From the IMG/VR virus record IMGVR_UViG_3300029319_009305, positions 43,886-107,885 of that record: a stretch of 64,000 nucleotides of DNA; one strand, written 5' to 3'. Shown in pieces: positions 1-64,000 of this stretch. Origin of the DNA: a virus. A program made the translations under genes and the position numbers. Within the stretch, counting starts at the first letter, position 1; the number at the start of each line of letters is the position of its first letter. The notes beneath the pieces are model-generated. The model searched no databases. It was not told where the DNA came from and saw nothing but the letters and a program-made list of their open reading frames with translations.

Positions 1-4
1 AGCT

Positions 5-211
5 ATGCCTGATCAATATTCGGAAGGTTTTTTGATTGTCTTCAGCGCCGGGATAGGTATACTTGTTAGTAAGTGGGGTTTGAAATACCTTTCTCCCACG
101 GGTTTGGTTGTGACATGGGCTACACATAAAAATACCCTTATTGACGTTTTTAAGAAAAAAGGGCCCGAAGCTACTATGAACTTATATGTAGAATTATTTA
201 AAAATTTATAA
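5..211 (+). CDS. hypothetical protein, probably the 3' end of a gene starting before the window
   Basis: ORF track; frame is open to the window edge. Confidence 0.4.
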   Translation: MPDQYSEGFLIVFSAGIGILVSKWGLKYLSPTGLVVTWATHKNTLIDVFKKKGPEATMNLYVELFKNL

Positions 212-239
212 TATTGATGGAATGTAGTGTTACAGATTT

Positions 240-247
240 ATAATTAT
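240..247 (+). promoter_or_regulatory. ATAATTAT motif, putative phage late promoter
   Basis: The same motif lies 12-21 nt upstream of starts at 265, 2140, 3092, 8086 and 50561. Confidence 0.45.
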
Positions 248-264
248 GCATAAGGAGAATATTA

Positions 265-1308
265 ATGAAGATTACAAGAAAACAATTGCGACGACTAGTT
301 GAGGCTGAAGATTTAGGCGCCGAGGTGACGTCTCATCATCAGGGTACTAGAACTGTCCTTAAAAATGTTTACAATATGTTATCTAGTGAAATTAAAGCTA
401 GTACTAAAGAGGTAAAAAGTAGTAATGAAGAGCTTAAAGCCTTGATTAATTCTTTATTATCTAAAGAAAAATCTAGAAAAGTTCGAAAAGGTAATGTCAG
501 TGAATCCATGGACAATAGAATGAAATTATCAAGCAGCCAATTAAGGCAATTAATTAGAGAGACAATCCACAAAACAATAGGAGACAAAATGAAACTCAAT
601 AGAAGACAAATCAGACGCCTGATTGAATCGACTTTAAACGAGGCGTTGCCATCAGGATTCAATGTAGGACAAGGACAAAGAAATATTGCTGCTGACTTAC
701 TCAGGCAGCTAGCTGATATATACGACAACATCGATGGTTATAGCAGTTTTGAAGAGGATTTCAACAAAGCACATGATGAAGCTAAACGCACCGGTGACGG
801 CTATGTCCGACTCACTCAGATTATTGGAATTAATTCGTATTTTTTGACAGTGTCTAGTGATTCCGAACTGAGTGATTTGCAGAGTCTAGACGTGGACAGC
901 ATTGCTGCGAATTCTCGTCGGCCTACAGGAAATCGAGATTATGATGAGCAAGTTCCTTTCTTTCGTGATCACGCAACTGACCCTGGGAAGTACACACTTG
1001 TCCGATTCATTGACGACTGTAATAGAGCAGATCTAATGACCCGATTCGGAATTCAACAAATCGATAACCCGGTTTTTGATATTAACACGGGAGATCTCGT
1101 GGATGGAGGCCACGGTGAGGCTGAGCTTCAAAAGAGCGGTAATGCTCTGAGCATAATATATCCTGGCGACGGCAGGGCCCGCGGGAAGGTGAACACTGTG
1201 AGGGCTTCTAATCCTGGACTGGGTGTTCAATCAATTAGTAGAGGTGAGAAGTTCAGAAAAATTGCCGCACAAAAATGTCGAGAGCTAGCTGACGCACTGG
1301 AGCGGTAA
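265..1308 (+). CDS. hypothetical phage protein with three copies of the MKxxRxQLRxLIxE leader
   Basis: SD AAGGAG; motif copies at 265, 520 and 589. Confidence 0.75.
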   Translation: MKITRKQLRRLVEAEDLGAEVTSHHQGTRTVLKNVYNMLSSEIKASTKEVKSSNEELKALINSLLSKEKSRKVRKGNVSESMDNRMKLSSSQLRQLIRETIHKTIGDKMKLNRRQIRRLIESTLNEALPSGFNVGQGQRNIAADLLRQLADIYDNIDGYSSFEEDFNKAHDEAKRTGDGYVRLTQIIGINSYFLTVSSDSELSDLQSLDVDSIAANSRRPTGNRDYDEQVPFFRDHATDPGKYTLVRFIDDCNRADLMTRFGIQQIDNPVFDINTGDLVDGGHGEAELQKSGNALSIIYPGDGRARGKVNTVRASNPGLGVQSISRGEKFRKIAAQKCRELADALER

Positions 1309-1313
1309 TTTTG

Positions 1314-1988
1314 ATGAAACTTAACAGAAGACAATTAAGAAGACTTATTCGGGAAGCACTCGATGTAAGAGATCCAGCTGCTATAAAAAGATATCAAGAA
1401 TTCAAGAAAAGCCGGCAGCCACCTGAGCTTGATGATGAATTTTATGACAGCTTTAAAGACGCTGAAGGGCGAATAGACCCTAAGCAATATGACGTTGCTG
1501 ACAAGCACTATGATGCTGCATTAAAGCGTATTGCTGATCGGGAAGCACAGGAAGAAGGTTATGAAGATGCTGATGACAAGTTCAATGATGAGTGGATGAA
1601 AGAAATAGAAGCTGAGAATGCTGCACGTGATGAAAGAAATCGCCGGGCCCGGGAATTTGCCGGCATTGATAACCCAAATTTTGATGTAGAATATTATAGT
1701 AAATTTAACTTACATAAGGGTTACGCTGAAAAAGCTCTGGCAAGTGGAAACGAGAAAGAATTTGAAAGTAACTATGGGAACATGGCTCTGTATGGAAACA
1801 TGATGTATGGTCCTGAATCTAATCGTTGGAAAGAAGAAGAGGGAGTTCCAGAGTTAACGCAAGCTTATGAAAAAGTTGTTGCGGGTAGTACGATAGATCA
1901 ACTTATTGATAGGGGTTTAGACGCAGACTTTTTTAATTATAAAAAATCGCCCACGCTTAAGGCACTTGGTTTATTTGATGATAAGTAG
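1314..1988 (+). CDS. acidic hypothetical phage protein with MKLNRRQLRRLIRE leader
   Basis: ORF track (TTG 1311, ATG 1314); leader motif. Confidence 0.75.
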   Translation: MKLNRRQLRRLIREALDVRDPAAIKRYQEFKKSRQPPELDDEFYDSFKDAEGRIDPKQYDVADKHYDAALKRIADREAQEEGYEDADDKFNDEWMKEIEAENAARDERNRRAREFAGIDNPNFDVEYYSKFNLHKGYAEKALASGNEKEFESNYGNMALYGNMMYGPESNRWKEEEGVPELTQAYEKVVAGSTIDQLIDRGLDADFFNYKKSPTLKALGLFDDK

Positions 1989-2000
1989 TTAGAGTTTGTT

Positions 2001-2068
2001 TTGGCGGAGGAGGACCGTTAGGTCCTACTCAGCAATCGTAGAGTAAAAGTCGCGCCGGCGAGGCCGTG
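2001..2068. ncRNA. candidate structured RNA element of unknown family
   Basis: GC-rich island in an AT-rich intergenic region; helices 2011-2016/2021-2026, 2027-2030/2041-2044, 2001-2006/2053-2058. Confidence 0.35.
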
Positions 2069-2139
2069 ATATATTTAAATTTTCTCTCCTTTAATTTTTG
2101 GATTTTACTTTTTAATCGGATAATTATGGGGAGGTTCTT

Positions 2140-2499
2140 ATGCTTGAATTTTTCAATATTAAGATGATATACGCAATTTGTTTTTTCGTGGCAGGTCATT
2201 GTTTAGGTTGGTACGCTCATAATTTACAATTTGTTAATGAATTTTGGAAAGACAAGGTTGTTCTTCCCACTATTATTTTTGGTATACCTTGTTTGCTCGC
2301 TTTTTGGTGGGGAACTAAGTTTGCAATGGAGGCCTCTGGTGAGCTCTGGACAGCTCGTTTTGTTGCAGCCGTGTTTTCATACCTAACGTTTCCAATAATG
2401 ACCTGGTGGTACCTTGGTGAATCCATGTTTACACTTAAGACAATATCTTGTGTGTTTCTTGCATTTTGTATTTTATTGATTCAAATATTTGTTAAATAG
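2140..2499 (+). CDS. small 4-TM membrane protein, DMT/SMR-like size and topology
   Basis: Four hydrophobic segments in 119 aa; SD GGGGAGG. Confidence 0.6.
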   Translation: MLEFFNIKMIYAICFFVAGHCLGWYAHNLQFVNEFWKDKVVLPTIIFGIPCLLAFWWGTKFAMEASGELWTARFVAAVFSYLTFPIMTWWYLGESMFTLKTISCVFLAFCILLIQIFVK

Positions 2500-2510
2500 T
2501 TTCAAAATTC

Positions 2511-2540
2511 TTGTAAACATTTATTTAAACGCTGTATTAT
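2511..2540 (+). promoter_or_regulatory. sigma70-like promoter TTGTAA-N18-TATTAT
   Basis: Upstream of the SD and ATG at 2573. Confidence 0.4.
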
Positions 2541-2572
2541 TTTGCAACCTAATAAAAATAGAGGAGGTAAAT

Positions 2573-2740
2573 ATGCGTTATGCATTGTTAGTTATGCTTC
2601 TTGCATGTAGTGATGAAGTAGAAGATACTGCTGCAGTAGAAGAAGAACAAGAAGCTCAGGTAGAAGATACTTCTGTAGAGGAAGAAGTCGAAGGTGAAGA
2701 AGAAGAATCAGCTGAGGGTGAATCTGAAGGAGAAGAATAA
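2573..2740 (+). CDS. small acidic putative lipoprotein
   Basis: SD GAGGAGG; MRYALLVMLLAC lipobox followed by a Glu-rich tail. Confidence 0.65.
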   Translation: MRYALLVMLLACSDEVEDTAAVEEEQEAQVEDTSVEEEVEGEEEESAEGESEGEE

Positions 2741-2741
2741 G

Positions 2742-2984
2742 ATGTTTTTATTTTTAATGATTCTTGCGTGTGAAAGTGAGACAACAACTGTTGAGACAAC
2801 AGAGACGAGTACTGATAATGTTCAGACGACTACTGAAGTTGACGTTGCTACAAAAAAGGTATCAGCAGAAACTAGTCAAGTTGTTGAATCTCAAAATACC
2901 CCACAAGACAATACGGTAATAACGGTTACTACAACTGAAATTCCCATGGATGAGTATACTGAAGAAGAAAAATCTAGTGATTAA
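2742..2984 (+). CDS. small Thr/Glu-rich putative lipoprotein
   Basis: SD AGGAG; MFLFLMILAC lipobox. Confidence 0.6.
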   Translation: MFLFLMILACESETTTVETTETSTDNVQTTTEVDVATKKVSAETSQVVESQNTPQDNTVITVTTTEIPMDEYTEEEKSSD

Positions 2985-3013
2985 CTTACTTTAAACTACA
3001 CATTCAAAAATTT

Positions 3014-3044
3014 AACGCCGGCTAATGCCGGCGTTTTTATTTTA
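3014..3044 (+). terminator. Rho-independent terminator
   Basis: AACGCCGGC-TAAT-GCCGGCGTT followed by a T-rich tract. Confidence 0.8.
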
Positions 3045-3091
3045 AAAAATTAAAATTACTTGATAATTATAAGATAAAGGTGGAGATAAAC

Positions 3092-3487
3092 ATGAAGCTC
3101 ACAAAAAGACAACTTAAAACTTTGATAGAAGGTATGTTTGATGACATGTCACTTCAAACAACTGGTCATGGTGAAGAACCTGGTTACGGTGACCCAAATC
3201 TTAGTCCGCACTTAGGTTTGTCTCCTGATTTAGAAGAACCTGGCGTGCATCCCTCAAGACAAATTGGTACCGGTCAAATGGATGAAGAGGGTATGAAATA
3301 TTGGGGAAATTACATACTCAAAGAGCTTAATATGGGACCTTTGGATTTGGACAAATTACTTAATAAAGTTGCAGGTGATGATTCAGACGAAAGCATGCGT
3401 GACTCAATTTTGTCTGATCTGATGATTGTGATATCTAAATCAGATCAAATAGAGTTAGGTGAAGATCTTAACATAATAGCAAAGTAG
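3092..3487 (+). CDS. acidic hypothetical phage protein with MKLTKRQLKTLIE leader
   Basis: SD GGAG; ATAATTAT at 3063-3070; leader motif. Confidence 0.75.
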   Translation: MKLTKRQLKTLIEGMFDDMSLQTTGHGEEPGYGDPNLSPHLGLSPDLEEPGVHPSRQIGTGQMDEEGMKYWGNYILKELNMGPLDLDKLLNKVAGDDSDESMRDSILSDLMIVISKSDQIELGEDLNIIAK

Positions 3488-3499
3488 TAATAATTTAAT

Positions 3500-3524
3500 A
3501 AAAAAGCCTGCGATTGCAGGCTTT
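3500..3524 (-). terminator. Rho-independent terminator between convergent genes, possibly bidirectional
   Basis: AAAGCCTGC-GATT-GCAGGCTTT with an upstream A-run. Confidence 0.75.
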
Positions 3525-3551
3525 CATCATTTCAATATAGTAATTTATTTA

Positions 3552-3761
3552 CTATTGATTATCTAGATGTTGATTAAGAAAACCTTGTAGGGCACGGGCT
3601 TCTTTAACAGTCATCGTAATTTGAGAACTAGATGTTGAATATTTTGATTCAGGAATTCTAGTTCCAATTGTAAATGTATTTGCACCTGCTTTGTGAGATC
3701 TAGTGTCTCTTCGAATTCCAAAATTAAATCTTTTCGTGTTTTTAGATTTAGAATAGCTCAT
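3552..3761 (-). CDS. small basic hypothetical protein
   Basis: SD AAGGAG; has its own promoter and terminator. Confidence 0.7.
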   Translation of the reverse strand: MSYSKSKNTKRFNFGIRRDTRSHKAGANTFTIGTRIPESKYSTSSSQITMTVKEARALQGFLNQHLDNQ

Positions 3762-3847
3762 ATGTTTTTACTCCTTTACTTTACTAAAACATAAACATTG
3801 GTTTTGTTACAAAAAATTTATTAATTTTTAATTGAACCAATATTAAT

Positions 3848-3876
3848 ATTATAGCTAATTTTTATTACATTTACAA
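3848..3876 (-). promoter_or_regulatory. sigma70-like promoter TTGTAA-N17-TATAAT
   Basis: Near-consensus on the minus strand, upstream of 3761. Confidence 0.65.
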
Positions 3877-3888
3877 AATTAAATTAAA

Positions 3889-4326
3889 TTAATAGCTGCT
3901 TGTTTTCATTAGTTTGTCAATTATGGGTAGTCTAACGCCCCAATTGGTGTTTTGATTTATTCCCATGTGATGTTCGTGATGCCATGGTAACATTTTTTTA
4001 CCGAATTCAGTTTTTACGTGTGATATCCTGTGCAAGGCATAGTAAGCGCAAACTGACCATACTATCATCGAATAGAAGTAGGGCACAAAAAACAAGAGAG
4101 GAAGGTGAACTATTGCAATGACAAATAAAGCAACAATTTCAAATTTACTACTAATTAATTTAGTGTAGTTTTTATCATACATATTATTTTTTCTAGAAAT
4201 ATTATGATGTCTTTTGAAATGATTTCTGAATATTTTTTTAAATTTCTTTCTATTGTGCAGGATGTAACGATGTGCGATATATTCAAAAATATGACCATAT
4301 AGCCAACCAAAAATGAGCTGCAACAT
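3889..4326 (-). CDS. fatty acid hydroxylase / sterol desaturase superfamily membrane di-metal enzyme
   Basis: His boxes HRYILH, HFKRHH, HRISH, HHEHH separated by TM helices; start uncertain (4326, 4335 or 4401). Confidence 0.75.
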   Translation of the reverse strand: MLQLIFGWLYGHIFEYIAHRYILHNRKKFKKIFRNHFKRHHNISRKNNMYDKNYTKLISSKFEIVALFVIAIVHLPLLFFVPYFYSMIVWSVCAYYALHRISHVKTEFGKKMLPWHHEHHMGINQNTNWGVRLPIIDKLMKTSSY

Positions 4327-4395
4327 TATAAACACTAAACTAACTAGACCTCCTATATATACTATATACAGTCTGAGTGCCATAATACATAAAAT

Positions 4396-4641
4396 ATGCA
4401 AAAAAATATAAAAATTGGTGATTTAGTTGAATTTATAGAATACTATGTTGCGTCAGGAATTCAAGGAATGAATCTTACAAAAACCACACCTAAGTACAAT
4501 TGTCTTGGTATAGTTTTAAAAACAAAAAATACATCAGTTTCAAGTTCTAAACCTAAGATTAAAACTTTTTGTGTAATGATGCCTGGACGTCATATTGAGT
4601 GGGTTGGTGAGGCAATGATATCAACTATAGCTTCTTTATGA
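4396..4641 (+). CDS. small hypothetical phage protein (IKIGDLV start, SH3/KOW-like)
   Basis: ORF track. Confidence 0.55.
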   Translation: MQKNIKIGDLVEFIEYYVASGIQGMNLTKTTPKYNCLGIVLKTKNTSVSSSKPKIKTFCVMMPGRHIEWVGEAMISTIASL

Positions 4642-4692
4642 TTTTTTGATTTAAATTAATTCTTTATTATACGTATTAATAGGGGGTTAATC

Positions 4693-4947
4693 ATGAATTT
4701 ACTTTTAGCATTAAGTATTTTTGTATTTGTGGTTGTTGTTTTTTCAACAATTGTTTTATTGAAAAGTTGGATGAATTTTGTAGATAAACAAAATAAAAGA
4801 AAATTTAAATCAAAAAAGCGTGAAGAATTTGAGATAATAAACTACGTCAGCGATTTTTCAAGGAAAAAAAATCTAAAAGAAACAATTATTGATGTTGAGT
4901 GTGAAATCATTAATGAAAATACTGATATTGTTAGATATTTACAATAA
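4693..4947 (+). CDS. membrane-anchored hypothetical protein
   Basis: N-terminal TM helix; SD GGGGG. Confidence 0.6.
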   Translation: MNLLLALSIFVFVVVVFSTIVLLKSWMNFVDKQNKRKFKSKKREEFEIINYVSDFSRKKNLKETIIDVECEIINENTDIVRYLQ

Positions 4948-4962
4948 AACGGAAATATTTTT

Positions 4963-5715
4963 ATGAGCACTGATGACTTAGAAAGACTTCTAATTAGAAA
5001 TGAAATTAGACAGTTTTTAATAGATATTGAATTCTTAAAAGAAGATATCAGGAGCAATCCAGAATTATATTTGTCTGAAAATGTAAGTTTTTTTGATGCT
5101 TTGGGAGCGATTGGGGGAAATTTTGCAGGTGATATATCTGCAGGTGCTTTTAGTGCGTTAACTGAAACGATTATAGACTTGATATTTGAAGTATTAGGAA
5201 TTACTAGTGACTCACTGCTTGAAGCTTTCTTTATTGAATTATTTAAAGAATTTATAGAGAACGTCTTAATCGCCAAGCCAGGTAATATTGCTTTATATAT
5301 GGATGATAAAAAAGGTTGCTCTACCCTTGCTGATGACATTACAATGGTAATGGGAAAATCAGGAGGAGACATAATGGTAAAAGTTGTAGTTAACTATATT
5401 AAATCAGAAGAATTTGAAAGAAGGACCAAAGAAAACGAAGGTGGTGAAGGTTCAATAGTTGGAGAATTAATGGGCCAATTATCAACAACAGTATTGAAGG
5501 CGTTATCTGACAATATGATTGTTGGAGCAATTGGAAAAATAGTCAAAGAAGCTTTCGAAAAAGATATGGTTGAGCAGCTTCAACCGTTTGTTAGAAGAGC
5601 TGTGTGCCAGTTAAACTTAACTGAAGAAATTCCTAAGATGTTTGGATTTGGTGCGAGTCCAGACTCAGATTCTCCAAAACTACCTCAGCCTGCCATGACA
5701 AACGAAGAGGATTGA
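4963..5715 (+). CDS. helical hypothetical phage protein
   Basis: 250-aa ORF; degenerate leader-like LLIRNEIRQFL. Confidence 0.7.
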   Translation: MSTDDLERLLIRNEIRQFLIDIEFLKEDIRSNPELYLSENVSFFDALGAIGGNFAGDISAGAFSALTETIIDLIFEVLGITSDSLLEAFFIELFKEFIENVLIAKPGNIALYMDDKKGCSTLADDITMVMGKSGGDIMVKVVVNYIKSEEFERRTKENEGGEGSIVGELMGQLSTTVLKALSDNMIVGAIGKIVKEAFEKDMVEQLQPFVRRAVCQLNLTEEIPKMFGFGASPDSDSPKLPQPAMTNEED

Positions 5716-5718
5716 TTG

Positions 5719-6552
5719 ATGTACATTGTTGAAGAAAAAAAGCTTAGAAGTATTATAAGAAAATTATTGGAAAAAAGGCAAAGGACCTTAACTGGATTAA
5801 TGAAGTCTGATGCTGATGCAACTAAATTAGCACCGATTCAATTTGATTTTGATTCAATATCTAACAGTAGTGTTGTTACGATAGCAAAAAGTGAATCAGA
5901 CTTTTGGGAAAATGGTGAACTAAAAGAGACAGACGAAAAAGCTTATGATCGATTGAATTCTTATTGGTCAGAAGGGGCTGGGTGGTCTGAATCACAGTGG
6001 GAACCAGGAAAGACACCGTGGAGTGCAGCATTTATTTCTTATTGTATGAAAAAGTCAGGTGAAAGTTTTTATGATGCTGCGGCACATTATGTTTATGCAA
6101 AAAAAGCTTTGGATAATCGTAAAAAATTAGATGAAGATCCTAATAGCCTTTCGGGGACTGAAGACTATGTTTTATTTCTAAAGGGCGAGGTAGAGCCGGT
6201 TCCGGGCGATGTTTTATTTTATGTGAGAAGCGGTAACATCAAATCTTGGATCGCTGGTGGCGGTGGTGAGATTGCTTCACATTGTGACATATTTATAGGT
6301 GGCGGTTTAGCTATTGGTGGTAACTTAGGTAATTCTTGCAAAGAGACTAAGGCGTTTGGAAAGCATGAGGCAATCATCAAAAAAGTTAAAGTTGGAAAAG
6401 CTACTGAAGGTGAAGAAGGAGATGATAGCATTACAGGATTAGGAACAGCTGGCGATATCGCTCTTGCCACACCTTTGGCCGGAGGTGTCGTTGCTTATAA
6501 AGCCGCCGAAGCTGGCAAAGAATTCTTCACGCCTGATAAAAAGAAGGATTAG
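5719..6552 (+). CDS. DUF2272 / CHAP-like (NlpC/P60-fold) domain protein, possible cell-wall hydrolase
   Basis: PWSAAFISY, PGD, SHCDI and GGN motifs. Confidence 0.65.
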   Translation: MYIVEEKKLRSIIRKLLEKRQRTLTGLMKSDADATKLAPIQFDFDSISNSSVVTIAKSESDFWENGELKETDEKAYDRLNSYWSEGAGWSESQWEPGKTPWSAAFISYCMKKSGESFYDAAAHYVYAKKALDNRKKLDEDPNSLSGTEDYVLFLKGEVEPVPGDVLFYVRSGNIKSWIAGGGGEIASHCDIFIGGGLAIGGNLGNSCKETKAFGKHEAIIKKVKVGKATEGEEGDDSITGLGTAGDIALATPLAGGVVAYKAAEAGKEFFTPDKKKD

Positions 6553-6567
6553 TTGATCTTAGAATTA

Positions 6568-6990
6568 CTACAGAATTCTAATTTTTCTTAACCTTGTTTC
6601 ATAGATAGCGCTTCTGTCATCTTTGCTTTTAGCAAATCTTTTAATCAATTCTCCTGCTCGGGCATTTGCTTGATCTTCGTGAAATCCACCTGCGTCTTGG
6701 ATGTGACCTTTTAACAGTCCTTGCTCATCCTGCATCATGTGGGTCATTTCATGTGCTATACTTCTGAGTATATCTACTAGTGCTCTATTTTTACCGTATA
6801 CTTTACATATGTTGTTACCCACATGATATGCTGCTGTTGTTTTTATGTCATGATCTGATCTATTTGATATGATATAGATTTCAAAATCACCGATTATGGG
6901 TAATTCTTCTGCGCAGAATAAGCAGAAGTCGCCTATTAGATTAATTTTAAAATTATCTAAATTTAAATTTTTATCAACTAGTAGTTTCAT
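6568..6990 (-). CDS. zincin-like metallopeptidase
   Basis: IAHEMTH (HExxH) with downstream EDQA. Confidence 0.65.
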   Translation of the reverse strand: MKLLVDKNLNLDNFKINLIGDFCLFCAEELPIIGDFEIYIISNRSDHDIKTTAAYHVGNNICKVYGKNRALVDILRSIAHEMTHMMQDEQGLLKGHIQDAGGFHEDQANARAGELIKRFAKSKDDRSAIYETRLRKIRIL

Positions 6991-6999
6991 TTAAAGCCT

Positions 7000-7833
7000 T
7001 CAAAGTTTTAATTTTACAAAAGATTTTAGATATTTCAGTCTAGGTCCAAAACTTATATTATTAAAGTCGATTGATGCTTTTGTAATGATACTAATTATCT
7101 CTCCTTTTTCGTTTATTACCGCACTTCCTGAACTGCCAAATGTTGCAGGTATTGTGTAAAAACATTCATATATGTCGCAACCAGAAAATCTACCTTCAAA
7201 ATGATTCCTTACTGACTTAGAATAGTGCCATTCAGGTGAAGAGATTGCATAAACTTTTTCACCGATCAGAGGATTTCTTTTAGCAAACTTAACATTTTTT
7301 GCTTCCCCCGCATGTTCAGAATTAAATGTTATTATACATATGTCATTTTCCATGTCCATGTATATATCTTGAATATCATGTTGATATCCCATAAAAGATG
7401 CAATATTTCTAGTCATAGGTTCATAGTCTAAGTTATGTCTGAATGTTTCTGAGACATTATCTTTATTTAAGTCATGACACCAGTGTCCTGCTGTTAATGC
7501 ATATAGTTTATAGTTTTTCTTATCAACTTTAAAAATGTAACCAGAAGCTGAGGTTAGGGGTGCTATCAAAGTTTCACAGTCCTTGTAGTCTTCTTCTTTC
7601 TGACATATTCTTTCTGTATCATTTGAACCTGCTACAATTCTTGTTAAGTATATAAAATTTTCATTTAAAGCCGGCGTATTACTTGATTGTTTTAGAGTCT
7701 TCTGATAGTTGTTAAATTTTATTTTTTCTTCTAAAATATTTTTATTGTAACTACAGCAACCTAAACTCGTAGTAAAAATTGTAATTAGTGCCGTTAATGC
7801 TATTGTAAAGTATAATAATTTATTTTTATTCAT
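7000..7833 (-). CDS. trypsin-like serine protease with signal or lipoprotein leader
   Basis: LTAGH, NDI and GSSGS catalytic triad motifs; hydrophobic N-terminus ending LGCC. Confidence 0.8.
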   Translation of the reverse strand: MNKNKLLYFTIALTALITIFTTSLGCCSYNKNILEEKIKFNNYQKTLKQSSNTPALNENFIYLTRIVAGSNDTERICQKEEDYKDCETLIAPLTSASGYIFKVDKKNYKLYALTAGHWCHDLNKDNVSETFRHNLDYEPMTRNIASFMGYQHDIQDIYMDMENDICIITFNSEHAGEAKNVKFAKRNPLIGEKVYAISSPEWHYSKSVRNHFEGRFSGCDIYECFYTIPATFGSSGSAVINEKGEIISIITKASIDFNNISFGPRLKYLKSFVKLKL

Positions 7834-7953
7834 GCACACCCCCTTAAAATAGATATGCATTAAAAAATATAATTTGTCAATGTATTAATTTAAATGTTAC
7901 ATAATCACTCCTGAATTTGAAATAGAATTTGAATATTTAGATATAGTAATAAG

Positions 7954-7982
7954 ATACTAATGAGTCATATTTTTTTTTACAA
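7954..7982 (-). promoter_or_regulatory. sigma70-like promoter TTGTAA-N17-TAGTAT
   Basis: Upstream of the protease; part of inverted repeat TTTACAA-TTT-TTGTAAA at 7976-7992. Confidence 0.35.
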
Positions 7983-8085
7983 TTTTTGTAAATTATTAGT
8001 GTTTTGTTGAATTATTACTCATATAATATTACTTTATTTAACTTAATAGAATATAGAGTATAATTATAGATATAGAGAGCAACGC

Positions 8086-9255
8086 ATGTCAATATTTAAA
8101 GAACATAAATCTTCAGCTGATAGATCTGCAACTGATAGAAGGAGACATAAAGAAAAAATTGAGAAAGCAATAAAAGAAGGAATTCATGATATCGTAGCAG
8201 AAGAAAGTATAATTGGACAAAACGGTAAAAAAAGAATAAAAATACCAGTTAGGGGAATTAAAGAATACCAATTCATATATGGTAAAAACAATAAAAAAGT
8301 TGGGTCAGCTCAAGGTAAGGACATTTCAAAAGGTCAAAAAATAGGTAAGGGTAAGAAAAAATCTGCTCAAGGACAACCAGACAAACCTGGTAATACGGCT
8401 GGAGAAGAATTTTATGAAGTTGATATAACACTCGATGAATTAGCAAAGTATTTATTTGATGATTTGAATTTACCTGAGTTAGAAAAGAAATCATTTCCCA
8501 ACATATTTTCTGAAACTGTTAAGCGGAAAGGTTATAGAAAGGAAGGAATTAGACCTAGACTTTCAAAAAAAGAAACTTTAAAGAGAAAGATTAGAAGAAA
8601 AAAAGCTGCAATATTAAACGGTACTTATGAAAATGAAAGTGGTGAAAGGTTTCCATTTCACAAAGATGATCTCAAGTATAAACACATAGAAGTGACACAG
8701 AAAAATGTTACAAATGCAACCATATTTTTTATAATGGATACATCTGGATCGATGAGTAAAAGTAAAAAATTCAAAGCTAGATCCTTTTTCTTTCTCCTAT
8801 ATCAGTTTATTAGATATCGTTATGATAAGACTGAAATTGTTTTTATATCTCATACAACCGAAGCTAAAGAAACTAATGAAAAAGAATTTTTTGAAAGAGG
8901 GTCTAGTGGTGGAACTTACTTAAGCTCTGGGTTGAGCAAAGCTTTAGAAATTATTGATAAGCGATATCCATCTAATAGTTGGAACATATACGCTTTCCAT
9001 TGTTCAGATGGAGATAATTGGAGTGAAGATAACGACAAGGCAATTAATTTAACAATTAAATTAAGAGACTTAAGTCAATTGTATAGTTATATAGAGATAA
9101 CTGACGGTAGAAAGGGTTCTGCCGGTTGGGGAGAACCAATGTCCTCGATTTATAAGAATTTGCAAAATAAATTTTTTAAGATTGTTGAGATAGACAATAA
9201 AGAAGATATATGGCCACAATTTAGAAAACTTTTCGGGAATTATAAAAATGAGTGA
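8086..9255 (+). CDS. yhbH: YeaH/YhbH (DUF444) vWA-domain protein
   Basis: DRRRHKEK N-terminus, MDTSGSM MIDAS, SGGT, YAFHCSDGDNW. Confidence 0.9.
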   Translation: MSIFKEHKSSADRSATDRRRHKEKIEKAIKEGIHDIVAEESIIGQNGKKRIKIPVRGIKEYQFIYGKNNKKVGSAQGKDISKGQKIGKGKKKSAQGQPDKPGNTAGEEFYEVDITLDELAKYLFDDLNLPELEKKSFPNIFSETVKRKGYRKEGIRPRLSKKETLKRKIRRKKAAILNGTYENESGERFPFHKDDLKYKHIEVTQKNVTNATIFFIMDTSGSMSKSKKFKARSFFFLLYQFIRYRYDKTEIVFISHTTEAKETNEKEFFERGSSGGTYLSSGLSKALEIIDKRYPSNSWNIYAFHCSDGDNWSEDNDKAINLTIKLRDLSQLYSYIEITDGRKGSAGWGEPMSSIYKNLQNKFFKIVEIDNKEDIWPQFRKLFGNYKNE

Positions 9256-10594
9256 CGACAACTGGAATTTTGACGATTTAAAACGCTGGGATGATATTAT
9301 TTGTCAAAAAGCAGAATCTTTCGGTTTGGACTGGCATCCAATTAATTATGAAATATGTGATTATTTCGAAATGATTGGACACATGTCGTATCACGGCATG
9401 CCTAGCCATTACAATCACTGGAGTTATGGAAAATCTTTTGAAGTTACTCACCAGAGATATAATGCAGGTATGTCAGGTCTACCTTATGAGTTGATAATTA
9501 ATTCTAATCCTTCAATTGCTTATCTTATGAGGGAGAATCCGTTATATTTGCAAATTTTAATAATGGCACATTGTGTAGGACACAGTGACTTTTTTAAAAA
9601 TAATAGAACTTTTCGAAAAACCGGACCTGAAACAATTGTTTCTAAAATGAGAAATGCAAAAAGACGAATATTTGAATATTCAGAAGATCAAATGATAGGA
9701 AAGGACAAAGTTGAGAATTTTTTAGACGCTTTACATTCTGTAAGATTTCAAACAGAAAGATATGAATTACCTAGACTGACACCTAGAGAAAAGCAAAAGA
9801 ATTTCATAGATAAAATAAATAATTCAAAATTGTTAAAAAATGCTGATCCTGACAAAAGAAAAAGATATGAAAGATTGGTGGGGAAAAAATGGTTAATTGG
9901 AAACGATTATGACTTATTAGGATTCTTTTTAGACTATGGTGATTTTGATGACTGGCAGTTAGATTTGATCAATATAGTTAGGGATGAATCACACTATTTT
10001 ATACCTCAAATAAAAACAAAAATACTAAATGAGGGTTGGGCATCATTTTGGCATTATAAGATTTTACATGAATTAGAATTGCCTCAAAAATATCACATAC
10101 CTTTTTTGAAAATGCACAATGCAGTAGTCAGACCTCACATAGGTGGGGTCAATCCTTATCATTTGGGTTTTTATTTGTTTCAAAAGATAGAAAGGGAAAT
10201 GGGATTAGAAGAATGCTTTTTCATTAGAGAAGTTCATGATGATGCATCAGCATTAAGAGCTTACTTAGACGAAGAAGATATGGTAGAGTTAAACTTTTTC
10301 GAGCACCAAAGAGATCAAAAAACAGGAGATACATTTATAACAGAAGTATCAGATAAGGATGGTTGGAAAAAAGTAAAACAAGAATTAATAAGAAATACAG
10401 GAGTAGCTAGTATTCCGCTAATATATGTGTCTGAAGTTAATAAAAAATTAAATTTGTTAGAATTAAAACACGAACACGATGGAAGAGACTTAGAGCTAAA
10501 CTATGCTGAGGAAGTCGTTAAAAACATTAAACATATATGGGACGGTGAAGTAAAACTATTTACTGTAATTGAAGAAGAAATATGGGAAATTTAA
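9248..10594 (+). CDS. spoVR: SpoVR/YcgB family protein
   Basis: GMPSHYNHWSYGK, YELIINSNP, AHCVGHSDFFKNN, TKILNEGWASFWH, NPYHLG. Confidence 0.92.
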   Translation: MSDDNWNFDDLKRWDDIICQKAESFGLDWHPINYEICDYFEMIGHMSYHGMPSHYNHWSYGKSFEVTHQRYNAGMSGLPYELIINSNPSIAYLMRENPLYLQILIMAHCVGHSDFFKNNRTFRKTGPETIVSKMRNAKRRIFEYSEDQMIGKDKVENFLDALHSVRFQTERYELPRLTPREKQKNFIDKINNSKLLKNADPDKRKRYERLVGKKWLIGNDYDLLGFFLDYGDFDDWQLDLINIVRDESHYFIPQIKTKILNEGWASFWHYKILHELELPQKYHIPFLKMHNAVVRPHIGGVNPYHLGFYLFQKIEREMGLEECFFIREVHDDASALRAYLDEEDMVELNFFEHQRDQKTGDTFITEVSDKDGWKKVKQELIRNTGVASIPLIYVSEVNKKLNLLELKHEHDGRDLELNYAEEVVKNIKHIWDGEVKLFTVIEEEIWEI

Positions 10595-10606
10595 AAGGGA
10601 GAACCA

Positions 10607-12541
10607 ATGTCACAAAAAAAATTCCTTGAACTTATATCAAAACAAAGACGTAAGAACAAAAAAGAAAAATTCAAAGGTACGTTTCTTGAATACTTAGAGG
10701 TTGTACAAGATAAACCAACAACAATAAAATTGGCTCATAAGCGATTGTATGATGTAATCAATAATCAAGGTATGAAAACAGTAGATGTTGGTGACGAAGA
10801 TTATAGGCCATATTTTAACGGTGAAAAACTTAGAAAATTTCAATATTTTGAAAAAGAATTTTTTGGGATGGAAACTGTTATTCATAAATTAATGCAGTAT
10901 TTAAAATCAGCTGCTTTAAAAGGTGAGGAAAGTAGACAAGTTTTACTTTTAATGGGCCCAGTAGGCGCAGGTAAGTCTGCACTTATAGAACATGTTAAGC
11001 AGTCATTAGAAATGACTGATCGAATCTATCATTTAGATGGGTGTCCCATAAGAGAAGAACCTCTTCATTTAATACCTAGAAGTTTAAGACCTCAATTTGA
11101 AGAAATGCTAGGTATACACATTGAGGGAGATTTATGTCCTGTTTGCAGGCATAGACTCATGGAAGAGTTTAATGGAGAATATGAAAACTTTCCTGTTACA
11201 CAAAGCAGCTTTTCTCAAAGGGGAAGAAGAGGAATTGCTGTTGTTCCTCCCATGGACGCTAATTCTCAAGATGTTTCTGTTTTAATTGGTACAGAGGATA
11301 TATCTAAGCTTGATCTGTATCCAGAAGATGATCCAAGAGTTTTATCTTTAAATGGTGCTTTTAATGTAGGAAATAGAGGGATTGTAGAATTTGTAGAAGT
11401 TTTTAAGAATGAAATTGAATTTCTTCACACAATGTTAACAGCTACCCAGGAAAAGCGTGTACCTTCACCTGGAAAAAATGATATGCTTTATTTTGACGGT
11501 GTGTTGTTAACACACTGTAACGAATCAGAATGGAACAGATTCAAGGGTGAGCATACAAATGAGGCAATTTTAGATAGGGTTTTGAAAATTAACGTGCCGT
11601 ATGTTTTAGAGTTAGATCAGGAAATGAAAATTTATGAAAAAATGATTAATAGGTCAGACTTTAAATCAGCACATATCGCACCACATACTTTGAAAATTGC
11701 TTCAATGTTTTCTGTTATGAGTAGGTTTATTCCATCCTCAAAATGTGATTTATTGACAAAGATGAAAATCTACAATGGCGAATCAATAATTGAAAAAGGT
11801 AGGGTTAAAAAAATAGATATTAAAGATTTAAGAGCTGAAGCGCGTAACGAGGGAATGGAAGGCATATCCACAAGATTTATTACAAAATCTCTGGATAGGG
11901 CTTTAAGCGATTCAGATAAGAATATGATTACACCAATTAATGCTATCGATAGTTTAGTTAAGCAAGTAAAAGAACAAATAATCGATGACGATGCAAGAGA
12001 ACGCTACTTAGAAATCTTGCAAGATATAATTCGTGAAGAATATTTAAGAATTCTTGAAACAGAAATTGCAAAAGCTTTCATAGCAGCTTACGAGGAACAA
12101 GCACAGAGTTTATTTGATTCATACTTAGACAATGCTGAATGTTATACTACTAGAACAAAAGTTAAGGATAGAATTACAAGAGAAGAAAGAGAACCTGATG
12201 AAAAATTTATGAAGTCAATTGAAGAGATGATTGGTGTTGTAGGTTCTGCTAGGGATGGATTTAGAAACGATGTAACAGCTTATATGTTTGCAAAAATGAG
12301 AAAAGGGGAAAAGGTTGATTATTCAAGCTACGGACCGCTTAAAGAAGCAATCGAGCAATTTTTAATTACATCAGTTAAAGACATATCTAGAATTGTTACG
12401 AAGTCAAAAAGTAGAGATGACAAACAAAAAAGAAAGTATTCGAATATGATTAATACGCTTGTCGAAGATTATGGTTATACACCTGATAGTGCTGAGGAAA
12501 TATTGACTTACGCAGCTAATAATCTTTGGAGAGACAGTTAG
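10607..12541 (+). CDS. prkA: PrkA/YeaG AAA+ ATPase / serine protein kinase
   Basis: Walker A GPVGAGKS, CPIREEPL, NRGIVEFVEVFK, EGMEGISTRF. Confidence 0.92.
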   Translation: MSQKKFLELISKQRRKNKKEKFKGTFLEYLEVVQDKPTTIKLAHKRLYDVINNQGMKTVDVGDEDYRPYFNGEKLRKFQYFEKEFFGMETVIHKLMQYLKSAALKGEESRQVLLLMGPVGAGKSALIEHVKQSLEMTDRIYHLDGCPIREEPLHLIPRSLRPQFEEMLGIHIEGDLCPVCRHRLMEEFNGEYENFPVTQSSFSQRGRRGIAVVPPMDANSQDVSVLIGTEDISKLDLYPEDDPRVLSLNGAFNVGNRGIVEFVEVFKNEIEFLHTMLTATQEKRVPSPGKNDMLYFDGVLLTHCNESEWNRFKGEHTNEAILDRVLKINVPYVLELDQEMKIYEKMINRSDFKSAHIAPHTLKIASMFSVMSRFIPSSKCDLLTKMKIYNGESIIEKGRVKKIDIKDLRAEARNEGMEGISTRFITKSLDRALSDSDKNMITPINAIDSLVKQVKEQIIDDDARERYLEILQDIIREEYLRILETEIAKAFIAAYEEQAQSLFDSYLDNAECYTTRTKVKDRITREEREPDEKFMKSIEEMIGVVGSARDGFRNDVTAYMFAKMRKGEKVDYSSYGPLKEAIEQFLITSVKDISRIVTKSKSRDDKQKRKYSNMINTLVEDYGYTPDSAEEILTYAANNLWRDS

Positions 12542-12546
12542 GAAGA

Positions 12547-13839
12547 ATGAAAAATTTTGTTAACATTGTTGATGAAAAAAATTTAAGAATAAAAACTTTT
12601 TCCTCGTTGTCACACTTTAGAAATAAAATAAAAGATAACGATATCATATACACAAATAATTTTAAGACTAAAAAAAATTATCTTAATTTTATTAATCAAT
12701 ATTTTGGAAACTACTTTGATACAACTGTAAAACATTTAATTGTTGGAGAATTATGGTTGATTGAAAGTTTTGCGCCAGGTTTAGGTGATGTGTTTCTTGA
12801 TTATTTGACAGAATATTTTGAAAAACATTCTGATCATGATGCTAAAAAAAGTGAATTAGTTTTAAAAGATTTTTTAAATGAAAAGTTGTCTAATTTTAGT
12901 AGTAAAGTCTATAGACTTAACAAGAAAGACTTGAACGATTATGTGAGTTATATATCAAGTAGTACTATTAAAGACATAGCAAAAACAGTCATACAGAAGT
13001 CAGAAGTTAATGATTCTATTATTGTTGAAGATTCTTTTAGAAGTTATTCGACTGTTAAAAAAACTAATGAACTGTTTTTTAAATTAGAATTTGATAGTGA
13101 ATTTATTTTATCCAACACTTGGAATGCTGAAGATTATCGATATATTATTATCGATGGGTTTATTGACAGCGTAGGTGAAATTCATCATTTACTACAAAAA
13201 GCATCAGAGGATAAAGAACCTTACGTTATTTTTTGCAAAGGTATGAGAGAGGAAGTTAAACATACAATACTCTACAATTTAAAAAGAAACACAATAAATG
13301 TAATGCCTATTTGTTTGAAAACAAATGAAGAAAATGTTAATGCATTAAACGATATAGCATCTTGTCACGATGGTAAGATAATAAGTGCTTTACACGGCGA
13401 TACAATATCTTCTGCTGTAAAAAGAGAATTGATGGTAGGTAGGAAAATTTCTGTAAAAAAGACAGGATTTACGATTCATTGCATGAATGAAAAAACAAAA
13501 AATATTCAAATTGGATTTTTGAAGATGAAATTAAAAAACCTGACAGAGAAAGATCCAAATTATTCCTTTATTCAGAAAAGAATAAAAAATTTAAATTCAA
13601 AAAAAATTATGATCTCTTTGGCTAAAAATATTAGCAAGAATGAAAAAATTGAGTTGGACGGATTTTTAAAGTTTGTGATGAATGCAAAATCAGGAACAGT
13701 TAAAATGTTAAACAAAAATAAATCTGGCACAAAAAGAGGGATTTACAGTATTCGTGAGTTGAATATACTCTTTACGAAGCTAGAAGCAGTTATTAGAACG
13801 ATTGATAGCTTAGGATGCATAGTATATCAGGAGAGATGA
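12547..13839 (+). CDS. degenerate GroEL/Cpn60-like protein
   Basis: Central region resembles the GroEL apical domain (IIIDGFIDSVGEIHHLLQKASEDKEPYVIFCKGMREEV...LNDIA...GKIIS); no GDGTTT or GPKG motif. Confidence 0.6.
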   Translation: MKNFVNIVDEKNLRIKTFSSLSHFRNKIKDNDIIYTNNFKTKKNYLNFINQYFGNYFDTTVKHLIVGELWLIESFAPGLGDVFLDYLTEYFEKHSDHDAKKSELVLKDFLNEKLSNFSSKVYRLNKKDLNDYVSYISSSTIKDIAKTVIQKSEVNDSIIVEDSFRSYSTVKKTNELFFKLEFDSEFILSNTWNAEDYRYIIIDGFIDSVGEIHHLLQKASEDKEPYVIFCKGMREEVKHTILYNLKRNTINVMPICLKTNEENVNALNDIASCHDGKIISALHGDTISSAVKRELMVGRKISVKKTGFTIHCMNEKTKNIQIGFLKMKLKNLTEKDPNYSFIQKRIKNLNSKKIMISLAKNISKNEKIELDGFLKFVMNAKSGTVKMLNKNKSGTKRGIYSIRELNILFTKLEAVIRTIDSLGCIVYQER

Positions 13840-13841
13840 TT

Positions 13842-14063
13842 ATGGCAACGAAAAAAAATTTAGAGAGTAAAGTAACAACATCTGTAAAAGATTTGGTGGA
13901 TTTTATTAAAATGCAGGCTAAAAATAACATTGTTGAGCAAACAAGGGACTTAGGTGTAGAAAAAAACGATTTGCAAAAAATATGCCGAATTGTTGATATG
14001 AGCATAACAGCATCTTTTTTGCAAGGTATTGATAATGTTGTAAAACAAGTTACAAAAGACTGA
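13842..14063 (+). CDS. hypothetical protein
   Basis: SD AGGAG; translationally coupled. Confidence 0.65.
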   Translation: MATKKNLESKVTTSVKDLVDFIKMQAKNNIVEQTRDLGVEKNDLQKICRIVDMSITASFLQGIDNVVKQVTKD

Positions 14064-14557
14064 TGAACCGTGAAAATTGGGATAAAATTGGAATAAAGCA
14101 TTTGATAGAGTGTCATTGTACTTTAAAAATATACAAAGGTAGCGAAAATCATTTGTATCATAAATTCCCAGTTTATTCAAAATTTGACAATCAAACAAAT
14201 AAACTGATTGAAAAAATAGTCCCATGTAATAATTGTCAAACTTTACACAAAGTTTATGATGTTTGTAAATCCGATATTGTTAAAAGTGGAAAGGATGAAA
14301 ATAAGGCAGCAGTAAGCATTGAAGATATCTCTTTACAACTCCCCTATAAGATAAATAATGTTCTAGTAAAATATCAAAGTGATATATCTACTTGGGAACA
14401 AGTCTTAGATATTGTTGAGTGTGAGGCTTGGTCTTACAAAGTTGTCTTATCTCGAGAGTTAATAGAAGGTAAATACCACGTCAAAACTTTAGAAATATTA
14501 AGTGAAGATAAGATAAAAATAGAATCAAAAATAATTGAAGATGAAATAAAATTTTAG
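14063..14557 (+). CDS. putative Zn-binding protein
   Basis: CxC, H, CxxC, H and C ligands. Confidence 0.65.
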   Translation: MNRENWDKIGIKHLIECHCTLKIYKGSENHLYHKFPVYSKFDNQTNKLIEKIVPCNNCQTLHKVYDVCKSDIVKSGKDENKAAVSIEDISLQLPYKINNVLVKYQSDISTWEQVLDIVECEAWSYKVVLSRELIEGKYHVKTLEILSEDKIKIESKIIEDEIKF

Positions 14558-14567
14558 GAGGAGCGTA

Positions 14568-14849
14568 ATGCCAGAAAAAATTGGAGAAACAGAAGCTGAA
14601 TTAGAAGCATCACAATTAGTAGAGTGCAGACAAATAGTTAGAAACGTAATTAATTTTGGTGTCACAGAAAAACAAAAAATTCATTTAATTTATCTTCTAT
14701 CCTTAGAATTAGAATCTAGAGATGCAATGAATATTATTGTAGATTCTGTTAAAAAAATAAAAAATCTTGACGAAGATATTAAATTTAGTTTAACACAGCA
14801 AGAAAATGATTATAATAATAATCAAAAGCCAAAGCTTTTGGAAATATAA
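14568..14849 (+). CDS. hypothetical protein
   Basis: SD AGGAGG. Confidence 0.7.
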   Translation: MPEKIGETEAELEASQLVECRQIVRNVINFGVTEKQKIHLIYLLSLELESRDAMNIIVDSVKKIKNLDEDIKFSLTQQENDYNNNQKPKLLEI

Positions 14850-14870
14850 AAATAACTTAATGGAGGAAGC

Positions 14871-15068
14871 ATGTCCAGTCGACAAACAGATTTATTAACA
14901 AAATGGGAAGAACTTAAAGTTCTAATTGAGTCTCTTGAACAAGATATTCATAAAAACGTTAGCGGTAATAAGTCAGCAGGTGTTAGAGCTAGAAAAGGTC
15001 TTAGACTAGTGAAGACAAACGCCAGTGAAATTGTTAAAGTTTCGCTAGCTGCAGACAAAGAAAGCTAA
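14871..15068 (+). CDS. histone H1-like (Hc1-family) small DNA-binding protein
   Basis: GNKSAGVRARK signature. Confidence 0.7.
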   Translation: MSSRQTDLLTKWEELKVLIESLEQDIHKNVSGNKSAGVRARKGLRLVKTNASEIVKVSLAADKES

Positions 15069-15089
15069 AAAATTATTTTTATTTATTTT

Positions 15090-15323
15090 TTAAGAGAGTA
15101 CATTTTGTACTCTTTTTTTTATCTTTTTTATGATGTTCTTTTCTATTTGACAAACTCTCATTCGTGTTATGCTGTATAACTCCCCTATGTCTTGTAAAGT
15201 TTTAGGTCCATTATTAGCACAATTAATAACACAATTTTGATTATCTTTAATTTTTAACCAATATCTGCATGATTTTTTGTTACATAATTTATCATTATTG
15301 GCATAGTATTCGTAGCACTTCAT
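15090..15323 (-). CDS. stand-alone sigma-70 region 4 HTH protein with Cys-rich N-terminus
   Basis: TLQDIGELYSITRMRVCQIEK matches the sigma4 HTH pattern; start at 15323 or 15341. Confidence 0.7.
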   Translation of the reverse strand: MKCYEYYANNDKLCNKKSCRYWLKIKDNQNCVINCANNGPKTLQDIGELYSITRMRVCQIEKNIIKKIKKRVQNVLS

Positions 15324-15399
15324 AATTATTAACGTCTCCATTTCAACTAATTAATGTTTATTATAACGAGACAATCTAAAATTAACAATTGGAGTTAAA

Positions 15400-16713
15400 G
15401 TGAGAAAATTATTTATTGTTGACACGTCTGTTCTTTTGTACGATAAGAGCTCAATACATTCATTCCCAGAAATTGATATTGTAGTGCCATTAGTTGCCTT
15501 AGATGAACTTGATAGGTTTAAAGAAAAAAAAGGTGTGACAGGAGAATCTGCACGATATGTCAATAGATTTTTAGATGAATTAAGAAAACTTGGTAGTTTA
15601 CATGAAGGGGTAGAATTAGAAAACGGTCAAACAATCAGAGTTGCTTTAGAAGGTTACAATAGTGTTCCTGAAGGCTTAAATGGTGATGATGCAGATAACA
15701 AAATGATATCGTTAGCTTTGGTGCTATCTAAAAGCCAAGAACAACCAATTACCTTGATCACAAAAGATATTAACTTCAGAGTTAAGTGTGATGCTTTAGG
15801 GATTAATTCTGAAGACTACTACAAGGACAAAGTAATTGATTTTGAAGATGAATCGTACAAAGGCTTTGTTGAGTTAAAAATAGATCCTGAACATGATCAC
15901 TTGATTGATTCTTTCTACGACGACGAGGATATTCTAGAAGATTTTGAAGATTTACTTGGGCGCAAACTTTTTCCTAATGAGTTCTTGACTGTAAAGTCTG
16001 GTAAAAGTAGATCTATGATTGCTTGTAAGAGAAATAATAGATTAAGCAAGGTCAAAGAGACTGGTCAACTTGAAGATTTTATGGGCATTAAACCTAGAAA
16101 TAGAGAGCAGCTATTTGCTTTAGACTTGCTTACAAATGATGATGTACCTTTAATATCATTGACAGGAATAGCAGGATCAGGAAAGACTTTTCTTACACTT
16201 ATGGCAGGTTTAGATGGTTTAAATAAGAAAAGGTATAAAAGAATTGTAATAACTAGAAATATTCAACCTGTTGGTAGAGATATTGGGTTTTTACCAGGAG
16301 ATGCAAATGAAAAAATGCTACCTTGGATTGCACCAATTATGGATAATTTCAGGCAAGGCACTAAAGACGAAGACATGTCTTATTTTGAAATTATGAGAAA
16401 AACAGGAAAGATCGAAATAGCACCGCTAGCTTTTATGCGAGGAAGAACATTCTCAGACACATTTCTAATAATTGATGAGTCACAGAATAGCACTATTCAT
16501 GAGTTAAAGACAGTTATAACAAGAATTGGTGAGAATTCAAAAATTGTTCTATTAGGAGATACAGATCAAATTGATACTCCCTATATAGACTCGCTGTCGA
16601 ATGGTTTAACAATAGTAGGAGAGAAATTTAAAAATCAAGAAATGGCTGGGCACATACAGCTTCAAAAAGGTGAAAGATCACCTCTATCTTTTTTGGCTTC
16701 TAAAATTTTATAA
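15400..16713 (+). CDS. phoH: PIN-domain PhoH-family ATPase (PhoH2-like)
   Basis: PIN motifs VDTSVLL, LDELD, ITKDINFR; GIAGSGKT, GFLPG, MRGRTF, IIDESQN, GDTDQID. Confidence 0.92.
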   Translation: MRKLFIVDTSVLLYDKSSIHSFPEIDIVVPLVALDELDRFKEKKGVTGESARYVNRFLDELRKLGSLHEGVELENGQTIRVALEGYNSVPEGLNGDDADNKMISLALVLSKSQEQPITLITKDINFRVKCDALGINSEDYYKDKVIDFEDESYKGFVELKIDPEHDHLIDSFYDDEDILEDFEDLLGRKLFPNEFLTVKSGKSRSMIACKRNNRLSKVKETGQLEDFMGIKPRNREQLFALDLLTNDDVPLISLTGIAGSGKTFLTLMAGLDGLNKKRYKRIVITRNIQPVGRDIGFLPGDANEKMLPWIAPIMDNFRQGTKDEDMSYFEIMRKTGKIEIAPLAFMRGRTFSDTFLIIDESQNSTIHELKTVITRIGENSKIVLLGDTDQIDTPYIDSLSNGLTIVGEKFKNQEMAGHIQLQKGERSPLSFLASKIL

Positions 16714-16769
16714 TTAATTTAGTTTTATATAACACCTTTATTGGGTATAATCACTCAAGAGAGGTATTT

Positions 16770-18716
16770 ATGTTTGGTCAAGATATATTTGGAACTAATT
16801 TAATCAATGAGAGAAATCTAAAAGAAGAAATAAAAGATTGTGATGTCGTATTTGTTTCTGACTTGTACATTGATGATTATGTAGGTGGTGCAGAATTAAC
16901 CACAGAAGTTTTGTATCAATATTCAAATCACACTTTTGTGAATAAAAAAGTTTGCAAGATAAAATCAGATCAAGTCAACAAAGAATTGATTGAGGCTGGA
17001 TTACTAAAGAAGTGGGTTTTCTTTAATTATGCTGCCATGAGTATGAATTTAATCCCTATTATTGTTGCAAATCTGAATTATTCAATAGTTGAATATGATT
17101 ACAAATTTTGCAAGTATCGATCAACCGAAAAACATCTTTCTATTGAGTCAAAAGAATGTGATTGCCATAATCAGCAACAAGGAAAGATTGTGTCTGCTTT
17201 CATGTATGGTGCAGAATTTTTATTTTGGATGTCTGAAGAACAAAAGAATTTCTATTTTAAACTTTTTCCTTTTTTGAGTAGCAAGGACAATACTGTTGTA
17301 ACCTCTGCATTTACAAGGGCTACATTAGTACAACTTAAAGAATTAAGGTCTAATTCAAAAGAGCGAAAACAAAAAGCTATAATCATAGGTTCTAATTCAT
17401 GGATTAAAGGTGTTGAAGACTCTGTAGAATACTGTAAAAAAGAATTATCAGTTGATTATGATATTGTTTCTAACTTAAGACATTCTGATTTATTGAAAAA
17501 ATTAAGTGAATATGAACATTTTGTTTTCATGCCGAAAGGAAAGGACACATGCCCGAGAATAGTAATTGAAGCTAAACTCGCAGGTTGCAAAATCCACATT
17601 AACGATAACGTACAACATAAGGAAGAAGATTGGTGGAACAAAGATTTAGATTCTATTGATAAATTCTTAAGAAATGGTCCACAAGAAAAATTTTGGGGAA
17701 AATTAAATGGTTATTTTGTCAGATCAGAAAAAGTTAGTGGTTATACAACAACCCGTGATTGTATTGATCAAAAATACCCATTCAGACAGTGCATAGAATC
17801 AATGCTTGGATTTTGTGATCAAGTAGTCGTTGTAGATGGAGGATCCACAGATGGAACATGGGAGGCTTTGAAAGAAATTGCTCAAAAAGATGATAGGGTT
17901 TTAGTTGAGCAAAGAATCAGAGATTGGGATCATCCAAGATTTGCTGTGTTTGATGGTTTACAAAAAGCATATGCAAGAAGCTTGTGTACGGGTAAGTGGT
18001 GTTGGCAGATGGATAGTGACGAAATAGTTCACGAAAAGGATTACACAAAAGTTAAAAACCTTTTGAGAGATATTCCAAAGTCAATTCACTTATTAGCTTT
18101 ACCTGTTGTTGAATATTGGGGTGGTCCTGAGAAAGTAAGGGTTGATGTAAATCCCTGGAAGTGGCGCCTTAGTAGAAATTTAAAGCATATAACACACGGT
18201 ATTCCTGCTCAATTAAGAAAAAATGATGATGAAGGAAACCTCTATTCTTTACCAGGATCAGATGGGTGCGATTATATTGATAAAGACTCGTACCAGACAA
18301 TTCCATGTATGCATTTTTATGATCAAAATATTCATGATATAAGAATATCAGCATTAAAGGGAGATCAAAAAGCAGTTGAAGCTTATGAAAACTGGTTCAA
18401 TAACTTAATAGAAAATTTACCAGGAGTACATCATTATAGTTGGTTTGATCTGGAAAGAAAAATACACACTTATAAGAACTATTGGTCAAAGCACTGGCAG
18501 AGCCTTTATAATGTTGAGCAAGAAGATACACCAGAAAATAATATGTTTTTTGATAAGTCTTGGAAAGATGTAACAGACGATGAAATTAAAGATTTATCAA
18601 AGAAACTAAAAGAAGAAATGGGTGGATGGATATTCCATAATAAGGTTGACTTTAATCAAGGAACGCCTTATATCCTTATTGAAAGAGGCGAGCCTGAAAA
18701 TATGAGAGATAAATGA
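16770..18716 (+). CDS. two-domain glycosyltransferase (GT-B/GT4-like plus GT2)
   Basis: GGAE, DTCPRIVIEAKLAGC; VVVDGGSTDGT, QMDSDE. Confidence 0.8.
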   Translation: MFGQDIFGTNLINERNLKEEIKDCDVVFVSDLYIDDYVGGAELTTEVLYQYSNHTFVNKKVCKIKSDQVNKELIEAGLLKKWVFFNYAAMSMNLIPIIVANLNYSIVEYDYKFCKYRSTEKHLSIESKECDCHNQQQGKIVSAFMYGAEFLFWMSEEQKNFYFKLFPFLSSKDNTVVTSAFTRATLVQLKELRSNSKERKQKAIIIGSNSWIKGVEDSVEYCKKELSVDYDIVSNLRHSDLLKKLSEYEHFVFMPKGKDTCPRIVIEAKLAGCKIHINDNVQHKEEDWWNKDLDSIDKFLRNGPQEKFWGKLNGYFVRSEKVSGYTTTRDCIDQKYPFRQCIESMLGFCDQVVVVDGGSTDGTWEALKEIAQKDDRVLVEQRIRDWDHPRFAVFDGLQKAYARSLCTGKWCWQMDSDEIVHEKDYTKVKNLLRDIPKSIHLLALPVVEYWGGPEKVRVDVNPWKWRLSRNLKHITHGIPAQLRKNDDEGNLYSLPGSDGCDYIDKDSYQTIPCMHFYDQNIHDIRISALKGDQKAVEAYENWFNNLIENLPGVHHYSWFDLERKIHTYKNYWSKHWQSLYNVEQEDTPENNMFFDKSWKDVTDDEIKDLSKKLKEEMGGWIFHNKVDFNQGTPYILIERGEPENMRDK

Positions 18717-19456
18717 AAGAAACTAAATTTGTATTTCTAACGCCTGCTTATAATTGTGAAAATACAATTAGCCAAACTTTATTTTCTATGTTCGCACAAT
18801 CATATTGTAACTGGAGAGCAATTATAATCGATGATGTTTCGGATGATGGCACTAGTAAACAAATTCAAAGAATCATAGATAATTACCAGTTTTCAGATAA
18901 GATCAAGTTGAAAAGAAGGGAAGAGAAGTTTGGTGAAGTTAGAAATACTGTAGAAGAGGTATTCAACCATATAGACGATGATGAAGTTGTAGTTCGACTA
19001 GATGCAGGTGACTGGTTAACAGAAAATGATTGTCTTTATATGTTGAATGAGATTTATAAAAATCACAATCCTGCTGTTTGTTGGACCGGGCAACGTTGGG
19101 CTTATACAAACTATGGAATATCAAAAAAAATGAATCTACAGCCAAATCAGAGCGTTTATGAACATCCCTGGGTTTCTAGTCACCTTAAAACTTTTAGGGC
19201 TAAAGCTTTAAAAAAGGTAAGTAAGGGTAATTTCTTTGATGATGATGGAAACTGGATAATGATTGCTTGTGACCAGGCAGTTTTCTTACCAATGATGCAT
19301 TTAGCTGTAAAAGAAAAATTACCGCTTGTATTTTTCCCGCATGTGTGTTATCATTACAACATAGACTTAGAAAAACCAGATCTATTTACAGAAGATCGAT
19401 CAATACGCCAAAAATATTCAGCTGAATGGATTAGGAGTAGAGGATATGTTGAGTGA
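18713..19456 (+). CDS. GT2 glycosyltransferase
   Basis: TPAYN, IIDDVSDDGT, RLDAGD. Confidence 0.85.
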   Translation: MKETKFVFLTPAYNCENTISQTLFSMFAQSYCNWRAIIIDDVSDDGTSKQIQRIIDNYQFSDKIKLKRREEKFGEVRNTVEEVFNHIDDDEVVVRLDAGDWLTENDCLYMLNEIYKNHNPAVCWTGQRWAYTNYGISKKMNLQPNQSVYEHPWVSSHLKTFRAKALKKVSKGNFFDDDGNWIMIACDQAVFLPMMHLAVKEKLPLVFFPHVCYHYNIDLEKPDLFTEDRSIRQKYSAEWIRSRGYVE

Positions 19457-20364
19457 AAGTATACACCCACAATTTTAACCCAGCTTCAAATAGCGGTCCA
19501 AATAAATTTACCAGAACTTTATTCAATCAATTAATCAAAGATGAGAAAGTAACTTTATGTAGCCAAGAATTGGCCGACGTTGAATTCTGTTTAATTCAAC
19601 AACAGGTACATAAGGTTAAACCTATGGTTTTGCGTTTAGATGGTATATGGTTTAATTCTGATCAAGATTACAACAAACAGAATGAACCAATTAAATTTTC
19701 TTATGAAAATGCTGATGCTGTTATTTTTCAGTCAGAATTTAATAAAAAATTAACTGAAAAATGGTTTGGGAAACATCATAATTCTCACGTAATACATAAT
19801 GCTGCTGATTTAGAATTAATAAGATCAGCAAATGCAAGATTTTGGGATACTAAGTTTGGAAAAAATACAGAAGTTTGGTCGTGTGCGTCATCTTGGAGAC
19901 CACATAAAAGATTGAATGATAATATTAGATACTTTTTAGAATTTGCGCCTAAAGATGCTATTTTTGCAATTGCTGGTGCACTTGGCATGGATGATGCTAA
20001 AAAAATACCTAATGATAAGCGAATAGTTTTAATGGGTGACTTAGACTATATGAGTTTACTTTCACTGTATAAACGATCATCAACATTTGTACACTTAGCA
20101 TATCTTGATCATTGTCCGAACGTAGTTGTTGATGCACAAGCAGCAGGTTGCAAGATAATTTGTAGCATGTCAGGCGGTACGAATGAAGTGGTTAGCGATG
20201 GAATTGTAATTTACGAGAAAACTTGGGATTTTAGCCCCACAAGATTATATTATCCTCCTCCAATGGAATGGATTAAAATAGAAAAGAAAATAAATTATGA
20301 AGAAAAGTCGACAATTGTAAATTGCGCAGAGAAATATTTTAATGTGATGAAGGAGATAGCTTGA
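19453..20364 (+). CDS. GT4-like glycosyltransferase
   Basis: IFQSEF, DHCPNVVVDAQAAGC. Confidence 0.8.
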   Translation: MKVYTHNFNPASNSGPNKFTRTLFNQLIKDEKVTLCSQELADVEFCLIQQQVHKVKPMVLRLDGIWFNSDQDYNKQNEPIKFSYENADAVIFQSEFNKKLTEKWFGKHHNSHVIHNAADLELIRSANARFWDTKFGKNTEVWSCASSWRPHKRLNDNIRYFLEFAPKDAIFAIAGALGMDDAKKIPNDKRIVLMGDLDYMSLLSLYKRSSTFVHLAYLDHCPNVVVDAQAAGCKIICSMSGGTNEVVSDGIVIYEKTWDFSPTRLYYPPPMEWIKIEKKINYEEKSTIVNCAEKYFNVMKEIA

Positions 20365-21281
20365 AAGTTTTTGTTTTAGCTCCCCAAGAGGACTGGATAT
20401 GTGACAGACTTGTGGGAGAATGGTACGAATATTTTCCTGAATATTCAACAAGAAATGCTTACGAAGCTGACATCATCTGGTTGCTAGCAGGATGGTGTTG
20501 GAACCATATTCCGGTTGAGTTACTCAGAAATAAAAAAATAATAGTGACAGAACATCATATAGTACCGGAAAAATTTGACAATCAAAAATATGAAAATTTT
20601 AAAATGAGAGATCAATTTGTTGATTGCTATCACGTGCCTAATGAAAAAACAAAAAGTTTGTTACAACAAATAACAGACAAAAGAATAGAAGTTATATCTT
20701 ATTGGTATAATGAAAAATTATGGCAACCTACAGATTCAAAAAAAGCAAAAAGTTATTTAGGTTTATCTGAAGAAAAATATTACGTAGGATCTTTTCAACG
20801 AGATACAGAAGGCTCAGATTTAAAGACACCAAAATTAGAAAAAGGGCCCGATATTTTTTGTGATTATCTAATTAGGAATAGAAATAAATTAAATAATCTT
20901 CATGTCCTATTGGGCGGCTGGCGTAGACAATATGTTGAAAATAGATTAAAAGAAGCAGGAATAGAATACACGCTTTTTGAAAAAACTAATATTGAAAAAA
21001 TTAAAATGTTATATTCGGCGTGTGATTTATATATTGTTAGCTCTAGGTATGAGGGAGGTCCTCAAGCAATCATTGAAGCTGCAGCAATGAAAGTGCCTAT
21101 AATATCTACAGATGTAGGAATAGCAAATACAGTCCTTAATAAGAATTGTATTGTTGATATAAGTAAAGATTTTTATACACCTAATGAAAAGGATGTAGAA
21201 TTTGCTTACGAAAAAGTTTTAAAATTAAACTTAAAAGAGCATGGAAAAAAATTCATTAAATTTTTCATGGAGGTAAAATGA
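20361..21281 (+). CDS. GT4 glycosyltransferase
   Basis: SRYEGGPQAIIEAAAMKVPIISTDVG. Confidence 0.85.
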   Translation: MKVFVLAPQEDWICDRLVGEWYEYFPEYSTRNAYEADIIWLLAGWCWNHIPVELLRNKKIIVTEHHIVPEKFDNQKYENFKMRDQFVDCYHVPNEKTKSLLQQITDKRIEVISYWYNEKLWQPTDSKKAKSYLGLSEEKYYVGSFQRDTEGSDLKTPKLEKGPDIFCDYLIRNRNKLNNLHVLLGGWRRQYVENRLKEAGIEYTLFEKTNIEKIKMLYSACDLYIVSSRYEGGPQAIIEAAAMKVPIISTDVGIANTVLNKNCIVDISKDFYTPNEKDVEFAYEKVLKLNLKEHGKKFIKFFMEVK

Positions 21282-22249
21282 AAACAAGAAAACGTGCGCT
21301 AATTACTGGAATTAATGGAATGGACGGTTCACACTTAGCTGATTTTTTGCTTGAAAAGGACTATGAAGTGTTTGGCGTTGAAAGAAGATCTTCTGTTAAA
21401 AACAGAAAAAATACAAAACACCTTGAGGGTAAAATAACTTTTCTAACAGGCGACTTAACAGATCAAAATTCATTGTTTAGATGCTTAAAAAATAGCAACC
21501 CCCACGAAGTATATAATTTAGCTGCCCAATCTTTTGTAGGAGAAAGTTGGAATACTCCTGAACAAACATCAGACGTGACAGGATTAGGTGCACTAAGAAT
21601 GCTTGAAGCAATTAGAGAATACGGTAGAAGATTAAAGTTTTATCAAGCAAGCACTTCAGAACTTTACGGAAGAATGGTTGAAAACCCTGCAAAGGAAACG
21701 ACTCCATTTTACCCTAGAAGTCCGTATGGAGTCGCTAAACTATATGCACACTGGATAACCAAAAATTATAGAGAATCATATGACATGTTTAACGTATCAG
21801 GTATACTTTTTAATCATGAATCAGAAAGAAGAGGTCTTGAATTTGTTACTAGAAAAATTAGTAATGGAGTTGCCAAAATAAGTCTAGGGTTGAGCGATCA
21901 TATTTCATTAGGTAATTTAGATTCTAAGCGGGACTGGGGATATGCACCTGATTATGTAGAAGCTATGTGGTTGATGATGCAACAGGATGAACCAGATGAT
22001 TTCGTAATAGCAACAGGTGAAGCTTATTCAATTAGAGACTTTTTAGATGTTGCTTTCGATTGTGTAGGTATTAATAATTGGAATGAATACGTTCGTCAAG
22101 ATCCACGTTACATGAGACCAGCTGAGGTTGATGTTTTAAGGGGTGATTACTCTAAAGCTAAGAAAAAGTTAGGTTGGGAGCCTAGAACTGATTTCAAAAC
22201 ATTAGTCAGTAACATGGTAAAAAGTGATATAAATTTTTTAAAGGAGTAA
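21278..22249 (+). CDS. gmd: GDP-mannose 4,6-dehydratase
   Basis: GINGMDG, NLAAQSFV, YQASTSE, PRSPYGVAK, NHESERRG, FVTRKI, RDWG. Confidence 0.93.
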   Translation: MKTRKRALITGINGMDGSHLADFLLEKDYEVFGVERRSSVKNRKNTKHLEGKITFLTGDLTDQNSLFRCLKNSNPHEVYNLAAQSFVGESWNTPEQTSDVTGLGALRMLEAIREYGRRLKFYQASTSELYGRMVENPAKETTPFYPRSPYGVAKLYAHWITKNYRESYDMFNVSGILFNHESERRGLEFVTRKISNGVAKISLGLSDHISLGNLDSKRDWGYAPDYVEAMWLMMQQDEPDDFVIATGEAYSIRDFLDVAFDCVGINNWNEYVRQDPRYMRPAEVDVLRGDYSKAKKKLGWEPRTDFKTLVSNMVKSDINFLKE

Positions 22250-22251
22250 TT

Positions 22252-23109
22252 ATGAGTAATTTATATAAGTTTGAATGGCACACGCATCTGTGTGAATATT
22301 ACGGGGTAACTCCTGAGGATGCTTTAAAACTAGGAACGAGAAAGACTGGCAGGCGCCCTAGCTTACCTGGTTCGGAAACATGTCAACCTGTTGAAGGTAA
22401 AAATCTCGAAGAAATATGGGAAATGAAAGAACGAACAGACCTAAAAGATGTTTTTGATTTCTACAAAGATCAAGGAGCTTGGAGTTCATTTAGACAATGT
22501 GTTAGACACAAGGATTTAGAACAGTATCACTTAAACATGTTAGGGGTTTTAAGACAGTTAAAAGTTTTGAAAGAAGGAACTCATATTTGTGAGTATGGTT
22601 GCGGTGTTGCTCCTTATGTTACTTCTCTTTTGAAATATTTAGATCCATCAACAGAGGTGAAATTAAAACTAACAATGGCAGACGTTGATTGTGATCATTT
22701 TAATTTTGCAAAATTTAGACTCAATGACATCAAAGAAAAAAGAGGTTTTACAAATGTTGATATGAACTTTGAAACAATAACACCAGAAAAATTACCTAGT
22801 TTCAACAATGAAAATCTAGATGTCGTTATTTGTTTTGAAGTTTTAGAGCATACACCCAGCCCCGTGGATGTTATTAATAATATCAAAGATAATATGGCAC
22901 CAGGAGGTGTATACATAGAAAACTTCATAAAGCATCCACCTCCACCAGAAGATGATACTGGTGGCCCGGATTTAGAATCTGCTAGACTAGAAAGAACTGC
23001 ATATTACGAAATACTTGAAGAATACTTTAATTTAGTTTCTTCTAGGGGGATAGCAGATCCTCACAATCATCCTAACGAAACAAGAGTTTGGCAGAGAAAC
23101 TCTCTCTAA
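22252..23109 (+). CDS. class I SAM-dependent methyltransferase
   Basis: EYGCG, CFEVLEH. Confidence 0.8.
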   Translation: MSNLYKFEWHTHLCEYYGVTPEDALKLGTRKTGRRPSLPGSETCQPVEGKNLEEIWEMKERTDLKDVFDFYKDQGAWSSFRQCVRHKDLEQYHLNMLGVLRQLKVLKEGTHICEYGCGVAPYVTSLLKYLDPSTEVKLKLTMADVDCDHFNFAKFRLNDIKEKRGFTNVDMNFETITPEKLPSFNNENLDVVICFEVLEHTPSPVDVINNIKDNMAPGGVYIENFIKHPPPPEDDTGGPDLESARLERTAYYEILEEYFNLVSSRGIADPHNHPNETRVWQRNSL

Positions 23110-23122
23110 GGCAGGTAGATCA

Positions 23123-23827
23123 ATGAGAAAAATATTTATTAAAGAAAAATTGAAAGAAATGAACGTCCAATTGGAAGACATTGTAATGGGAGATTTTGAT
23201 GTCATTGGTGAATATACGGCAAAAAAGCCTAGATCACCTGATTCTGACTATTACAAAAAGTACGGATGCTTTTTTAGGCCCAACTATGAAAGAGGAATAT
23301 TGATGTATTACCTTATCAGGAAAAATGAGGTAAATTCTGTTTTAGAGATTGGTTTCGGAAGAGGGTATTCTGCGTTTTGCATGGCAAAAGCAATGTGCGA
23401 TCATGGGATAGATGGTAAGATTACAACTGTTGACCCTAGTTTAGATAAAAATTTTCTGGAACAGCTTACGAGAGTTTTTCCTAAAATATGGTTTGACAAA
23501 ATTGAATTTATGGGTTGCACATCTGATACGTATTTTGAAAAAAATCCGGATAAAAAATTTGATTTAATATACATAGACGGAGATCATACTTACAACGCAG
23601 TCAAAAAAGATTGGGAAAACTCTAGAGAAAGGTACAATAAATTTCTACTATTTGACGATTATCATTTACCTACAAAGCAACAACCAGAAATAGAATGCTC
23701 TAAAGTAATTGATAAGATTGATGATAAAAGCAAAGAACTTATAATCTTAGATAGAAGAATGTTCTATGATGATCTTTTAAGAAAAGACGAAGATATTGAT
23801 TATGGTCAGGTTTTGTTAACGAAATAG
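23123..23827 (+). CDS. class I SAM methyltransferase (Methyltransf_24-like)
   Basis: LEIGFGRGYS, IYIDGDH, FDD. Confidence 0.82.
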   Translation: MRKIFIKEKLKEMNVQLEDIVMGDFDVIGEYTAKKPRSPDSDYYKKYGCFFRPNYERGILMYYLIRKNEVNSVLEIGFGRGYSAFCMAKAMCDHGIDGKITTVDPSLDKNFLEQLTRVFPKIWFDKIEFMGCTSDTYFEKNPDKKFDLIYIDGDHTYNAVKKDWENSRERYNKFLLFDDYHLPTKQQPEIECSKVIDKIDDKSKELIILDRRMFYDDLLRKDEDIDYGQVLLTK

Positions 23828-23841
23828 ATGAGGGTTGCGAA

Positions 23842-24771
23842 GTGAAATTGTATATAAACAGATCAGTTATGAATAAACCATGGGGTGGTGGTGGACATTT
23901 TGTAACTAATTTTACTAACTATATGAAAAGAAGGGGTCACGATGTTGTATTTAATTTTGTAAAAGATATTGATGTTATGTTACTTATAGACCCGAGACCT
24001 AGTGAATTAGGTTCGTCAATCAATGACGTCTTGCAGTATAAACATTATTTCCCTAAAACCAAAATAGTTCATAGGATTAATGAGTGTGATAAGAGAAAAA
24101 ACACAAACTTTATTGACGACTTAATAGTAAGATCAAATGAATATGCTGATGAGACAATATTTATAAGTCAATGGTTGAAAGACTATTTTTATGCTAAAGG
24201 TATCAATCGAGATAGTCATGTCATATACAACGGATGTAATACAGAACATTTTAAGCCTAGTGATAAATTATTTGATAATAAAAATGTAAAATTAGTGACT
24301 CATCATTGGTCTGACAATTGGCTGAAAGGTTTTGATATATATACAAAAATAGATGAGTACATAACAAACAATAATTGTAATTTTGAATTTACTTATGTCG
24401 GGCGCTACAACAAGAATTACAGTCCTAAATCAACAAGCATAGTAGAGCCACTTTATGGTGAAAGCTTAGGAGAGGAATTAAGAAATCATGACATATATGT
24501 AACAGCTTCTAGATTTGAACCCTGCGGTATGCATCATATTGAAGGGGCTGCTTCTGGACTTCCTGTATTGTATCATATTGATGGCGGGGGAATAAATGGA
24601 TTATGCTCTTATCATGGAGAATCCTTCAGTAATTTTGATGAATTTCTAGAAAAATTAAAACTATTGATAGACAATTATCAGAAGTTCAAGGACAAGATTG
24701 ATTATAAGCGTCTGTGTGCAGAAAAATGTAGCGAAATGTATTGTAAAGTATTAGAAGAAATTATATTATAG
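23842..24771 (+). CDS. GT4-like glycosyltransferase
   Basis: WGGG, SRFEPCGMHHIEGAASGLP. Confidence 0.82.
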   Translation: MKLYINRSVMNKPWGGGGHFVTNFTNYMKRRGHDVVFNFVKDIDVMLLIDPRPSELGSSINDVLQYKHYFPKTKIVHRINECDKRKNTNFIDDLIVRSNEYADETIFISQWLKDYFYAKGINRDSHVIYNGCNTEHFKPSDKLFDNKNVKLVTHHWSDNWLKGFDIYTKIDEYITNNNCNFEFTYVGRYNKNYSPKSTSIVEPLYGESLGEELRNHDIYVTASRFEPCGMHHIEGAASGLPVLYHIDGGGINGLCSYHGESFSNFDEFLEKLKLLIDNYQKFKDKIDYKRLCAEKCSEMYCKVLEEIIL

Positions 24772-24786
24772 TGAAAAAAGGTTTTT

Positions 24787-25185
24787 ATGAGTGAAAAATT
24801 AATCTTTACTAATGGATGTTTCGACATCATCCACCCAGGGCATATAAGTTTGTTAAAGTATGCAAAAAGTTTAGGTGGAAAATTGATAGTAGGTCTAAAT
24901 AGTGATAATAGTATTAGACTAAACAAGGGTCCAAATAGACCTATTAATTGTGTGGATTATAGAAAGAATATTTTATTGGCAATTAGATATGTTGATGAAG
25001 TGGTGATATTTCATGAAAAAACGCCTTTCAACCTTATAAAAAAAATAAAACCAGATATAATTGTTAAAGGCGGTGACTACACCCCAGAAGAAGTTGTAGG
25101 AAAAGACATCGCAGAAATTAGGATATTTAAATATGTTGACGGGTACTCTACTACAAAAACAATTAAAAGTATTACTAATCGGTGA
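24787..25185 (+). CDS. HldE C-terminal-type (RfaE domain II) sugar-phosphate nucleotidyltransferase
   Basis: FTNGCFDIIHPGH, GLNSD, KGPNRP, VKGGDY, GYSTT. Confidence 0.88.
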   Translation: MSEKLIFTNGCFDIIHPGHISLLKYAKSLGGKLIVGLNSDNSIRLNKGPNRPINCVDYRKNILLAIRYVDEVVIFHEKTPFNLIKKIKPDIIVKGGDYTPEEVVGKDIAEIRIFKYVDGYSTTKTIKSITNR

Positions 25186-25945
25186 GACGTGTATAGACTA
25201 TTATGTTTATGGTAACGTAAAAAAGAATTACATTGAATCAAAACTATGTAGTGATTCAGCCCCTGTTTTTAATGTCATCAAATCAGAAAAGAAAATGGGA
25301 ATGGCTTCTAATGTTTTTGAGAGCATCAAATCTTTAAAATGTGATATAACTTTTCTAACAAACAAAGTCCCCATTGTTAAAAAAAGGTTTATAGAAAATA
25401 CTTCTGAAAAACATTATTTAAGAGCTGACTTTGATGATAAATGTCAACCGCTTAGTTTGAAAAAATTAAAAAAAATAAACTTAAAAAGCTTTGATTATAT
25501 TGTTTTTTCTGATTATAACAAGGGATTAGTGACTCAAGAGGTTATAACTTACGTGGTCAAAAATTTTAAAGGCCTTATTTTTGTTGATTCAAAAAAAATT
25601 AATTTAAAAAGCTATGATAACTGTGTAATTAAAATAAACAACCACGAATTCAATAAGGTTGAAATATTCCCAGATAATTTTAAACTAATAGTAACAAGAG
25701 GCAAAGAAGGCGCGACATATGAAGGAGTAGTCTTTCCAATTTATGATGTCGATAATGTTATAGACATATGTGGAGCTGGTGATAATTTCTTAGCAGGATT
25801 ATCTTATCTTTTTTATCATACAAAAGATATGGATACTTCAATTAATTTTGCTAATTATTGTGCAGCAACTTGTCTAGATACAGTAGGCGTTAAGCCTTTT
25901 TCATCTGATGATATTGATTACTACTTTAAAAATTTTTTAATTTAG
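25133..25945 (+). CDS. PfkB-family kinase, HldE N-terminal (RfaE domain I) type
   Basis: IGETCIDYY, SDYNKG, VTRGKEGA, DICGAGD. Confidence 0.82.
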   Translation: MLTGTLLQKQLKVLLIGETCIDYYVYGNVKKNYIESKLCSDSAPVFNVIKSEKKMGMASNVFESIKSLKCDITFLTNKVPIVKKRFIENTSEKHYLRADFDDKCQPLSLKKLKKINLKSFDYIVFSDYNKGLVTQEVITYVVKNFKGLIFVDSKKINLKSYDNCVIKINNHEFNKVEIFPDNFKLIVTRGKEGATYEGVVFPIYDVDNVIDICGAGDNFLAGLSYLFYHTKDMDTSINFANYCAATCLDTVGVKPFSSDDIDYYFKNFLI

Positions 25946-25975
25946 TTGTAATAGTTTTTTTATTTTTGTTATAAT
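25946..25975 (+). promoter_or_regulatory. sigma70-like promoter TTGTAA-N18-TATAAT with extended -10 TG
   Basis: Direct reading; SD AGGAG follows. Confidence 0.6.
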
Positions 25976-25994
25976 CTAATTTAGGAGAAATAAA

Positions 25995-26891
25995 ATGAAA
26001 GACTTAGTATCGATATGTCTACACACAGGAAAAATAGAAAATATTTTAATGTTTCAAAATGCAATTAAATCTTTTGTTGCTAACAATACTTATCCTGCTG
26101 TTGAACTGGTCTTAATAGAATCAAGTCAAAATAAAAAAGTTAGATCATGGATAGATAATCTAGATTTAAATAATTTTGTAAATTTTGATGGCACTAGTTC
26201 GTTAGTCAAACCTAGTCCCGATGTTAACATACAACTTTTAAAAATTTATAGTGATTTTGAAGATTTTTATGACCAGAAAACAGGTGATAAAATGTGGTGG
26301 GTTCCCTTTATCAAATCTTTAGATAAAGCTCTAGATCAGTCTAACGGAAAGTATTTTACCTATCTTGCTGAGGATATACAATTCGTCGTAAAGGGAGATG
26401 TAATATCAGATTACATTCAGATACTAAAAAAAGAAGGTGAAGAAAACTCAATGATTCACTTTGTTACCCAACATATGTACAAATATCTTAAAAATAATAA
26501 CAGATATGAAGGTCCTTATTTTATTAATGATGTAAAATATTACAAGCCTGTTGAGGTTAAATGGGATTTGAATGTTTTCTGCAATAAGAATCTCATATAC
26601 GAAAAATTAGGTCCTATTGTTGATTGGAACATTATGCACGGTATGAATGAAAACTATACAAAAATCTCTAGAGAGATTGGTTTGAAAAGATATTACCCAG
26701 AAATATTTCCTGCTATGTGGTTTCACAATAATCATAAAAGTGAGTTATTGAAGATATTATCAGAAAATAATAAAAAAAATTCTGATTACTTGCTTTTTGA
26801 ATCACACAGTCATGAATCAATAAAAGAAGCATGTAAGAGTGCTACCCGCCCACTAAGCACGGAAGATTTCCAAAAAGTTAATTTAAAATGA
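25995..26891 (+). CDS. divergent GT2-like / hypothetical protein
   Basis: LVSIC...NTYPAVELVLIES...YFTYLAED resembles a GT-A fold. Confidence 0.55.
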   Translation: MKDLVSICLHTGKIENILMFQNAIKSFVANNTYPAVELVLIESSQNKKVRSWIDNLDLNNFVNFDGTSSLVKPSPDVNIQLLKIYSDFEDFYDQKTGDKMWWVPFIKSLDKALDQSNGKYFTYLAEDIQFVVKGDVISDYIQILKKEGEENSMIHFVTQHMYKYLKNNNRYEGPYFINDVKYYKPVEVKWDLNVFCNKNLIYEKLGPIVDWNIMHGMNENYTKISREIGLKRYYPEIFPAMWFHNNHKSELLKILSENNKKNSDYLLFESHSHESIKEACKSATRPLSTEDFQKVNLK

Positions 26892-26898
26892 GTAGAGA

Positions 26899-27903
26899 AT
26901 GACAAAAGCTTTGATAACAGGTATAACGGGAATGGTTGGTTCCCACCTAGCTGATTTTTTGATTGAAAATACTGATTGGGAAGTCCATGGGCTTATGCGA
27001 TGGAATGAAGATACAAAAAATATTCATCACTTATCAAAATTAATTAATGAGAAAAATAGAGTTTTTTTACATAATGGTGACTTAAATGACTTGGCTAGTT
27101 TAAATCATATAGTATCAAAAATACAGCCAGAGTATGTTTTTCATCTTGCAGCCCAAAGCTACCCAAAGACTAGTTTTGATTCTCCAATTGAAACTTTAGA
27201 AACTAATATAGTTGGAACCTGTAAACTGCTCGAGTCTTTAAGAAGCTTTAAAAAAGACGCAATTATTCACGTTTGTGCAAGTTCAGAAATATTTGGAAGA
27301 GTATCTAAAGAAAATTTACCGATAACAGAGGATGTTACTTTCCACCCGGCTTCGCCTTATGCAATATCAAAAGTTGGAACTGATTTACTAGGAAGATTCT
27401 ATGCTGAAGCTTACGGTATGTGTGTTATGACCACAAGAATGTTTACTCATACTGGGCCCAGACGTGGAGATGTTTTTGCTGAATCAACTTTTGCAAAGCA
27501 AATAGCAATGATTGAAGAGGGCTTAATTCCACCAGTAGTTAAAGTTGGTAATTTAGAATCTTTAAGAACTTGGGCCGATGTAAGAGACGCTGTTCGTGCT
27601 TATTACATGCTCGTCACAGAAAATCCAGTTCCTGGGCAGTATTATAATATTGGAGGAACTTATTCTTGCACAATTAAAAGCATGTTGGAATTTTTAATAA
27701 GCCAGTCAAAAGTTGATATCACCGTTGAAATAGAAAAGGATAGACTAAGACCCATTGATGCTGATTTGCAAGTACCTGATACAACAAAATTTGAAAATCA
27801 TACTGGGTGGAAACCTAAGATAAGTTTTGAAAAGACTATGATTGATTTATTAAATTACTGGAGATCTAGGGTCAAGAGTAATAGAGAATTTTTAGTAAGA
27901 TAA
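26899..27903 (+). CDS. GDP-sugar 4,6-dehydratase, DmhA/WcbK (GDP-heptose dehydratase)-like
   Basis: GITGMVGS, MRW, HLAAQSYP, ASPYAISKVGTD, THTGPRRGDVF as in the DmhA/WcbK subgroup. Confidence 0.8.
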   Translation: MTKALITGITGMVGSHLADFLIENTDWEVHGLMRWNEDTKNIHHLSKLINEKNRVFLHNGDLNDLASLNHIVSKIQPEYVFHLAAQSYPKTSFDSPIETLETNIVGTCKLLESLRSFKKDAIIHVCASSEIFGRVSKENLPITEDVTFHPASPYAISKVGTDLLGRFYAEAYGMCVMTTRMFTHTGPRRGDVFAESTFAKQIAMIEEGLIPPVVKVGNLESLRTWADVRDAVRAYYMLVTENPVPGQYYNIGGTYSCTIKSMLEFLISQSKVDITVEIEKDRLRPIDADLQVPDTTKFENHTGWKPKISFEKTMIDLLNYWRSRVKSNREFLVR

Positions 27904-27915
27904 TAGGAGGTAAAT

Positions 27916-29451
27916 TTGGATGTTTTATTTATAAATCCTGGCAATGCCAGCGGAATATATCAAGATCTATCTGAGGTCTATTCGGCAATTGAGACGCCTA
28001 CGTGGTCCTTACTTTTAGCCCAATCTTGTAGATCTGTCGGATATAAGGTTGGGATATTTGATGTTAACGCAGAAAGAATTAGTACAGAATTAGCAGTTGA
28101 AAGGGTAAAATCAATCAATCCTAAGCTAGTTTGTTTTGCTGTATACGGACAAAATCCTAATGCAGGTACAGTTAATATGGCTGGTACAGTTATGCTCGCT
28201 TCTGCTCTTAAAAAAGCCGGATTTGAAAACCCAATATCAGTTGTTGGTTCTCACGTACAAGCGCTTCCTTATGAAACTCTGGTTAGAGAAAAAGATGTTA
28301 TAGATATTATTTTTACAAATGAAGGTGTGTATTCTCTTTGGAATATATTGACTTTGAAAGATTTAAAAGACAAAGAAAGGCTTAAGGAAATAAAGGGTAT
28401 TGGGTTTATGTACAATGGTAAGCCCCACTTGACACCCGTTGAAAAACTAGTCCCCCAGGATAAGATGGATGATCACTTACCCGGGTATGCTTGGGATTTA
28501 CTTCCCTACAAAGAAAAGCCTTTAGACATGTATAGGGCACATTTTTGGCATGCTGAATATGATCATGAAAAAAGAACACCCTTTGCTACACTATACACGT
28601 CCCTGGGATGTCCTTTTAAGTGTAATTTCTGCATGATTAATATTTTAAATAGAAACGATCATGATCCAATTGGTGATGCGGCCAACTATTCCAAGATGAG
28701 ACATTGGAGTCCAAAGTTTATTATAACAGAGTTTGATAAGCTGGTTGGTATGGGTGTAAAAACGCTTAGAATCGCTGATGAAATGTTTTTGCTTAAAAAG
28801 AAGTATTACGTAGAATTATGTAATCTTTTAAAAGAAAGAGGTCACGGAGATATTCTTAAGATGTGGGCTTACTCTAGAGTTGATACTATTGCAAATCCCA
28901 AAAATTTAAAACTTCTGAAAGAGGCTGGAATTCATTGGTTGGGTATTGGCATTGAAAGCGCAGATAAAGATGTGAGATTAGAAGTAACAAAAGGTAAGTT
29001 TGAAAACGTCAACATTAAAGAAATAGTGAAAAGAGTTCAAGATGCAGGATTGGGAATTATAGCAAACTATCTTTTTGGTCTTACAGGGGATTCAATGGAA
29101 ACCATGCAAAAAACTTTAGATTTAAGTTTGGAGTTGAATACTATAGCGGCAAACATGTACACAGTAATGGCTTTGCCAGGAAGTAGAGTTTATAAAGATG
29201 CTGTTTTAGAGGGTAATGAGATTCCTGAAGATTATCAAGGTTATTCTTTTCATTCTTATGAAACAAAACCCCAACCAACAAGACATCTAACGTCAGAACA
29301 GATACTGCGATTTAGAGATGAAGCTTGGCATGCTTACCATACAAACCCAGCATTCTTAGAAAAGATTGAAAATTTACATGGTAAGCATATAAGAAAAAAC
29401 ATAGAAGATCAAGCAAAAATAAAACTAAAGAGAAAAATCTTAGGAGACTGA
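27916..29451 (+). CDS. cobalamin-dependent radical SAM enzyme
   Basis: N-terminal B12-binding-type region; GCPFKCNFC; ADEMF; GIES. Confidence 0.85.
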   Translation: MDVLFINPGNASGIYQDLSEVYSAIETPTWSLLLAQSCRSVGYKVGIFDVNAERISTELAVERVKSINPKLVCFAVYGQNPNAGTVNMAGTVMLASALKKAGFENPISVVGSHVQALPYETLVREKDVIDIIFTNEGVYSLWNILTLKDLKDKERLKEIKGIGFMYNGKPHLTPVEKLVPQDKMDDHLPGYAWDLLPYKEKPLDMYRAHFWHAEYDHEKRTPFATLYTSLGCPFKCNFCMINILNRNDHDPIGDAANYSKMRHWSPKFIITEFDKLVGMGVKTLRIADEMFLLKKKYYVELCNLLKERGHGDILKMWAYSRVDTIANPKNLKLLKEAGIHWLGIGIESADKDVRLEVTKGKFENVNIKEIVKRVQDAGLGIIANYLFGLTGDSMETMQKTLDLSLELNTIAANMYTVMALPGSRVYKDAVLEGNEIPEDYQGYSFHSYETKPQPTRHLTSEQILRFRDEAWHAYHTNPAFLEKIENLHGKHIRKNIEDQAKIKLKRKILGD

Positions 29452-29452
29452 G

Positions 29453-30289
29453 TTGAATAAAATTAAATTATTAGAGCAGAAAGCAGGTCAGCTTAGAAAG
29501 GATCTTTTTGAAATGTGTGTTAATGCTGGACATGGTCATTTATCATCTGGATTATCTTGCACTGATATTCTTACTTCCTTATTTTACGGGAATCATTTAG
29601 TGCATAATCCATCGAATCCTAATTGGAAAGATAGAGATAGATTTTTTTTAAGTAAAGGTCACGCGGCAATTATTCTATACGTTGTTTTAGCTGATCGAGG
29701 CTATTTTCCCAAGGAAGATCTTCAGAATTTCTCACAAAGAGATGGAAAATTCAGCATACATTTGCAAAAAGACGTCCCTGGAGCCGAAATATCGGCAGGT
29801 TCACTGGGCCATGGATTTGGTATCGCTGTAGGGTCTGCATTAGCAGCTAAACTGGATAGAAAACTTCATCTCAATTATGCCCTGCTAGGTGACGGTGAAA
29901 CTTATGAAGGATCAGTTTGGGAAGGTGCTATGTTTGCCGCACATCATAAGTTAAATAATCTTGTTGCAATAATTGATAGAAATTATCAGTGCACTCTTGA
30001 TTTTACTGAAAATTTATTAAGACTGGAGCCGCTTGAAGATAAATGGAGATCTTTTGGCTGGCGTGTTAAGAGGATTAATGGTCACTGCATGAAAGAGTTA
30101 GATAAAGCATTTTTGGACATTAGAAGAAGACCTGATGATAAACCAACTGTTATTATTGCTGACACTATCAAAGGAAAAGGTATAGAACACCTTTCACATA
30201 AGCCCTTAAGTCACGGAAGAACACCTAAATCTGACAAGGAAATAACAATGTGTAGAAGTCAATTAGAAGAAGGTTTGAAAAATGAGTAA
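29453..30289 (+). CDS. transketolase, N-terminal (TPP-binding) subunit
   Basis: GHLSS, DRFFLSKGH, GSLGHG, GDGE...EGSVWE, TIKGKG. Confidence 0.9.
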   Translation: MNKIKLLEQKAGQLRKDLFEMCVNAGHGHLSSGLSCTDILTSLFYGNHLVHNPSNPNWKDRDRFFLSKGHAAIILYVVLADRGYFPKEDLQNFSQRDGKFSIHLQKDVPGAEISAGSLGHGFGIAVGSALAAKLDRKLHLNYALLGDGETYEGSVWEGAMFAAHHKLNNLVAIIDRNYQCTLDFTENLLRLEPLEDKWRSFGWRVKRINGHCMKELDKAFLDIRRRPDDKPTVIIADTIKGKGIEHLSHKPLSHGRTPKSDKEITMCRSQLEEGLKNE

Positions 30290-31244
30290 AGAAAGAAACT
30301 TTATTGTAGCAAATCAGCACATGAGCCAGCGTGATGTTTTTTGGTCTAGAATTGGTGAAATGATGAAGGACGACAATGATATTGTAATCGTCACTGCTGA
30401 TATGGGTACACCTGCTTTTGATAATATAAGAACTAGATTTCCCAAAAGATTCATAAATGTAGGAATTGCTGAACAAAATTGCATATCAGTTGCTGCTGGT
30501 TTAGCAAGGGAAGGCAAAAAACCTTACATCTTTAATATTGCAACTTTTGCAATTTTAAGAGGATTAGAACAAATTAAAGTAGGGGTTTCTATCATGGATT
30601 TGCCTGTTACCATTGTAGGGACAGGAACAGGTTTTAGTTACGACGATGCTGGACCAACTCATCACCTTTTTGAAGATATTGCTATAGTCAGATCAATGCC
30701 ACATATTAAAATAAATAGTGTAAGTGATAACGTAATGGCAAAAAAAATAGCCGAGTCATCTCGTCACATGAAAAAGGCAAACTATGTTAGGCTGGAAAGG
30801 CATATTAACCCAAATATTTACGGAGAAGAAACTGATTTTAGTAAAGGTTACCAAATAGTGAAACCGGGTAAAAAAGTCTGTGTTATTTCTAATGGTTTTA
30901 TGCTTTGGAAGTGTTTTAAACTTAAGGAAGACTTAAAAGAAAGTGGAATAGATTTATGCGTGATTGATCTTCATAATTATCCTTGTGAAGAGGACAAGTT
31001 AACAGAAGAATTGTCACTTTTTGATTCGATCATAACAGTAGAAGAAAATTTCTTACCAGGCGGTATGGGTAGTTATGTAATGGAAATTCTTTGTGACAGA
31101 CAAATTCATAAGAAAATAAAAAGATTTGGTCTTAAACAAGAATGGATATATCGATACGGTGGAAGAGAACATAATCACGAATATCACGAAATAGACTACG
31201 TAACAATACTGAAAGAAACAAAAAACTTTCTAGGGGTAAATTAA
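30282..31244 (+). CDS. transketolase, C-terminal subunit
   Basis: ADMG, NVGIAEQ, GPTHH, YVRL, TVEE. Confidence 0.9.
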   Translation: MSKERNFIVANQHMSQRDVFWSRIGEMMKDDNDIVIVTADMGTPAFDNIRTRFPKRFINVGIAEQNCISVAAGLAREGKKPYIFNIATFAILRGLEQIKVGVSIMDLPVTIVGTGTGFSYDDAGPTHHLFEDIAIVRSMPHIKINSVSDNVMAKKIAESSRHMKKANYVRLERHINPNIYGEETDFSKGYQIVKPGKKVCVISNGFMLWKCFKLKEDLKESGIDLCVIDLHNYPCEEDKLTEELSLFDSIITVEENFLPGGMGSYVMEILCDRQIHKKIKRFGLKQEWIYRYGGREHNHEYHEIDYVTILKETKNFLGVN

Positions 31245-31771
31245 TGAGGTTTGATATAGCTGTAAAAAATTCGGAAATATTGCCAGAGATTAAATTGTTT
31301 AAACCATCAGTAGGGGGAGACTCTAGAGGTGAAATATGGACAATATGGGAAAAAGAAAATGTGTTACCTCGTCATTTAAGTTTTAACTTGTGTAAATTTA
31401 CCAAGTCGACAAAAGGTGTGCTTAGAGGTCTTCATGGATGTTATAATACTTGGAAGTATATGAGCGTTCCCCAGGGAGAAGTATTCTTTGCTGTGGTTGA
31501 CATTAGAAAAAACTCACCTAATTACTTAAAATATCAAACATACATTTTAAACGAAGAAAATCACAATGGAGTACTTGTTCCACCCGGGTTTGCAAATGGA
31601 CACCTTTGTTTAAGTGAGTCTTGTCTCTATCATTATATGATGTCATATGAGGGTGACTATATAGAACCACATGAACAAGTAGTTATAACTTGGAATGATA
31701 AAAGATTAAATATCCCATGGCCGACAGAAAACCCAACACTTTCTAAAAGAGATATGGAGAGTAACATATAA
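31244..31771 (+). CDS. rmlC: NDP-4-keto-6-deoxysugar 3,5-epimerase (RmlC family)
   Basis: DSRG, GVLRGLH, VVDIRKNSP, VPPGFANG, WND...IPWP. Confidence 0.85.
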   Translation: MRFDIAVKNSEILPEIKLFKPSVGGDSRGEIWTIWEKENVLPRHLSFNLCKFTKSTKGVLRGLHGCYNTWKYMSVPQGEVFFAVVDIRKNSPNYLKYQTYILNEENHNGVLVPPGFANGHLCLSESCLYHYMMSYEGDYIEPHEQVVITWNDKRLNIPWPTENPTLSKRDMESNI

Positions 31772-32151
31772 TGAAACATGCAGTAAGATATGAACCTAGA
31801 GTTTTTGTAGATACACTTAGCGATGGACGTGGAGGTATATTTAACTGGGTGCCAGAATTCAACATCAAAGAATTTAATTTTTTATTTTGGAATAAAGGTG
31901 CAGATAGAGGTGATCATTATCATCCACACTTTCACGAGTACATGCTCTTAACATCAGGTGAGGGAGTCTCAATATCGGGTGAAGAAGAAAACAAAAAAAC
32001 AATATATCTTTCAAAGGGACATTGCTTGTATGTTCCAAAAGGTGTTGTACATGTATTTCATGCGATAACAGATTGCACCGCTGTAAGCTTTTTAAGCGAG
32101 GAATGGGACTTATCAAATCCACCTATAATATATCAAAGGGTTGAAAAATGA
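31771..32151 (+). CDS. cupin protein (WxcM/FdtA-like sugar isomerase?)
   Basis: DGRG, RGDHYH...E, H. Confidence 0.65.
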   Translation: MKHAVRYEPRVFVDTLSDGRGGIFNWVPEFNIKEFNFLFWNKGADRGDHYHPHFHEYMLLTSGEGVSISGEEENKKTIYLSKGHCLYVPKGVVHVFHAITDCTAVSFLSEEWDLSNPPIIYQRVEK

Positions 32152-32840
32152 AAAAAATAGCAATAATTGGAGCAAGCGGATTTGTAGGTTCAGCATTGTG
32201 CAGACAAGGAAAAGATAAATTTGAAATAACAAGTGTCACAAGAAAAAATTTTTTAGAATGTAAAAATAAAAAATACGATATAGTAATCAATTCAGCTATG
32301 CCTTCTAGAAGATTTTGGGCTCTAAATAATCCAGTTTCAGACGTGATGGAATCTGTGGTTAAAACAGCAGAAATATTTTACGAATGGAAATATGATAAAT
32401 TCATTCAAATAAGTTCAATTTCTGCACAAATACAAACAGACATTCCATATGGCGCGCACAAGAAGGCCGCTGAGGCGATTGTTGAACAAAATAAAGATGC
32501 AATGATTGTACGTCTAGGAGCTCTTTATGGAGAGGGTCTAGCAAAAAGCGCTTTGTTTGATTTAGTAAATCATAATCATATCTATGTTGATATAAGAAGT
32601 GAATACAACTATATAGACGTGGATTACGCAGCAAATTGGATTTTCAATAATTTGGAAAAAAATGGAATAAGGGAGGTCGGTGCTTATGACACGGTATCAC
32701 TTTTAGAATTATCATCAGGAATTTGGGATAACCCTACATATGAAGGAAGATTTGAAAAAATACACACAGATAATGTAGAATATGGTATGCCTAGTGCAAA
32801 AAAAGTCTTAAATTATATAAACTTATTAAAAAGGGAGTGA
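32148..32840 (+). CDS. NAD-dependent epimerase/reductase (SDR)
   Basis: GASGFVG, ISS, YGAHK. Confidence 0.8.
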   Translation: MKKIAIIGASGFVGSALCRQGKDKFEITSVTRKNFLECKNKKYDIVINSAMPSRRFWALNNPVSDVMESVVKTAEIFYEWKYDKFIQISSISAQIQTDIPYGAHKKAAEAIVEQNKDAMIVRLGALYGEGLAKSALFDLVNHNHIYVDIRSEYNYIDVDYAANWIFNNLEKNGIREVGAYDTVSLLELSSGIWDNPTYEGRFEKIHTDNVEYGMPSAKKVLNYINLLKRE

Positions 32841-32842
32841 AG

Positions 32843-33250
32843 ATGGAAAGAAAGTATTTACCAACGCTATCAGAATTAATAGATAGACTTTCGATAGCGC
32901 AACTCAAGGAAGTGTTTATTACTAATCACAAAGAGGAGTATGCAAAAGAAATAGATGACATATGCCATGATATTAACATTATTCTTAGTCAAACGAAAAC
33001 TATTGATGCAAAAACTATTAGAGCCATTGTTGTGCTTTCCCAGATGAATTTGCACATTTGGCATAATGAATCAAATTATAGAAAGGGAATTAAGGAAGGC
33101 AATAATCTTGAACTAACCCATGGTTTAAATGGAATACGAAATACTGCTAAAAATAAAATACAAGAAATTATTGGAGGTAGAAAAGATTATAAGATTGATT
33201 GCTTGGCAGCAGAATTTAAAGATTGGGAAGTGAGTTGGAAAAATGAATAA
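32843..33250 (+). CDS. all-helical protein (DUF4254/DUF6165-like) of the type found in glycan loci
   Basis: LSELIDRLSI, NLHIWHNE, N..RN..KNKI pattern. Confidence 0.5.
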   Translation: MERKYLPTLSELIDRLSIAQLKEVFITNHKEEYAKEIDDICHDINIILSQTKTIDAKTIRAIVVLSQMNLHIWHNESNYRKGIKEGNNLELTHGLNGIRNTAKNKIQEIIGGRKDYKIDCLAAEFKDWEVSWKNE

Positions 33251-34058
33251 CAAAGATTTATATGAAGTAATTAAAAATCACAAAGACGAAACAAGAGAAG
33301 CTTATAGTGATGGAACAATAAAAGATTTGCAAGATTTAAATTCTTCTAAATACGAGAGAATCGAAATAAATTTTCCATGGGGTGTTAGAAGGTGTTTACA
33401 GAAAAAAAGTCAAAAAGATTACCTGCTAATTCAGAAAGCTAGAGGGGGAAGTGTAACTTTAGAAGAAGAAGTTTCAATTGAAGAAGATTTAGCGATGGCA
33501 AAAGAAAGTTTAGATAAAATAAAAGAAATAGATAGAATTAGAATAGAAGAATTAGATTTTCTTGTTGAATCAAATATTTTAAATCTACCTAAAGATGCAA
33601 TTTTTGCTGAATTAGGATTTAGAAGCGGAAAACTCTTAAAATATTATATTGAAAACTATAATATGGAAGCTTACGGTTACGATGTAATTGATTCTAATGT
33701 TGCTGTTGCAAAATGTTTGGGTTTCAATGCATTGCTATATGACTTCAATGATTGTTCAAAAGAATTAGATTTAAAAAATGCAGACTTAGTTGTCTCTTAC
33801 CACATGTTAGAACATGTCACAAATCCTTTTGATTCTGTTAAGAAAATATATGAAAGCATGAAAAATAAATCATACTTTCACGTTGAAATACCTTTAGAAC
33901 CAAATGGCCCGAATATACGTTATTGCCACATGTACCCCTTTCATCAAGGTGACATGCTACAGATGCTGCAACAGTCAGGTTTCACAGTTCTAACATATAA
34001 CAATAAAGTACAGGTAGGAGGACCTCAAGTTGAAAGATACCTTGCAATTAAAAACTAA
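33243..34058 (+). CDS. class I SAM methyltransferase
   Basis: AELGFRSG, GYD, HMLEHV, EIP. Confidence 0.75.
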   Translation: MNNKDLYEVIKNHKDETREAYSDGTIKDLQDLNSSKYERIEINFPWGVRRCLQKKSQKDYLLIQKARGGSVTLEEEVSIEEDLAMAKESLDKIKEIDRIRIEELDFLVESNILNLPKDAIFAELGFRSGKLLKYYIENYNMEAYGYDVIDSNVAVAKCLGFNALLYDFNDCSKELDLKNADLVVSYHMLEHVTNPFDSVKKIYESMKNKSYFHVEIPLEPNGPNIRYCHMYPFHQGDMLQMLQQSGFTVLTYNNKVQVGGPQVERYLAIKN

Positions 34059-34395
34059 AAAAGTAAAAACGTATGTCTTTGATATAGATGGCACTGTTTG
34101 TACGACAGTTGATGATGGTGACTACTTAAAAGCAAAACCGTATAAACATAGGATTGAACAAATCAATGGCCTCTATGAACAAGGTGCAACAATTATTTTA
34201 AATACAGCAAGAGGTATGGGTAGGTATGGGAATGCTTCTGGACAAGCTCATGCTGCTTTTTATGATTTGACAGTTAATCAACTTAAAGGTTGGGGTGTAA
34301 AGTATCACAGGCTATTCATGGGAAAACCATCGGGCGACATTTATGTTGATGATAAGGGAATAAATGATGAAGACTTCTTCAACTCAAGAAATTAA
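34030..34395 (+). CDS. HAD-family phosphatase (capsule-locus EcbF/BcbF-like)
   Basis: DIDGT, TARG, GKP, YVDDK; TTG start with SD GGAGG. Confidence 0.82.
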   Translation: MKDTLQLKTKKVKTYVFDIDGTVCTTVDDGDYLKAKPYKHRIEQINGLYEQGATIILNTARGMGRYGNASGQAHAAFYDLTVNQLKGWGVKYHRLFMGKPSGDIYVDDKGINDEDFFNSRN

Positions 34396-34732
34396 ATTTG
34401 TACCGAAAGGATGGGGTTTTGAAAAATGGATCCACAATTCTAATCTTTACTGCGGTAAATTGCTTTACTTTGTGAAGGGTAAAAAGTGTTCTTGGCATTA
34501 CCACAAATTAAAAGATGAAGTTTTTTATGTTCAGTCTGGAAAAATACTTGTTTATTACTCTGATCAAGATGATATCGACAAGGCAAATGTGACTATATTA
34601 GAACCAGGAGATAATTTTCATGTCTATACGGGACTAAGACATCGGATGGAAGCATTAGAGGATACAGAATTGTTTGAATTCTCAACACAACATTTTGATA
34701 GCGATAGTCATAGAATTGAAAAAGGTGACTAG
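34364..34732 (+). CDS. cupin (sugar-phosphate isomerase-like)
   Basis: KGWG, SWHYHKLKDEVF, HR, EFST. Confidence 0.78.
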   Translation: MMKTSSTQEIKFVPKGWGFEKWIHNSNLYCGKLLYFVKGKKCSWHYHKLKDEVFYVQSGKILVYYSDQDDIDKANVTILEPGDNFHVYTGLRHRMEALEDTELFEFSTQHFDSDSHRIEKGD

Positions 34733-34738
34733 ACTTTT

Positions 34739-34767
34739 TTGAAAATATTAATATTTTATTGTATAAT
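34739..34767 (+). promoter_or_regulatory. sigma70-like promoter TTGAAA-N17-TATAAT
   Basis: Direct reading. Confidence 0.6.
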
Positions 34768-34799
34768 AAATTTAAGTGTAAATTGAAGTAGGTGTTTTT

Positions 34800-35897
34800 A
34801 TGAAAAAGGTTAATTTCTTTTTAAATCAAATGGCTTTTTGTAAGACTTATGTACCATTGATTGATGAGTGCGTCAAAAGAGGTATAGCAGTCGATGTTTT
34901 TGTTGAACCTTCTGGTAAGTACAATTGCCCTATGCATGAAAACAATTTAAAGCAATTGGTTGGCCTATCTAAAATGTATAATTTTAACTTAAGGGATTTC
35001 AAAAATGAAGGTAAAGATGCAAAAGGTTTGATGTTTGTCTCTGGAAGGTATCTTGTCAAGGATCCTGTTAATAAAAGGTGGAATGGTGAAGAAGCTTGGA
35101 AAAATGAAGAAGTTGTATGGAAGTATCACGATTACTTAGACATGAATAATTTACATGTAGTTGTCATAACAAATTGTGTTGATTTTGAAAATACAAACTT
35201 TGGTCATGTTAGATATAAAAAAATTGTTGATAATATAATTTTTATAAGTAAAAAATACGCTGAAGAATATAAGACTTTTTCTGATAAAAATCTTTATTTT
35301 GGAAGTCCTAAATATGATTTTCATTTAACAAGATCACAAGTTGTAGAAAAGTACAAAAGCGTATTTGATCATAGCGAAAAGTACTGTCTTTTAGTCTTAC
35401 CAAAGCTTAGAGATTTGAGGGGATCATATGATCATTTATCAAAAGCAGTTTCAAATATGAGAAAGTTAGGTTATAAGATTATTGGTAAGTCTAGAGCAAA
35501 AGATTCTTATCGGGGTCTTCCTGCTTTACCTAGTCTTTGTGATGTGTATTTTGAAGACGTTACATGGTTTACACACCCAACTATGGACTTTATAGTCCTT
35601 AGCGACATTGTTATTAATTGTAATTCAACGGCGATTGAAGAGGCTGTCATGCTTAAAACGCCTGTTATAAATTTTGTAGTTAAACAAGGAAATACATATT
35701 TAAATTTTCTATATGACAATGCTTATTGCAAACAATATGATATCAAAGATGATTTTAGTGATGAAAGTTTTGTTGAAAGCTTTAAATATTTAACTTCTAA
35801 AGATTTATCAATTGAGTTTGATAGAGTCATTGAAAAAATGATGTTTAAAGGAAACTCAAGTAAAAAAATATTAGATTACTTCAAAGATAAAATTTAA
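34800..35897 (+). CDS. GT-B fold transferase (glycerophosphotransferase / sialyltransferase-like)
   Basis: GSPKYD, SDIVINCNSTAIEEAVMLKTPVI. Confidence 0.6.
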   Translation: MKKVNFFLNQMAFCKTYVPLIDECVKRGIAVDVFVEPSGKYNCPMHENNLKQLVGLSKMYNFNLRDFKNEGKDAKGLMFVSGRYLVKDPVNKRWNGEEAWKNEEVVWKYHDYLDMNNLHVVVITNCVDFENTNFGHVRYKKIVDNIIFISKKYAEEYKTFSDKNLYFGSPKYDFHLTRSQVVEKYKSVFDHSEKYCLLVLPKLRDLRGSYDHLSKAVSNMRKLGYKIIGKSRAKDSYRGLPALPSLCDVYFEDVTWFTHPTMDFIVLSDIVINCNSTAIEEAVMLKTPVINFVVKQGNTYLNFLYDNAYCKQYDIKDDFSDESFVESFKYLTSKDLSIEFDRVIEKMMFKGNSSKKILDYFKDKI

Positions 35898-35918
35898 ACC
35901 CTGTAAGGAAATAATAAA

Positions 35919-37229
35919 ATGACCGCTGATAGAAAAGGGGAAGAAATTTATAGTTTGTGCAAACAATTGTTCCCGATTTGCAGGAGTTTGTCAGGTGATG
36001 GAAACAGAAAAAGTTTAAAGATAATTCAAGATCACATACCTATAAAATTGTGTGAAATTAATTCAGGTGAAAAAATATTTGACTGGATAGTACCACCCGA
36101 ATGGAACATTGACGATGGTTATGTTTTGGATCAAGAAGGTAATAAAATCATAGACTTTAAAAAAAATAACTTGCACGTTATGGGATATTCTAAGCCTGTT
36201 GATAAGTTTGTGGATAGAGAGACACTTGAGAAACATTTATATTCAATACCCGATAAAACTGAAGCAATTCCCTATGTAACATCATATTACAAGAAAAGAT
36301 GGGGATTCTGCATATCTCAAAATAAACGTGATAAAATTAAAGGAGATAAGTTCAGGGTGGTAATTAATAGCAAATTTAAAGAAGAGGGTTCTTTGAGTTA
36401 CGCTGAACTTTTGATTCCAGGAAAATCACAAAGAGAAGTATTTTTGTCTTCTTACATATGTCATCCCTCTATGGCAAATAACGAGTGTTCAGGACCTGCT
36501 GTGTTGACATATATTGCAAAATATATTTTAGGTCTGAAAAATAGAAAGTATTCCTATAGAATAGTTTTAGCTCCCGAATCGATAGGGCCTATTATTTATT
36601 TGAGTAAAAATATTGACATGCTTAAAAAAAATACAATTGCAGCTTTTAATTTTACATGTTTAGGAGATAATCTAACTTATTCTTTTTTACCTTCAAGAAA
36701 AGGTAATACGTTAACTGATAGAGTTGCATTAAATGTTTTAAATAGTGAAGTTGCAAACTATGATTTTTATCCTTTTACCGAAAAAGGATCAGACGAAAGA
36801 CAATATTGTCATCCAGCTGTTGACTTACCCATGGTTTCAATAATGAGATCTAAATACGGGACTTATCCTGAATATCATACTTCATTAGACAATTTAGATT
36901 TTATATCTCCTGAAGGATTGCAGGGAAGTTATAATTTGTTTAAAAAGTGCATTAATGTAATTGAGCACAATAATTTTTACAAATATGCTTTTCCTTGTGA
37001 ACCCATGCTTATGAAGAGAAATCTTGTTCCTAAAAACTGGCATAAAAGAAGGGCAGGAAAAGAAAATAAAAAGTCCATGAATTTTTTAAAAAATATGATG
37101 AATATTATATGTTACTGTGACGGAGAACATGATTTAATTGATATATCTAATATTTTAAAAGTAGATTTTGAGACTTGTGATGAAATAATAAAGATTTTAT
37201 TAAAAGAAAAAATAATACTGAGGGTTTAA
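35919..37229 (+). CDS. DUF4910 (M28 peptidase-fold, polysaccharide-locus) protein
   Basis: RSLSGDG, FDWIVPPEW, PYVTSYY, CHPSMANNE, GSDERQY, YPEYHTS. Confidence 0.85.
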   Translation: MTADRKGEEIYSLCKQLFPICRSLSGDGNRKSLKIIQDHIPIKLCEINSGEKIFDWIVPPEWNIDDGYVLDQEGNKIIDFKKNNLHVMGYSKPVDKFVDRETLEKHLYSIPDKTEAIPYVTSYYKKRWGFCISQNKRDKIKGDKFRVVINSKFKEEGSLSYAELLIPGKSQREVFLSSYICHPSMANNECSGPAVLTYIAKYILGLKNRKYSYRIVLAPESIGPIIYLSKNIDMLKKNTIAAFNFTCLGDNLTYSFLPSRKGNTLTDRVALNVLNSEVANYDFYPFTEKGSDERQYCHPAVDLPMVSIMRSKYGTYPEYHTSLDNLDFISPEGLQGSYNLFKKCINVIEHNNFYKYAFPCEPMLMKRNLVPKNWHKRRAGKENKKSMNFLKNMMNIICYCDGEHDLIDISNILKVDFETCDEIIKILLKEKIILRV

Positions 37230-37231
37230 TT

Positions 37232-37813
37232 TTGAAAAGGATAATTGCAATAATCCCTGCCAGGGGTGGGTCAAAAAGACTCAAGAGAAAAAATATACAT
37301 CCAGTTTGTGGAAAACCAATGATTTATTGGGCTATGAATGCTTGCAAAGAATCAAAGTATGAAATAGATGTTTGGGTAAGTACAGAAGATGACGAAATAG
37401 CAGAAGTTGCTCTCTTTTACGGAGGAAAAGTGCACAATCGCCCAAAACATCTATCTGGCGATAAGATTTATAAGCAAGAAGCAATTAGAAGTGCTGCCCA
37501 ACACATTTTTGATTATGAGGATAGATTAACAGGGAAACATCCTGATATAATAATTTCTCTACAGGCTAATTCTCCAACAATTAAGTCTAAAGATATAGAT
37601 GGGGCAATTGATCTCTTAATTAAATATAACAGAGATGAGATTATAAGCGTAGATAACAATTTAATGCAGAACGCTGCGTTTAGAATTTTTAAAGGCAACT
37701 ATGTTTTTCAAAAAGATTTAAGCACAAACTGTGGGGTTTATGTCGCTGACATTCATGATGTGCACACAATTGATGACATTAAGATTGTCGAAGGTGTTAT
37801 GAATGACAACTAA
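37232..37813 (+). CDS. acylneuraminate cytidylyltransferase family (NeuA/PseF-like)
   Basis: IIPARGGSKRLKRKN, GKPMI, VSTEDDEI. Confidence 0.85.
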   Translation: MKRIIAIIPARGGSKRLKRKNIHPVCGKPMIYWAMNACKESKYEIDVWVSTEDDEIAEVALFYGGKVHNRPKHLSGDKIYKQEAIRSAAQHIFDYEDRLTGKHPDIIISLQANSPTIKSKDIDGAIDLLIKYNRDEIISVDNNLMQNAAFRIFKGNYVFQKDLSTNCGVYVADIHDVHTIDDIKIVEGVMNDN

Positions 37814-38759
37814 TTGGAGAGAAGCGTATTTATACCCGCCCGATAGAATGATTGTTCAATTAACAAACATATGTAATGCTAATTGCACTTTTTGTGCATA
37901 TCAGTATCTAGAAGATCCGAAATCTTTTATGAAGGACGAACATTTTTACACAGTTGTTGATCAGTACCATTCAATAGGCGGCGAGTTTTTAGATATGACT
38001 CCACTCGTTGGAGACTTGCTAATTGATCCTAAAGTTTTTGAAAGACTAAATTATGTAACTAGTGGTAATAAATTTAAAAAAGTTAGATTTTTTACAAATG
38101 GAATACTTTTAAATAGAAAAGGTTACGTAGAGAAATTAATAGATGCAAAACCAACGCATGTAACCTTCAGCGTCCCAGGGTTTGAAAAGAATTTATATGA
38201 ACGGGTTTATAGGAGTAAAGCTTATAACGCAATGCTGAAAGGGGTCAGTAAGTTTCTAAAAATAAATTATGAATTAGGGCACCCTATTGATGCATCATTT
38301 GCTTTAAAACCTGACATGTCTGACGAAGAAGCGGTGTACACGGAAGATTTTAAAAAATACATTCAACCCTACATAGGAGAAGACAGTCTACATTTCGTAA
38401 GGGATTTAGATAACTGGGGAGGTTCAATCAAACAAAAAGACCTGACAGGTAACATGAGATTGATTGAACCAATTCCGCCTAGTAAAAAAAGATACCCGTG
38501 TTATTTTACTTTTTTCCTAGCAATAATGGTTGATGGTTCAGTTAGATTGTGTGGTTGTAGGTTTAATAACGGAACTGAGTACGATGAATTGGTTGTAGGT
38601 CACATTAATGATCAAAGTCTTCTAGAAATATGGCAAAGTGAAAAAGTCAGTAAAATAAGAGAAGATTTTCTGAAAGAAAAATTAATTTCAGTTTGTCAGA
38701 CTTGTACTCATTATGCTCCCTATTCTGGTAAAGAAAGGGCTATTAATAAAATTATTTAA
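37803..38759 (+). CDS. radical SAM / SPASM-domain protein
   Basis: CNANCTFC; C-terminal C...DGSVRLC...G...CQTC. Confidence 0.85.
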   Translation: MTTNWREAYLYPPDRMIVQLTNICNANCTFCAYQYLEDPKSFMKDEHFYTVVDQYHSIGGEFLDMTPLVGDLLIDPKVFERLNYVTSGNKFKKVRFFTNGILLNRKGYVEKLIDAKPTHVTFSVPGFEKNLYERVYRSKAYNAMLKGVSKFLKINYELGHPIDASFALKPDMSDEEAVYTEDFKKYIQPYIGEDSLHFVRDLDNWGGSIKQKDLTGNMRLIEPIPPSKKRYPCYFTFFLAIMVDGSVRLCGCRFNNGTEYDELVVGHINDQSLLEIWQSEKVSKIREDFLKEKLISVCQTCTHYAPYSGKERAINKII

Positions 38760-38764
38760 TTTTG

Positions 38765-38794
38765 TTGTATTGTAATAAAATTTTTTGGTATAAT
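38765..38794 (+). promoter_or_regulatory. sigma70-like promoter TTGTAT-N18-TATAAT with extended -10 TG
   Basis: Direct reading; SD AGGAG follows. Confidence 0.55.
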
Positions 38795-38817
38795 ACAATA
38801 AAATAGGAGAAGTTAAA

Positions 38818-39534
38818 ATGGTATACATTATTAGTGAACTGTGCGGACAATGGGGAGGCTCTATAAGGCGAGCTGAACAAATGATTTTACAGTCTAAACT
38901 AGCAGGTGCAGATGCTGTTAAAGTGCAGCTGTACGATACATACAGAATGCCTGGAGAAAATAGAGCCAGATGGGAATATCTGAATATTGATGAAGATACT
39001 TTTCTAAGATTAAGAGACTTCAGCTGGAATTTAAATCTAGATTTTTTTGCATCAGCATTTCACGAAGACATGTATCAACGACTAAAAATTGCTGATCTTA
39101 ACATTAATAAGGTTGCTAGTATAGGGCTTACTGATCAATTCAAAGATCTATCTGATCAAATGATAAAAGACAAACAGTTTACTAGGAACTACATCTCTTT
39201 GGGTCAGTGGAAAGAAAATGATTTACCGTATAGCCACGAAGGTGATAGAAACGTTTATTTTCATTGTGTACCAGAATATCCACACAGTTATGATAGAGCA
39301 ATTGAATTAATGCCTGATAATTTTTCCAAAGACTATATTCATGGGTATAGTGATCATTCTATAGGGGTTGATGCATGTAAAGAGGCAATTAGGCGAGGAG
39401 CAATGTATATAGAAAAGCATTACACCATAAGCCAAACTTTACAATCAAAGACAGAAGCTGCCCACCTTTGCTCGATGGATATGAAACAATTGGAAGATCT
39501 TCGCAATTTTTGTGAGGTGTATCAAAGTGCTTAG
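38818..39534 (+). CDS. NeuB-family PEP-dependent ulosonic acid synthase lacking the SAF domain
   Basis: IISE, AGADAVKVQ, KVAS, HCVPEYP, GYSDHS, IEKHYT. Confidence 0.82.
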   Translation: MVYIISELCGQWGGSIRRAEQMILQSKLAGADAVKVQLYDTYRMPGENRARWEYLNIDEDTFLRLRDFSWNLNLDFFASAFHEDMYQRLKIADLNINKVASIGLTDQFKDLSDQMIKDKQFTRNYISLGQWKENDLPYSHEGDRNVYFHCVPEYPHSYDRAIELMPDNFSKDYIHGYSDHSIGVDACKEAIRRGAMYIEKHYTISQTLQSKTEAAHLCSMDMKQLEDLRNFCEVYQSA

Positions 39535-40327
39535 AAAGACGCCCACAATTGTTATTACAGTCAAGAATAGACTGGAACATTTTTTAAAAACTTTTCCATT
39601 TAATGTAACGCAAGTAGGGATTGACTATAGGCTTGTTTACGTTGATTACGACTCAGAAGATAACTTTAGCGAACATCTAATTAAAGAGATCGAAAATAAA
39701 AAGGATATATTTTCTAGAAACTTATTAGAAATACGCTTGGTGAAATTAAATAAAAAAGCAAGATATGACATTAGAAGAGCAAAAAATTTAGGAGCATACT
39801 ATGCTTCACGTTATTCTTCAATTCTTTTAATAAGCGATGCTGATACAATGCTTGGGATGGACTACACTAAAAAGTGGTGTAGCTACATCACTCCTGGAGA
39901 AACTTTTGTCACAAATAGAATTCAAGAATCAATGGCTCAATTACCAAGGCGTATAAAACAAGAAGTTAATTATGGAAATATTATTGTCGCAACTCAAGAT
40001 TTTGATTCTGTTTTAGGGTACGACGAAACTAATGTTGGGTGGGGTGGAGATGATGATGATTTATTTCACAGATTAAAACTAGCGGGACTAAGAGAGATTA
40101 ACCCATACAGCTTTGATGATGCTAGCCAATATTCAATAATGCATAGTGATGAATTGCGATTTAAAGACACAGAGAATCCGAACATGGAAAGACCAGATAG
40201 TGCCGAAACAGCTAAGGCATTTAAAAAGATATATAGCAACAAAAGTAATATATTAAGTCTTAAATACGATTATTTTAGTCCTATAGTTCAAAATTTTTCA
40301 AAAGAGAGGGTGTTGTATGAAAATTAG
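39527..40327 (+). CDS. GT2/GT7-like glycosyltransferase
   Basis: KNR, VDYDS, SDAD, GYDE...WGGDDDD. Confidence 0.8.
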   Translation: MLRKTPTIVITVKNRLEHFLKTFPFNVTQVGIDYRLVYVDYDSEDNFSEHLIKEIENKKDIFSRNLLEIRLVKLNKKARYDIRRAKNLGAYYASRYSSILLISDADTMLGMDYTKKWCSYITPGETFVTNRIQESMAQLPRRIKQEVNYGNIIVATQDFDSVLGYDETNVGWGGDDDDLFHRLKLAGLREINPYSFDDASQYSIMHSDELRFKDTENPNMERPDSAETAKAFKKIYSNKSNILSLKYDYFSPIVQNFSKERVLYEN

Positions 40328-40940
40328 TCCTGATGTTTCAATTATTATTACAAATTACAATTATGGCAAATACATTCAAAGATGCTTGCGTAGCTGCATT
40401 AATCAAAAAAATGTAAATCATGAAATTATTTTAGTTGATGATTGTTCAACTGATGATTCTATTGAAATGATAAAGCCTTTTAAGAATGATATTACATTCA
40501 TTCAGACAGAAAAAAATTCTGGTGTTGCAGTTGCATCAAATCTAGGAATAAAAAACGCTAGAGGACAATTTGTAATTAGAGTTGATGCTGACGATTATGT
40601 AAGCTCAGATATGTGTTATTTTATGCAGACATACTTAGAGACAAATCATGATGCTTTTTGTGTGAGTTGTGACTACGTTTTGGTTGATAATTATGAAAAT
40701 ATTATTGAAAGAAAATATGCGAGTAAAGAAAACATATCTTGCGCTATCATGTACAGAAAAGACTTGTTGTTAGAGCTTGGAGCTTATAACGAGAATTTTA
40801 GGCATAGAGAAGAAGAAGAGTTGAGAAAGCGTCTAGGTGATTATTATACGATTCATCATTTAAACATTCCTTTTTATCGTTATAGAATGCATAATACAAA
40901 TAAAACAAAATCAAAAGAGTATAAAGAATTAAAGGTTTAA
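40317..40940 (+). CDS. GT2 glycosyltransferase
   Basis: ITNYNYGKYI, VDDCSTD, RVDADD. Confidence 0.88.
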   Translation: MKISPDVSIIITNYNYGKYIQRCLRSCINQKNVNHEIILVDDCSTDDSIEMIKPFKNDITFIQTEKNSGVAVASNLGIKNARGQFVIRVDADDYVSSDMCYFMQTYLETNHDAFCVSCDYVLVDNYENIIERKYASKENISCAIMYRKDLLLELGAYNENFRHREEEELRKRLGDYYTIHHLNIPFYRYRMHNTNKTKSKEYKELKV

Positions 40941-40941
40941 T

Positions 40942-41661
40942 GTGGATACTAGATTAATTAAGAATAAAAACTATTATGATTTAAATAGTCGTGAAGATTA
41001 TCAAAGATATCAAGTCAAACAAAAGGAAATGTGGAAGACTAAATGGTATAAAACTCGAGCTCCTTTTGAGTATCTTCTTATAACGCAAATGGTCAAAATA
41101 AAAGTTGATAAAAGTAGACAGTTAGAAATGATATGTTTGGGAGCGAGAAATAATTTCGAGAGAGATGCTTTCAAATCATTTTTTACTACAATAGGTCATA
41201 ATATTAATGTTTATTCCCTAGATATAGCAGATGATGCTGATGTCGACTATTATTATGATTTTGAAAAACTACCTGAACATTGGGAGGATAGGTTTGATAT
41301 TATATACACAAATGCTGCTGATCATTCTTTTGACTTTCATAAATGTTTAAAAGAATGGAGTAGGATATTAAAAGATGATGGATTGCTTATTTTAGGGATA
41401 GCTGATCAAGATATGCTCGATGATGAAATTGAAGGAGAACAGCTAGAAGTGACTGGAGTTACGGATCCTGGCCCTCATGGCTGCACTATTTTTGACAAAA
41501 AATCAGTTGACTTAATGTGCTCTGAGTATTTCAATTCTGTCAACTTTGTTAAAAGTAAAAAGCATATCATAGAAATGGGTGGTGAGATTCACGAATATCA
41601 TTTACAATACAATTACTGGTTTTGTGTTAAGAAAAAAAATAAAATCAGGAGTAAAAAATGA
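40942..41661 (+). CDS. class I SAM methyltransferase
   Basis: ICLGAR, FDIIYTNAADH, RILKDDG. Confidence 0.7.
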   Translation: MDTRLIKNKNYYDLNSREDYQRYQVKQKEMWKTKWYKTRAPFEYLLITQMVKIKVDKSRQLEMICLGARNNFERDAFKSFFTTIGHNINVYSLDIADDADVDYYYDFEKLPEHWEDRFDIIYTNAADHSFDFHKCLKEWSRILKDDGLLILGIADQDMLDDEIEGEQLEVTGVTDPGPHGCTIFDKKSVDLMCSEYFNSVNFVKSKKHIIEMGGEIHEYHLQYNYWFCVKKKNKIRSKK

Positions 41662-42512
41662 ATATAGGAATTATAGGAAACGGTTTTGTAGGGTCAGCAA
41701 TTATGCATGGTTTTGTCCTACATGCAAACGATATTATGATTTATGACAAAGATCCAAAAAGATCTACACACTCAATGGAAATTTTGGTAAATAAGTCAGA
41801 TGTAATTTTTGTGTGTGTTCCAACACCAATGTTCGAGTCAGGAGAATGCGATCTCTCAATTGTTAAAGATGTTGTAAATGAACTGGCGCAGTATGAATGC
41901 ATGAAAAGCAAAGTAATTGTTATTAAATCAACTGTAGTTCCAGGCACTACTGAAAATTTAGCAGCTAACTATCCTGAATTAAATTTTGTTTTTAATCCAG
42001 AGTTCTTGACAGAAAGAAAAGCAAGGTTGGACTTTATTAACACTTCAAGAATTGTATTGGGAAGCAACAATCCATTAGCAAGTGATATTGTTGAAAAGCT
42101 TTATCGATTAAGGTTTCCATTCACAAAAATAATTAAGACAGACTTTGGCACAGCCCAGCTTATAAAATATATGGCAAATTGTTTTTTTGCAACAAAGGTG
42201 TCATTTATGAACGAAATGTATCAAGTTTGTGAAGCAATTAATGGAGACTGGGAAAAAGCGTTGGAAGGTTTTATAACAGATGGGCGCATTGGTAATTCTC
42301 ATATTGATGTACCAGGCCATGATGGTGACTTTGGATTTGGAGGCAAGTGTTTTCCAAAAGACTTAAATGCGATGATCAAGCGCGCAGAAGCACTAGGTGT
42401 CTCACCTGACGTTATGAAAGGCGCTTGGGAAAAGAACAAGGAAGTTAGAAGTGACCTAGACTGGTACGATATCCCTGGAGCAATAAGTGTCAGAAAACCA
42501 GTTAAAAAATAA
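41658..42512 (+). CDS. ugd: UDP-glucose/GDP-mannose 6-dehydrogenase family, short form
   Basis: GNGFVG, CVPTP, KSTVVPG, NPEFL, GFGGKCFPKD. Confidence 0.88.
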   Translation: MNIGIIGNGFVGSAIMHGFVLHANDIMIYDKDPKRSTHSMEILVNKSDVIFVCVPTPMFESGECDLSIVKDVVNELAQYECMKSKVIVIKSTVVPGTTENLAANYPELNFVFNPEFLTERKARLDFINTSRIVLGSNNPLASDIVEKLYRLRFPFTKIIKTDFGTAQLIKYMANCFFATKVSFMNEMYQVCEAINGDWEKALEGFITDGRIGNSHIDVPGHDGDFGFGGKCFPKDLNAMIKRAEALGVSPDVMKGAWEKNKEVRSDLDWYDIPGAISVRKPVKK

Positions 42513-43404
42513 AAAAATAAAATCTATAGTAACAGGGGGTTGCGGCTTTATCGGTAGTCATATAGTTGACAAACTAATAGAACTAGGACACGAAGTTAGG
42601 GTTATCGACGATCTGTCAGCACAAGAAAACGAGGAGTTTTATTACAATGAAGATGCGATATATAGCAAAAAAGATATATCTAAAGATGATTGCAGTAATA
42701 TTTTTAATAGCGTTGACTATGTTTTTCACCTTGCTGCCCGCAGTCGGATTCAGCCTACTATTGGGTCTCCTAACGAATGCTTTGAGGTTAATGTTGTAGG
42801 TACACAGAGGGTTCTGGAGTGGTCTAGAATGCACTCTGTTAAAAAAGTCATATATTCAGGTACGTCTTCTCTTTACGGCCGCCAGAATCCAATTCCGTTT
42901 CAACCAAACATGCCCACACACTGTTTGAACCCATATTCGATGTCAAAATGGATGGGGGAGCAAATTTGTAAGTTATATTTTCAGTTATATAATTTGGATA
43001 GCATTATTTTAAGATATTTTAACGTATATGGACCTAGAGAGCCTATCAAGGGAAATTATGCTCCGGTTGTCGGTCTTTTTAAAAGATGTGTGGCAGAAGG
43101 AAAACGTATGCCCGTAGTAGGCGACGGTTTACAGCGAAGAGACTTTACATATATTGATGATGTTGTTGACGCAAATATTTGTGCAATGAACTCAAAAATT
43201 CAACACAACATTTACAATGTAGGGACAGGTAAAAACTATGCAATTATAGAAATTGCAGACATGATTAAAAATAGTTACGGGATTGAACACATAGATGAAA
43301 GACCCGCAGAAGTTAAGGAGACTTTAGCAGATATAAGTAAGACTATTGAAGATTTGCACTGGCAACCAAAACACAAACTAGAGGATAAAATTAATGCATA
43401 CTAA
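42487..43404 (+). CDS. NAD-dependent nucleotide-sugar epimerase/dehydratase
   Basis: GGCGFIGSH, HLAA, YSMSK, RYFNVYGP, RDFTY. Confidence 0.88.
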   Translation: MSENQLKNKKIKSIVTGGCGFIGSHIVDKLIELGHEVRVIDDLSAQENEEFYYNEDAIYSKKDISKDDCSNIFNSVDYVFHLAARSRIQPTIGSPNECFEVNVVGTQRVLEWSRMHSVKKVIYSGTSSLYGRQNPIPFQPNMPTHCLNPYSMSKWMGEQICKLYFQLYNLDSIILRYFNVYGPREPIKGNYAPVVGLFKRCVAEGKRMPVVGDGLQRRDFTYIDDVVDANICAMNSKIQHNIYNVGTGKNYAIIEIADMIKNSYGIEHIDERPAEVKETLADISKTIEDLHWQPKHKLEDKINAY

Positions 43405-43858
43405 GGATGAGTGGCCATTAAGAAAAATGTTAAAAATTGGTTTAGTCGCAGGTAATTTTGACGTAATCCATCCCGGGTATGTAAAAATGTTTCAAGATGC
43501 AAAAGAAAATGCGTGCAATTACTTGATTGTAGCTCTTCAAAGTGATCCAACCATCGATAGACCAGAAAAAAGCAAACCAGTCCAGACAATAGCTGAAAGA
43601 GAATATATTCTTTCATCAATAAGATACGTTGATGAAATACTTCACTATGATACAGAAATTGAATTACTTAATATTTTAAAGAACCATGATTACGACATAA
43701 GAATATTAGGATCTGATTACGATATTCCTGGAAAGAAATATACCGGTTCTGATCTTAACAAGCCTATTTATTTTCATAAAAGAGATCATGATTATTCAGC
43801 AACTGATCTCAAAACAAGAATAGCATTGCAAGTAATGAAGGAAAGAGATGGCAGATAG
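43394..43858 (+). CDS. cytidylyltransferase (TagD-like)
   Basis: GNFDVIHPGY, KPVQ...ER, GSDY, YSAT. Confidence 0.82.
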   Translation: MHTKDEWPLRKMLKIGLVAGNFDVIHPGYVKMFQDAKENACNYLIVALQSDPTIDRPEKSKPVQTIAEREYILSSIRYVDEILHYDTEIELLNILKNHDYDIRILGSDYDIPGKKYTGSDLNKPIYFHKRDHDYSATDLKTRIALQVMKERDGR

Positions 43859-44108
43859 AAATGATATGTATCCAGATAATGTGGGTGGTGTCGTCACAAT
43901 AAAAGGAAAAAAATATTCATTTTATGTTGACAGAGAATGCATTCTCTGTTCAGTGTGTACTGACGCTGCACCCAATAATTTTTGTATCAGTGATGATGAA
44001 GATCATGATATATGCTATAAACAGCCAGAAAATGAAAATGAGTTAGAAGAATGCTTGGAGGCAATGGAGAATTGCCCTGTAGAAGCAATTGGCGATGATG
44101 GCTTATAA
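43848..44108 (+). CDS. ferredoxin (single Fe-S cluster type)
   Basis: CILCSVC...CPVEAI. Confidence 0.88.
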   Translation: MADRNDMYPDNVGGVVTIKGKKYSFYVDRECILCSVCTDAAPNNFCISDDEDHDICYKQPENENELEECLEAMENCPVEAIGDDGL

Positions 44109-44185
44109 TATCTAATATTATTATAATTGCTTATAATAGAGATAAAATTATTATTCTTTGAATATAATGATTACGAGGAGATATA

Positions 44186-45031
44186 ATGGAGCAAAAACTA
44201 TTACCAACTGGAAAACCACACGTATCATTTTCAGAAGTTAGAATATGGAAAGAGTGCGGTTGGAAACATAAATTAACATACATTGACAAGCTAGCGCCTT
44301 TTGAAACATCAGTGCATCTTGAGTACGGGACTATTATTCATGACGCACTTGAACACTTTTTAAAAACTAGGGAATTAAAAATTGAAGAAACAAAGGAGAA
44401 AATAAAGGCTGCATGGGAAGAACACCAATTTGATGTAGAAGATAACATTAGTAAGCTGACGTTGTTGGCAGAGACACAAGGGTGGAAATATAGGCATAAT
44501 TACCTTAGCGACTGGTTAACATGGTCAGAAAATACTCTGGGCGACATAACAGAATTTATGGAAACAAACTATCCTGACTGGGAGTTTGTTTCTGCAGAAG
44601 AAAAGTTATATGAAGAAATTAAAGATTCTACTTATTTCAAGGGTTTTATCGACGGAATTATTAAATATAAAAAAGGTAGAAAAGACAAGTATGTCATTAT
44701 TGATTGGAAAACAGCAGGGCCTAGAGGGTGGATGCGTGATAAGAAGCAAGACATTAAGACCACAGCACAGTTAACCCTTTACAAATATTATTGGGGAGCA
44801 AAAAATAACATAAGTTACAGAGATATTGCGTGTCACTTTGTACTTCTTAAAAGACAATCTAAGCCTGGAAAAATTTGTCAAATTGTTGAAGTAAGTGCAG
44901 GAGACAAAAGCATGGTAAAAGCTAATAAGATGGTTAACAATATGTTGTCTTCCGTTCGCAAAGGAATGTTCCTCAAAAATAGAAATAGCTGTAAATTTTG
45001 TCCTTTTTTGAACACAGAGCTGTGTAAGTAA
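44186..45031 (+). CDS. PD-(D/E)XK nuclease, Cas4/AddB-like
   Basis: SFSE...C, GTIIH, E, GFIDG, IDWKT, QLTLY, CKFC...C. Confidence 0.85.
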   Translation: MEQKLLPTGKPHVSFSEVRIWKECGWKHKLTYIDKLAPFETSVHLEYGTIIHDALEHFLKTRELKIEETKEKIKAAWEEHQFDVEDNISKLTLLAETQGWKYRHNYLSDWLTWSENTLGDITEFMETNYPDWEFVSAEEKLYEEIKDSTYFKGFIDGIIKYKKGRKDKYVIIDWKTAGPRGWMRDKKQDIKTTAQLTLYKYYWGAKNNISYRDIACHFVLLKRQSKPGKICQIVEVSAGDKSMVKANKMVNNMLSSVRKGMFLKNRNSCKFCPFLNTELCK

Positions 45032-45060
45032 TTTACTTTTTTTGCATTTAATAGTAGAAT
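45032..45060 (+). promoter_or_regulatory. sigma70-like promoter TTTACT-N17-TAGAAT
   Basis: Direct reading. Confidence 0.45.
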
Positions 45061-45085
45061 AAATTTATTCTGCTGAGGTTTGCAA

Positions 45086-46342
45086 ATGAAAGAAGAAAAA
45101 AAGAAACTGAAGGTTTTGATATTATCTGATCACGCTCTATCTACAAGTGGAGTAGGAACACAAACTAGACACCTAGTGACAGGATTGTTAGAAAAAGATA
45201 CATGGACGTTTAGGCAGTTTGGAGCTGCTCTGAAACACACAGATTATAGAACAGTTGTTGTCAATGATGATTTTATTATTAAGCCTATTGATGGATTTGG
45301 TAATCCTGACTTAATAAGGGTGACTTTAGCCACAGAAAAACCCGACGTTCTGTTTATTTTTACAGATCCTAGATTTTTCATATGGCTTTTTGAAATGGAA
45401 GATGAAATACATCAAATTTGTCCAATTGTTTGGTGGCATGTTTGGGATAATTATCCATACCCACAATTTAATGATGTCCTATATCAGTCAACCGATTTAA
45501 TAAATTGCCATTCTCATTTAACTTATACAATGCTGAAGGAGCGATATCCAGATAAAACAAATTTTATTCCTCATGCTTTACCTGCTGAAATGTTTAAAAC
45601 TTTACCAAAGAAAGACTTGATTGAAAGTAAAAAGCAACTATTAGGTGAAAGCAGGCTTGATCATTTTGTAGGAGTATGGGTCAATAGAAATGCAAAAAGA
45701 AAAAGACCGAGTGATGTTCTTCATTCTTGGAAAATATTTTTGGATAATTTAGAAAAAAAGCATGGTCACAGGAAAGCAACCTTGATAATGCACACAGAAC
45801 CTACTGACAAAGAAGGACCTAATCTATATAAGGTTTCGGAAATGCTAGGTATTCAAAACAATGTTTTCTTTTCTCGGGAAAGGTTAGAATTTGAAGCAAT
45901 GAACATTATTTACGGAATATCAGACTTCTGCATTAATATTTCCTATGCAGAAGGCTTTGGTTTAGGAACTTTAGAAGCCATGATGACTGGTACTCCAATT
46001 ATTGCTGCAAAAACAGGCGGGATGACTCGACAAGTTGTTGATCACCGTGATGGGACACAGAACGGAGTTGCACTAGATATTGCGACCAAGTCTCTTGTGG
46101 GCAGTCAGGCTGTACCTTATATCTATGAAGACTATGTTGACGTTGAAGATACTGCTGATGCGATAATGAAAATGTTTGAAATGAATGATTATGAAAGAGA
46201 AATGCTCTCAGATAAAGTCAAGAAGTACGCAACAACACAATTTTCATTGCAAAAAACCGTAGATGACTGGCACGATACAATGCTTGATACAGTAGAAAAT
46301 TGGAAATCAAATTATAAAAAATGGGAGTGTTATGAGCTTTAG
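45086..46342 (+). CDS. GT4 glycosyltransferase
   Basis: SD...SGVG, NRNAKRK, AEGFGLGTLEAMMTGTP. Confidence 0.85.
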   Translation: MKEEKKKLKVLILSDHALSTSGVGTQTRHLVTGLLEKDTWTFRQFGAALKHTDYRTVVVNDDFIIKPIDGFGNPDLIRVTLATEKPDVLFIFTDPRFFIWLFEMEDEIHQICPIVWWHVWDNYPYPQFNDVLYQSTDLINCHSHLTYTMLKERYPDKTNFIPHALPAEMFKTLPKKDLIESKKQLLGESRLDHFVGVWVNRNAKRKRPSDVLHSWKIFLDNLEKKHGHRKATLIMHTEPTDKEGPNLYKVSEMLGIQNNVFFSRERLEFEAMNIIYGISDFCINISYAEGFGLGTLEAMMTGTPIIAAKTGGMTRQVVDHRDGTQNGVALDIATKSLVGSQAVPYIYEDYVDVEDTADAIMKMFEMNDYEREMLSDKVKKYATTQFSLQKTVDDWHDTMLDTVENWKSNYKKWECYEL

Positions 46343-46357
46343 AATGGAGATTATGAA

Positions 46358-47527
46358 ATGAAAGTAATAATAAGAGCACCACTTTTGTCCTTGAGCGGGT
46401 ACGGTATTCATTCAAGACAGGTTTTTGAATGGTTAGAATCTTTACCGGGAATAGATTTGAATGTAGAGATAGTTCAATGGGGTAGAACTGCTTGGATTTT
46501 GGATCAAGATCAGGATGACGGAATTGTTAAAAGAATAATATCTAAATCAAAACCACAGAAGGAAGGAATTAAATATGATTATTCCTTTCAAGTCCAGCTA
46601 CCTGATGAGTGGGATCCTAGTATTGCGAAACACAACATAGGCATATCAGCATTTGTTGAGACCGATCGATGTAACCCAAAATGGATTGAAAAGTGTAATG
46701 AAATGGATGCAATTATTGTTCCTTCGACTTTTACAAAAAATGTTGCAAAAAGATCTGGAGTTCTGAGAAAGCCTATTTACGTAGTGCCGGAATGGTTTAA
46801 TGAAAAAATTGAATTAGAAAGTATTGAACCGCTTGATCTTAAGTTGCGGACAAAGTTTAATTTTTTAATGATTGGAACGATAACTGCACAGACTGCTGAT
46901 GAAGATAGAAAAAATATTTTCTACGCAATAAAGTGGTTTTGTGAAAAGTTCAAAGATGATAAAAGAGTTGGTCTTGTGCTAAAAACTAGTTATGGTAAGG
47001 GCACTAAAATAGATAGACAGCTGACAAAAACTGCCATTCGACAAGTTTTAGGTGAAGTAAGAGAGGGAAAATTTCCCAAGGTTCACCTGATTCATGGTAA
47101 CCTAAATCAAGAAGAGGTTGCATCTTTATATAGACACCCAAAGATAAAAGGTGTGATATCAGCTACAAAAGGAGAGGGTTATGGACTTCCTCTTGTTGAA
47201 GGAGCTGCTTCTGGTTTACCTATTGTCGCGACAGGCTGGTCTGGGCACACTGAATTTCTAGAAAAAGGAAAGTATTTAGATGTTGATTACACTTTGAAAG
47301 AAATTACCAAAACAAGAATAGATGGTAGGGTTTTTGTTGAAGGTACAAGATGGGCTGATGTTAATGAGCGAGATTTTAAAAGAAAAATTAAGGATTTGAA
47401 AGATAGATATAGTTTACATAGTAAGAATGCAAAAAAAATGCAAAAATCCATTCATGAAAACTTTAGCAAAAAAGCAGTTATGAAAAAATATGATCAATTT
47501 TTTGATGAATTTAAAAGAAATATTTAG
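46358..47527 (+). CDS. GT4 glycosyltransferase
   Basis: SGYG, ET, RKN, GEGYGLPLVEGAASGLP. Confidence 0.85.
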   Translation: MKVIIRAPLLSLSGYGIHSRQVFEWLESLPGIDLNVEIVQWGRTAWILDQDQDDGIVKRIISKSKPQKEGIKYDYSFQVQLPDEWDPSIAKHNIGISAFVETDRCNPKWIEKCNEMDAIIVPSTFTKNVAKRSGVLRKPIYVVPEWFNEKIELESIEPLDLKLRTKFNFLMIGTITAQTADEDRKNIFYAIKWFCEKFKDDKRVGLVLKTSYGKGTKIDRQLTKTAIRQVLGEVREGKFPKVHLIHGNLNQEEVASLYRHPKIKGVISATKGEGYGLPLVEGAASGLPIVATGWSGHTEFLEKGKYLDVDYTLKEITKTRIDGRVFVEGTRWADVNERDFKRKIKDLKDRYSLHSKNAKKMQKSIHENFSKKAVMKKYDQFFDEFKRNI

Positions 47528-47538
47528 CAGGGTTTTTT

Positions 47539-47862
47539 ATGGACATAATGATCGCTATAATCATTGTTTTGGTATTATTTTGCACATTTAGTACTTACTA
47601 TGCTGTAAAGTTTGGGTTGTTGTTGTTGCGTTTACAAGACGACATAGAAATGTCGTTGGATGAGATTGAAGAAAGTTATGAAGTTATGACAAAGATTTTA
47701 CAGAAACCTATCTTTTTTGATTCCCTTGAAGTTCGACAATGTGTTGATGAAATAAAAAAATGTAGGAATATTGTTGTCAAAGTAGGTAACCGATTAACTT
47801 CTTTTGGAAAAAATGAAAATGAAACAACAGGAGAGTTATCATACGATGAAGGCGAAAGGTAA
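47539..47862 (+). CDS. membrane-anchored coiled-coil protein
   Basis: N-terminal TM helix. Confidence 0.65.
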   Translation: MDIMIAIIIVLVLFCTFSTYYAVKFGLLLLRLQDDIEMSLDEIEESYEVMTKILQKPIFFDSLEVRQCVDEIKKCRNIVVKVGNRLTSFGKNENETTGELSYDEGER

Positions 47863-48613
47863 AAAAAGAACAGTTAAGACAACTAGAAGGTCAAAAAATA
47901 AAAAATCAAATAGAAAATTATATTTTGGACCGACCACAGACCAGGCAATTTGCGAATTTCAAAAATCCAATTCACAAGAAGAAAAAACAGAAATATACAA
48001 GACGATTATTCAACCAAGTTTTGCAAAATTAGCAGAAAATTTGATATTTATTCATGGGTTTGCTAAGCATCACCATAATTACGAAGCTTTAAAAGGTGAT
48101 TGTGTATCGTTTCTGTATGAAACATTACAAAAGTTTGATCCCGATAGGGGTTCGAAAGCTTTTTCTTATTTTAATGTCGTTGCAAAAAATTGGTTAATCA
48201 TACAGAGCAAAAAAAGACTTAAGAACATTACTAGACACGTTAGTCTTACTAATTTTAATGATATGAAGGCAACAGATAAAGAAGCGATTGAAATGTACAA
48301 TTACATGCCATCGCAGGACTATCGAGTCATCGCAATTGAAAATAAGCAAATTTTATTTGAAATACTAAGAAAAATTAGAAAAAAAATAAGTACTCAAAAT
48401 GAAATAGCATGTATGAACGCGATAGAGACACTCTTTAATAAAATAGAAGAATTGGATTTCTTAAACAAAAGAGCAGTCTTTATTTACATGCGAGAAATAT
48501 CGGGATTGACGCCAAAACAATTATCAGTTGCAATGTCTAATATTAGAAAACATTACAAAGAAATAAAAGGAACAGACACAGAGTATTTTTCTTTATTTTT
48601 TGTGCAGGAGTAA
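47846..48613 (+). CDS. phage sigma factor, T4 gp55-like late sigma
   Basis: KLAENLI, KFDPDRGSKAFSYFNVVAKN sigma region 2 motif; lies before the structural genes. Confidence 0.7.
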   Translation: MKAKGKKRTVKTTRRSKNKKSNRKLYFGPTTDQAICEFQKSNSQEEKTEIYKTIIQPSFAKLAENLIFIHGFAKHHHNYEALKGDCVSFLYETLQKFDPDRGSKAFSYFNVVAKNWLIIQSKKRLKNITRHVSLTNFNDMKATDKEAIEMYNYMPSQDYRVIAIENKQILFEILRKIRKKISTQNEIACMNAIETLFNKIEELDFLNKRAVFIYMREISGLTPKQLSVAMSNIRKHYKEIKGTDTEYFSLFFVQE

Positions 48614-48615
48614 TA

Positions 48616-48981
48616 ATGTCAAAAACAATTGAAAAAGAAATTAAAAAAGCAAAGTCAAAAGAATCAAAGATAGAAAAGTTTAGTGATTTATTGGATAGTT
48701 TATCAGGTACAGAAGATAAAAAAAAGATGCTCTGGAAAGAAGCATACGAGAATGCTTTGTACGACAGAGAAAATGCTAATATACTTTTGACAGATCTGTT
48801 ATTACAAGTAAAAGGGAGTGTTCCTTTACATACGTCATTAGGTTCCATAATGACAAAGTATTTGGAAAGGATGTCAAAATCAAATGATCAAATACTTAGA
48901 CTCGCAGAATTAATAGCAAAAGAAGAGGAGGTTGATCAGATTTCTTCTGACGACATATTTAAACAAATACAGGGTAATTAA
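48616..48981 (+). CDS. helical hypothetical protein (terminase small subunit-like size, unconfirmed)
   Basis: SD AGGAG; coiled-coil character. Confidence 0.5.
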   Translation: MSKTIEKEIKKAKSKESKIEKFSDLLDSLSGTEDKKKMLWKEAYENALYDRENANILLTDLLLQVKGSVPLHTSLGSIMTKYLERMSKSNDQILRLAELIAKEEEVDQISSDDIFKQIQGN

Positions 48982-48982
48982 T

Positions 48983-50482
48983 ATGAAGTTAAGAGATCAT
49001 AGAATCTTCAATAGAGGTCGTCAGACAAGGCAATCATTAAGAAGCGCAGAAGAATCAGCTGAAATGTCAGCGCAAATGATTCAGGAAACAAACCATTTTG
49101 AGACAGCAATTGTAACAGAATTTATTAGTCATCCCGAATCATTCCTCAGAACTTCTGTTACTGTTGATGAACAAAGTACAAATAATTCACTTAGAAGTAA
49201 AACTAAGAATACCTTAGCAACATCAACGGGAATAGGTCTGAAAGGATCAACAATGCTTGAAGAGTTGACAACTGGAACAAAGAAGGTAAAAAATCCTTAC
49301 TTGGTGCAATTAATGCCCAGAAATAGTATTATTGGGATTAACATTACTGGTGGGAAGGCACACTCAGAGAAAGATGCTGAAGTGTTTTTTCCATTTTTCC
49401 CTGCACATTTAGGAATGCCTGTTAAACCTGGAGAGCAAGTATGGGTTTTTTACGAAAATATCGGAAAAAAAAGAGTAGGTTACTGGTTGTTTAGAAAAAC
49501 AGGAACAGTTCACATTGACGATCTGAACTATACATTCTTAGATCGACAAGAGTCTATAGCAGATTTAATGGCTATGAAAAACGATCCTAATGTTAGTTTG
49601 AATAAATCTAAGTTTAATACGCTAGTTGAAAATTTGGCTTACAGCTTTCCCGATCCAAGAGCCGCCGGCGATGGTTCAGGTAATTCAAGTATTAATCCTG
49701 ATAGTTTAGTAAAGGATTCTTTGAGTTATGATCGTGAGTTTATAGGCGAGCCCGTTCCAAGGTACAGGAAAAAATGTGGTGATTTAGTGTTGCAAGGTTC
49801 TAACAACACATTAATAACAATGACAGAAGAATCCGACATCACCACCGGCAAAATATGCTTAGTTGTCGGACGATCAGCAGATCCTACGAATGGTTTTGAT
49901 GATTTTGTTTCAAACAAAAGAGGGGATTCATCAAAGTCTTTAGAATATAGAGAAATAAATAAGACAAGGATAATTACAGACCCGAATAGTGTAACAGACG
50001 CTGAAGGGGATATCGTAGGCACTGGCGGGGAAAGCGCAAAGCTAGAGTTAAGGATGGCAGATGGAGGTGTTATTGATATGAGAACAACAAACAGCAGTAT
50101 TATTCATATTGATAATTCTCAAATTGTTTTAGCAAAGTCCGACACGTTCGATTATAGTAAGGGCCAAATTACTATTTTGGATGAATCATTAGGTATAGAA
50201 GCACCAGAAATGGTGAGTATTAAATCAAATGACATAACACTTCAGTCTAGTATTGAAGGGGGCATTAAAGCAACTAGCCTCGATGGTGAAGGTGGTGCAC
50301 TTTTATCACTTCAACCAATACAAGAATTTCTTGAGACATATAATTCAGCTACACCGGATGCAAAAGCACAGCTGCTTTTACCTCTTGGCACAGCAGCCCC
50401 AATAGTAGCTGCTATATTAGAATCAGGACTAGTAGAAACGGCATTAGAGCAGCTAGCTACAAAATACTTTTTCGCTGAGTAG
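48983..50482 (+). CDS. baseplate hub/spike protein, gp5-like OB-fold
   Basis: FFPFFP...MPVKPGEQVWVF, GDLVLQGSNNTLI; lies upstream of gp25 and gp6. Confidence 0.6.
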   Translation: MKLRDHRIFNRGRQTRQSLRSAEESAEMSAQMIQETNHFETAIVTEFISHPESFLRTSVTVDEQSTNNSLRSKTKNTLATSTGIGLKGSTMLEELTTGTKKVKNPYLVQLMPRNSIIGINITGGKAHSEKDAEVFFPFFPAHLGMPVKPGEQVWVFYENIGKKRVGYWLFRKTGTVHIDDLNYTFLDRQESIADLMAMKNDPNVSLNKSKFNTLVENLAYSFPDPRAAGDGSGNSSINPDSLVKDSLSYDREFIGEPVPRYRKKCGDLVLQGSNNTLITMTEESDITTGKICLVVGRSADPTNGFDDFVSNKRGDSSKSLEYREINKTRIITDPNSVTDAEGDIVGTGGESAKLELRMADGGVIDMRTTNSSIIHIDNSQIVLAKSDTFDYSKGQITILDESLGIEAPEMVSIKSNDITLQSSIEGGIKATSLDGEGGALLSLQPIQEFLETYNSATPDAKAQLLLPLGTAAPIVAAILESGLVETALEQLATKYFFAE

Positions 50483-50540
50483 CATCAATGTCAATATACA
50501 CGGTTCTTAAAAAAAAGAGATTAAAAATTTGAGTACGGAT

Positions 50541-50547
50541 TAATTAT
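50541..50547 (+). promoter_or_regulatory. TAATTAT putative late promoter
   Basis: 13 nt upstream of the gp25-like start. Confidence 0.45.
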
Positions 50548-50560
50548 AACAGAGGTAAAA

Positions 50561-51049
50561 ATGCCAACTTATTCTTTTAAAAGCTCTGGATTTTTAAATA
50601 GAAATACTGACGAGCGTGTCAACGCTGTTACTTTAAAGCCAATTGGGATCAAAACACCACTTGAATTTTCTAGAAAAAACCAAGATAGTTTATTCTCAAT
50701 GCATTATAAAGTTATAGATCAGATTCATGACAATCTTAGAAATCTCTTGCTAACAAACCCAGGCGAAAGATTAGGGCGACATGATTACGGCGCTGGATTA
50801 AGAGAAATGACGATGGAAATGATATCAAGTGAAAATTACGAGCACGCTGTGATGATGCGAATAAAAAACACAGTTGATATATACATGCCTTTCATTGATT
50901 TAGATAGTTTTGGAATTGACGATATTGTTTCGACTCCGTACGAATTGCAGGGTGGTATGAGTAAAGTTACAGTGACTATTGCTTACAATGTACCTAAACT
51001 ATCAATTGTTAACAAAAGATTACAATTAATTTTATATGTCGCAGGATAA
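50561..51049 (+). CDS. baseplate wedge protein, gp25-like
   Basis: QIHDNLRNLLLTNPGERLGRHDYGAGL...YMPFI. Confidence 0.85.
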   Translation: MPTYSFKSSGFLNRNTDERVNAVTLKPIGIKTPLEFSRKNQDSLFSMHYKVIDQIHDNLRNLLLTNPGERLGRHDYGAGLREMTMEMISSENYEHAVMMRIKNTVDIYMPFIDLDSFGIDDIVSTPYELQGGMSKVTVTIAYNVPKLSIVNKRLQLILYVAG

Positions 51050-51052
51050 ATT

Positions 51053-52906
51053 ATGCCTAAAAATATTAAGAAAGAAGCAAAATTAATTAGAGACACAAGT
51101 TACTTAAATAAAGACTTCGGAGGTTTCAGAAAAGACCTTTTAAATTATGCAAAAACACACTTTTCCGAACAGATCCGCGATTTTTCAGAGGTGTCAGTAG
51201 GGGGTATGCTTGTTGATATGGCTGCTTATGTAGGTGATGTTATGTCCTTCTACCTCGATCATCAGTATTCAGAATTAAATCTTGAAACAGCAATTGAGGA
51301 ACCAAACGTCCAGAGGTTGATTAGGCAGTCAGGTATCACAATAACAGGAGCTAGTCCTGCAATAGTTTCTGCAACTATTTATATTAGAGTTGATTCCGCC
51401 TTTGATATTAAGACGCAGTCATACATACCCAATCATCGGCAGCTACCTATTTTAAAAGCAGGTACAAAAGTAGCTTCAGTCGACGGAACTGTTTTTGAGT
51501 TAACCCAAGACTATGATTTTGCAGAGAAAAATTTAACTAATGAATTGATAAGTTCAGTTTCCACAGGTAATACTGATAATAATGGGACAGTTTTAGATTA
51601 TATAGTTTATAGAGACTGTATTTTTACTAGTGCAATTTCTAAAACAGAAACATTTAATATTTCTAATGAATTTATTCCTTTTAGAACAATTGATTTAGCA
51701 GAATCTGATATTAGCGAAATTGTATCTGTTTATGATAGTGAAAACAATCATTATTATGAAGTAAAGTCTCTAACACATGACGTTGTTTATAGAAGGTTCA
51801 ATAATGTTAAAAGTGATAGTGACTTAGTTCATGATAAATTAGGGATTATTCCTGCTCCTAGAAGATTCACAAAAGAATTTTCTTTGCTAGATGGAAAGAC
51901 AACAATTAGGTTTGGTTCAGGAAGAGCAGATACCTATGAGGATGATATAGTACCAGATCCATCAGATCATGCTTTGCCCTTGTACGGAAATAAAAGAACT
52001 TTCAGTAGATTTTCCATAGATCCTAACAAGATGTTAGAAACTAGAACATTAGGCGTATCGCCTATCAATACAACACTAACAGTAACTTATAGACACGGAG
52101 GCGGTTTTGGGCACAACGCTTCTCCCGGGCAAATTATTAATATTGTAAGCTTAATCACAAAATTTAATTCAGCGATAAGTGCGACAAAAGTAAGAAACAT
52201 AAGAAATAGTATAGAAGTTTATAACGAAAGTAGAGCTTCTGGTGGAACTGATAGACCTACTCTCAATGAAATGAGAGCAGTAGCATTAAATTACCAAGGA
52301 TCGCAAGACAGAATTGTTACAAAGCAAGACTTGCTTACTAGAGTTTACACTATGCCTTCAAATTTTGGACGGGTTTACAGAGTCGCAGTTAGAAAAAATA
52401 ATTTTTCACAAAATACTGCACTGGTATCTATATTGACTAAGAACGAATTAGGTTATTTAGATTATGCAACTGATACTTTAAAAAAGAACATTGCCAAATA
52501 TATTAATGAATACAGACTTATTGGGGATTCAATTGATATACTTGATGGAACAATATTGAATTATGGTATACGATTTTCAATAACAGTTGATAATAGGTAT
52601 AATGATAGCAATGTGTTAGTAAAAGTGATAAATAAAATTAAAAAATTTACTAGAACAGAAAATTTTCAAATTGACCAACCTATTAATTTAACTGACATAT
52701 CGCTATTAATTGTATCAACTGATGGAGTCAATACATTGAATAGTTTAGAAGTAATAGAAAGAAAAGGGAGCGTCAATGATAGGCTTTATTCATCTAATTC
52801 ATTTAACATCAAGGAATCAATAGTCAAAGGTATTCTATATCCAGTTCCTGGTGGCATGTTTGAATTAAAATATCCTAATGATGATATTCAAGGAAGGGCA
52901 ATATAA
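51053..52906 (+). CDS. baseplate wedge protein, T4 gp6 / baseplate-J-like
   Basis: YLNKDF, DFSE, AYVGDVMSFYLD, IRFGSG, ASGGTD, QDRIVTKQD. Confidence 0.85.
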   Translation: MPKNIKKEAKLIRDTSYLNKDFGGFRKDLLNYAKTHFSEQIRDFSEVSVGGMLVDMAAYVGDVMSFYLDHQYSELNLETAIEEPNVQRLIRQSGITITGASPAIVSATIYIRVDSAFDIKTQSYIPNHRQLPILKAGTKVASVDGTVFELTQDYDFAEKNLTNELISSVSTGNTDNNGTVLDYIVYRDCIFTSAISKTETFNISNEFIPFRTIDLAESDISEIVSVYDSENNHYYEVKSLTHDVVYRRFNNVKSDSDLVHDKLGIIPAPRRFTKEFSLLDGKTTIRFGSGRADTYEDDIVPDPSDHALPLYGNKRTFSRFSIDPNKMLETRTLGVSPINTTLTVTYRHGGGFGHNASPGQIINIVSLITKFNSAISATKVRNIRNSIEVYNESRASGGTDRPTLNEMRAVALNYQGSQDRIVTKQDLLTRVYTMPSNFGRVYRVAVRKNNFSQNTALVSILTKNELGYLDYATDTLKKNIAKYINEYRLIGDSIDILDGTILNYGIRFSITVDNRYNDSNVLVKVINKIKKFTRTENFQIDQPINLTDISLLIVSTDGVNTLNSLEVIERKGSVNDRLYSSNSFNIKESIVKGILYPVPGGMFELKYPNDDIQGRAI

Positions 52907-54462
52907 TGTATAGGGTTCTAAGCGCTAGTCAAGACACATATATAACGAATAAAATAATTAGAAATAGTTTTAGAGCAACTGACGCCAACACAGGACAAGC
53001 AGGAACTCTAGACTTATTTAAACTATATGGTGAATCCGTATCAGGTAGTGCTGACAACCCTGTTGAAATTTCTCGTGCATTAGTAAAATTTGATTTGACA
53101 CCTTTGAGCACAATGTTAACAAACGGTGACATTGACATTAACAACTCTTCTTTTTCTGCGACATTAGTTTTAAGAGACGTATACGGGGGGCAGACAACAC
53201 CTAATAATTTTAAAATGATAGCTCTACCCTTAGCCCAACAATTTCAAGAGGGTATTGGTAGAGATGTTGTAACTTTTCAAGATTTAGGATCTTCTAATTT
53301 TATCACTGCTTCTTACGAAAATGGAACTTACAATTCTTGGAATACACAAGGTGCTATGAAGTCAGGGAGTTTAGGTGATGGAAGCATTGACGTCATCGTT
53401 AGCGGATCTTTAGAGGGGCCCTCTGGGACACAAACCTTGAATTTATCTTCAGAGCAATATTTTAGTACAGGCAAGGAAGATTTTTCTGTTGATGTGACAA
53501 ATGCAATATCAGGCACAGTTTCAGGACAAATATCTAATCATGGGTTTTTAATAGCATATTCTGGTAGCTATGAAAACGATACTAAAACTTATTTTGTAAA
53601 AAGATTTGCATCTAGAAATTCGTCACGGGAAGACTTAAGGCCAAAAATTATTATTAAGTACAATGACGCAATAATAGATAATCACGAAAATTTTATATTT
53701 GACGTAACAGGATCTATATTCTTAAACAATTATCACAGGGGTACACTAAGTAATATTTTATCAGGGGCAGGATCTCAAAGTACGCAAATTACAGGGCACA
53801 ATTGCTTGAAAGTTAGACTTGAGTCAGGATCATTTACTAAAACAGTAACAGCATCGCAGTATTCTATTGGAGACAATTTTCAAGCAGGAATATACTCGGC
53901 ATCTTTTGTAGTATCACGATATGATGCTAGCTTAATTGAGCATTTAAAAAGTTCAACGTCTGCTTCATTTGATGCAATCTGGTCATCAGGGACTGATTTG
54001 TTTCCTGATTATAATAGCTCAGTTGCTTATCATTCTGGATCTTTAGTAATAAAAACACCTTCAAGAACAGCATTTAATGGAGGACAAAAACGGCTTCTCT
54101 TAACCATGGAAAATTTAAGACCTAATTATAGAAAAGATGACTTGGTAAAACTTAGAGTTTTTATTGAAGATCGTGATAGACAAATCAATTTTAAGAAAAA
54201 ACCTTTTGCGACAAAATCACAAGTTTACGAAAGCATGTTTTATCAAGTTAAAGATGCACAAACAGACAGAATAATTATTCCTTTCGATAGCACAGGAAAT
54301 AGCACAAAATTATCATCAGATTCTGAAGGGATGTATTTTAATTTTTACTTAGATAGCTTACCTGCAGGAAAAACTTATAAATTTGAATTCTTAATAAAGG
54401 ATTTCAATAGCGACTATTTTATTAAAGATGTATCAGCAAAGTTTAGTGTTGACCTAGATTAA
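52906..54462 (+). CDS. virion structural protein (baseplate-associated, beta-rich)
   Basis: ASQDTYI, SRALVKFD, C-terminal IIPFD...SDSEGMYF; operon context. Confidence 0.65.
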   Translation: MYRVLSASQDTYITNKIIRNSFRATDANTGQAGTLDLFKLYGESVSGSADNPVEISRALVKFDLTPLSTMLTNGDIDINNSSFSATLVLRDVYGGQTTPNNFKMIALPLAQQFQEGIGRDVVTFQDLGSSNFITASYENGTYNSWNTQGAMKSGSLGDGSIDVIVSGSLEGPSGTQTLNLSSEQYFSTGKEDFSVDVTNAISGTVSGQISNHGFLIAYSGSYENDTKTYFVKRFASRNSSREDLRPKIIIKYNDAIIDNHENFIFDVTGSIFLNNYHRGTLSNILSGAGSQSTQITGHNCLKVRLESGSFTKTVTASQYSIGDNFQAGIYSASFVVSRYDASLIEHLKSSTSASFDAIWSSGTDLFPDYNSSVAYHSGSLVIKTPSRTAFNGGQKRLLLTMENLRPNYRKDDLVKLRVFIEDRDRQINFKKKPFATKSQVYESMFYQVKDAQTDRIIIPFDSTGNSTKLSSDSEGMYFNFYLDSLPAGKTYKFEFLIKDFNSDYFIKDVSAKFSVDLD

Positions 54463-54483
54463 GCAACAAGGATTAAATGAACT

Positions 54484-57400
54484 ATGACAAAAAAATCTAT
54501 TTTATCAAATCAGAATCCTGGAACTGCTTTATTCGATAACAATTTTAAACACTATAAAACAATTGGATTTGATAACGATACAGCAGGGAATTTTAAAAAA
54601 TTTAAGTCCATGAGAGATTTATCTGAACTGTCAAAGGAAGAAACTTTTTTTGAAGATGACTATAGATTTGACGGTCCTGACTCTGGCGTAAGATCAACAC
54701 AGCAAATAAATTTAGATTACGAAGTGTTTGAAAATCACGTATTTTTTGATTCTGCTGTATCTAAAATTAATATTGCATTTGATAAGATTGTGAATGAGTT
54801 TCCCTTTGAAAAAACTGAAGCTGAACTTAATGAATATCTGCAAAGCTTAACTGGTTATGAGCGTTACATATTGAATTTGTTTGGTAAATCTTTAGGGTAT
54901 TTAACGTTGTCTGGCTCTGCTGTGGGTGAAAATTCAGGAGGTCAATATATTGAGATTAAAGATTCTGCTGGATCTTTATACCCGACGTTTTCTACAAGGA
55001 ATGATACTAAACCTGTATTAAGCCCTAAAAACAGCCCGTTTACGATTGAAGCATATATTAGTCTACCAACAGTTGTTAATGACAACCAGGTAATATTCCA
55101 GTATAAAAAAACTGAAAAATTTGGAATCATGCTCTCGTTAAGCGCTTCTGACGACACTTCTAAATGCAATATAGTTTTCGATGTGACGTCAGGGTCAAAT
55201 CATAGTTATGTATCATCTAGTTTTGATAAGGGTAAATTTTATCATGTTGGGGCCGCTTATTCTGTATCCAATAACCCGGGAAAATCTTTGCTTTACATAG
55301 ACTCTGTGTTGAAAGCAACGTCATCAATGACCTTAGAACTTACAAATTTTGATTTAAGTGCACAAGACTCAAAAGCTTACATAGGCTCTGGAAGTATTTT
55401 AAATACAGCAAATGCAGACCCAGACATATCGACAGGAGTTTTTACTCCCCAGCAGACTTTTTCCGGATCAATTGACGAATTTAGATTTTACCATCTAGAG
55501 AAAAATGAAAAAACAATTAAAGACACAATGAAAGTTAATATTTTTGGCGGGAGCGAATCTAAGTTAGCATTGTATTTTAAGTTTAATGAACCATCTGGGA
55601 GTTATCGACTTCCATCTGTGTGTTTAGATTCATCAGGTAATAGTCTTCATTCAAATATTACTAATTTCTCACATGAAATAAGAAATACGGGCAGCATATC
55701 GACACCCGTCACAGAAGAAATATTAAATAATAATCCAATATTATACCCTGATTTTCCAAAAAATACAGACTTGCACAACAGACTCATTAATTCGGCTAGC
55801 TTGTATGATGAGAAAAATCCAAATTTAATAACGAATTTAATACCTGTCCATTATCTTTTAGAAGGTAACGATTTTGAAGGCTTTCAAAACATGACTGGAT
55901 CTTACGGGAATGTTTATAAATCGCAAAGCATACCAGGATCGGGTCAGGTAGGTTCAGGGCAGCTCTTGATGTCATTCTTATTTTTATGGGCAAAGTATTT
56001 TGACGAGTTAAAAATATATATAGACACGTTATCGAGAGTGTTAAGTTACGGATACGATACAAACGAAGTAGGAATTGATAAATTTTTACCTTTTGTAGGT
56101 AAATACTACGGCATAGATCTACCCGGTATTTTCACTTCAGCAATGCAACGTCAATACAACAAAAATGTAGGAATTAATGATTTAGGCACTGTATCAACTT
56201 TATCTTTGCGAAAAGTTCAAAATCAAATTTGGAGAAGGATACTAACTAATTTAAATGCATTGAGACAATCTAAGGGAACAATATCTTCTGTAAAGGGCAT
56301 GATAAGAACCCTAGGTGTAGAGCCTGATACAATTTTCGATATTAGGGAATATGGAGGTCCTAAAGCTTTTTTCTTAGATGGTAGAAGAAAAAATATTAAA
56401 AAATCTTATAAGATGATAGATTTTTCTGGAAGCCTTGCTGACATATCAGATATTGCAACTGTTGATTCTAATACGGGTTTCAACACAAGGACACCCAGAA
56501 TAATTAGTCCATTCTTGTCAGGATCTAGAATTGAAGTAGGTTTTCCTGAAATAAAAACGGGCACTGCAACAGGTACCGTCACTATTGGTAATAGTGCTAC
56601 AGCCACAAATTTAGACGGTAAGATTATTGAAATAACAGATACAGCTGGATTAGAGAAAGTTTACATATTTGATGATGATAATGATGGTGCAACAGGAACT
56701 TTAGACGGCAGCAACAGAGTTAGAATTCAAATAAACGGCATGATGAGTTCCACAGCAGGAAGAATATTGATGGCAGCACAAGTTAAGGCTGCAATAGAAC
56801 ACGCTAATGGCCATGCAGGCTCTATAACAGTTTCAACAACTGACCAGATTGTAGGCTTGACTCAAGGTTCGTTTAATGCGAATGACGGTAATAACGCAAT
56901 AAAAACTTCTGTGACTGATGCGACTCATTTGGCAGTGTCTGGTTTCTCCGGAGGTTTTGGATATTTAAACCAGCCAAATCATAATTTTGTTCACGGAATA
57001 TCAAACAATCCTAATGATGGCTTGTTTACATCTGGATCTTTCGGGTACGATGCTGTATACAAGTTTGAAACTAATTTAAGATTCCCTTTGACACAGAGTT
57101 TGGTTAGGCTTCACATGACTGGATCTAGCGTTTCAAATTCAGCACGTTTAGTTACGAATTGTGTTTTAGTTTCTGGTTCAAGTCCTGAATTGAAGCTATT
57201 TGTTGATGCCGCCACCGCCGGCGCTAGCGCTTCAGACACAGCAAGATTACAAACTTTAGCAATAAATAGCGCCAGCTTTTTTAATGGGAACCCTTGGTAC
57301 GTAAGTTTTGGTCTAATAAGAAATGATGACAATATTATACAGGATGAGCAGTACGCTTCGTCTTCATTGTTTTTAAGAGCAATATCAGATGATGAAATTT

Positions 57401-58440
57401 ACTACGTGACTAGTTCACTTGATATGAATTATTACAATAGTACAGAAAATTATTTTCAAAACATAGATGCAGCAAAAAATGCCAGTGGTTCTTTTTTAAT
57501 AATCGGATCTCAAAGTATAAAACTTGACGGATCATCGTCACCTGTAGGATTGAGTGCAACTGGATACAACAGGATTGTTAGGGCAACAGATTTTGCTGGT
57601 AAGATTAATTTTATTAGGTTTTGGTCGAGGGGAATATCACTAGAAGAGTCACTAGAGCGGGCTAAAAACTTTAGATCTCTAGGTGTAAAAGATCCTACTT
57701 TCCAATATAATCACAACACTTTGCATACTGGGTCTTTCAACAGGTTAAGGATTGATGCAAAAACCTCAATACAGATTGCAACAGCTTCAGACAGTTCTGG
57801 TCAGATAAGATTAGATGACTTTAGTCAAAACAATTTACATTTTGTAGGGAACGGTTTTGAGCCCGAACAAGTAATTCTTAAAAATGAAATGTTTCTTCAT
57901 TCTATGCTCAGTCCTAAATTTGATATTAGGGCTTCTGATATGAAAGTTCGAGTTAGAAGCTTTTTGGAAAAAGAAAATCTGGAGAATGATGATTTTGCAA
58001 AAGCGACTCCTGTTTTTAATTTAGATGATGAATTTTCACCTGAAGATGACAATAGGTTTTCTATAGACCTGAGTGTTGTCAAAGCATTAGACGAAGACAT
58101 CATGAAAATGTTTGCCAGCATGCAATCTTTTGATAATGCTTTAGGTGATACAAGAGACCTTTTTGAAGATAGTTATATTGAATTAGAAAATTTAAGAAAA
58201 ATATACTTTAAAGACTTAATTCAAAAATTAAATTTAAGTAGTTATAGCGAATTTTTTACTTGGTTTGATGAAGCATTTACTTCACTGTTGTCAGGTTTTA
58301 TTCCTTTGAGGGCAAATTTTTTAGGTGTCAATTACGTCATCGAATCGCACGTTTTAGAGCGACACAAAATGAAATATTTTTATGATGAGCAGTATTTGCT
58401 TACAAGAACAGAAACAAGAGATAGGTTTGGTAACGTATGA
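54484..58440 (+). CDS. large LamG-domain baseplate/tail protein (gp7-like core)
   Basis: LamG motifs FTIEAYI, YHV, LYIDSV, FSGSIDEFRFY; IWRRIL...KGT...IREYG. Confidence 0.7.
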   Translation: MTKKSILSNQNPGTALFDNNFKHYKTIGFDNDTAGNFKKFKSMRDLSELSKEETFFEDDYRFDGPDSGVRSTQQINLDYEVFENHVFFDSAVSKINIAFDKIVNEFPFEKTEAELNEYLQSLTGYERYILNLFGKSLGYLTLSGSAVGENSGGQYIEIKDSAGSLYPTFSTRNDTKPVLSPKNSPFTIEAYISLPTVVNDNQVIFQYKKTEKFGIMLSLSASDDTSKCNIVFDVTSGSNHSYVSSSFDKGKFYHVGAAYSVSNNPGKSLLYIDSVLKATSSMTLELTNFDLSAQDSKAYIGSGSILNTANADPDISTGVFTPQQTFSGSIDEFRFYHLEKNEKTIKDTMKVNIFGGSESKLALYFKFNEPSGSYRLPSVCLDSSGNSLHSNITNFSHEIRNTGSISTPVTEEILNNNPILYPDFPKNTDLHNRLINSASLYDEKNPNLITNLIPVHYLLEGNDFEGFQNMTGSYGNVYKSQSIPGSGQVGSGQLLMSFLFLWAKYFDELKIYIDTLSRVLSYGYDTNEVGIDKFLPFVGKYYGIDLPGIFTSAMQRQYNKNVGINDLGTVSTLSLRKVQNQIWRRILTNLNALRQSKGTISSVKGMIRTLGVEPDTIFDIREYGGPKAFFLDGRRKNIKKSYKMIDFSGSLADISDIATVDSNTGFNTRTPRIISPFLSGSRIEVGFPEIKTGTATGTVTIGNSATATNLDGKIIEITDTAGLEKVYIFDDDNDGATGTLDGSNRVRIQINGMMSSTAGRILMAAQVKAAIEHANGHAGSITVSTTDQIVGLTQGSFNANDGNNAIKTSVTDATHLAVSGFSGGFGYLNQPNHNFVHGISNNPNDGLFTSGSFGYDAVYKFETNLRFPLTQSLVRLHMTGSSVSNSARLVTNCVLVSGSSPELKLFVDAATAGASASDTARLQTLAINSASFFNGNPWYVSFGLIRNDDNIIQDEQYASSSLFLRAISDDEIYYVTSSLDMNYYNSTENYFQNIDAAKNASGSFLIIGSQSIKLDGSSSPVGLSATGYNRIVRATDFAGKINFIRFWSRGISLEESLERAKNFRSLGVKDPTFQYNHNTLHTGSFNRLRIDAKTSIQIATASDSSGQIRLDDFSQNNLHFVGNGFEPEQVILKNEMFLHSMLSPKFDIRASDMKVRVRSFLEKENLENDDFAKATPVFNLDDEFSPEDDNRFSIDLSVVKALDEDIMKMFASMQSFDNALGDTRDLFEDSYIELENLRKIYFKDLIQKLNLSSYSEFFTWFDEAFTSLLSGFIPLRANFLGVNYVIESHVLERHKMKYFYDEQYLLTRTETRDRFGNV

Positions 58441-59603
58441 CAAGCATAGTAATAAAATCAAAAAAAGAAATAACAGATATATTTAACGAAGATTCAACGA
58501 TAGGAAAATATAGGATTGGAAGAACGTTATCTATTGATAAGCCTGTAAAAAAAGAATCATCTTTTGATCCACTAGCTGTTCCTACCGAAGCTGCATTTCT
58601 TCAGAGAGCGGATGTTATTGGTTACCAGTCTGCCACCGGATCATTTACAGGAGTTAAATCTACTTTGTGGGAGTCAGAAAGTCCTACACAGTTATCAGCA
58701 TCTGGCAGTTATTACCAAAATTCAAAAATTCGACAAGGGGTCTCCATAAGATCTACTTTTGACCTGGAAGCTGACGCTTTGCCTTACGTTTACATTCAAG
58801 GCGGATCTTCACCTTACCCTAATCATATTTTTGAAAATTTTTTACCGTCTTTTGACGAGGACTTTTTTGGTGTCAAAGAAAAGTTAAATAGAAGAAATTA
58901 TGTACCCTTTGAAGATATAATAGATCTACATCCGCAAAGATTGTCTGCTAGCGTGTATTTAGAAATGGAGGATCCGTACGCCGCCGGTATTTACCCTAAG
59001 TATTCGGGATCTCATTTTAGAAATAAATTTGACATGAATGGTATCATAGAACCTTTCGAATTAACAAGAAGGCGCCATGACATACAACAGGTCGATACAA
59101 CTTCGATATATTCAGCGAGAAAGTTCTTTTCAGGAATAAGCGCAACTGTAATGGGTAGTGAGAGGGAGTTTAGAGGATCAGGAAGAGGAGATAACCCACG
59201 AAAAGGATCAACACAAATCGTTCAGTATTACGATGTGAGGGATTCACACAATCCTGACGTTGATTTTTTTGACGATTCTCGTGAAATAGTTATACTCAAC
59301 ACAGATAAAATGAAAAAAATAAGTGCACTTGAAAATAGTCAGCAACATATTCTTAGATTTTTTGATGATACATTAGACTATGATTTAAGCAGTTATGCTT
59401 TTGCTTTAGAAACTTCACCTGATAGTATTCCTGATTTACTGTACGGGCTAAATGTTCAGCCACCGTACAATGAGAGGAGTGAGATTGGTACCAGGTTTGT
59501 TTCGGCAAAAGCAGGATTTGTTTACGAAACTACAACTGTAGGTAATACTACTTTAGGGACAGATTCAATTGCGTTTGGCGGATTGGGGAAGATAAATGCC
59601 TAG
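58437..59603 (+). CDS. putative virion protein
   Basis: Coupled in the structural operon; NGIIEPF, GTDSIAFGG. Confidence 0.6.
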   Translation: MTSIVIKSKKEITDIFNEDSTIGKYRIGRTLSIDKPVKKESSFDPLAVPTEAAFLQRADVIGYQSATGSFTGVKSTLWESESPTQLSASGSYYQNSKIRQGVSIRSTFDLEADALPYVYIQGGSSPYPNHIFENFLPSFDEDFFGVKEKLNRRNYVPFEDIIDLHPQRLSASVYLEMEDPYAAGIYPKYSGSHFRNKFDMNGIIEPFELTRRRHDIQQVDTTSIYSARKFFSGISATVMGSEREFRGSGRGDNPRKGSTQIVQYYDVRDSHNPDVDFFDDSREIVILNTDKMKKISALENSQQHILRFFDDTLDYDLSSYAFALETSPDSIPDLLYGLNVQPPYNERSEIGTRFVSAKAGFVYETTTVGNTTLGTDSIAFGGLGKINA

Positions 59604-62600
59604 AAAAAGAAAAGATAGATACGATCTCGGTGCACCTTTCAAAGCGCCTAATGGAAAAAGTTATACTGCAAAATCAGTGGAAAGCTTAGTTCTTTGGCTT
59701 GATTTTGCATCAACATTGATTGACAGGACGAGCAACCCCAATGTTGAAACGCCAACCCTTGAATATCAAGGATCAGTGCCTACGAGAAATGAAAAAATAG
59801 AAGATAGTATAAATTTTTATAACATTGCAAGGTTTGATAATAGCGAAAATTTAAATGCGCTAGCAACATACGATGCTGTAACAAATCCGATTAATTTCGG
59901 AGACGGAACAACTGACAAGCCTTTTTCTGTAAGTCTGTGGTATAGAAGAAGTGGAACTTTGGCAGACACAACGACTGAAAACTTGTTCTACAAGGGAGAC
60001 ACATCTTCAAAGACAGAGTATCAAGCATATATAACCATGGTCGCAATACTAGCATTTCAAGTACTTGACGAATCAACAGGAGCTCACCGGAGAGCTTTTA
60101 TAGACTTTGGTGACTTAGCAGATATTGACAATATTTGGATGCATCTTGTTTTTACATATGATGGGTCAGGAACTTCAGCAGGCCTAAAAATATATAGGGA
60201 TGGAGTTTTGTTAGCAACGTCAACAAACGATAGCGGTACATATACTGCCATGGAACAACAATCAACAAAGCTTTTTATAGGCGCTAGTCATGACGGTTCA
60301 TCTGAAGCTGACGGAGATTTTGCAGAATTTGCTATTTGGTCTCGAGAGTTGCCAGCTGATGAAATATCAGCAATATACAATGCGACAACATCGCTTACAC
60401 TGGAGTCATCTGGAATTGTTAATTCTCCCATTAGATCACGAATACGTGAAATGGATAGTAGGATTGGCATGTATCCAACAATAGGGCGAACAGGTGATAG
60501 AGATAGGAAAGGCTTCGGGTCAGTATTAGCTTTTGATGATCGAAATACCCAATTATTTGGTGCACCTGTTTTAGATGACAAATATTACCCAGTATCGCTT
60601 ACTCAAAATTTCTCTTCTGAACGAAACTATCAGTATGGCTATTCAAGCGCAGCATCTTTAATTGAATGGTTTCACATTGGAAAGTTTGCTGCTGATGGAG
60701 TAACTCCTTCTGTTGCGGTAAGAAAAGCAACAGGGGTTCAGACTGTTCAACTGGTCAGTGACCCAATTAAGTCTTCAATAACAATAGGAAATTACACATA
60801 TGATTCTATAACTTTTGACGATACTGATAATTCATATGTTCGTCTTAATTTTGCATCAACAGATAATACTCTGACTTTCGGAGATGGATCAGATGACACT
60901 CCGTTTACTTTTAGCTGGATTATGGAATTGACGCCTGCTGGTTTAGGTAAGCTATCGAACTCTATATCAAATGAATTATTTGCAAAGAGCGATGGAACTT
61001 CGAAGCAAGAATATTACGCATCAGTTCTGTCAAATGGTCAATTAAGCATAGTCTTGATGGATGAATCATCCGGAGGTTTTATCCAGGGTAAATCATCTGA
61101 ACCAGCTGACAAAGTAGATTTTTGGTCTAGACCACGCCACGTCGTTGTTACATACGATGGTTCAACTAACAACTCAGGAATAAAGTGGTACGTTGATGGT
61201 GTTTTAGACACAGGAACACCCGGAGGCGGAGGATCTTATACTGCATTGGAACAGAATTCAGATCATTTTTACTTTGCTACAAACGAATTCAATCTAGGCA
61301 CTAAAATTGGTGATCTTAAAATGGCTGAATTAGCTGTTTGGGGTGTGGAGCTAACGCCACAGGAAGTGCAGACTGTTTATAATTTTATAACTAAACCCAT
61401 ATTTAAAGATCCGGGTTACATTTTAGACTCAGGTACTTGCTTGTTATCAGGTGGTTTCATTGCAAACCAACACAAGCATTTTTCAACTCCAAATCAACCA
61501 GGGTCCCGTTTTGTTGTGACAGGAAATATGTTGGCAGGGGTTGCAGATAATTTTGATTCAACAGATTACAAATATTTAGCTGCAGTTGACAAGAACAATG
61601 AATCAATAACAGCGTTTAATGAAGCAAAAGTTATATTAAAAGATAATGAATTTTACTTAACTGGCACAAGCGAAACAACTTTTCCAGGATTTTCTGGTCG
61701 TTTGCATGACAAGACACAAATACAGATTGACCTTAGCACTAATGAGCCTACAAAATTTGGTTACACGGAAAAATCAACTTTCAAGAGAGACGGAGCAGCC
61801 CATGTTTCTATTGGCGGTACATCAGGACATTCAACGCTTACACTCGACGGATCAAATGTTCGCACGCAGTTAATGGTTTACTGGAATAACACTTTGAAGC
61901 GTTGGGAAAAAATTGCGAAAGGTGTTGGCGCAAATACACAACAGCATACAAGAAATGATTCTAATATTAGTATGTATAAAGAATTAGGTGAGATGATAGA
62001 TACAGCTGCTATTGGTTTTGGTAATTGTTCCGGTATTATTGCAACATCATCTGTCCGGACAGAGGAATCTGGTGAAGAGCAACAAACTTACGATTTACAA
62101 CCAGAGTCTGTTATTAAAATGATGGGCAAGCCAACGTCTGTATACGGTTTTCCTTCGCATGGTAAGTTTCATGCAACGGGAAGTCAAACAATTAAAATGA
62201 GTGACTATATTGATCGACCAGTTGTTTTAGAAAAATGTAATTTACAATTTTCTGCAAAGTTACAATTTGCTAATGATGGAGGGGCAGATCATCGGATGTT
62301 TGTATCAATGGTTGGTAGTTCATCCGCAGGAATTCCTTCAACTTACGCTTACGAAGATGATTTCATAAATATGATGCCAACATTTTTTATGCTTAGACAA
62401 TTTAAGCAAGGCAATGAAGTAACTTACAAAAGAGACTTTTCTTTAAATTATAATATCGCAGATTCTCCTGGGACAGGTTATGGTAATCTATATGGTACAT
62501 ACAAAAAAGGTGTTGCGTTACTTTCACTTAGACTTTCGCAAACAGGTAGTAGTCTGCATGATATGGATTTTACGCTACCTGGATTTTTTCAATTAGCTTC

Positions 62601-64000
62601 TGGGTCAGATACAACAACTTATGTTGATACAAACAGAGACTTAGTAACTTTTGGTCAAATCAATTTCTTCGCGAAAGGACAACCTGCACACACTAGATTT
62701 AACGCGACAGATCTTATTGATAAAATGGCAGGGGACGCAAAGGTTAACTTACTTAATAAGTTTGGATCAGCTTCGGAAGGTGTTCTTTGGCAAGGAAACG
62801 TTGTCGGAGCTGGTACAACTTTACCTGATTATACAGGTAGTTATCAAATGGACTTCCCGTGTAGAACTGTTCCTGTGTTACCTCCGCGGTTTGGAAGTGC
62901 TGTACAATTTGCTACGTCATCAGGCGGAACAACGTATTATTATGGAATACTAGGTAATGAGTTTGATGGAGGTCGTACACTAGCTTTGAACAATACAGTA
63001 CCTTCTGTTGGTCCTGAGTCATTACCAGAAAGAGTTAATCCAGCAAATATGAGCATAACAGGGAGAAGTTTAACTAGAGAAATTGCTGCTTATGATCCGG
63101 GCGTTGTTGCACCACTAAAGTTGTCAGATACTTCGACAGATGCGCTGGTAGATGTTTCGTTGCCTAGCATTGAAACACTAGACGTTGATTCTCCTTACAT
63201 TTTATTTCCTGAGGATGAAATTGTTTTAGGGTGGCAGTATCCAATGCCCTCAACTTACGGATTAGCAAATCATTTGCCTAACTCAATTTTCTCGACAGGG
63301 TCAAATCACATGGTTTTGGATGGACCGTCAACACTTACGCTTTTCTGTTCACAAATAAAAAATAACGTTGAGTATCATGACACCTTAAATCAACCTTTAA
63401 CTTCTGAGGTAATTCACGAATCCATACATTACGACAATCCTGTGATAGATCAATGGCAAGTATCTTTGAGAGGGGAGTATACGGGTAGTTACTTAGACGA
63501 TTATTCTAACAGTTCAGGTATTGGCACGATTGTAGATACTTACCTAAATAGTGGCAATCAACTGGCAGGTTCCTTTCAAAGGTTTGTGCGTTGTAGTGGT
63601 AAAGACGATATCCTTTATGACTCGATGTTACCTGATCCTTTAGCTTTGTGGACACATCAAACAGGTATATCAACTTACCTGTCTTCAAGCGGCGAAAGAT
63701 TTGTAAGTTTTGGTTTGTCTGGCAGCGCTGTTGATGATGAATTGGTTGACGCTGTAGGTAATTCAAACCCTGATTGGTTTAGATCTTTTGTATACAACAA
63801 CGATCTTAAGCGTGTTCCTGTTAAATCACAGGTTGCAAATTTAGCAAACACAGTTTTGTTATTTAGTGATGGAAAATCATCAGCAACTGCTTTTGGAAAT
63901 ACAGCAGATCAAAAAATCAGCTTATTTAAAGGATTTAATTTTAACGGTACTTCAGAGGTTAGTGCAAAAGTTATAATTGGAAATGCAGATCAAAGAGAGA
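59596..64000 (+). CDS. very large tandem-LamG virion/tail protein, 3' truncated by the window
   Basis: ATG at 59596 overlaps the previous stop; no in-frame stop seen by eye to 64000; LamG motifs PFSVSLW, WMHLVFTYDG, KIYRDG, EFAIWSREL and a second copy HVVVTYDG, WYVDG, ELAVWGVEL. Confidence 0.8.
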   Translation, partial: MPRKRKDRYDLGAPFKAPNGKSYTAKSVESLVLWLDFASTLIDRTSNPNVETPTLEYQGSVPTRNEKIEDSINFYNIARFDNSENLNALATYDAVTNPINFGDGTTDKPFSVSLWYRRSGTLADTTTENLFYKGDTSSKTEYQAYITMVAILAFQVLDESTGAHRRAFIDFGDLADIDNIWMHLVFTYDGSGTSAGLKIYRDGVLLATSTNDSGTYTAMEQQSTKLFIGASHDGSSEADGDFAEFAIWSRELPADEISAIYNATTSLTLESSGIVNSPIRSRIREMDSRIGMYPTIGRTGDRDRKGFGSVLAFDDRNTQLFGAPVLDDKYYPVSLTQNFSSERNYQYGYSSAASLIEWFHIGKFAADGVTPSVAVRKATGVQTVQLVSDPIKSSITIGNYTYDSITFDDTDNSYVRLNFASTDNTLTFGDGSDDTPFTFSWIMELTPAGLGKLSNSISNELFAKSDGTSKQEYYASVLSNGQLSIVLMDESSGGFIQGKSSEPADKVDFWSRPRHVVVTYDGSTNNSGIKWYVDGVLDTGTPGGGGSYTALEQNSDHFYFATNEFNLGTKIGDLKMAELAVWGVELTPQEVQTVYNFITKPIFKDPGYILDSGTCLLSGGFIANQHKHFSTPNQPGSRFVVTGNMLAGVADNFDSTDYKYLAAVDKNNESITAFNEAKVILKDNEFYLTGTSETTFPGFSGRLHDKTQIQIDLSTNEPTKFGYTEKSTFKRDGAAHVSIGGTSGHSTLTLDGSNVRTQLMVYWNNTLKRWEKIAKGVGANTQQHTRNDSNISMYKELGEMIDTAAIGFGNCSGIIATSSVRTEESGEEQQTYDLQPESVIKMMGKPTSVYGFPSHGKFHATGSQTIKMSDYIDRPVVLEKCNLQFSAKLQFANDGGADHRMFVSMVGSSSAGIPSTYAYEDDFINMMPTFFMLRQFKQGNEVTYKRDFSLNYNIADSPGTGYGNLYGTYKKGVALLSLRLSQTGSSLHDMDFTLPGFFQLASGSDTTTYVDTNRDLVTFGQINFFAKGQPAHTRFNATDLIDKMAGDAKVNLLNKFGSASEGVLWQGNVVGAGTTLPDYTGSYQMDFPCRTVPVLPPRFGSAVQFATSSGGTTYYYGILGNEFDGGRTLALNNTVPSVGPESLPERVNPANMSITGRSLTREIAAYDPGVVAPLKLSDTSTDALVDVSLPSIETLDVDSPYILFPEDEIVLGWQYPMPSTYGLANHLPNSIFSTGSNHMVLDGPSTLTLFCSQIKNNVEYHDTLNQPLTSEVIHESIHYDNPVIDQWQVSLRGEYTGSYLDDYSNSSGIGTIVDTYLNSGNQLAGSFQRFVRCSGKDDILYDSMLPDPLALWTHQTGISTYLSSSGERFVSFGLSGSAVDDELVDAVGNSNPDWFRSFVYNNDLKRVPVKSQVANLANTVLLFSDGKSSATAFGNTADQKISLFKGFNFNGTSEVSAKVIIGNADQRE

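Follow-up and report, generated by a model that had tools for sequence, protein, structure and literature searches.

A run of glycan-biosynthesis genes leading up to the baseplate genes of a marine phage raises the question of what its glycan is attached to: virion proteins, the host envelope or the phage DNA. The run lies in a window of 64,000 nucleotides (positions 43,886 to 107,885 of IMG/VR record IMGVR_UViG_3300029319_009305), part of an incomplete genome (108 kb) from a large marine myovirus that has not been cultured. Its lineage is often met in marine viromes, with relatives that reach 293 kb, and its distant kin are Flavobacterium phage immuto, Microcystis phage Mel-JY01 and Rhodothermus phage RM378. 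The original prediction described about 34 co-oriented genes forming a virion glycosylation system, and we count 37 ORFs at 16770–47527, all on the + strand and with intergenic gaps of at most 77 nt. Together they form a 31-kb, phage-borne, hypervariable glycan-biosynthesis island with nine clear glycosyltransferases and two leads, four methyltransferases, and the enzymes to make several activated sugars. Glycan islands of this type have been published for pelagimyophages and cyanomyoviruses; new here are the hotspot setting, the conserved anchor block, the promoter classes, the islands of relatives free of multi-TM proteins, and the placement of the block in distant relatives.

Gene content and predicted sugars

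All genes described are transcribed rightwards (+ strand). The upstream edge is a phoH-like gene (15400–16713; PHROG 2765, E 8e-101), followed by a 648-aa GT2 (16770–18716) with an extended -10-like TATAAT upstream, Glycos_transf_2 at residues 339–440, and a 338-aa N-terminal part with no Pfam match and no known family. Pfam then identifies another GT2 (18713–19456) and two GT4 genes (19453–20364 and 20361–21281), ahead of GDP-mannose 4,6-dehydratase (Gmd, 21278–22249; TIGR01472, 435 bits, exceeding the cut-off of 415), two SAM methyltransferases (22252–23109 and 23123–23827; profile matches) and a further Pfam GT4 (23842–24771). A heptose-1-P adenylyltransferase-like gene (24787–25185; rfaE_dom_II, 161 bits) and a heptose-7-P kinase-like PfkB gene (25133–25945; rfaE_dom_I, 102 bits), both under their cut-offs, make up a split HldE-like pair. 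The next gene, preceded by TTGTAA-17-TATAAT, codes for a 298-aa protein (25995–26891) that has neither a Pfam nor an NCBIfam match and is a possible GT2-like transferase, its nearest ESM Atlas cluster being viral GT2 (score 0.96).

Downstream are an NDP-sugar 4,6-dehydratase of the Gmd/RmlB family (26899–27903; GDP_Man_Dehyd, 263 bits, under every equivalog cut-off) and, by profile match, a B12-binding radical SAM enzyme (27916–29451), probably a sugar C-methylase or rearranging enzyme, which shares 53–59% identity with genes of Pelagibacteraceae chromosomal contigs. Profiles also identify a split transketolase (29453–31244; N half 29453–30289, C half 30282–31244), an RmlC-like 3,5-epimerase (31244–31771), a cupin (31771–32151) and a short SDR reductase (32148–32840). 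The segment at 32837–34732 contains a 137-aa protein without a family, a methyltransferase (33243–34058), a 121-aa protein without a family, and a second cupin (34364–34732). A 365-aa protein (34800–35897), with TTGAAA-17-TATAAT upstream, is a possible GT-B-type transferase, by a weak TIGR04396 match and by Glyphos_transf-like and polysialyltransferase-like clusters in the ESM Atlas.

The remaining genes, assigned by profile match, begin with a DUF4910/DUF2172/HTH_47 aminopeptidase-like protein (35919–37229). An ulosonic-acid module (37232–39534) consists of a PseF/KdsB-like CMP-sugar cytidylyltransferase (37232–37813), a radical SAM/SPASM protein (37803–38759) and a short NeuB-like synthase (38818–39534). 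Then come a GT-A transferase with Glyco_transf_7C (39512–40327) and a GT2 (40317–40940), both by Pfam, a methyltransferase (40942–41661), a short Ugd-like NDP-sugar dehydrogenase (41658–42512; in 46/80 loci of relatives) and a UXS/epimerase-like SDR (42487–43404; in 41/80), the last two being a semi-conserved pair, followed by a cytidylyltransferase-like gene (43394–43858) and a 4Fe-4S ferredoxin (43848–44108).

The sugar enzymes named in the original prediction hold at the family level. About ten glycosyltransferases had been proposed, and nine are clear by Pfam (16770, 18713, 19453, 20361, 23842, 39512, 40317, 45080 and 46358), with language-model leads for two more (25995, GT2-like; 34800, Glyphos_transf-like); the four proposed methyltransferases are those at 22252, 23123, 33243 and 40942. 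The proteins named 'HldE halves', 'RmlC', 'NeuA/NeuB' and 'DmhA-like' are divergent and fall under the equivalog cut-offs; among the sugar enzymes, NCBIfam curated cut-offs are reached only by Gmd (21278) and the NDP-sugar dehydrogenase (41658). The B12-radical SAM enzyme, the split transketolase, the radical SAM/SPASM protein, the DUF4910 protein, the ferredoxin and a non-glycan PD-(D/E)XK nuclease (44186) had not been listed. From these families, the predicted products are a GDP-6-deoxyhexose, a heptose-type nucleotide sugar, a branched or C-methylated deoxysugar (dehydratase, B12-radical SAM, transketolase, epimerase and reductase), a CMP-ulosonic acid, and UDP-GlcA/UDP-Xyl-type sugars, which some 9–11 transferases and four methyltransferases would be on hand to assemble.

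Hotspot, anchor block and promoters

The island occupies a hotspot with phoH on one side and a lineage-conserved block on the other. The block opens with the PD-(D/E)XK nuclease (44186–45031; PDDEXK_1, 70/80 loci), which has TATAAT-type promoters upstream, and continues with two lineage-core glycosyltransferases, GT4-A (45080–46342; a retaining enzyme, 80/80 loci, median identity 69%) and GT4-B (46358–47527; 80/80 loci, median identity 48%), a 107-aa protein whose N terminus carries a single TM helix (47539–47862; 78/80 loci), starting 11 nt after GT4-B and overlapping the next gene, and a sigma-factor-like protein (47804–48613; 78/80 loci); the baseplate operon follows. Both GT4 genes are thus retained in every one of the 80 related viral contigs fetched, and the remaining block genes in most. 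This arrangement recurs in these contigs, with sugar genes upstream of the block that vary in content even between close relatives; in L027 and L032, phoH precedes the nuclease by no more than 10 kb. Among the distant kin, the nuclease precedes the GT4 gene(s) in immuto and Mel-JY01 with one gene between, the nuclease-GT4-GT4 block of these two phages is tens of kb from the baseplate genes, and replication genes surround it in Mel-JY01 and RM378.

This recurrence also bears on whether a bacterial polysaccharide locus was fused to a phage contig during assembly. The gene content resembles bacterial glycan loci, and one cassette has SAR11 homologues: Pelagibacteraceae chromosomal contigs carry the radical SAM, TK_N, TK_C, RmlC and SDR genes in the same order, adjoining multi-TM proteins. 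However, these homologues are only 32–59% identical in amino acid sequence, codon usage in the island correlates with that of the upstream phage flank (r 0.97), island and flanks share a GC3 of 0.25 with uniform GC skew, and tetranucleotide composition matches phage DNA (r 0.97) better than SAR11 loci (0.86). Exact pieces of flank and island are present at similar depth in independent marine runs, and 80 independent viral contigs have sugar genes at the same position relative to the block. The island is phage DNA, and a chimera is scarcely credible.

A gp55-like sigma had been assigned at 47804; its sigma-like character stands, through a region-2.2-like motif, an alignment to T4 gp55 and weak fold matches (nearly all of about 40 top matches listed are sigma factors, E 0.02–0.3), but it has no Pfam or PHROG match. 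Its AF2 model has a pLDDT of 80.6. By motif, the island and GT4 pair are predicted to belong to a sigma70-like, pre-late promoter class and to be co-transcribed with the sigma-like gene; sigma70-type promoters lie ahead of the nuclease, GT4 and sigma-like genes, and the GT4-A -35/-10 pattern TT[TG]AC-N16-18-TA..AT is matched in 23/62 relatives. An AT-rich late-type motif, unlike that of the island, precedes the baseplate genes.

Two conserved proteins of 121 and 516 aa (48616–50482) separate the sigma-like gene from the structural genes. Profile searches agree with the predicted gp25-like baseplate wedge (50561–51049), gp6/Baseplate_J-like protein (51053–52906) and LamG proteins (54484–58440, and 59596 to the window end, where it is open) among the outer baseplate/fibre proteins (52906–63999), but do not support a gp5 at 48932. 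Capsid and tail-tube genes are absent from the partial contig, and no glycosylation sequon was found in the virion proteins; [ST][GA]S is enriched in the outer ones, but within LamG-like structural contexts, and looks like a LamG structural motif.

A soluble pathway and its acceptor

As predicted, the glycosyltransferases lack TM segments, and none of the island proteins (16770–47527) reaches the threshold of 1.6 in a Kyte-Doolittle 19-residue scan. Profile and TM scans similarly bear out the proposed lack of Wzx/Wzy/Wzz, ABC exporters and priming transferases: the island and the homologous islands of the 80 relatives contain no flippase, polymerase, ABC permease or polyprenyl-phosphate priming transferase, and no multi-TM protein is found among the relatives' 619 ORFs (about 507 kb). 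The same scan detects 8–11-TM proteins beside the homologous cassette in SAR11 chromosomes. The island thus shares enzyme families, and one cassette in SAR11 order, with Wzx/Wzy- or ABC-dependent O-antigen and capsule loci, but lacks their priming transferase, flippase, polymerase, chain-length regulator and ABC exporter. Since the pathway is all-soluble, without export or priming genes, the acceptor must be reachable from the cytoplasm. Since TM segments are usually missing from the glycosyltransferases of bacterial O-antigen loci too, their absence is no argument against a host-envelope role.

The conserved GT4 pair suggests an acceptor that is carried by the phage and not specific to the host, because it is core in phages whose hosts span four phyla (Rhodothermus, Flavobacterium, Microcystis and the marine lineage), the N-terminal (acceptor-side) domain of GT4-A is nearly invariant, and none of five SAR11 genomes encodes a close GT4-A homologue. 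The EX7E motif is invariant in GT4-A and kept in GT4-B. Our best explanation, held tentatively and at less than even confidence, is that GT4-A and GT4-B would prime a conserved phage protein in the cytoplasm, that the variable island would elongate this into a glycan that is strain-specific, partly methylated and finally borne by the virion, and that these enzymes would be produced ahead of late gene expression. It is favored by the all-soluble gene set here and in 80 relatives, as against the multi-TM SAR11 loci, and by island content that differs between close relatives, as expected of an exposed structure. The soluble cytoplasmic pathway of the original prediction survives, but its argument that the island runs into the structural operon is weakened: adjacency is weak evidence for a virion acceptor, because a sigma70-type block intervenes and the block of distant relatives lies far from the baseplate genes. 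The promoter motifs that differ from those of structural genes, the placement of the block away from such genes in immuto, Mel-JY01 and RM378, the branched-sugar cassette common to SAR11 cell-surface loci, which fits host remodelling equally, the lack of a sequon, and the LamG-like setting of the [ST][GA]S enrichment all count against virion glycosylation.

Remodelling of the host envelope, an alternative already named in the original prediction, as was DNA modification, is only slightly less probable. Soluble sugar-nucleotide enzymes and peripheral glycosyltransferases would divert or decorate lipid-linked LPS or capsule intermediates, and host flippase, polymerase and ligase would export them, changing the receptor surface, with superinfection exclusion and fewer progeny lost on debris as consequences. 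Analogous islands of pelagimyophages (PMC7029224) and cyanomyoviruses (PMC12801897) have been read this way, and both the pre-late promoter class and the cassette order shared with Pelagibacteraceae contigs, near multi-TM proteins, agree with it. Against it are the export- and priming-free islands of the relatives, the lack of a close GT4-A homologue in the five SAR11 genomes, and the retention of the GT4 pair across phages whose hosts have differing envelopes. Host Wzx, Wzy and ligases, moreover, usually discriminate in favor of their own repeat unit.

Hypermodification of DNA, in which the GT4 pair and perhaps island transferases would glycosylate a hydroxylated pyrimidine as in T-even phages, with exotic donor sugars from the variable island serving an arms race with nucleases, is unlikely. 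ThyA homologues of two large relatives do fit CMP/dCMP hydroxymethylases better than thymidylate synthases, with Asp at the E. coli ThyA Asn177 position in both (residue logic from PMC13326640), and that of G004 has NDP-sugar epimerase and carbamoyltransferase genes on its flanks; the nuclease, glycosyltransferase and sigma neighbours parallel T4 genes 46/47, a-gt and 55, pre-late promoters would suit, and documented phage DNA glycans include heptose, Kdo, hexose and arabinose. But these hydroxymethylase genes and the GT4 pair are over 100 kb apart, Mel-JY01, RM378 and two relatives about 76% complete lack a hydroxymethylase-type ThyA, as does the source contig (partial, 108 kb), and that of immuto is canonical. 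The three complete relatives with the GT4 pair also have no Tet/JBP match (in a search without a positive control), which together weakens DNA as the conserved acceptor. The profiles of GT4-A and GT4-B have no similarity to T4 a-gt, no T4 DNA glycosyltransferase is among the top fold matches listed for GT4-A, and SAR11 reportedly has almost no R-M systems (PMC7029224). Known DNA-glycosylation clusters (T-even a-gt/b-gt; 5hmC and 5hoC glycans) likewise combine glycosyltransferases and sugar-activation genes that vary between relatives, with heptose and Kdo among the sugars and hydroxymethylase-like ThyA homologues as in some members of this lineage, but have few genes, at most three sugars compared with 9–11 transferases and four methyltransferases here, and a link to a ThyA homologue or TET enzyme that the three complete relatives and source contig lack (bioRxiv 10.1101/2023.12.21.572611; PMC13326640).

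Comparison with known glycan systems

Virion glycosylation by soluble viral glycosyltransferases is established in giant viruses (chlorovirus and Mimivirus), whose glycan clusters are lineage-specific, with methylated and rare sugars. The present island is also lineage-specific, and the GT4-A model (pLDDT 88.7) has a chlorovirus GT4 (3oy2) as its best fold match, which weakly supports virion glycosylation, the fold being generic. Virion glycosylation by soluble viral enzymes is established for mycobacteriophages too (Freeman et al. 2023, as cited in PMC12619734). In both groups of viruses the enzymes are cytoplasmic and use no lipid carrier, as those encoded here would; mycobacteriophages have 1–4 glycosyltransferases within the structural operon, whereas the present genes have pre-late promoter motifs.

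The pelagimyophage host-recognition cluster, proposed to change the host O-chain (Zaragoza-Solas et al. 2020, PMC7029224), is likewise a large hypervariable region by baseplate/fibre genes of big marine myoviruses, with many glycosyltransferases along with sugar genes such as rfaE and UDP-glucose dehydrogenase, and a SAR11 association is likely here as well. The lineage is nevertheless another one, since the gp6-like protein and GT4-A, searched against phage collections, gave immuto, Mel-JY01 and RM378 as nearest cultured relatives and no cyanomyovirus or pelagimyophage, and the present island is purely enzymatic, without fibre genes, and anchored on a nuclease-GT4-GT4-sigma block. The T4-like cyanophages P-SSM2, S-SCSM1 and S-SCSM2R carry 22–24 LPS/cell-wall glycan genes with up to 13 glycosyltransferases, and share epimerases, RmlC, KdsA/KdsB and a TagD-like cytidylyltransferase in phages of >200 kb (PMC12801897). 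S-SCSM2R encodes the export protein PgaA, which has no counterpart here, while the present island is a single contiguous 31-kb block of 37 genes with a B12-radical SAM/transketolase branched-sugar cassette and a NeuB-type module.

Gene content and phage origin of the island

The source is a single viral contig of 107,885 bp whose final 64 kb form the window; it has no terminal repeat, its final ORF is open, and the capsid and tail-tube genes are missing from it. The sugar-gene block (the island, 16770–47527) contains 37 ORFs that share the + strand, separated by no more than 77 nt, and gene families were assigned from Pfam and NCBIfam scans. These scans, together with codon usage, bear out the original prediction of glycosyltransferases and nucleotide-sugar enzymes clustered within a phage genome. 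There are nine clear glycosyltransferases: three of family GT2 (16770, 18713, 40317), five of GT4 (19453, 20361, 23842, 45080, 46358), and a GT-A enzyme with a Glyco_transf_7C domain (39512). Four SAM methyltransferases are encoded at 22252, 23123, 33243 and 40942. The nucleotide-sugar genes include Gmd for a 6-deoxyhexose route (21278), a split HldE-like adenylyltransferase/kinase pair for heptose-type activation (24787, 25133), and two genes for UDP-sugars, encoding a Ugd-like dehydrogenase of short length (41658) and an SDR resembling UXS (42487). In a branched-sugar module, a dehydratase of the Gmd/RmlB family (26899) is accompanied by a B12-binding radical SAM enzyme (27916), a transketolase split into two genes (29453, 30282), an epimerase resembling RmlC (31244), a pair of cupins and one short SDR. 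An ulosonic-acid module combines a DUF4910 protein with a cytidylyltransferase resembling PseF/KdsB (37232), an enzyme of the radical SAM/SPASM type (37803) and a short NeuB (38818). Also present are a second cytidylyltransferase-like gene, a ferredoxin and a non-glycan gene, a PD-(D/E)XK nuclease (44186). Curated NCBIfam cut-offs are passed by two of the sugar enzymes only, Gmd (21278) and the NDP-sugar dehydrogenase (41658). The products of 25995 and 34800 have no Pfam match and their nearest ESM Atlas clusters are transferase-like; we list them as candidate transferases, as leads only.

The island is phage DNA and not a chimera with a bacterial contig, an outcome that would have refuted the original prediction. 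GC content, GC skew and GC3 (0.25) are uniform over the island joins, and codon usage correlates closely between island and upstream flank (r 0.97). The flanks are composed of phage genes, namely phoH, the baseplate genes and a 44-kb small-gene region upstream. Exact, short pieces of both flank and island are found at similar depth in independent marine runs; none of the read pieces listed bridges the 16.7-kb junction, and no RNA data set is among the runs listed. Elsewhere in the window, consecutive YeaH-like, SpoVR-like and PrkA-like phage genes (8086–12541) strongly match PHROGs 19072, 35217 and 22605, and PrkA homologues (~30–35% identity) are present in Thermus phages, Ralstonia phage RsoM2USA and huge phages.

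A conserved block beside variable sugar genes

The right end of the island carries two adjacent GT4 genes, GT4-A (45080–46342) and GT4-B (46358–47527). At least 90 IMG/VR contigs carry homologues of GT4-A with 60–75% identity, among them a 293-kb genome that is complete and bears terminal repeats. The proposed synteny check, run on 80 related loci fetched around GT4-A, reveals a conserved block beside variable upstream sugar genes. Both GT4 genes are present at all 80 loci, the nuclease at 70, gp6 at 72, and a small TM protein, the sigma-like gene, a 121-aa gene and gp25 at 78 each, so that the genes flanking the island are retained at 70–80 of the 80. The Ugd/UXS pair lies directly upstream of the block at about half of the loci, and beyond it are co-oriented enzymes whose contents vary from contig to contig. 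Among these loci, 287 ORFs are unmatched by window proteins and form 170 clusters; the families that Pfam finds among them include methyltransferases, SDR epimerases, nucleotidyltransferases, CMP-transferases, GT2, sulfotransferases, aminotransferases, KdsA-like proteins, NeuB and HAD enzymes. In two relatives a far shorter island is bounded by phoH, and this, with the variable upstream genes, identifies the island as a hotspot of fixed position and flexible content. Both the Ugd-like (41658–42512, 284 aa) and the NeuB-like (38818–39534, 238 aa) proteins are far below canonical enzyme length, with matches that leave the C-terminal region of the canonical profiles uncovered; even so, 46 of the 80 relatives keep the short Ugd-like form.

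Hypervariable glycan gene sets beside host-recognition genes have been described in pelagimyophages (PMC7029224) and cyanomyoviruses (PMC12801897); large sets are on record for cyanophages including P-SSM2 and, subsequently, for pelagimyophages, with no target demonstrated (PMC12801897, PMC7029224). The present island resembles these marine-myovirus islands in being hypervariable between related phages with conserved flanks, but they were described in the T4-like cyano- and pelagimyophage lineage, and this phage lies outside it. Searches of 50,697 phage records with gp6-like and GT4-A sequences returned no cyanomyovirus or pelagimyophage; they returned Flavobacterium phage immuto, Microcystis phage Mel-JY01, Rhodothermus phage RM378 and huge phages, with partial matches only to Bacillus phage BCD7. 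Immuto, Mel-JY01 and RM378 have baseplate genes or GT4-A in common with the present phage at ~24–32% identity, and neither immuto nor Mel-JY01 has a glycan island ahead of the baseplate. In both, the nuclease-GT4-GT4 block is remote from the baseplate genes, by ~30 kb in immuto, where a small sugar cluster follows, and by ~80 kb in Mel-JY01, where it comes after clamp-loader and SAM-synthase genes. In RM378 it is amid replication genes, with a DNA-polymerase-I-like gene on one side and ribonucleotide reductase on the other. A literature search found nothing on glycosylation or DNA modification in these three phages. Membership of the moraphages was also considered, but the paper describing them (PMC12619734) names neither immuto nor Mel-JY01, and neither SAR11 nor IMG/VR contigs occur in it.

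Part of the branched-sugar module is common to the phage and to SAR11 chromosomes. The B12-binding radical SAM protein has at least 4,700 marine homologues, and 12 of its 16 relatives in prokaryote reference genomes, including all of the closest, are from Pelagibacteraceae (53–59% identity, on contigs up to 435 kb). The order radical SAM, transketolase N- and C-terminal genes, (RmlC,) SDR is as in the phage at five Pelagibacteraceae loci (L098, L100, L101, L109, L110), and five SAR11 genomes contain no close homologue of GT4-A. The SAR11 cassette is a candidate for making an undescribed surface sugar that is branched or C-methylated, and its presence in both genomes hints at SAR11 as the host.

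The HMM and TM check of all island genes confirms the predicted absence of a flippase or polymerase. None of the island proteins contains a 19-residue stretch whose hydrophobicity reaches 1.6 on the Kyte-Doolittle scale, and Pfam scans of all island genes find no polyprenyl-phosphate priming transferase, Wzx/Wzy or ABC exporter, components that distinguish an export-dependent bacterial O-antigen or capsule locus. Among 619 upstream ORFs (~507 kb) of the relatives' islands, no coding-strand protein has three or more TM segments. The SAR11 loci served as a control, and there 8–11-TM proteins lie within a few kb of the cassette and 18 of 189 ORFs have at least four TM segments; thus the scan works, and the membrane half is missing specifically from the phage islands.

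Sigma-like gene, baseplate neighbors and promoters

Downstream of the island, the predicted gp25, gp6/Baseplate_J and two LamG proteins are confirmed, and the 'gp5' assignment at 48932–50482 finds no Pfam, PHROG or PDB support, nor relatives by peptide patterns. Between the homologue of this gene and gp25, many relatives (L021:15354–16490 and the same position in ~20 other loci) encode a 310–380-aa protein with 3–7 predicted TM segments, without a credible Pfam family or a copy in the window. The gene at 47804–48613, originally called a gp55-like sigma factor, is accepted as sigma-like from its motif and modeled fold, but not as a member of the gp55 family. Its product contains a sigma region-2.2-like motif (KFDxxRGxKAFSYFNVxAKN) that aligns with T4 gp55, and an AlphaFold model (pLDDT 80.6) compared with the PDB by Foldseek has top matches that are almost all sigma factors, at weak E-values of 0.02–0.3. 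There is no Pfam, PHROG or PDB sequence match to the protein, or to its profile for PDB; the hhalign probability against T4 gp55 is 0.3%, and there are no TATAAATA late promoters in the window. The model also has a second, sigma4-like helical domain, which to our knowledge T4 gp55 lacks. The start of the sigma-like gene is overlapped by a gene (47539–47862) for a conserved 107-aa protein that has a single TM helix at its N terminus and could be an anti-sigma-type regulator.

Promoter classes were inferred from motifs. Six of the eight contig matches to TTGnnn-N16-18-TATAAT fall inside the island, and inspection of intergenic gaps located TATAAT-type -10 elements before 16770, 25995, 34800, 38818 and 44186. 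A TT[TG]AC-N16-18-TA..AT arrangement of -35 and -10 elements is present ahead of GT4-A in 23 of 62 dereplicated relatives (with TTTACT in the examples seen). In the marine lineage the glycosyltransferase genes adjoin the baseplate genes but are behind sigma70-type motifs. At gp25 and the downstream structural genes there is instead an AT-rich motif, [AT]ATA[TA]TTA, found in 19 of 49 cases before gp25 and in none of 62 before GT4-A. GT4-B, the small TM protein gene and the sigma-like gene are spaced by 11 nt or overlap. From this arrangement of motifs, the island and the GT4 pair are predicted to be transcribed ahead of the late genes and together with the sigma-like factor, which probably switches the late genes on. 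All 22 copies of GTGCAAA-N16-TATAAT lie upstream of the window, within the small-gene region; these promoter-like cassettes, GTGCAAA-N16-TATAAT(ATAAA), span contig positions 10706–40213, have a -35-like box that recalls the MotA-type activator box, and form a third promoter class apart from those of the island and structural genes.

The acceptor of the glycan

The present phage represents another lineage with an unusually large, well-delimited glycan island, and its new features are the conserved nuclease-GT4-GT4-sigma anchor, the lack of membrane components throughout the lineage, the branched-sugar cassette common with SAR11, and the split between promoter classes. Together with two invariant, expressible and assayable GT4 enzymes, the fixed hotspot provides a sharper handle on the target question, as do roughly half a megabase of islands without a membrane component, a cassette common with SAR11 surface-glycan loci, and a core pair kept by the cultured distant relatives immuto, Mel-JY01 and RM378. 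The identity of the acceptor would decide between virion camouflage or adhesion, receptor remodeling in one of the ocean's most abundant bacteria, and a new class of DNA hypermodification.

We rank virion proteins slightly ahead of the host envelope, and both ahead of DNA, with the remainder going to mixed or other acceptors. Virion proteins are a tentative first choice, at less than an even chance, and the all-soluble enzymes, the phage-conserved acceptor side of GT4-A and viral precedents are consistent with them. Modification of the host envelope, the published reading of similar islands, is possible though somewhat doubtful; the cassette common to phage and SAR11 fits it, but it needs total dependence on host export machinery and must account for a core GT4 pair in phages of four host phyla.

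Glycosylation of phage DNA is improbable for the island; some lineage members probably carry hydroxymethylated, or otherwise C5-modified, cytosine. ThyA homologues in two large relatives, G001 and G004 (L091:1342–2184, + strand; L090:1207–2184, - strand), are closer to CMP/dCMP hydroxymethylases than to thymidylate synthases, with Asp in place of Asn177 (E. coli numbering); that of G004 has a carbamoyltransferase-domain gene on one side and an NDP-sugar epimerase on the other, and T4 has a similar neighborhood of nuclease, a-gt and gp55. Against this, Mel-JY01 and RM378 have no hydroxymethylase-type ThyA homologue, the ThyA of immuto is canonical, and no hydroxymethylase-type gene is present on this partial contig. 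A Tet_JBP search, which had no working positive control, gave no match. Profiles of GT4-A and GT4-B give no meaningful score against T4 a-gt, the sole DNA glycosyltransferase compared by sequence, and no T4 glycosyltransferase is among the GT4-A fold matches listed (ranks to 50). Known phage DNA glycans, moreover, end at three sugars. Charge does not discriminate: GT4-A has a pI of 5.8 (median 5.9 in 61 relatives) and the phage island glycosyltransferases are neutral or acidic, with pI 8.7–10 for the SAR11-locus homologues, where ORFs overall are also basic; T4 a-gt is itself at pI 6.1, which is why we dropped charge as an argument against binding to DNA.

With virion proteins as acceptor, a fuller and somewhat doubtful proposal is that the large marine phages of this widespread lineage, whose host is probably SAR11, cover their virions in a glycan that varies between strains and is partly host-like. 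This glycan would be methylated, branched and ulosonic-acid-bearing, and would be made wholly in the cytoplasm on phage proteins, with the two core GT4 enzymes priming it. If true, this would be a phage 'serotype' system kept at a dedicated genomic hotspot. A GtfA/GtfB-like pair with an inactive partner was rejected for the two GT4 enzymes because both keep EX7E. The pattern [ST][GA]S is 5–7-fold over-represented in three proteins of 52906–59603 and absent from nearly all others, with 12 occurrences against 1.7 expected, 19 against 3.3 and 5 against 0.8 in these outer baseplate/fiber proteins. It was considered as a sequon and set aside, as its contexts (hydrophobic-x-SGS-hydrophobic, SGSIDEFRFY) resemble LamG structural motifs; the sequence contexts suggest that the enrichment reflects a repeated LamG-type structural motif.

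Follow-up and report, generated by a model that had tools for sequence, protein, structure and literature searches.

A lineage-specific Ser/Thr motif in the external tail proteins of myoviruses is a candidate acceptor for virion O-glycosylation

What role a short tripeptide, [ST][GA]S, plays in the outer tail proteins of a marine phage is the question raised by IMG/VR record IMGVR_UViG_3300029319_009305, of which we analysed a window of 64,000 nucleotides (positions 43,886 to 107,885 of the record). The motif was counted in the four proteins encoded on the plus strand 3' of gp6, with expected counts and z scores taken from composition-preserving shuffles. W518, a 518-residue baseplate-periphery protein encoded directly after gp6 (52906..54462), holds 12 copies against 1.8 expected (z = 8.0), all within residues 1-380. 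W1318 (1318 residues, 54484..58440) holds 19 against 3.3 (z = 9.0), clustered as 9 in residues 131-480 and 10 in residues 641-1110, and W388 (388 residues, 58437..59603), for which no match was found in Pfam or PHROG, holds 5 against 0.87 (z = 4.6). The fibre-like W1468, at least 1468 residues long and running past the window end (59596..64000), was only marginally enriched as a whole (8 against 4.2, z = 2.0). Its residues 1-860 contain no copy against 2.6 expected, whilst from residue 861 to the end there are 8 against 1.7 (z = 5.0). By contrast, the core baseplate genes on the same strand (48932..52906), our negative comparators, encode no copy in the gp5-like, gp25 or gp6-like protein (1.10, 0.14 and 0.86 expected), and across all nine ORFs between 44186 and 52906 there is none against 3.1 expected (P = 0.046). 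A sequence-only reading of this DNA had reported the same distribution from hand counts. These were exact on recount, the motif was indeed missing from the three core neighbours, and its five quoted examples (HATGSQ, LASGSD, DYTGSY, EYTGSY, GLSGSA) were all found in the sequence.

The motif-bearing proteins consist of 10-13% Ser, and enrichment over composition was 4-6 fold. In the comparison with shuffled controls that this reading had proposed, W518 and W1318 stood well above them. When all 8,000 tripeptides were scanned without bias, SGS came out on top (20 against 3.5, p = 1e-9), with TGS in second place and SAS in fourth. Under dipeptide-preserving shuffles W518, W1318 and W388 were still enriched (z = 3.3, 3.5 and 2.5), and whole W1468 was not (z = 0.8).

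Repetition of DNA or of a hidden domain was ruled out. The 44 sites give 41 distinct 9-mers, TCN and AGY serine codons are both used at each of the two Ser positions, flank identity equals that of random windows (0.062 against 0.065), and BLASTP among the four proteins detected no mutual similarity. The earlier view that this is not a DNA repeat is thus borne out. The motif spans unrelated folds and flanks, including a CBM/Ig-like sandwich, LamG, fibre repeats and sheath. It is also retained in relatives. Across 120 homologues W518 averages 9.2 copies against 1.4 expected, with conserved motif positions at residues 6, 134, 153, 166, 202, 219, 268, 307, 331, 350 and 377, and the W1318 sites are conserved in a 48-sequence alignment (A2). 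In 80 related loci, W518 homologues contain 705 copies against 116 expected and the ORFs downstream of them 1,216 against 358; the ORFs upstream through gp6 contain 103 against 193. Selection at the protein level on a short motif, as first proposed, fits this enrichment on peripheral tail proteins and its absence from the core baseplate.

The fuller motif is best written Φ-[ST]-[GA]-[ST]-Φ, where Φ is hydrophobic and the C-terminal Φ is often F or Y. Positions -1 and +3 are hydrophobic at 50% and 57% of sites, against a background of 33%, and Ser is favoured over Thr within the motif. The backbone Φ-x-[GA]-x-Φ is equally dense in all protein sets (12-19 per 1,000 residues). In phages carrying the glycosyltransferase (GT) pair described below, 16-46% of these backbones in peripheral proteins have Ser/Thr at both x positions. 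The share is 3% for T4 gp7-12, wac and gp34-37, and for other proteins of this phage it is 2%. Since backbone density is the same everywhere and only the choice of Ser/Thr differs, selection acts on the hydroxyl residues and not on the fold.

The structural setting differed from expectation. We placed sites by secondary structure in AlphaFold models of W518 (pLDDT 84) and of W1318 residues 120-520 (pLDDT 77). The W518 model is an all-beta multi-sandwich whose best PDB matches are CBM and Ig/FN3-like folds. The motif had been thought to lie mainly on exposed beta-turns, with surface loops expected on predicted structures, but of 17 confidently placed sites just one fell in a loop. Strand interiors hold 7, strand ends or hairpin turns 8 and a helix cap 1, with hydrophobic flanks. 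Within W518, 7 of 12 sites lie inside β-strands between hydrophobic residues, which is unusual among known O-glycosylation sites.

Two GT4 glycosyltransferases are encoded on the plus strand upstream of the core baseplate genes: GT_A (45080..46342) and GT_B (46358..47527). Both match Pfam PF00534 (46.7 and 29.5 bits, gathering cut-off 26.4) and keep an E-x7-E motif that is conserved in relatives (E291-x7-E299 and E273-x7-E281). A Pfam scan at E<=0.01 gave GT4-type models only and no other family for either protein. Their best matches are generic GT4 enzymes (MshA, BshA, GlgA and PBCV-1 B736L, the last among the weak matches of GT_A), from which the acceptor is not readable. GT_A is the best-conserved gene of its block (64-73% identity), and the pair is more conserved than the structural genes. 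It always borders a glycan island of varying content. Here, Pfam and NCBIfam scans place a glycan and nucleotide-sugar island upstream of the pair (16770..43858, plus strand), with genes for GT2, GT4, GDP-mannose dehydratase-like, NeuB, cytidylyltransferase and UDP-sugar dehydrogenase proteins, together with a split transketolase, methyltransferases and radical SAM enzymes. Elsewhere the scans identified a PrkA/YeaH/SpoVR triad in the window, as well as radical SAM enzymes of the SPASM and B12 types.

Among 50,697 phage records, GT_A homologues were found only in Flavobacterium phage immuto, Microcystis phage Mel-JY01, LR756508 and Rhodothermus phage RM378. A full-length GT_B orthologue adjoins GT_A in immuto and Mel-JY01, RM378 has a weak match, and none was detectable in LR756508. 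We compared 13 phage genomes: four with the pair (this phage, immuto, Mel-JY01 and, with its weak GT_B, RM378), eight without it (T4 and seven others, including the host-matched Ma-LMM01, crAss001 and phi38:1) and LR756508. Whole-genome observed/expected ratios were 2.09-2.43 in the four and 0.78-1.54 in the eight, with no overlap. The enrichment in RM378 was predicted after its GT_A homologue turned up, and was then found. The idea that motif density follows the GT4 pair thus held in that enrichment was seen only with both enzymes among the 13 genomes; no clean close relative without the enzymes emerged, as the pair is present in every one of the 80 related loci whose flanks were long enough. 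The nearest case to a related phage lacking them, LR756508, has a homologous gp6 and a GT_A homologue without detectable GT_B, and its motif is not enriched, which favours the sequence-only reading. As the GT-positive phages are probably a single lineage, the split of four against eight represents one or two evolutionary events and not twelve.

The enrichment is specific to one myovirus lineage. A generic trait of myovirus fibre and baseplate proteins was rejected, as the T4 equivalents (gp8-12, wac and gp34-38) all gave z<1.5 although T4 fibre proteins are equally Ser/Thr-rich, and the seven further phages were not enriched. Nor were internal and core proteins of immuto enriched: the tape measure has 1 copy where 2.7 are expected, gp6 has 0, and the major capsid protein has 3 where 1.2 are expected. 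The immuto tail sheath was enriched, and in relatives the sheath and a neck-region protein also bear the motif. Non-virion proteins of the GT-pair phages do not avoid the motif. The hosts span three phyla, with the same motif in each.

The likeliest of the functions considered, though at somewhat less than even odds, is that the motif is an acceptor for virion O-glycosylation by the lineage-specific pair GT_A/GT_B. The signal is one long kept at the protein level in external tail proteins, namely the baseplate periphery, fibres and, in relatives, the sheath and neck-region protein. With the motif within or at the end of β-strands, its hydroxyls should point away from the hydrophobic face, judging from the usual alternation of strand residues, and could be solvent-exposed in the virion. 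GT_A and GT_B would prime Ser/Thr in the cytoplasm, and the adjacent glycan islands, whose gene content differs by lineage, would add outer sugars. Somewhat more tentatively, Φ-[ST]-[GA]-[ST]-Φ may be the sequon of a phage-encoded cytoplasmic O-glycosylation system in which proteins of the baseplate periphery, fibres and sheath would be primed by the GT4 pair at dozens of sites and the islands would build serotype-like outer glycans. Such a system would be common to an abundant marine myovirus lineage and its cultured relatives on Bacteroidota, Rhodothermota and Cyanobacteria.

Only somewhat less likely is that the motif is an unmodified structural element of the baseplate-periphery and fibre proteins of this lineage, in which small residues between large hydrophobics would allow strands to pack closely on adjacent sheets or subunits, or to make tight hairpins, and that its co-occurrence with the GT pair reflects shared ancestry. 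Sites that fall within strands or at their ends, between hydrophobic flanks, suit such an element, but T4 and the seven other phages have the same backbone without a preference for Ser/Thr, and Ser is favoured although Thr is the better strand former. Conserved positions, with the motif Gly invariant at several sites, also suit it, as does the behaviour of the serines in W518. Every face of this protein is highly conserved, which would be expected of a wedge component in tight packing, and its motif serines show no greater conservation than do other strand residues that face outward (p = 0.56). The tail spike of immuto has the motif within periodic fibre repeats (SGSF, TASY and SASY), yet elsewhere it occurs on unrelated folds and flanks. 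The LamG sequence F-SGS-IDEFRFY overlies what we take to be the generic LamG_3 pattern 'F.G.iDevriy', so that particular Gly may be structural. However, the LamG_3 domain of W1318 (residues 181-345) carries four copies whilst the two LamG_3 domains near the N-terminus of W1468, within residues 1-860, carry none, indicating that the LamG fold does not require the motif. A single lineage for the GT-positive phages would account for co-occurrence by descent, but LR756508 has the same baseplate core and lacks both GT_B and the motif. If purely structural, the motif would be an unusual lineage-specific β-strand design rule, usable by structure predictors and annotators.

A second alternative, which we consider improbable, is that the hydroxyl pairs on strand faces stay unmodified and provide the tail at adsorption with a surface that binds host polysaccharide or ordered water. 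The enrichment only in host-facing tail proteins, the LamG/ConA-like lectin domains and the CBM-like domain of W518, whose best PDB matches are chondroitin- and alginate-binding CBMs, are consistent with this. The immuto tail sheath is enriched too, though, and the motif is identical across three host phyla with different surfaces. Its sites are scattered over many domains with no single recognisable face, and carbohydrate-binding sites normally use aromatic and charged residues.

Still less probable is another modification of the motif, by phosphorylation or a radical-SAM-dependent reaction, with the GT4 pair acting on DNA or a host envelope component. A PD-(D/E)XK nuclease identified with Pfam (44186..45031, plus strand) is the conserved upstream neighbour of GT_A and adjoins it here, in immuto and in LR756508. 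The neighbours of GT_A are Pol I-like and RNR genes in RM378, and thymidylate synthase and nuclease genes in LR756508, so a DNA-modifying role is conceivable. No base hydroxymethylase was found on the contig, a partial genome, and the GT pair always borders a glycan island. The PrkA/YeaH/SpoVR triad and the SPASM and B12 radical SAM enzymes of the window would offer catalysts, but none of the kinases or radical SAM enzymes known to us acts on this motif. Finally, an artefact of chance, or of composition in proteins rich in Ser and Gly, to which the high Ser content and the marginal score of whole W1468 might point, is refuted by both kinds of shuffle, the tripeptide ranking, reproduction in 120 homologues and 80 loci, and the equally Ser/Thr-rich T4 fibre proteins that show no enrichment, leaving it a negligible prospect.

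To our knowledge, glycosylation of the virion has been established in just a few phages, where it affects the terminal tails of capsid and tail-tube proteins, and we found no report in the literature of phage tail proteins bearing a defined acceptor motif. Should the motif be an acceptor, a widespread marine phage group would sugar-coat its tail where it contacts the host. This would help to explain glycan islands of up to about 30 kb and would provide exact residues for mass spectrometry. No proteomic or glycoprotein data on immuto, Mel-JY01 or RM378 were found in the literature; all three are cultured and carry both the motif and the enzyme pair, making the idea directly testable.

Several known systems resemble the proposed O-glycosylation in part. 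Proteoglycan xylosyltransferases share a Ser next to Gly as acceptor, here a candidate one, and the sequence-only reading had drawn this analogy. It fails because those acceptors have acidic flanks and a different enzyme family, whereas the flanks here are hydrophobic (50% and 57% against 33%) and the candidate enzymes are GT4. Capsid glycosylation in the chlorovirus PBCV-1 similarly combines a viral nucleotide-sugar pathway with soluble cytoplasmic glycosyltransferases and sites outside host sequons. There a eukaryotic virus carries N-linked glycans on its major capsid protein, whilst ours would be O-linked and on bacteriophage tail proteins. GtfA/GtfB is an adjacent GT-B pair that carries out O-GlcNAcylation of serine-rich-repeat adhesins at Ser in S-A-S or S-x-S, matching both the adjacent pair and the Ser context seen here. 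GtfB, however, is a partner without catalytic activity, and what the pair modifies are long repeat regions of low complexity. A GtfA/GtfB-type system was rejected, as both enzymes here keep E-x7-E and the sites, whose flanks are unrelated, are spread through folded beta domains.

The O-heptosyltransferases Aah and TibC modify Ser/Thr of beta-rich adhesive autotransporters in the cytoplasm and, according to PMC3835316, which cites Charbonneau et al. 2012, recognise a strand-loop-strand element whose acceptor lies at the loop start, and no strict sequence. Site 307 of W518 and sites 143, 220, 236 and 302 of W1318 have this geometry; of the sites that were placed, about half fit it and the rest are within strands. 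Unlike Aah and TibC, which are heptosyltransferases, GT_A and GT_B match only GT4-type models (Pfam, E<=0.01), and a recognisable sequence motif is present. In mycobacteriophages, as summarised in PMC12619734 from Freeman et al. 2023, phage-encoded glycosyltransferases decorate the phage's own structural proteins in the cytoplasm, with glycans on C-terminal extensions of capsid and tail-tube subunits. The likeness lies in phage glycosyltransferases and their own virion proteins, here a candidate relationship. In contrast to the mycobacteriophages, the immuto capsid protein is not enriched, the motifs number in the dozens and are dispersed and internal to baseplate-periphery and fibre proteins, and the gene set is far larger.

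The tripeptide [ST][GA]S was enriched over composition-preserving shuffles in the four large proteins encoded after the gp6-like gene. We counted 12 copies against 1.8 expected in W518 (52906-54462; z = 8.0), 19 against 3.3 in W1318 (54484-58440; z = 9.0), five against 0.87 in W388 (58437-59603; z = 4.6) and eight against 4.2 in W1468 (59596-end; z = 2.0), an incomplete protein truncated by the window end. These counts are exactly those of the sequence-only reading, whose quoted examples were all found and whose perceived excess stood against the shuffled controls. In W1468 the copies are confined to the last 608 residues (eight against 1.7 expected, z = 5.0), with none against 2.6 expected in the N-terminal 860 residues, where two LamG_3 domains lie. 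W1318 has four copies in its own LamG_3 domain, indicating that the motif is specific to protein regions and not to the fold. As had been claimed, the gp5-like, gp25 and gp6 proteins contained zero copies, and the nine ORFs pooled from 44186 to 52906 held none against 3.1 expected.

When all 8,000 tripeptides were ranked, SGS came first (20 copies against 3.5 expected), TGS second and SAS fourth; SGT, SAT and DGS were also above expectation and NGS was absent. Dipeptide-preserving shuffles still gave z = 3.3 for W518 and 3.5 for W1318, which with the composition-preserving controls rules out a compositional or dipeptide artefact. The 44 sites fell into 41 distinct 9-mers, used both Ser codon families at both Ser positions and had flanks whose identity equalled random expectation, and BLASTP detected no similarity between any of the four proteins. 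A DNA repeat, already discounted from the sequence alone, and a hidden domain duplication are thus ruled out.

The window, with a GC content of about 33%, forms the 64-kb end of an IMG/VR virus record 107.9 kb long. It encodes, in order, a PD-(D/E)XK nuclease, two GT4 glycosyltransferases (GT_A, 45080-46342; GT_B, 46358-47527), small genes, the gp5-like, gp25 and 617-aa gp6-like wedge proteins, and W518-W1318-W388-W1468. A large glycan island at 16.8 to 43.9 kb contains genes for GT2, GT4, GDP-mannose dehydratase-like proteins, NeuB, cytidylyltransferases, a UDP-sugar dehydrogenase, methyltransferases, radical SAM proteins and a split transketolase. Its segments 27916-31244 and 35919-39534 encode a B12-binding radical SAM enzyme, the split transketolase, a radical SAM/SPASM enzyme, a short NeuB-like synthase, a DUF4910/DUF2172 protein with a winged-helix domain and a CMP-sugar cytidylyltransferase, a set suggestive of an atypical pathway to a nonulosonic acid or a branched sugar. 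The phage also encodes a complete YeaH (DUF444)-SpoVR-PrkA triad (8086-12541) and a PIN domain fused N-terminally to a PhoH-like ATPase (15400-16713).

Residues flanking the motif were biased, being hydrophobic in 50% of sites at position -1 and 57% at +3, where F and Y are common, against a background of 33%. In Flavobacterium phage immuto this preference was stronger (61% and 72%, respectively). Homologues of W518 (n = 120, 51-100% identity) averaged 9.2 copies against 1.4 expected; site positions were fixed, while the outer residues vary between Ser and Thr and the middle one among Gly, Ala and Ser. We use Φ-[ST]-[GA]-[ST]-Φ, where Φ is hydrophobic, as a working consensus. In its predicted model (pLDDT 84, pTM 0.83), W518 consists of successive β-sandwiches that match CBM-like and Ig/FN3-like folds. 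Seven of its 12 sites fall within strands and three on strand edges, and a loop and a helix cap hold one each. A model of W1318 residues 120-520 (pLDDT 77) has five sites in its confidently predicted LamG part, each lying directly after a strand, in a hairpin turn or at a strand start. The proposed location on exposed β-turns was therefore only half right. Strand alternation would turn the two motif hydroxyls towards the face opposite the hydrophobic one. Motif Ser residues were no more conserved than other outward-facing strand residues (p = 0.56).

We then considered the distribution of the GT4 pair. Of the related IMG/VR loci, 80 extended far enough upstream (L002-L081); all of them carry GT_A and GT_B in the same order, and none was a close relative lacking the GTs. 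GT_A is better conserved across these loci (64-73% identity) than gp6 (41-50%) or W518 (48-58%). Their W518 homologues carried 705 copies against 116 expected and their downstream ORFs 1,216 against 358, while the ORFs upstream of W518, beginning at the GT genes and ending with gp6, carried 103 against 193, about half. This deficit could reflect avoidance of the motif, although the loci are homologous and hence non-independent. W518 itself gave no match by tblastn against cultured phages, nor did an initial search of viral contigs with this one sequence return any.

In a search of 50,697 records of cultured or deposited phages, only immuto, Microcystis phage Mel-JY01, the uncultured phage LR756508 (484 kb) and Rhodothermus phage RM378 proved to have a GT_A homologue. 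GT_B adjoins GT_A in immuto and Mel-JY01, is a weak match in RM378 and was not detectable in LR756508, where a 261-aa protein without a Pfam match occupies its expected place. No GT lies within 20 kb of the baseplate genes in immuto, Mel-JY01 or LR756508; the three were dropped as GT-less controls because GTs were found elsewhere in their genomes. The block running from the PD-(D/E)XK nuclease to GT_A is conserved in the window phage (44186-47527), immuto (3965-7884 of its stretch L165) and LR756508 (3690-6748 of its stretch L167). In LR756508 a thymidylate-synthase homologue is directly upstream of this block and a glycan island adjoins GT_A; this phage also shares a gp6-like protein (31% identity). 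In RM378 the pair is flanked by a Pol I-like gene on one side and RNR on the other.

When whole genomes were scanned using ORFs of 250 aa or more, the observed/expected motif ratios were 2.28 for the window phage, 2.24 for immuto, 2.43 for Mel-JY01 and 2.09 for RM378, all with the GT4 pair (GT_B weak in RM378). Phages without it gave 0.78 (T4), 0.80 (crAss001), 1.05 (Ma-LMM01), 1.17 (SPO1), 1.21 (KVP40), 1.32 (phi38:1), 1.44 (S-PM2) and 1.54 (HTVC008M). Enrichment is thus lineage-specific and tracks the GT4 pair across these 12 genomes. RM378 was scanned only after its GT_A homologue had been found and so tested this prediction, which held. The post-gp6 proteins of LR756508 were not enriched (nine copies against 4.4 expected; 2 of 52 Φ-patterns). 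The controls include one Microcystis phage and two Bacteroidota phages; these host-matched genomes were negative, ruling out a host-driven feature. A single protein in the eight GT-negative controls was strongly enriched (S-PM2 179513-181216; eight against 1.5, z = 5.6).

In the relatives the enrichment falls on proteins of the tail and neck, among them the sheath of immuto; immuto's tape measure, gp6 and major capsid protein showed none. The most extreme carrier is the immuto tail spike (35293-38454 of its stretch L082), with 53 copies against 12 expected. Periodic SGSF, TASY and SASY runs ending in GDGSxL fill its N-terminal third, and SHAEG-type repeats its C-terminal part. The collagen-like G-[ST]-S triplets of a Mel-JY01 tail-fibre protein (635-3052) were set aside as a separate phenomenon. 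In that record (635-8430, L103) this protein adjoins both an enriched protein of 508 aa and an ORF of 1227 aa with a GT4 domain; a prolyl 4-hydroxylase is annotated at 3084-3683 of the Mel-JY01 stretch L083.

The most informative test is a comparison of the underlying backbone pattern, Φ-x-[GA]-x-Φ. Its density was alike everywhere, at 12-19 per 1,000 residues. Ser or Thr filled both x positions in 16-46% of cases in peripheral proteins of GT-pair phages, against 3% in T4 gp7-12, wac and gp34-37 and 2% in the window phage's other proteins, both near compositional expectation. The lineage is therefore not richer in any particular fold element; what sets it apart is that, in folds unrelated to one another, hydroxyl residues occupy one face of a commonplace element. 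A generic trait of phage fibres is ruled out, as T4 and the seven other phages without the GT4 pair are not enriched.

What the hydroxyls are for is a matter of two main readings. That the motif is an acceptor for O-glycosylation is a candidate reading on circumstantial evidence, with chances a little short of even. Co-occurrence with the GT pair and the choice of Ser/Thr favour it, as does the E-x7-E signature retained by both GTs, which also rules out a GtfA/GtfB-like pair with one inactive partner. Against it, many sites lie within strands, motif Ser is no more conserved than its neighbours, the neighbours of GT_A in RM378 and LR756508 include genes of DNA metabolism, and the GT-positive phages are probably one lineage. 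Searches of PDB sequences and NCBIfam returned generic GT4 matches only, which do not point to a particular acceptor. An unmodified structural motif is a serious rival that we consider somewhat less likely. Neither a Maf-type protein O-glycosyltransferase nor a thymidylate-synthase-like hydroxymethylase was found on the contig, a partial genome. Literature searches turned up no glycoprotein work on immuto, Mel-JY01 or RM378, and a paper on glycosylated 5-hydroxycytosine mentions none of the three.

If the motif is a glycosylation acceptor, the conserved GT4 pair would O-glycosylate its Ser/Thr residues and the variable glycan islands would then add outer sugars. Among phages, mycobacteriophages are known to glycosylate their virions (Freeman et al. 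2023, via PMC12619734). Aah/TibC is a known cytoplasmic protein O-glycosyltransferase system that recognises a strand-loop-strand element whose acceptor residue sits where the loop begins (PMC3835316).
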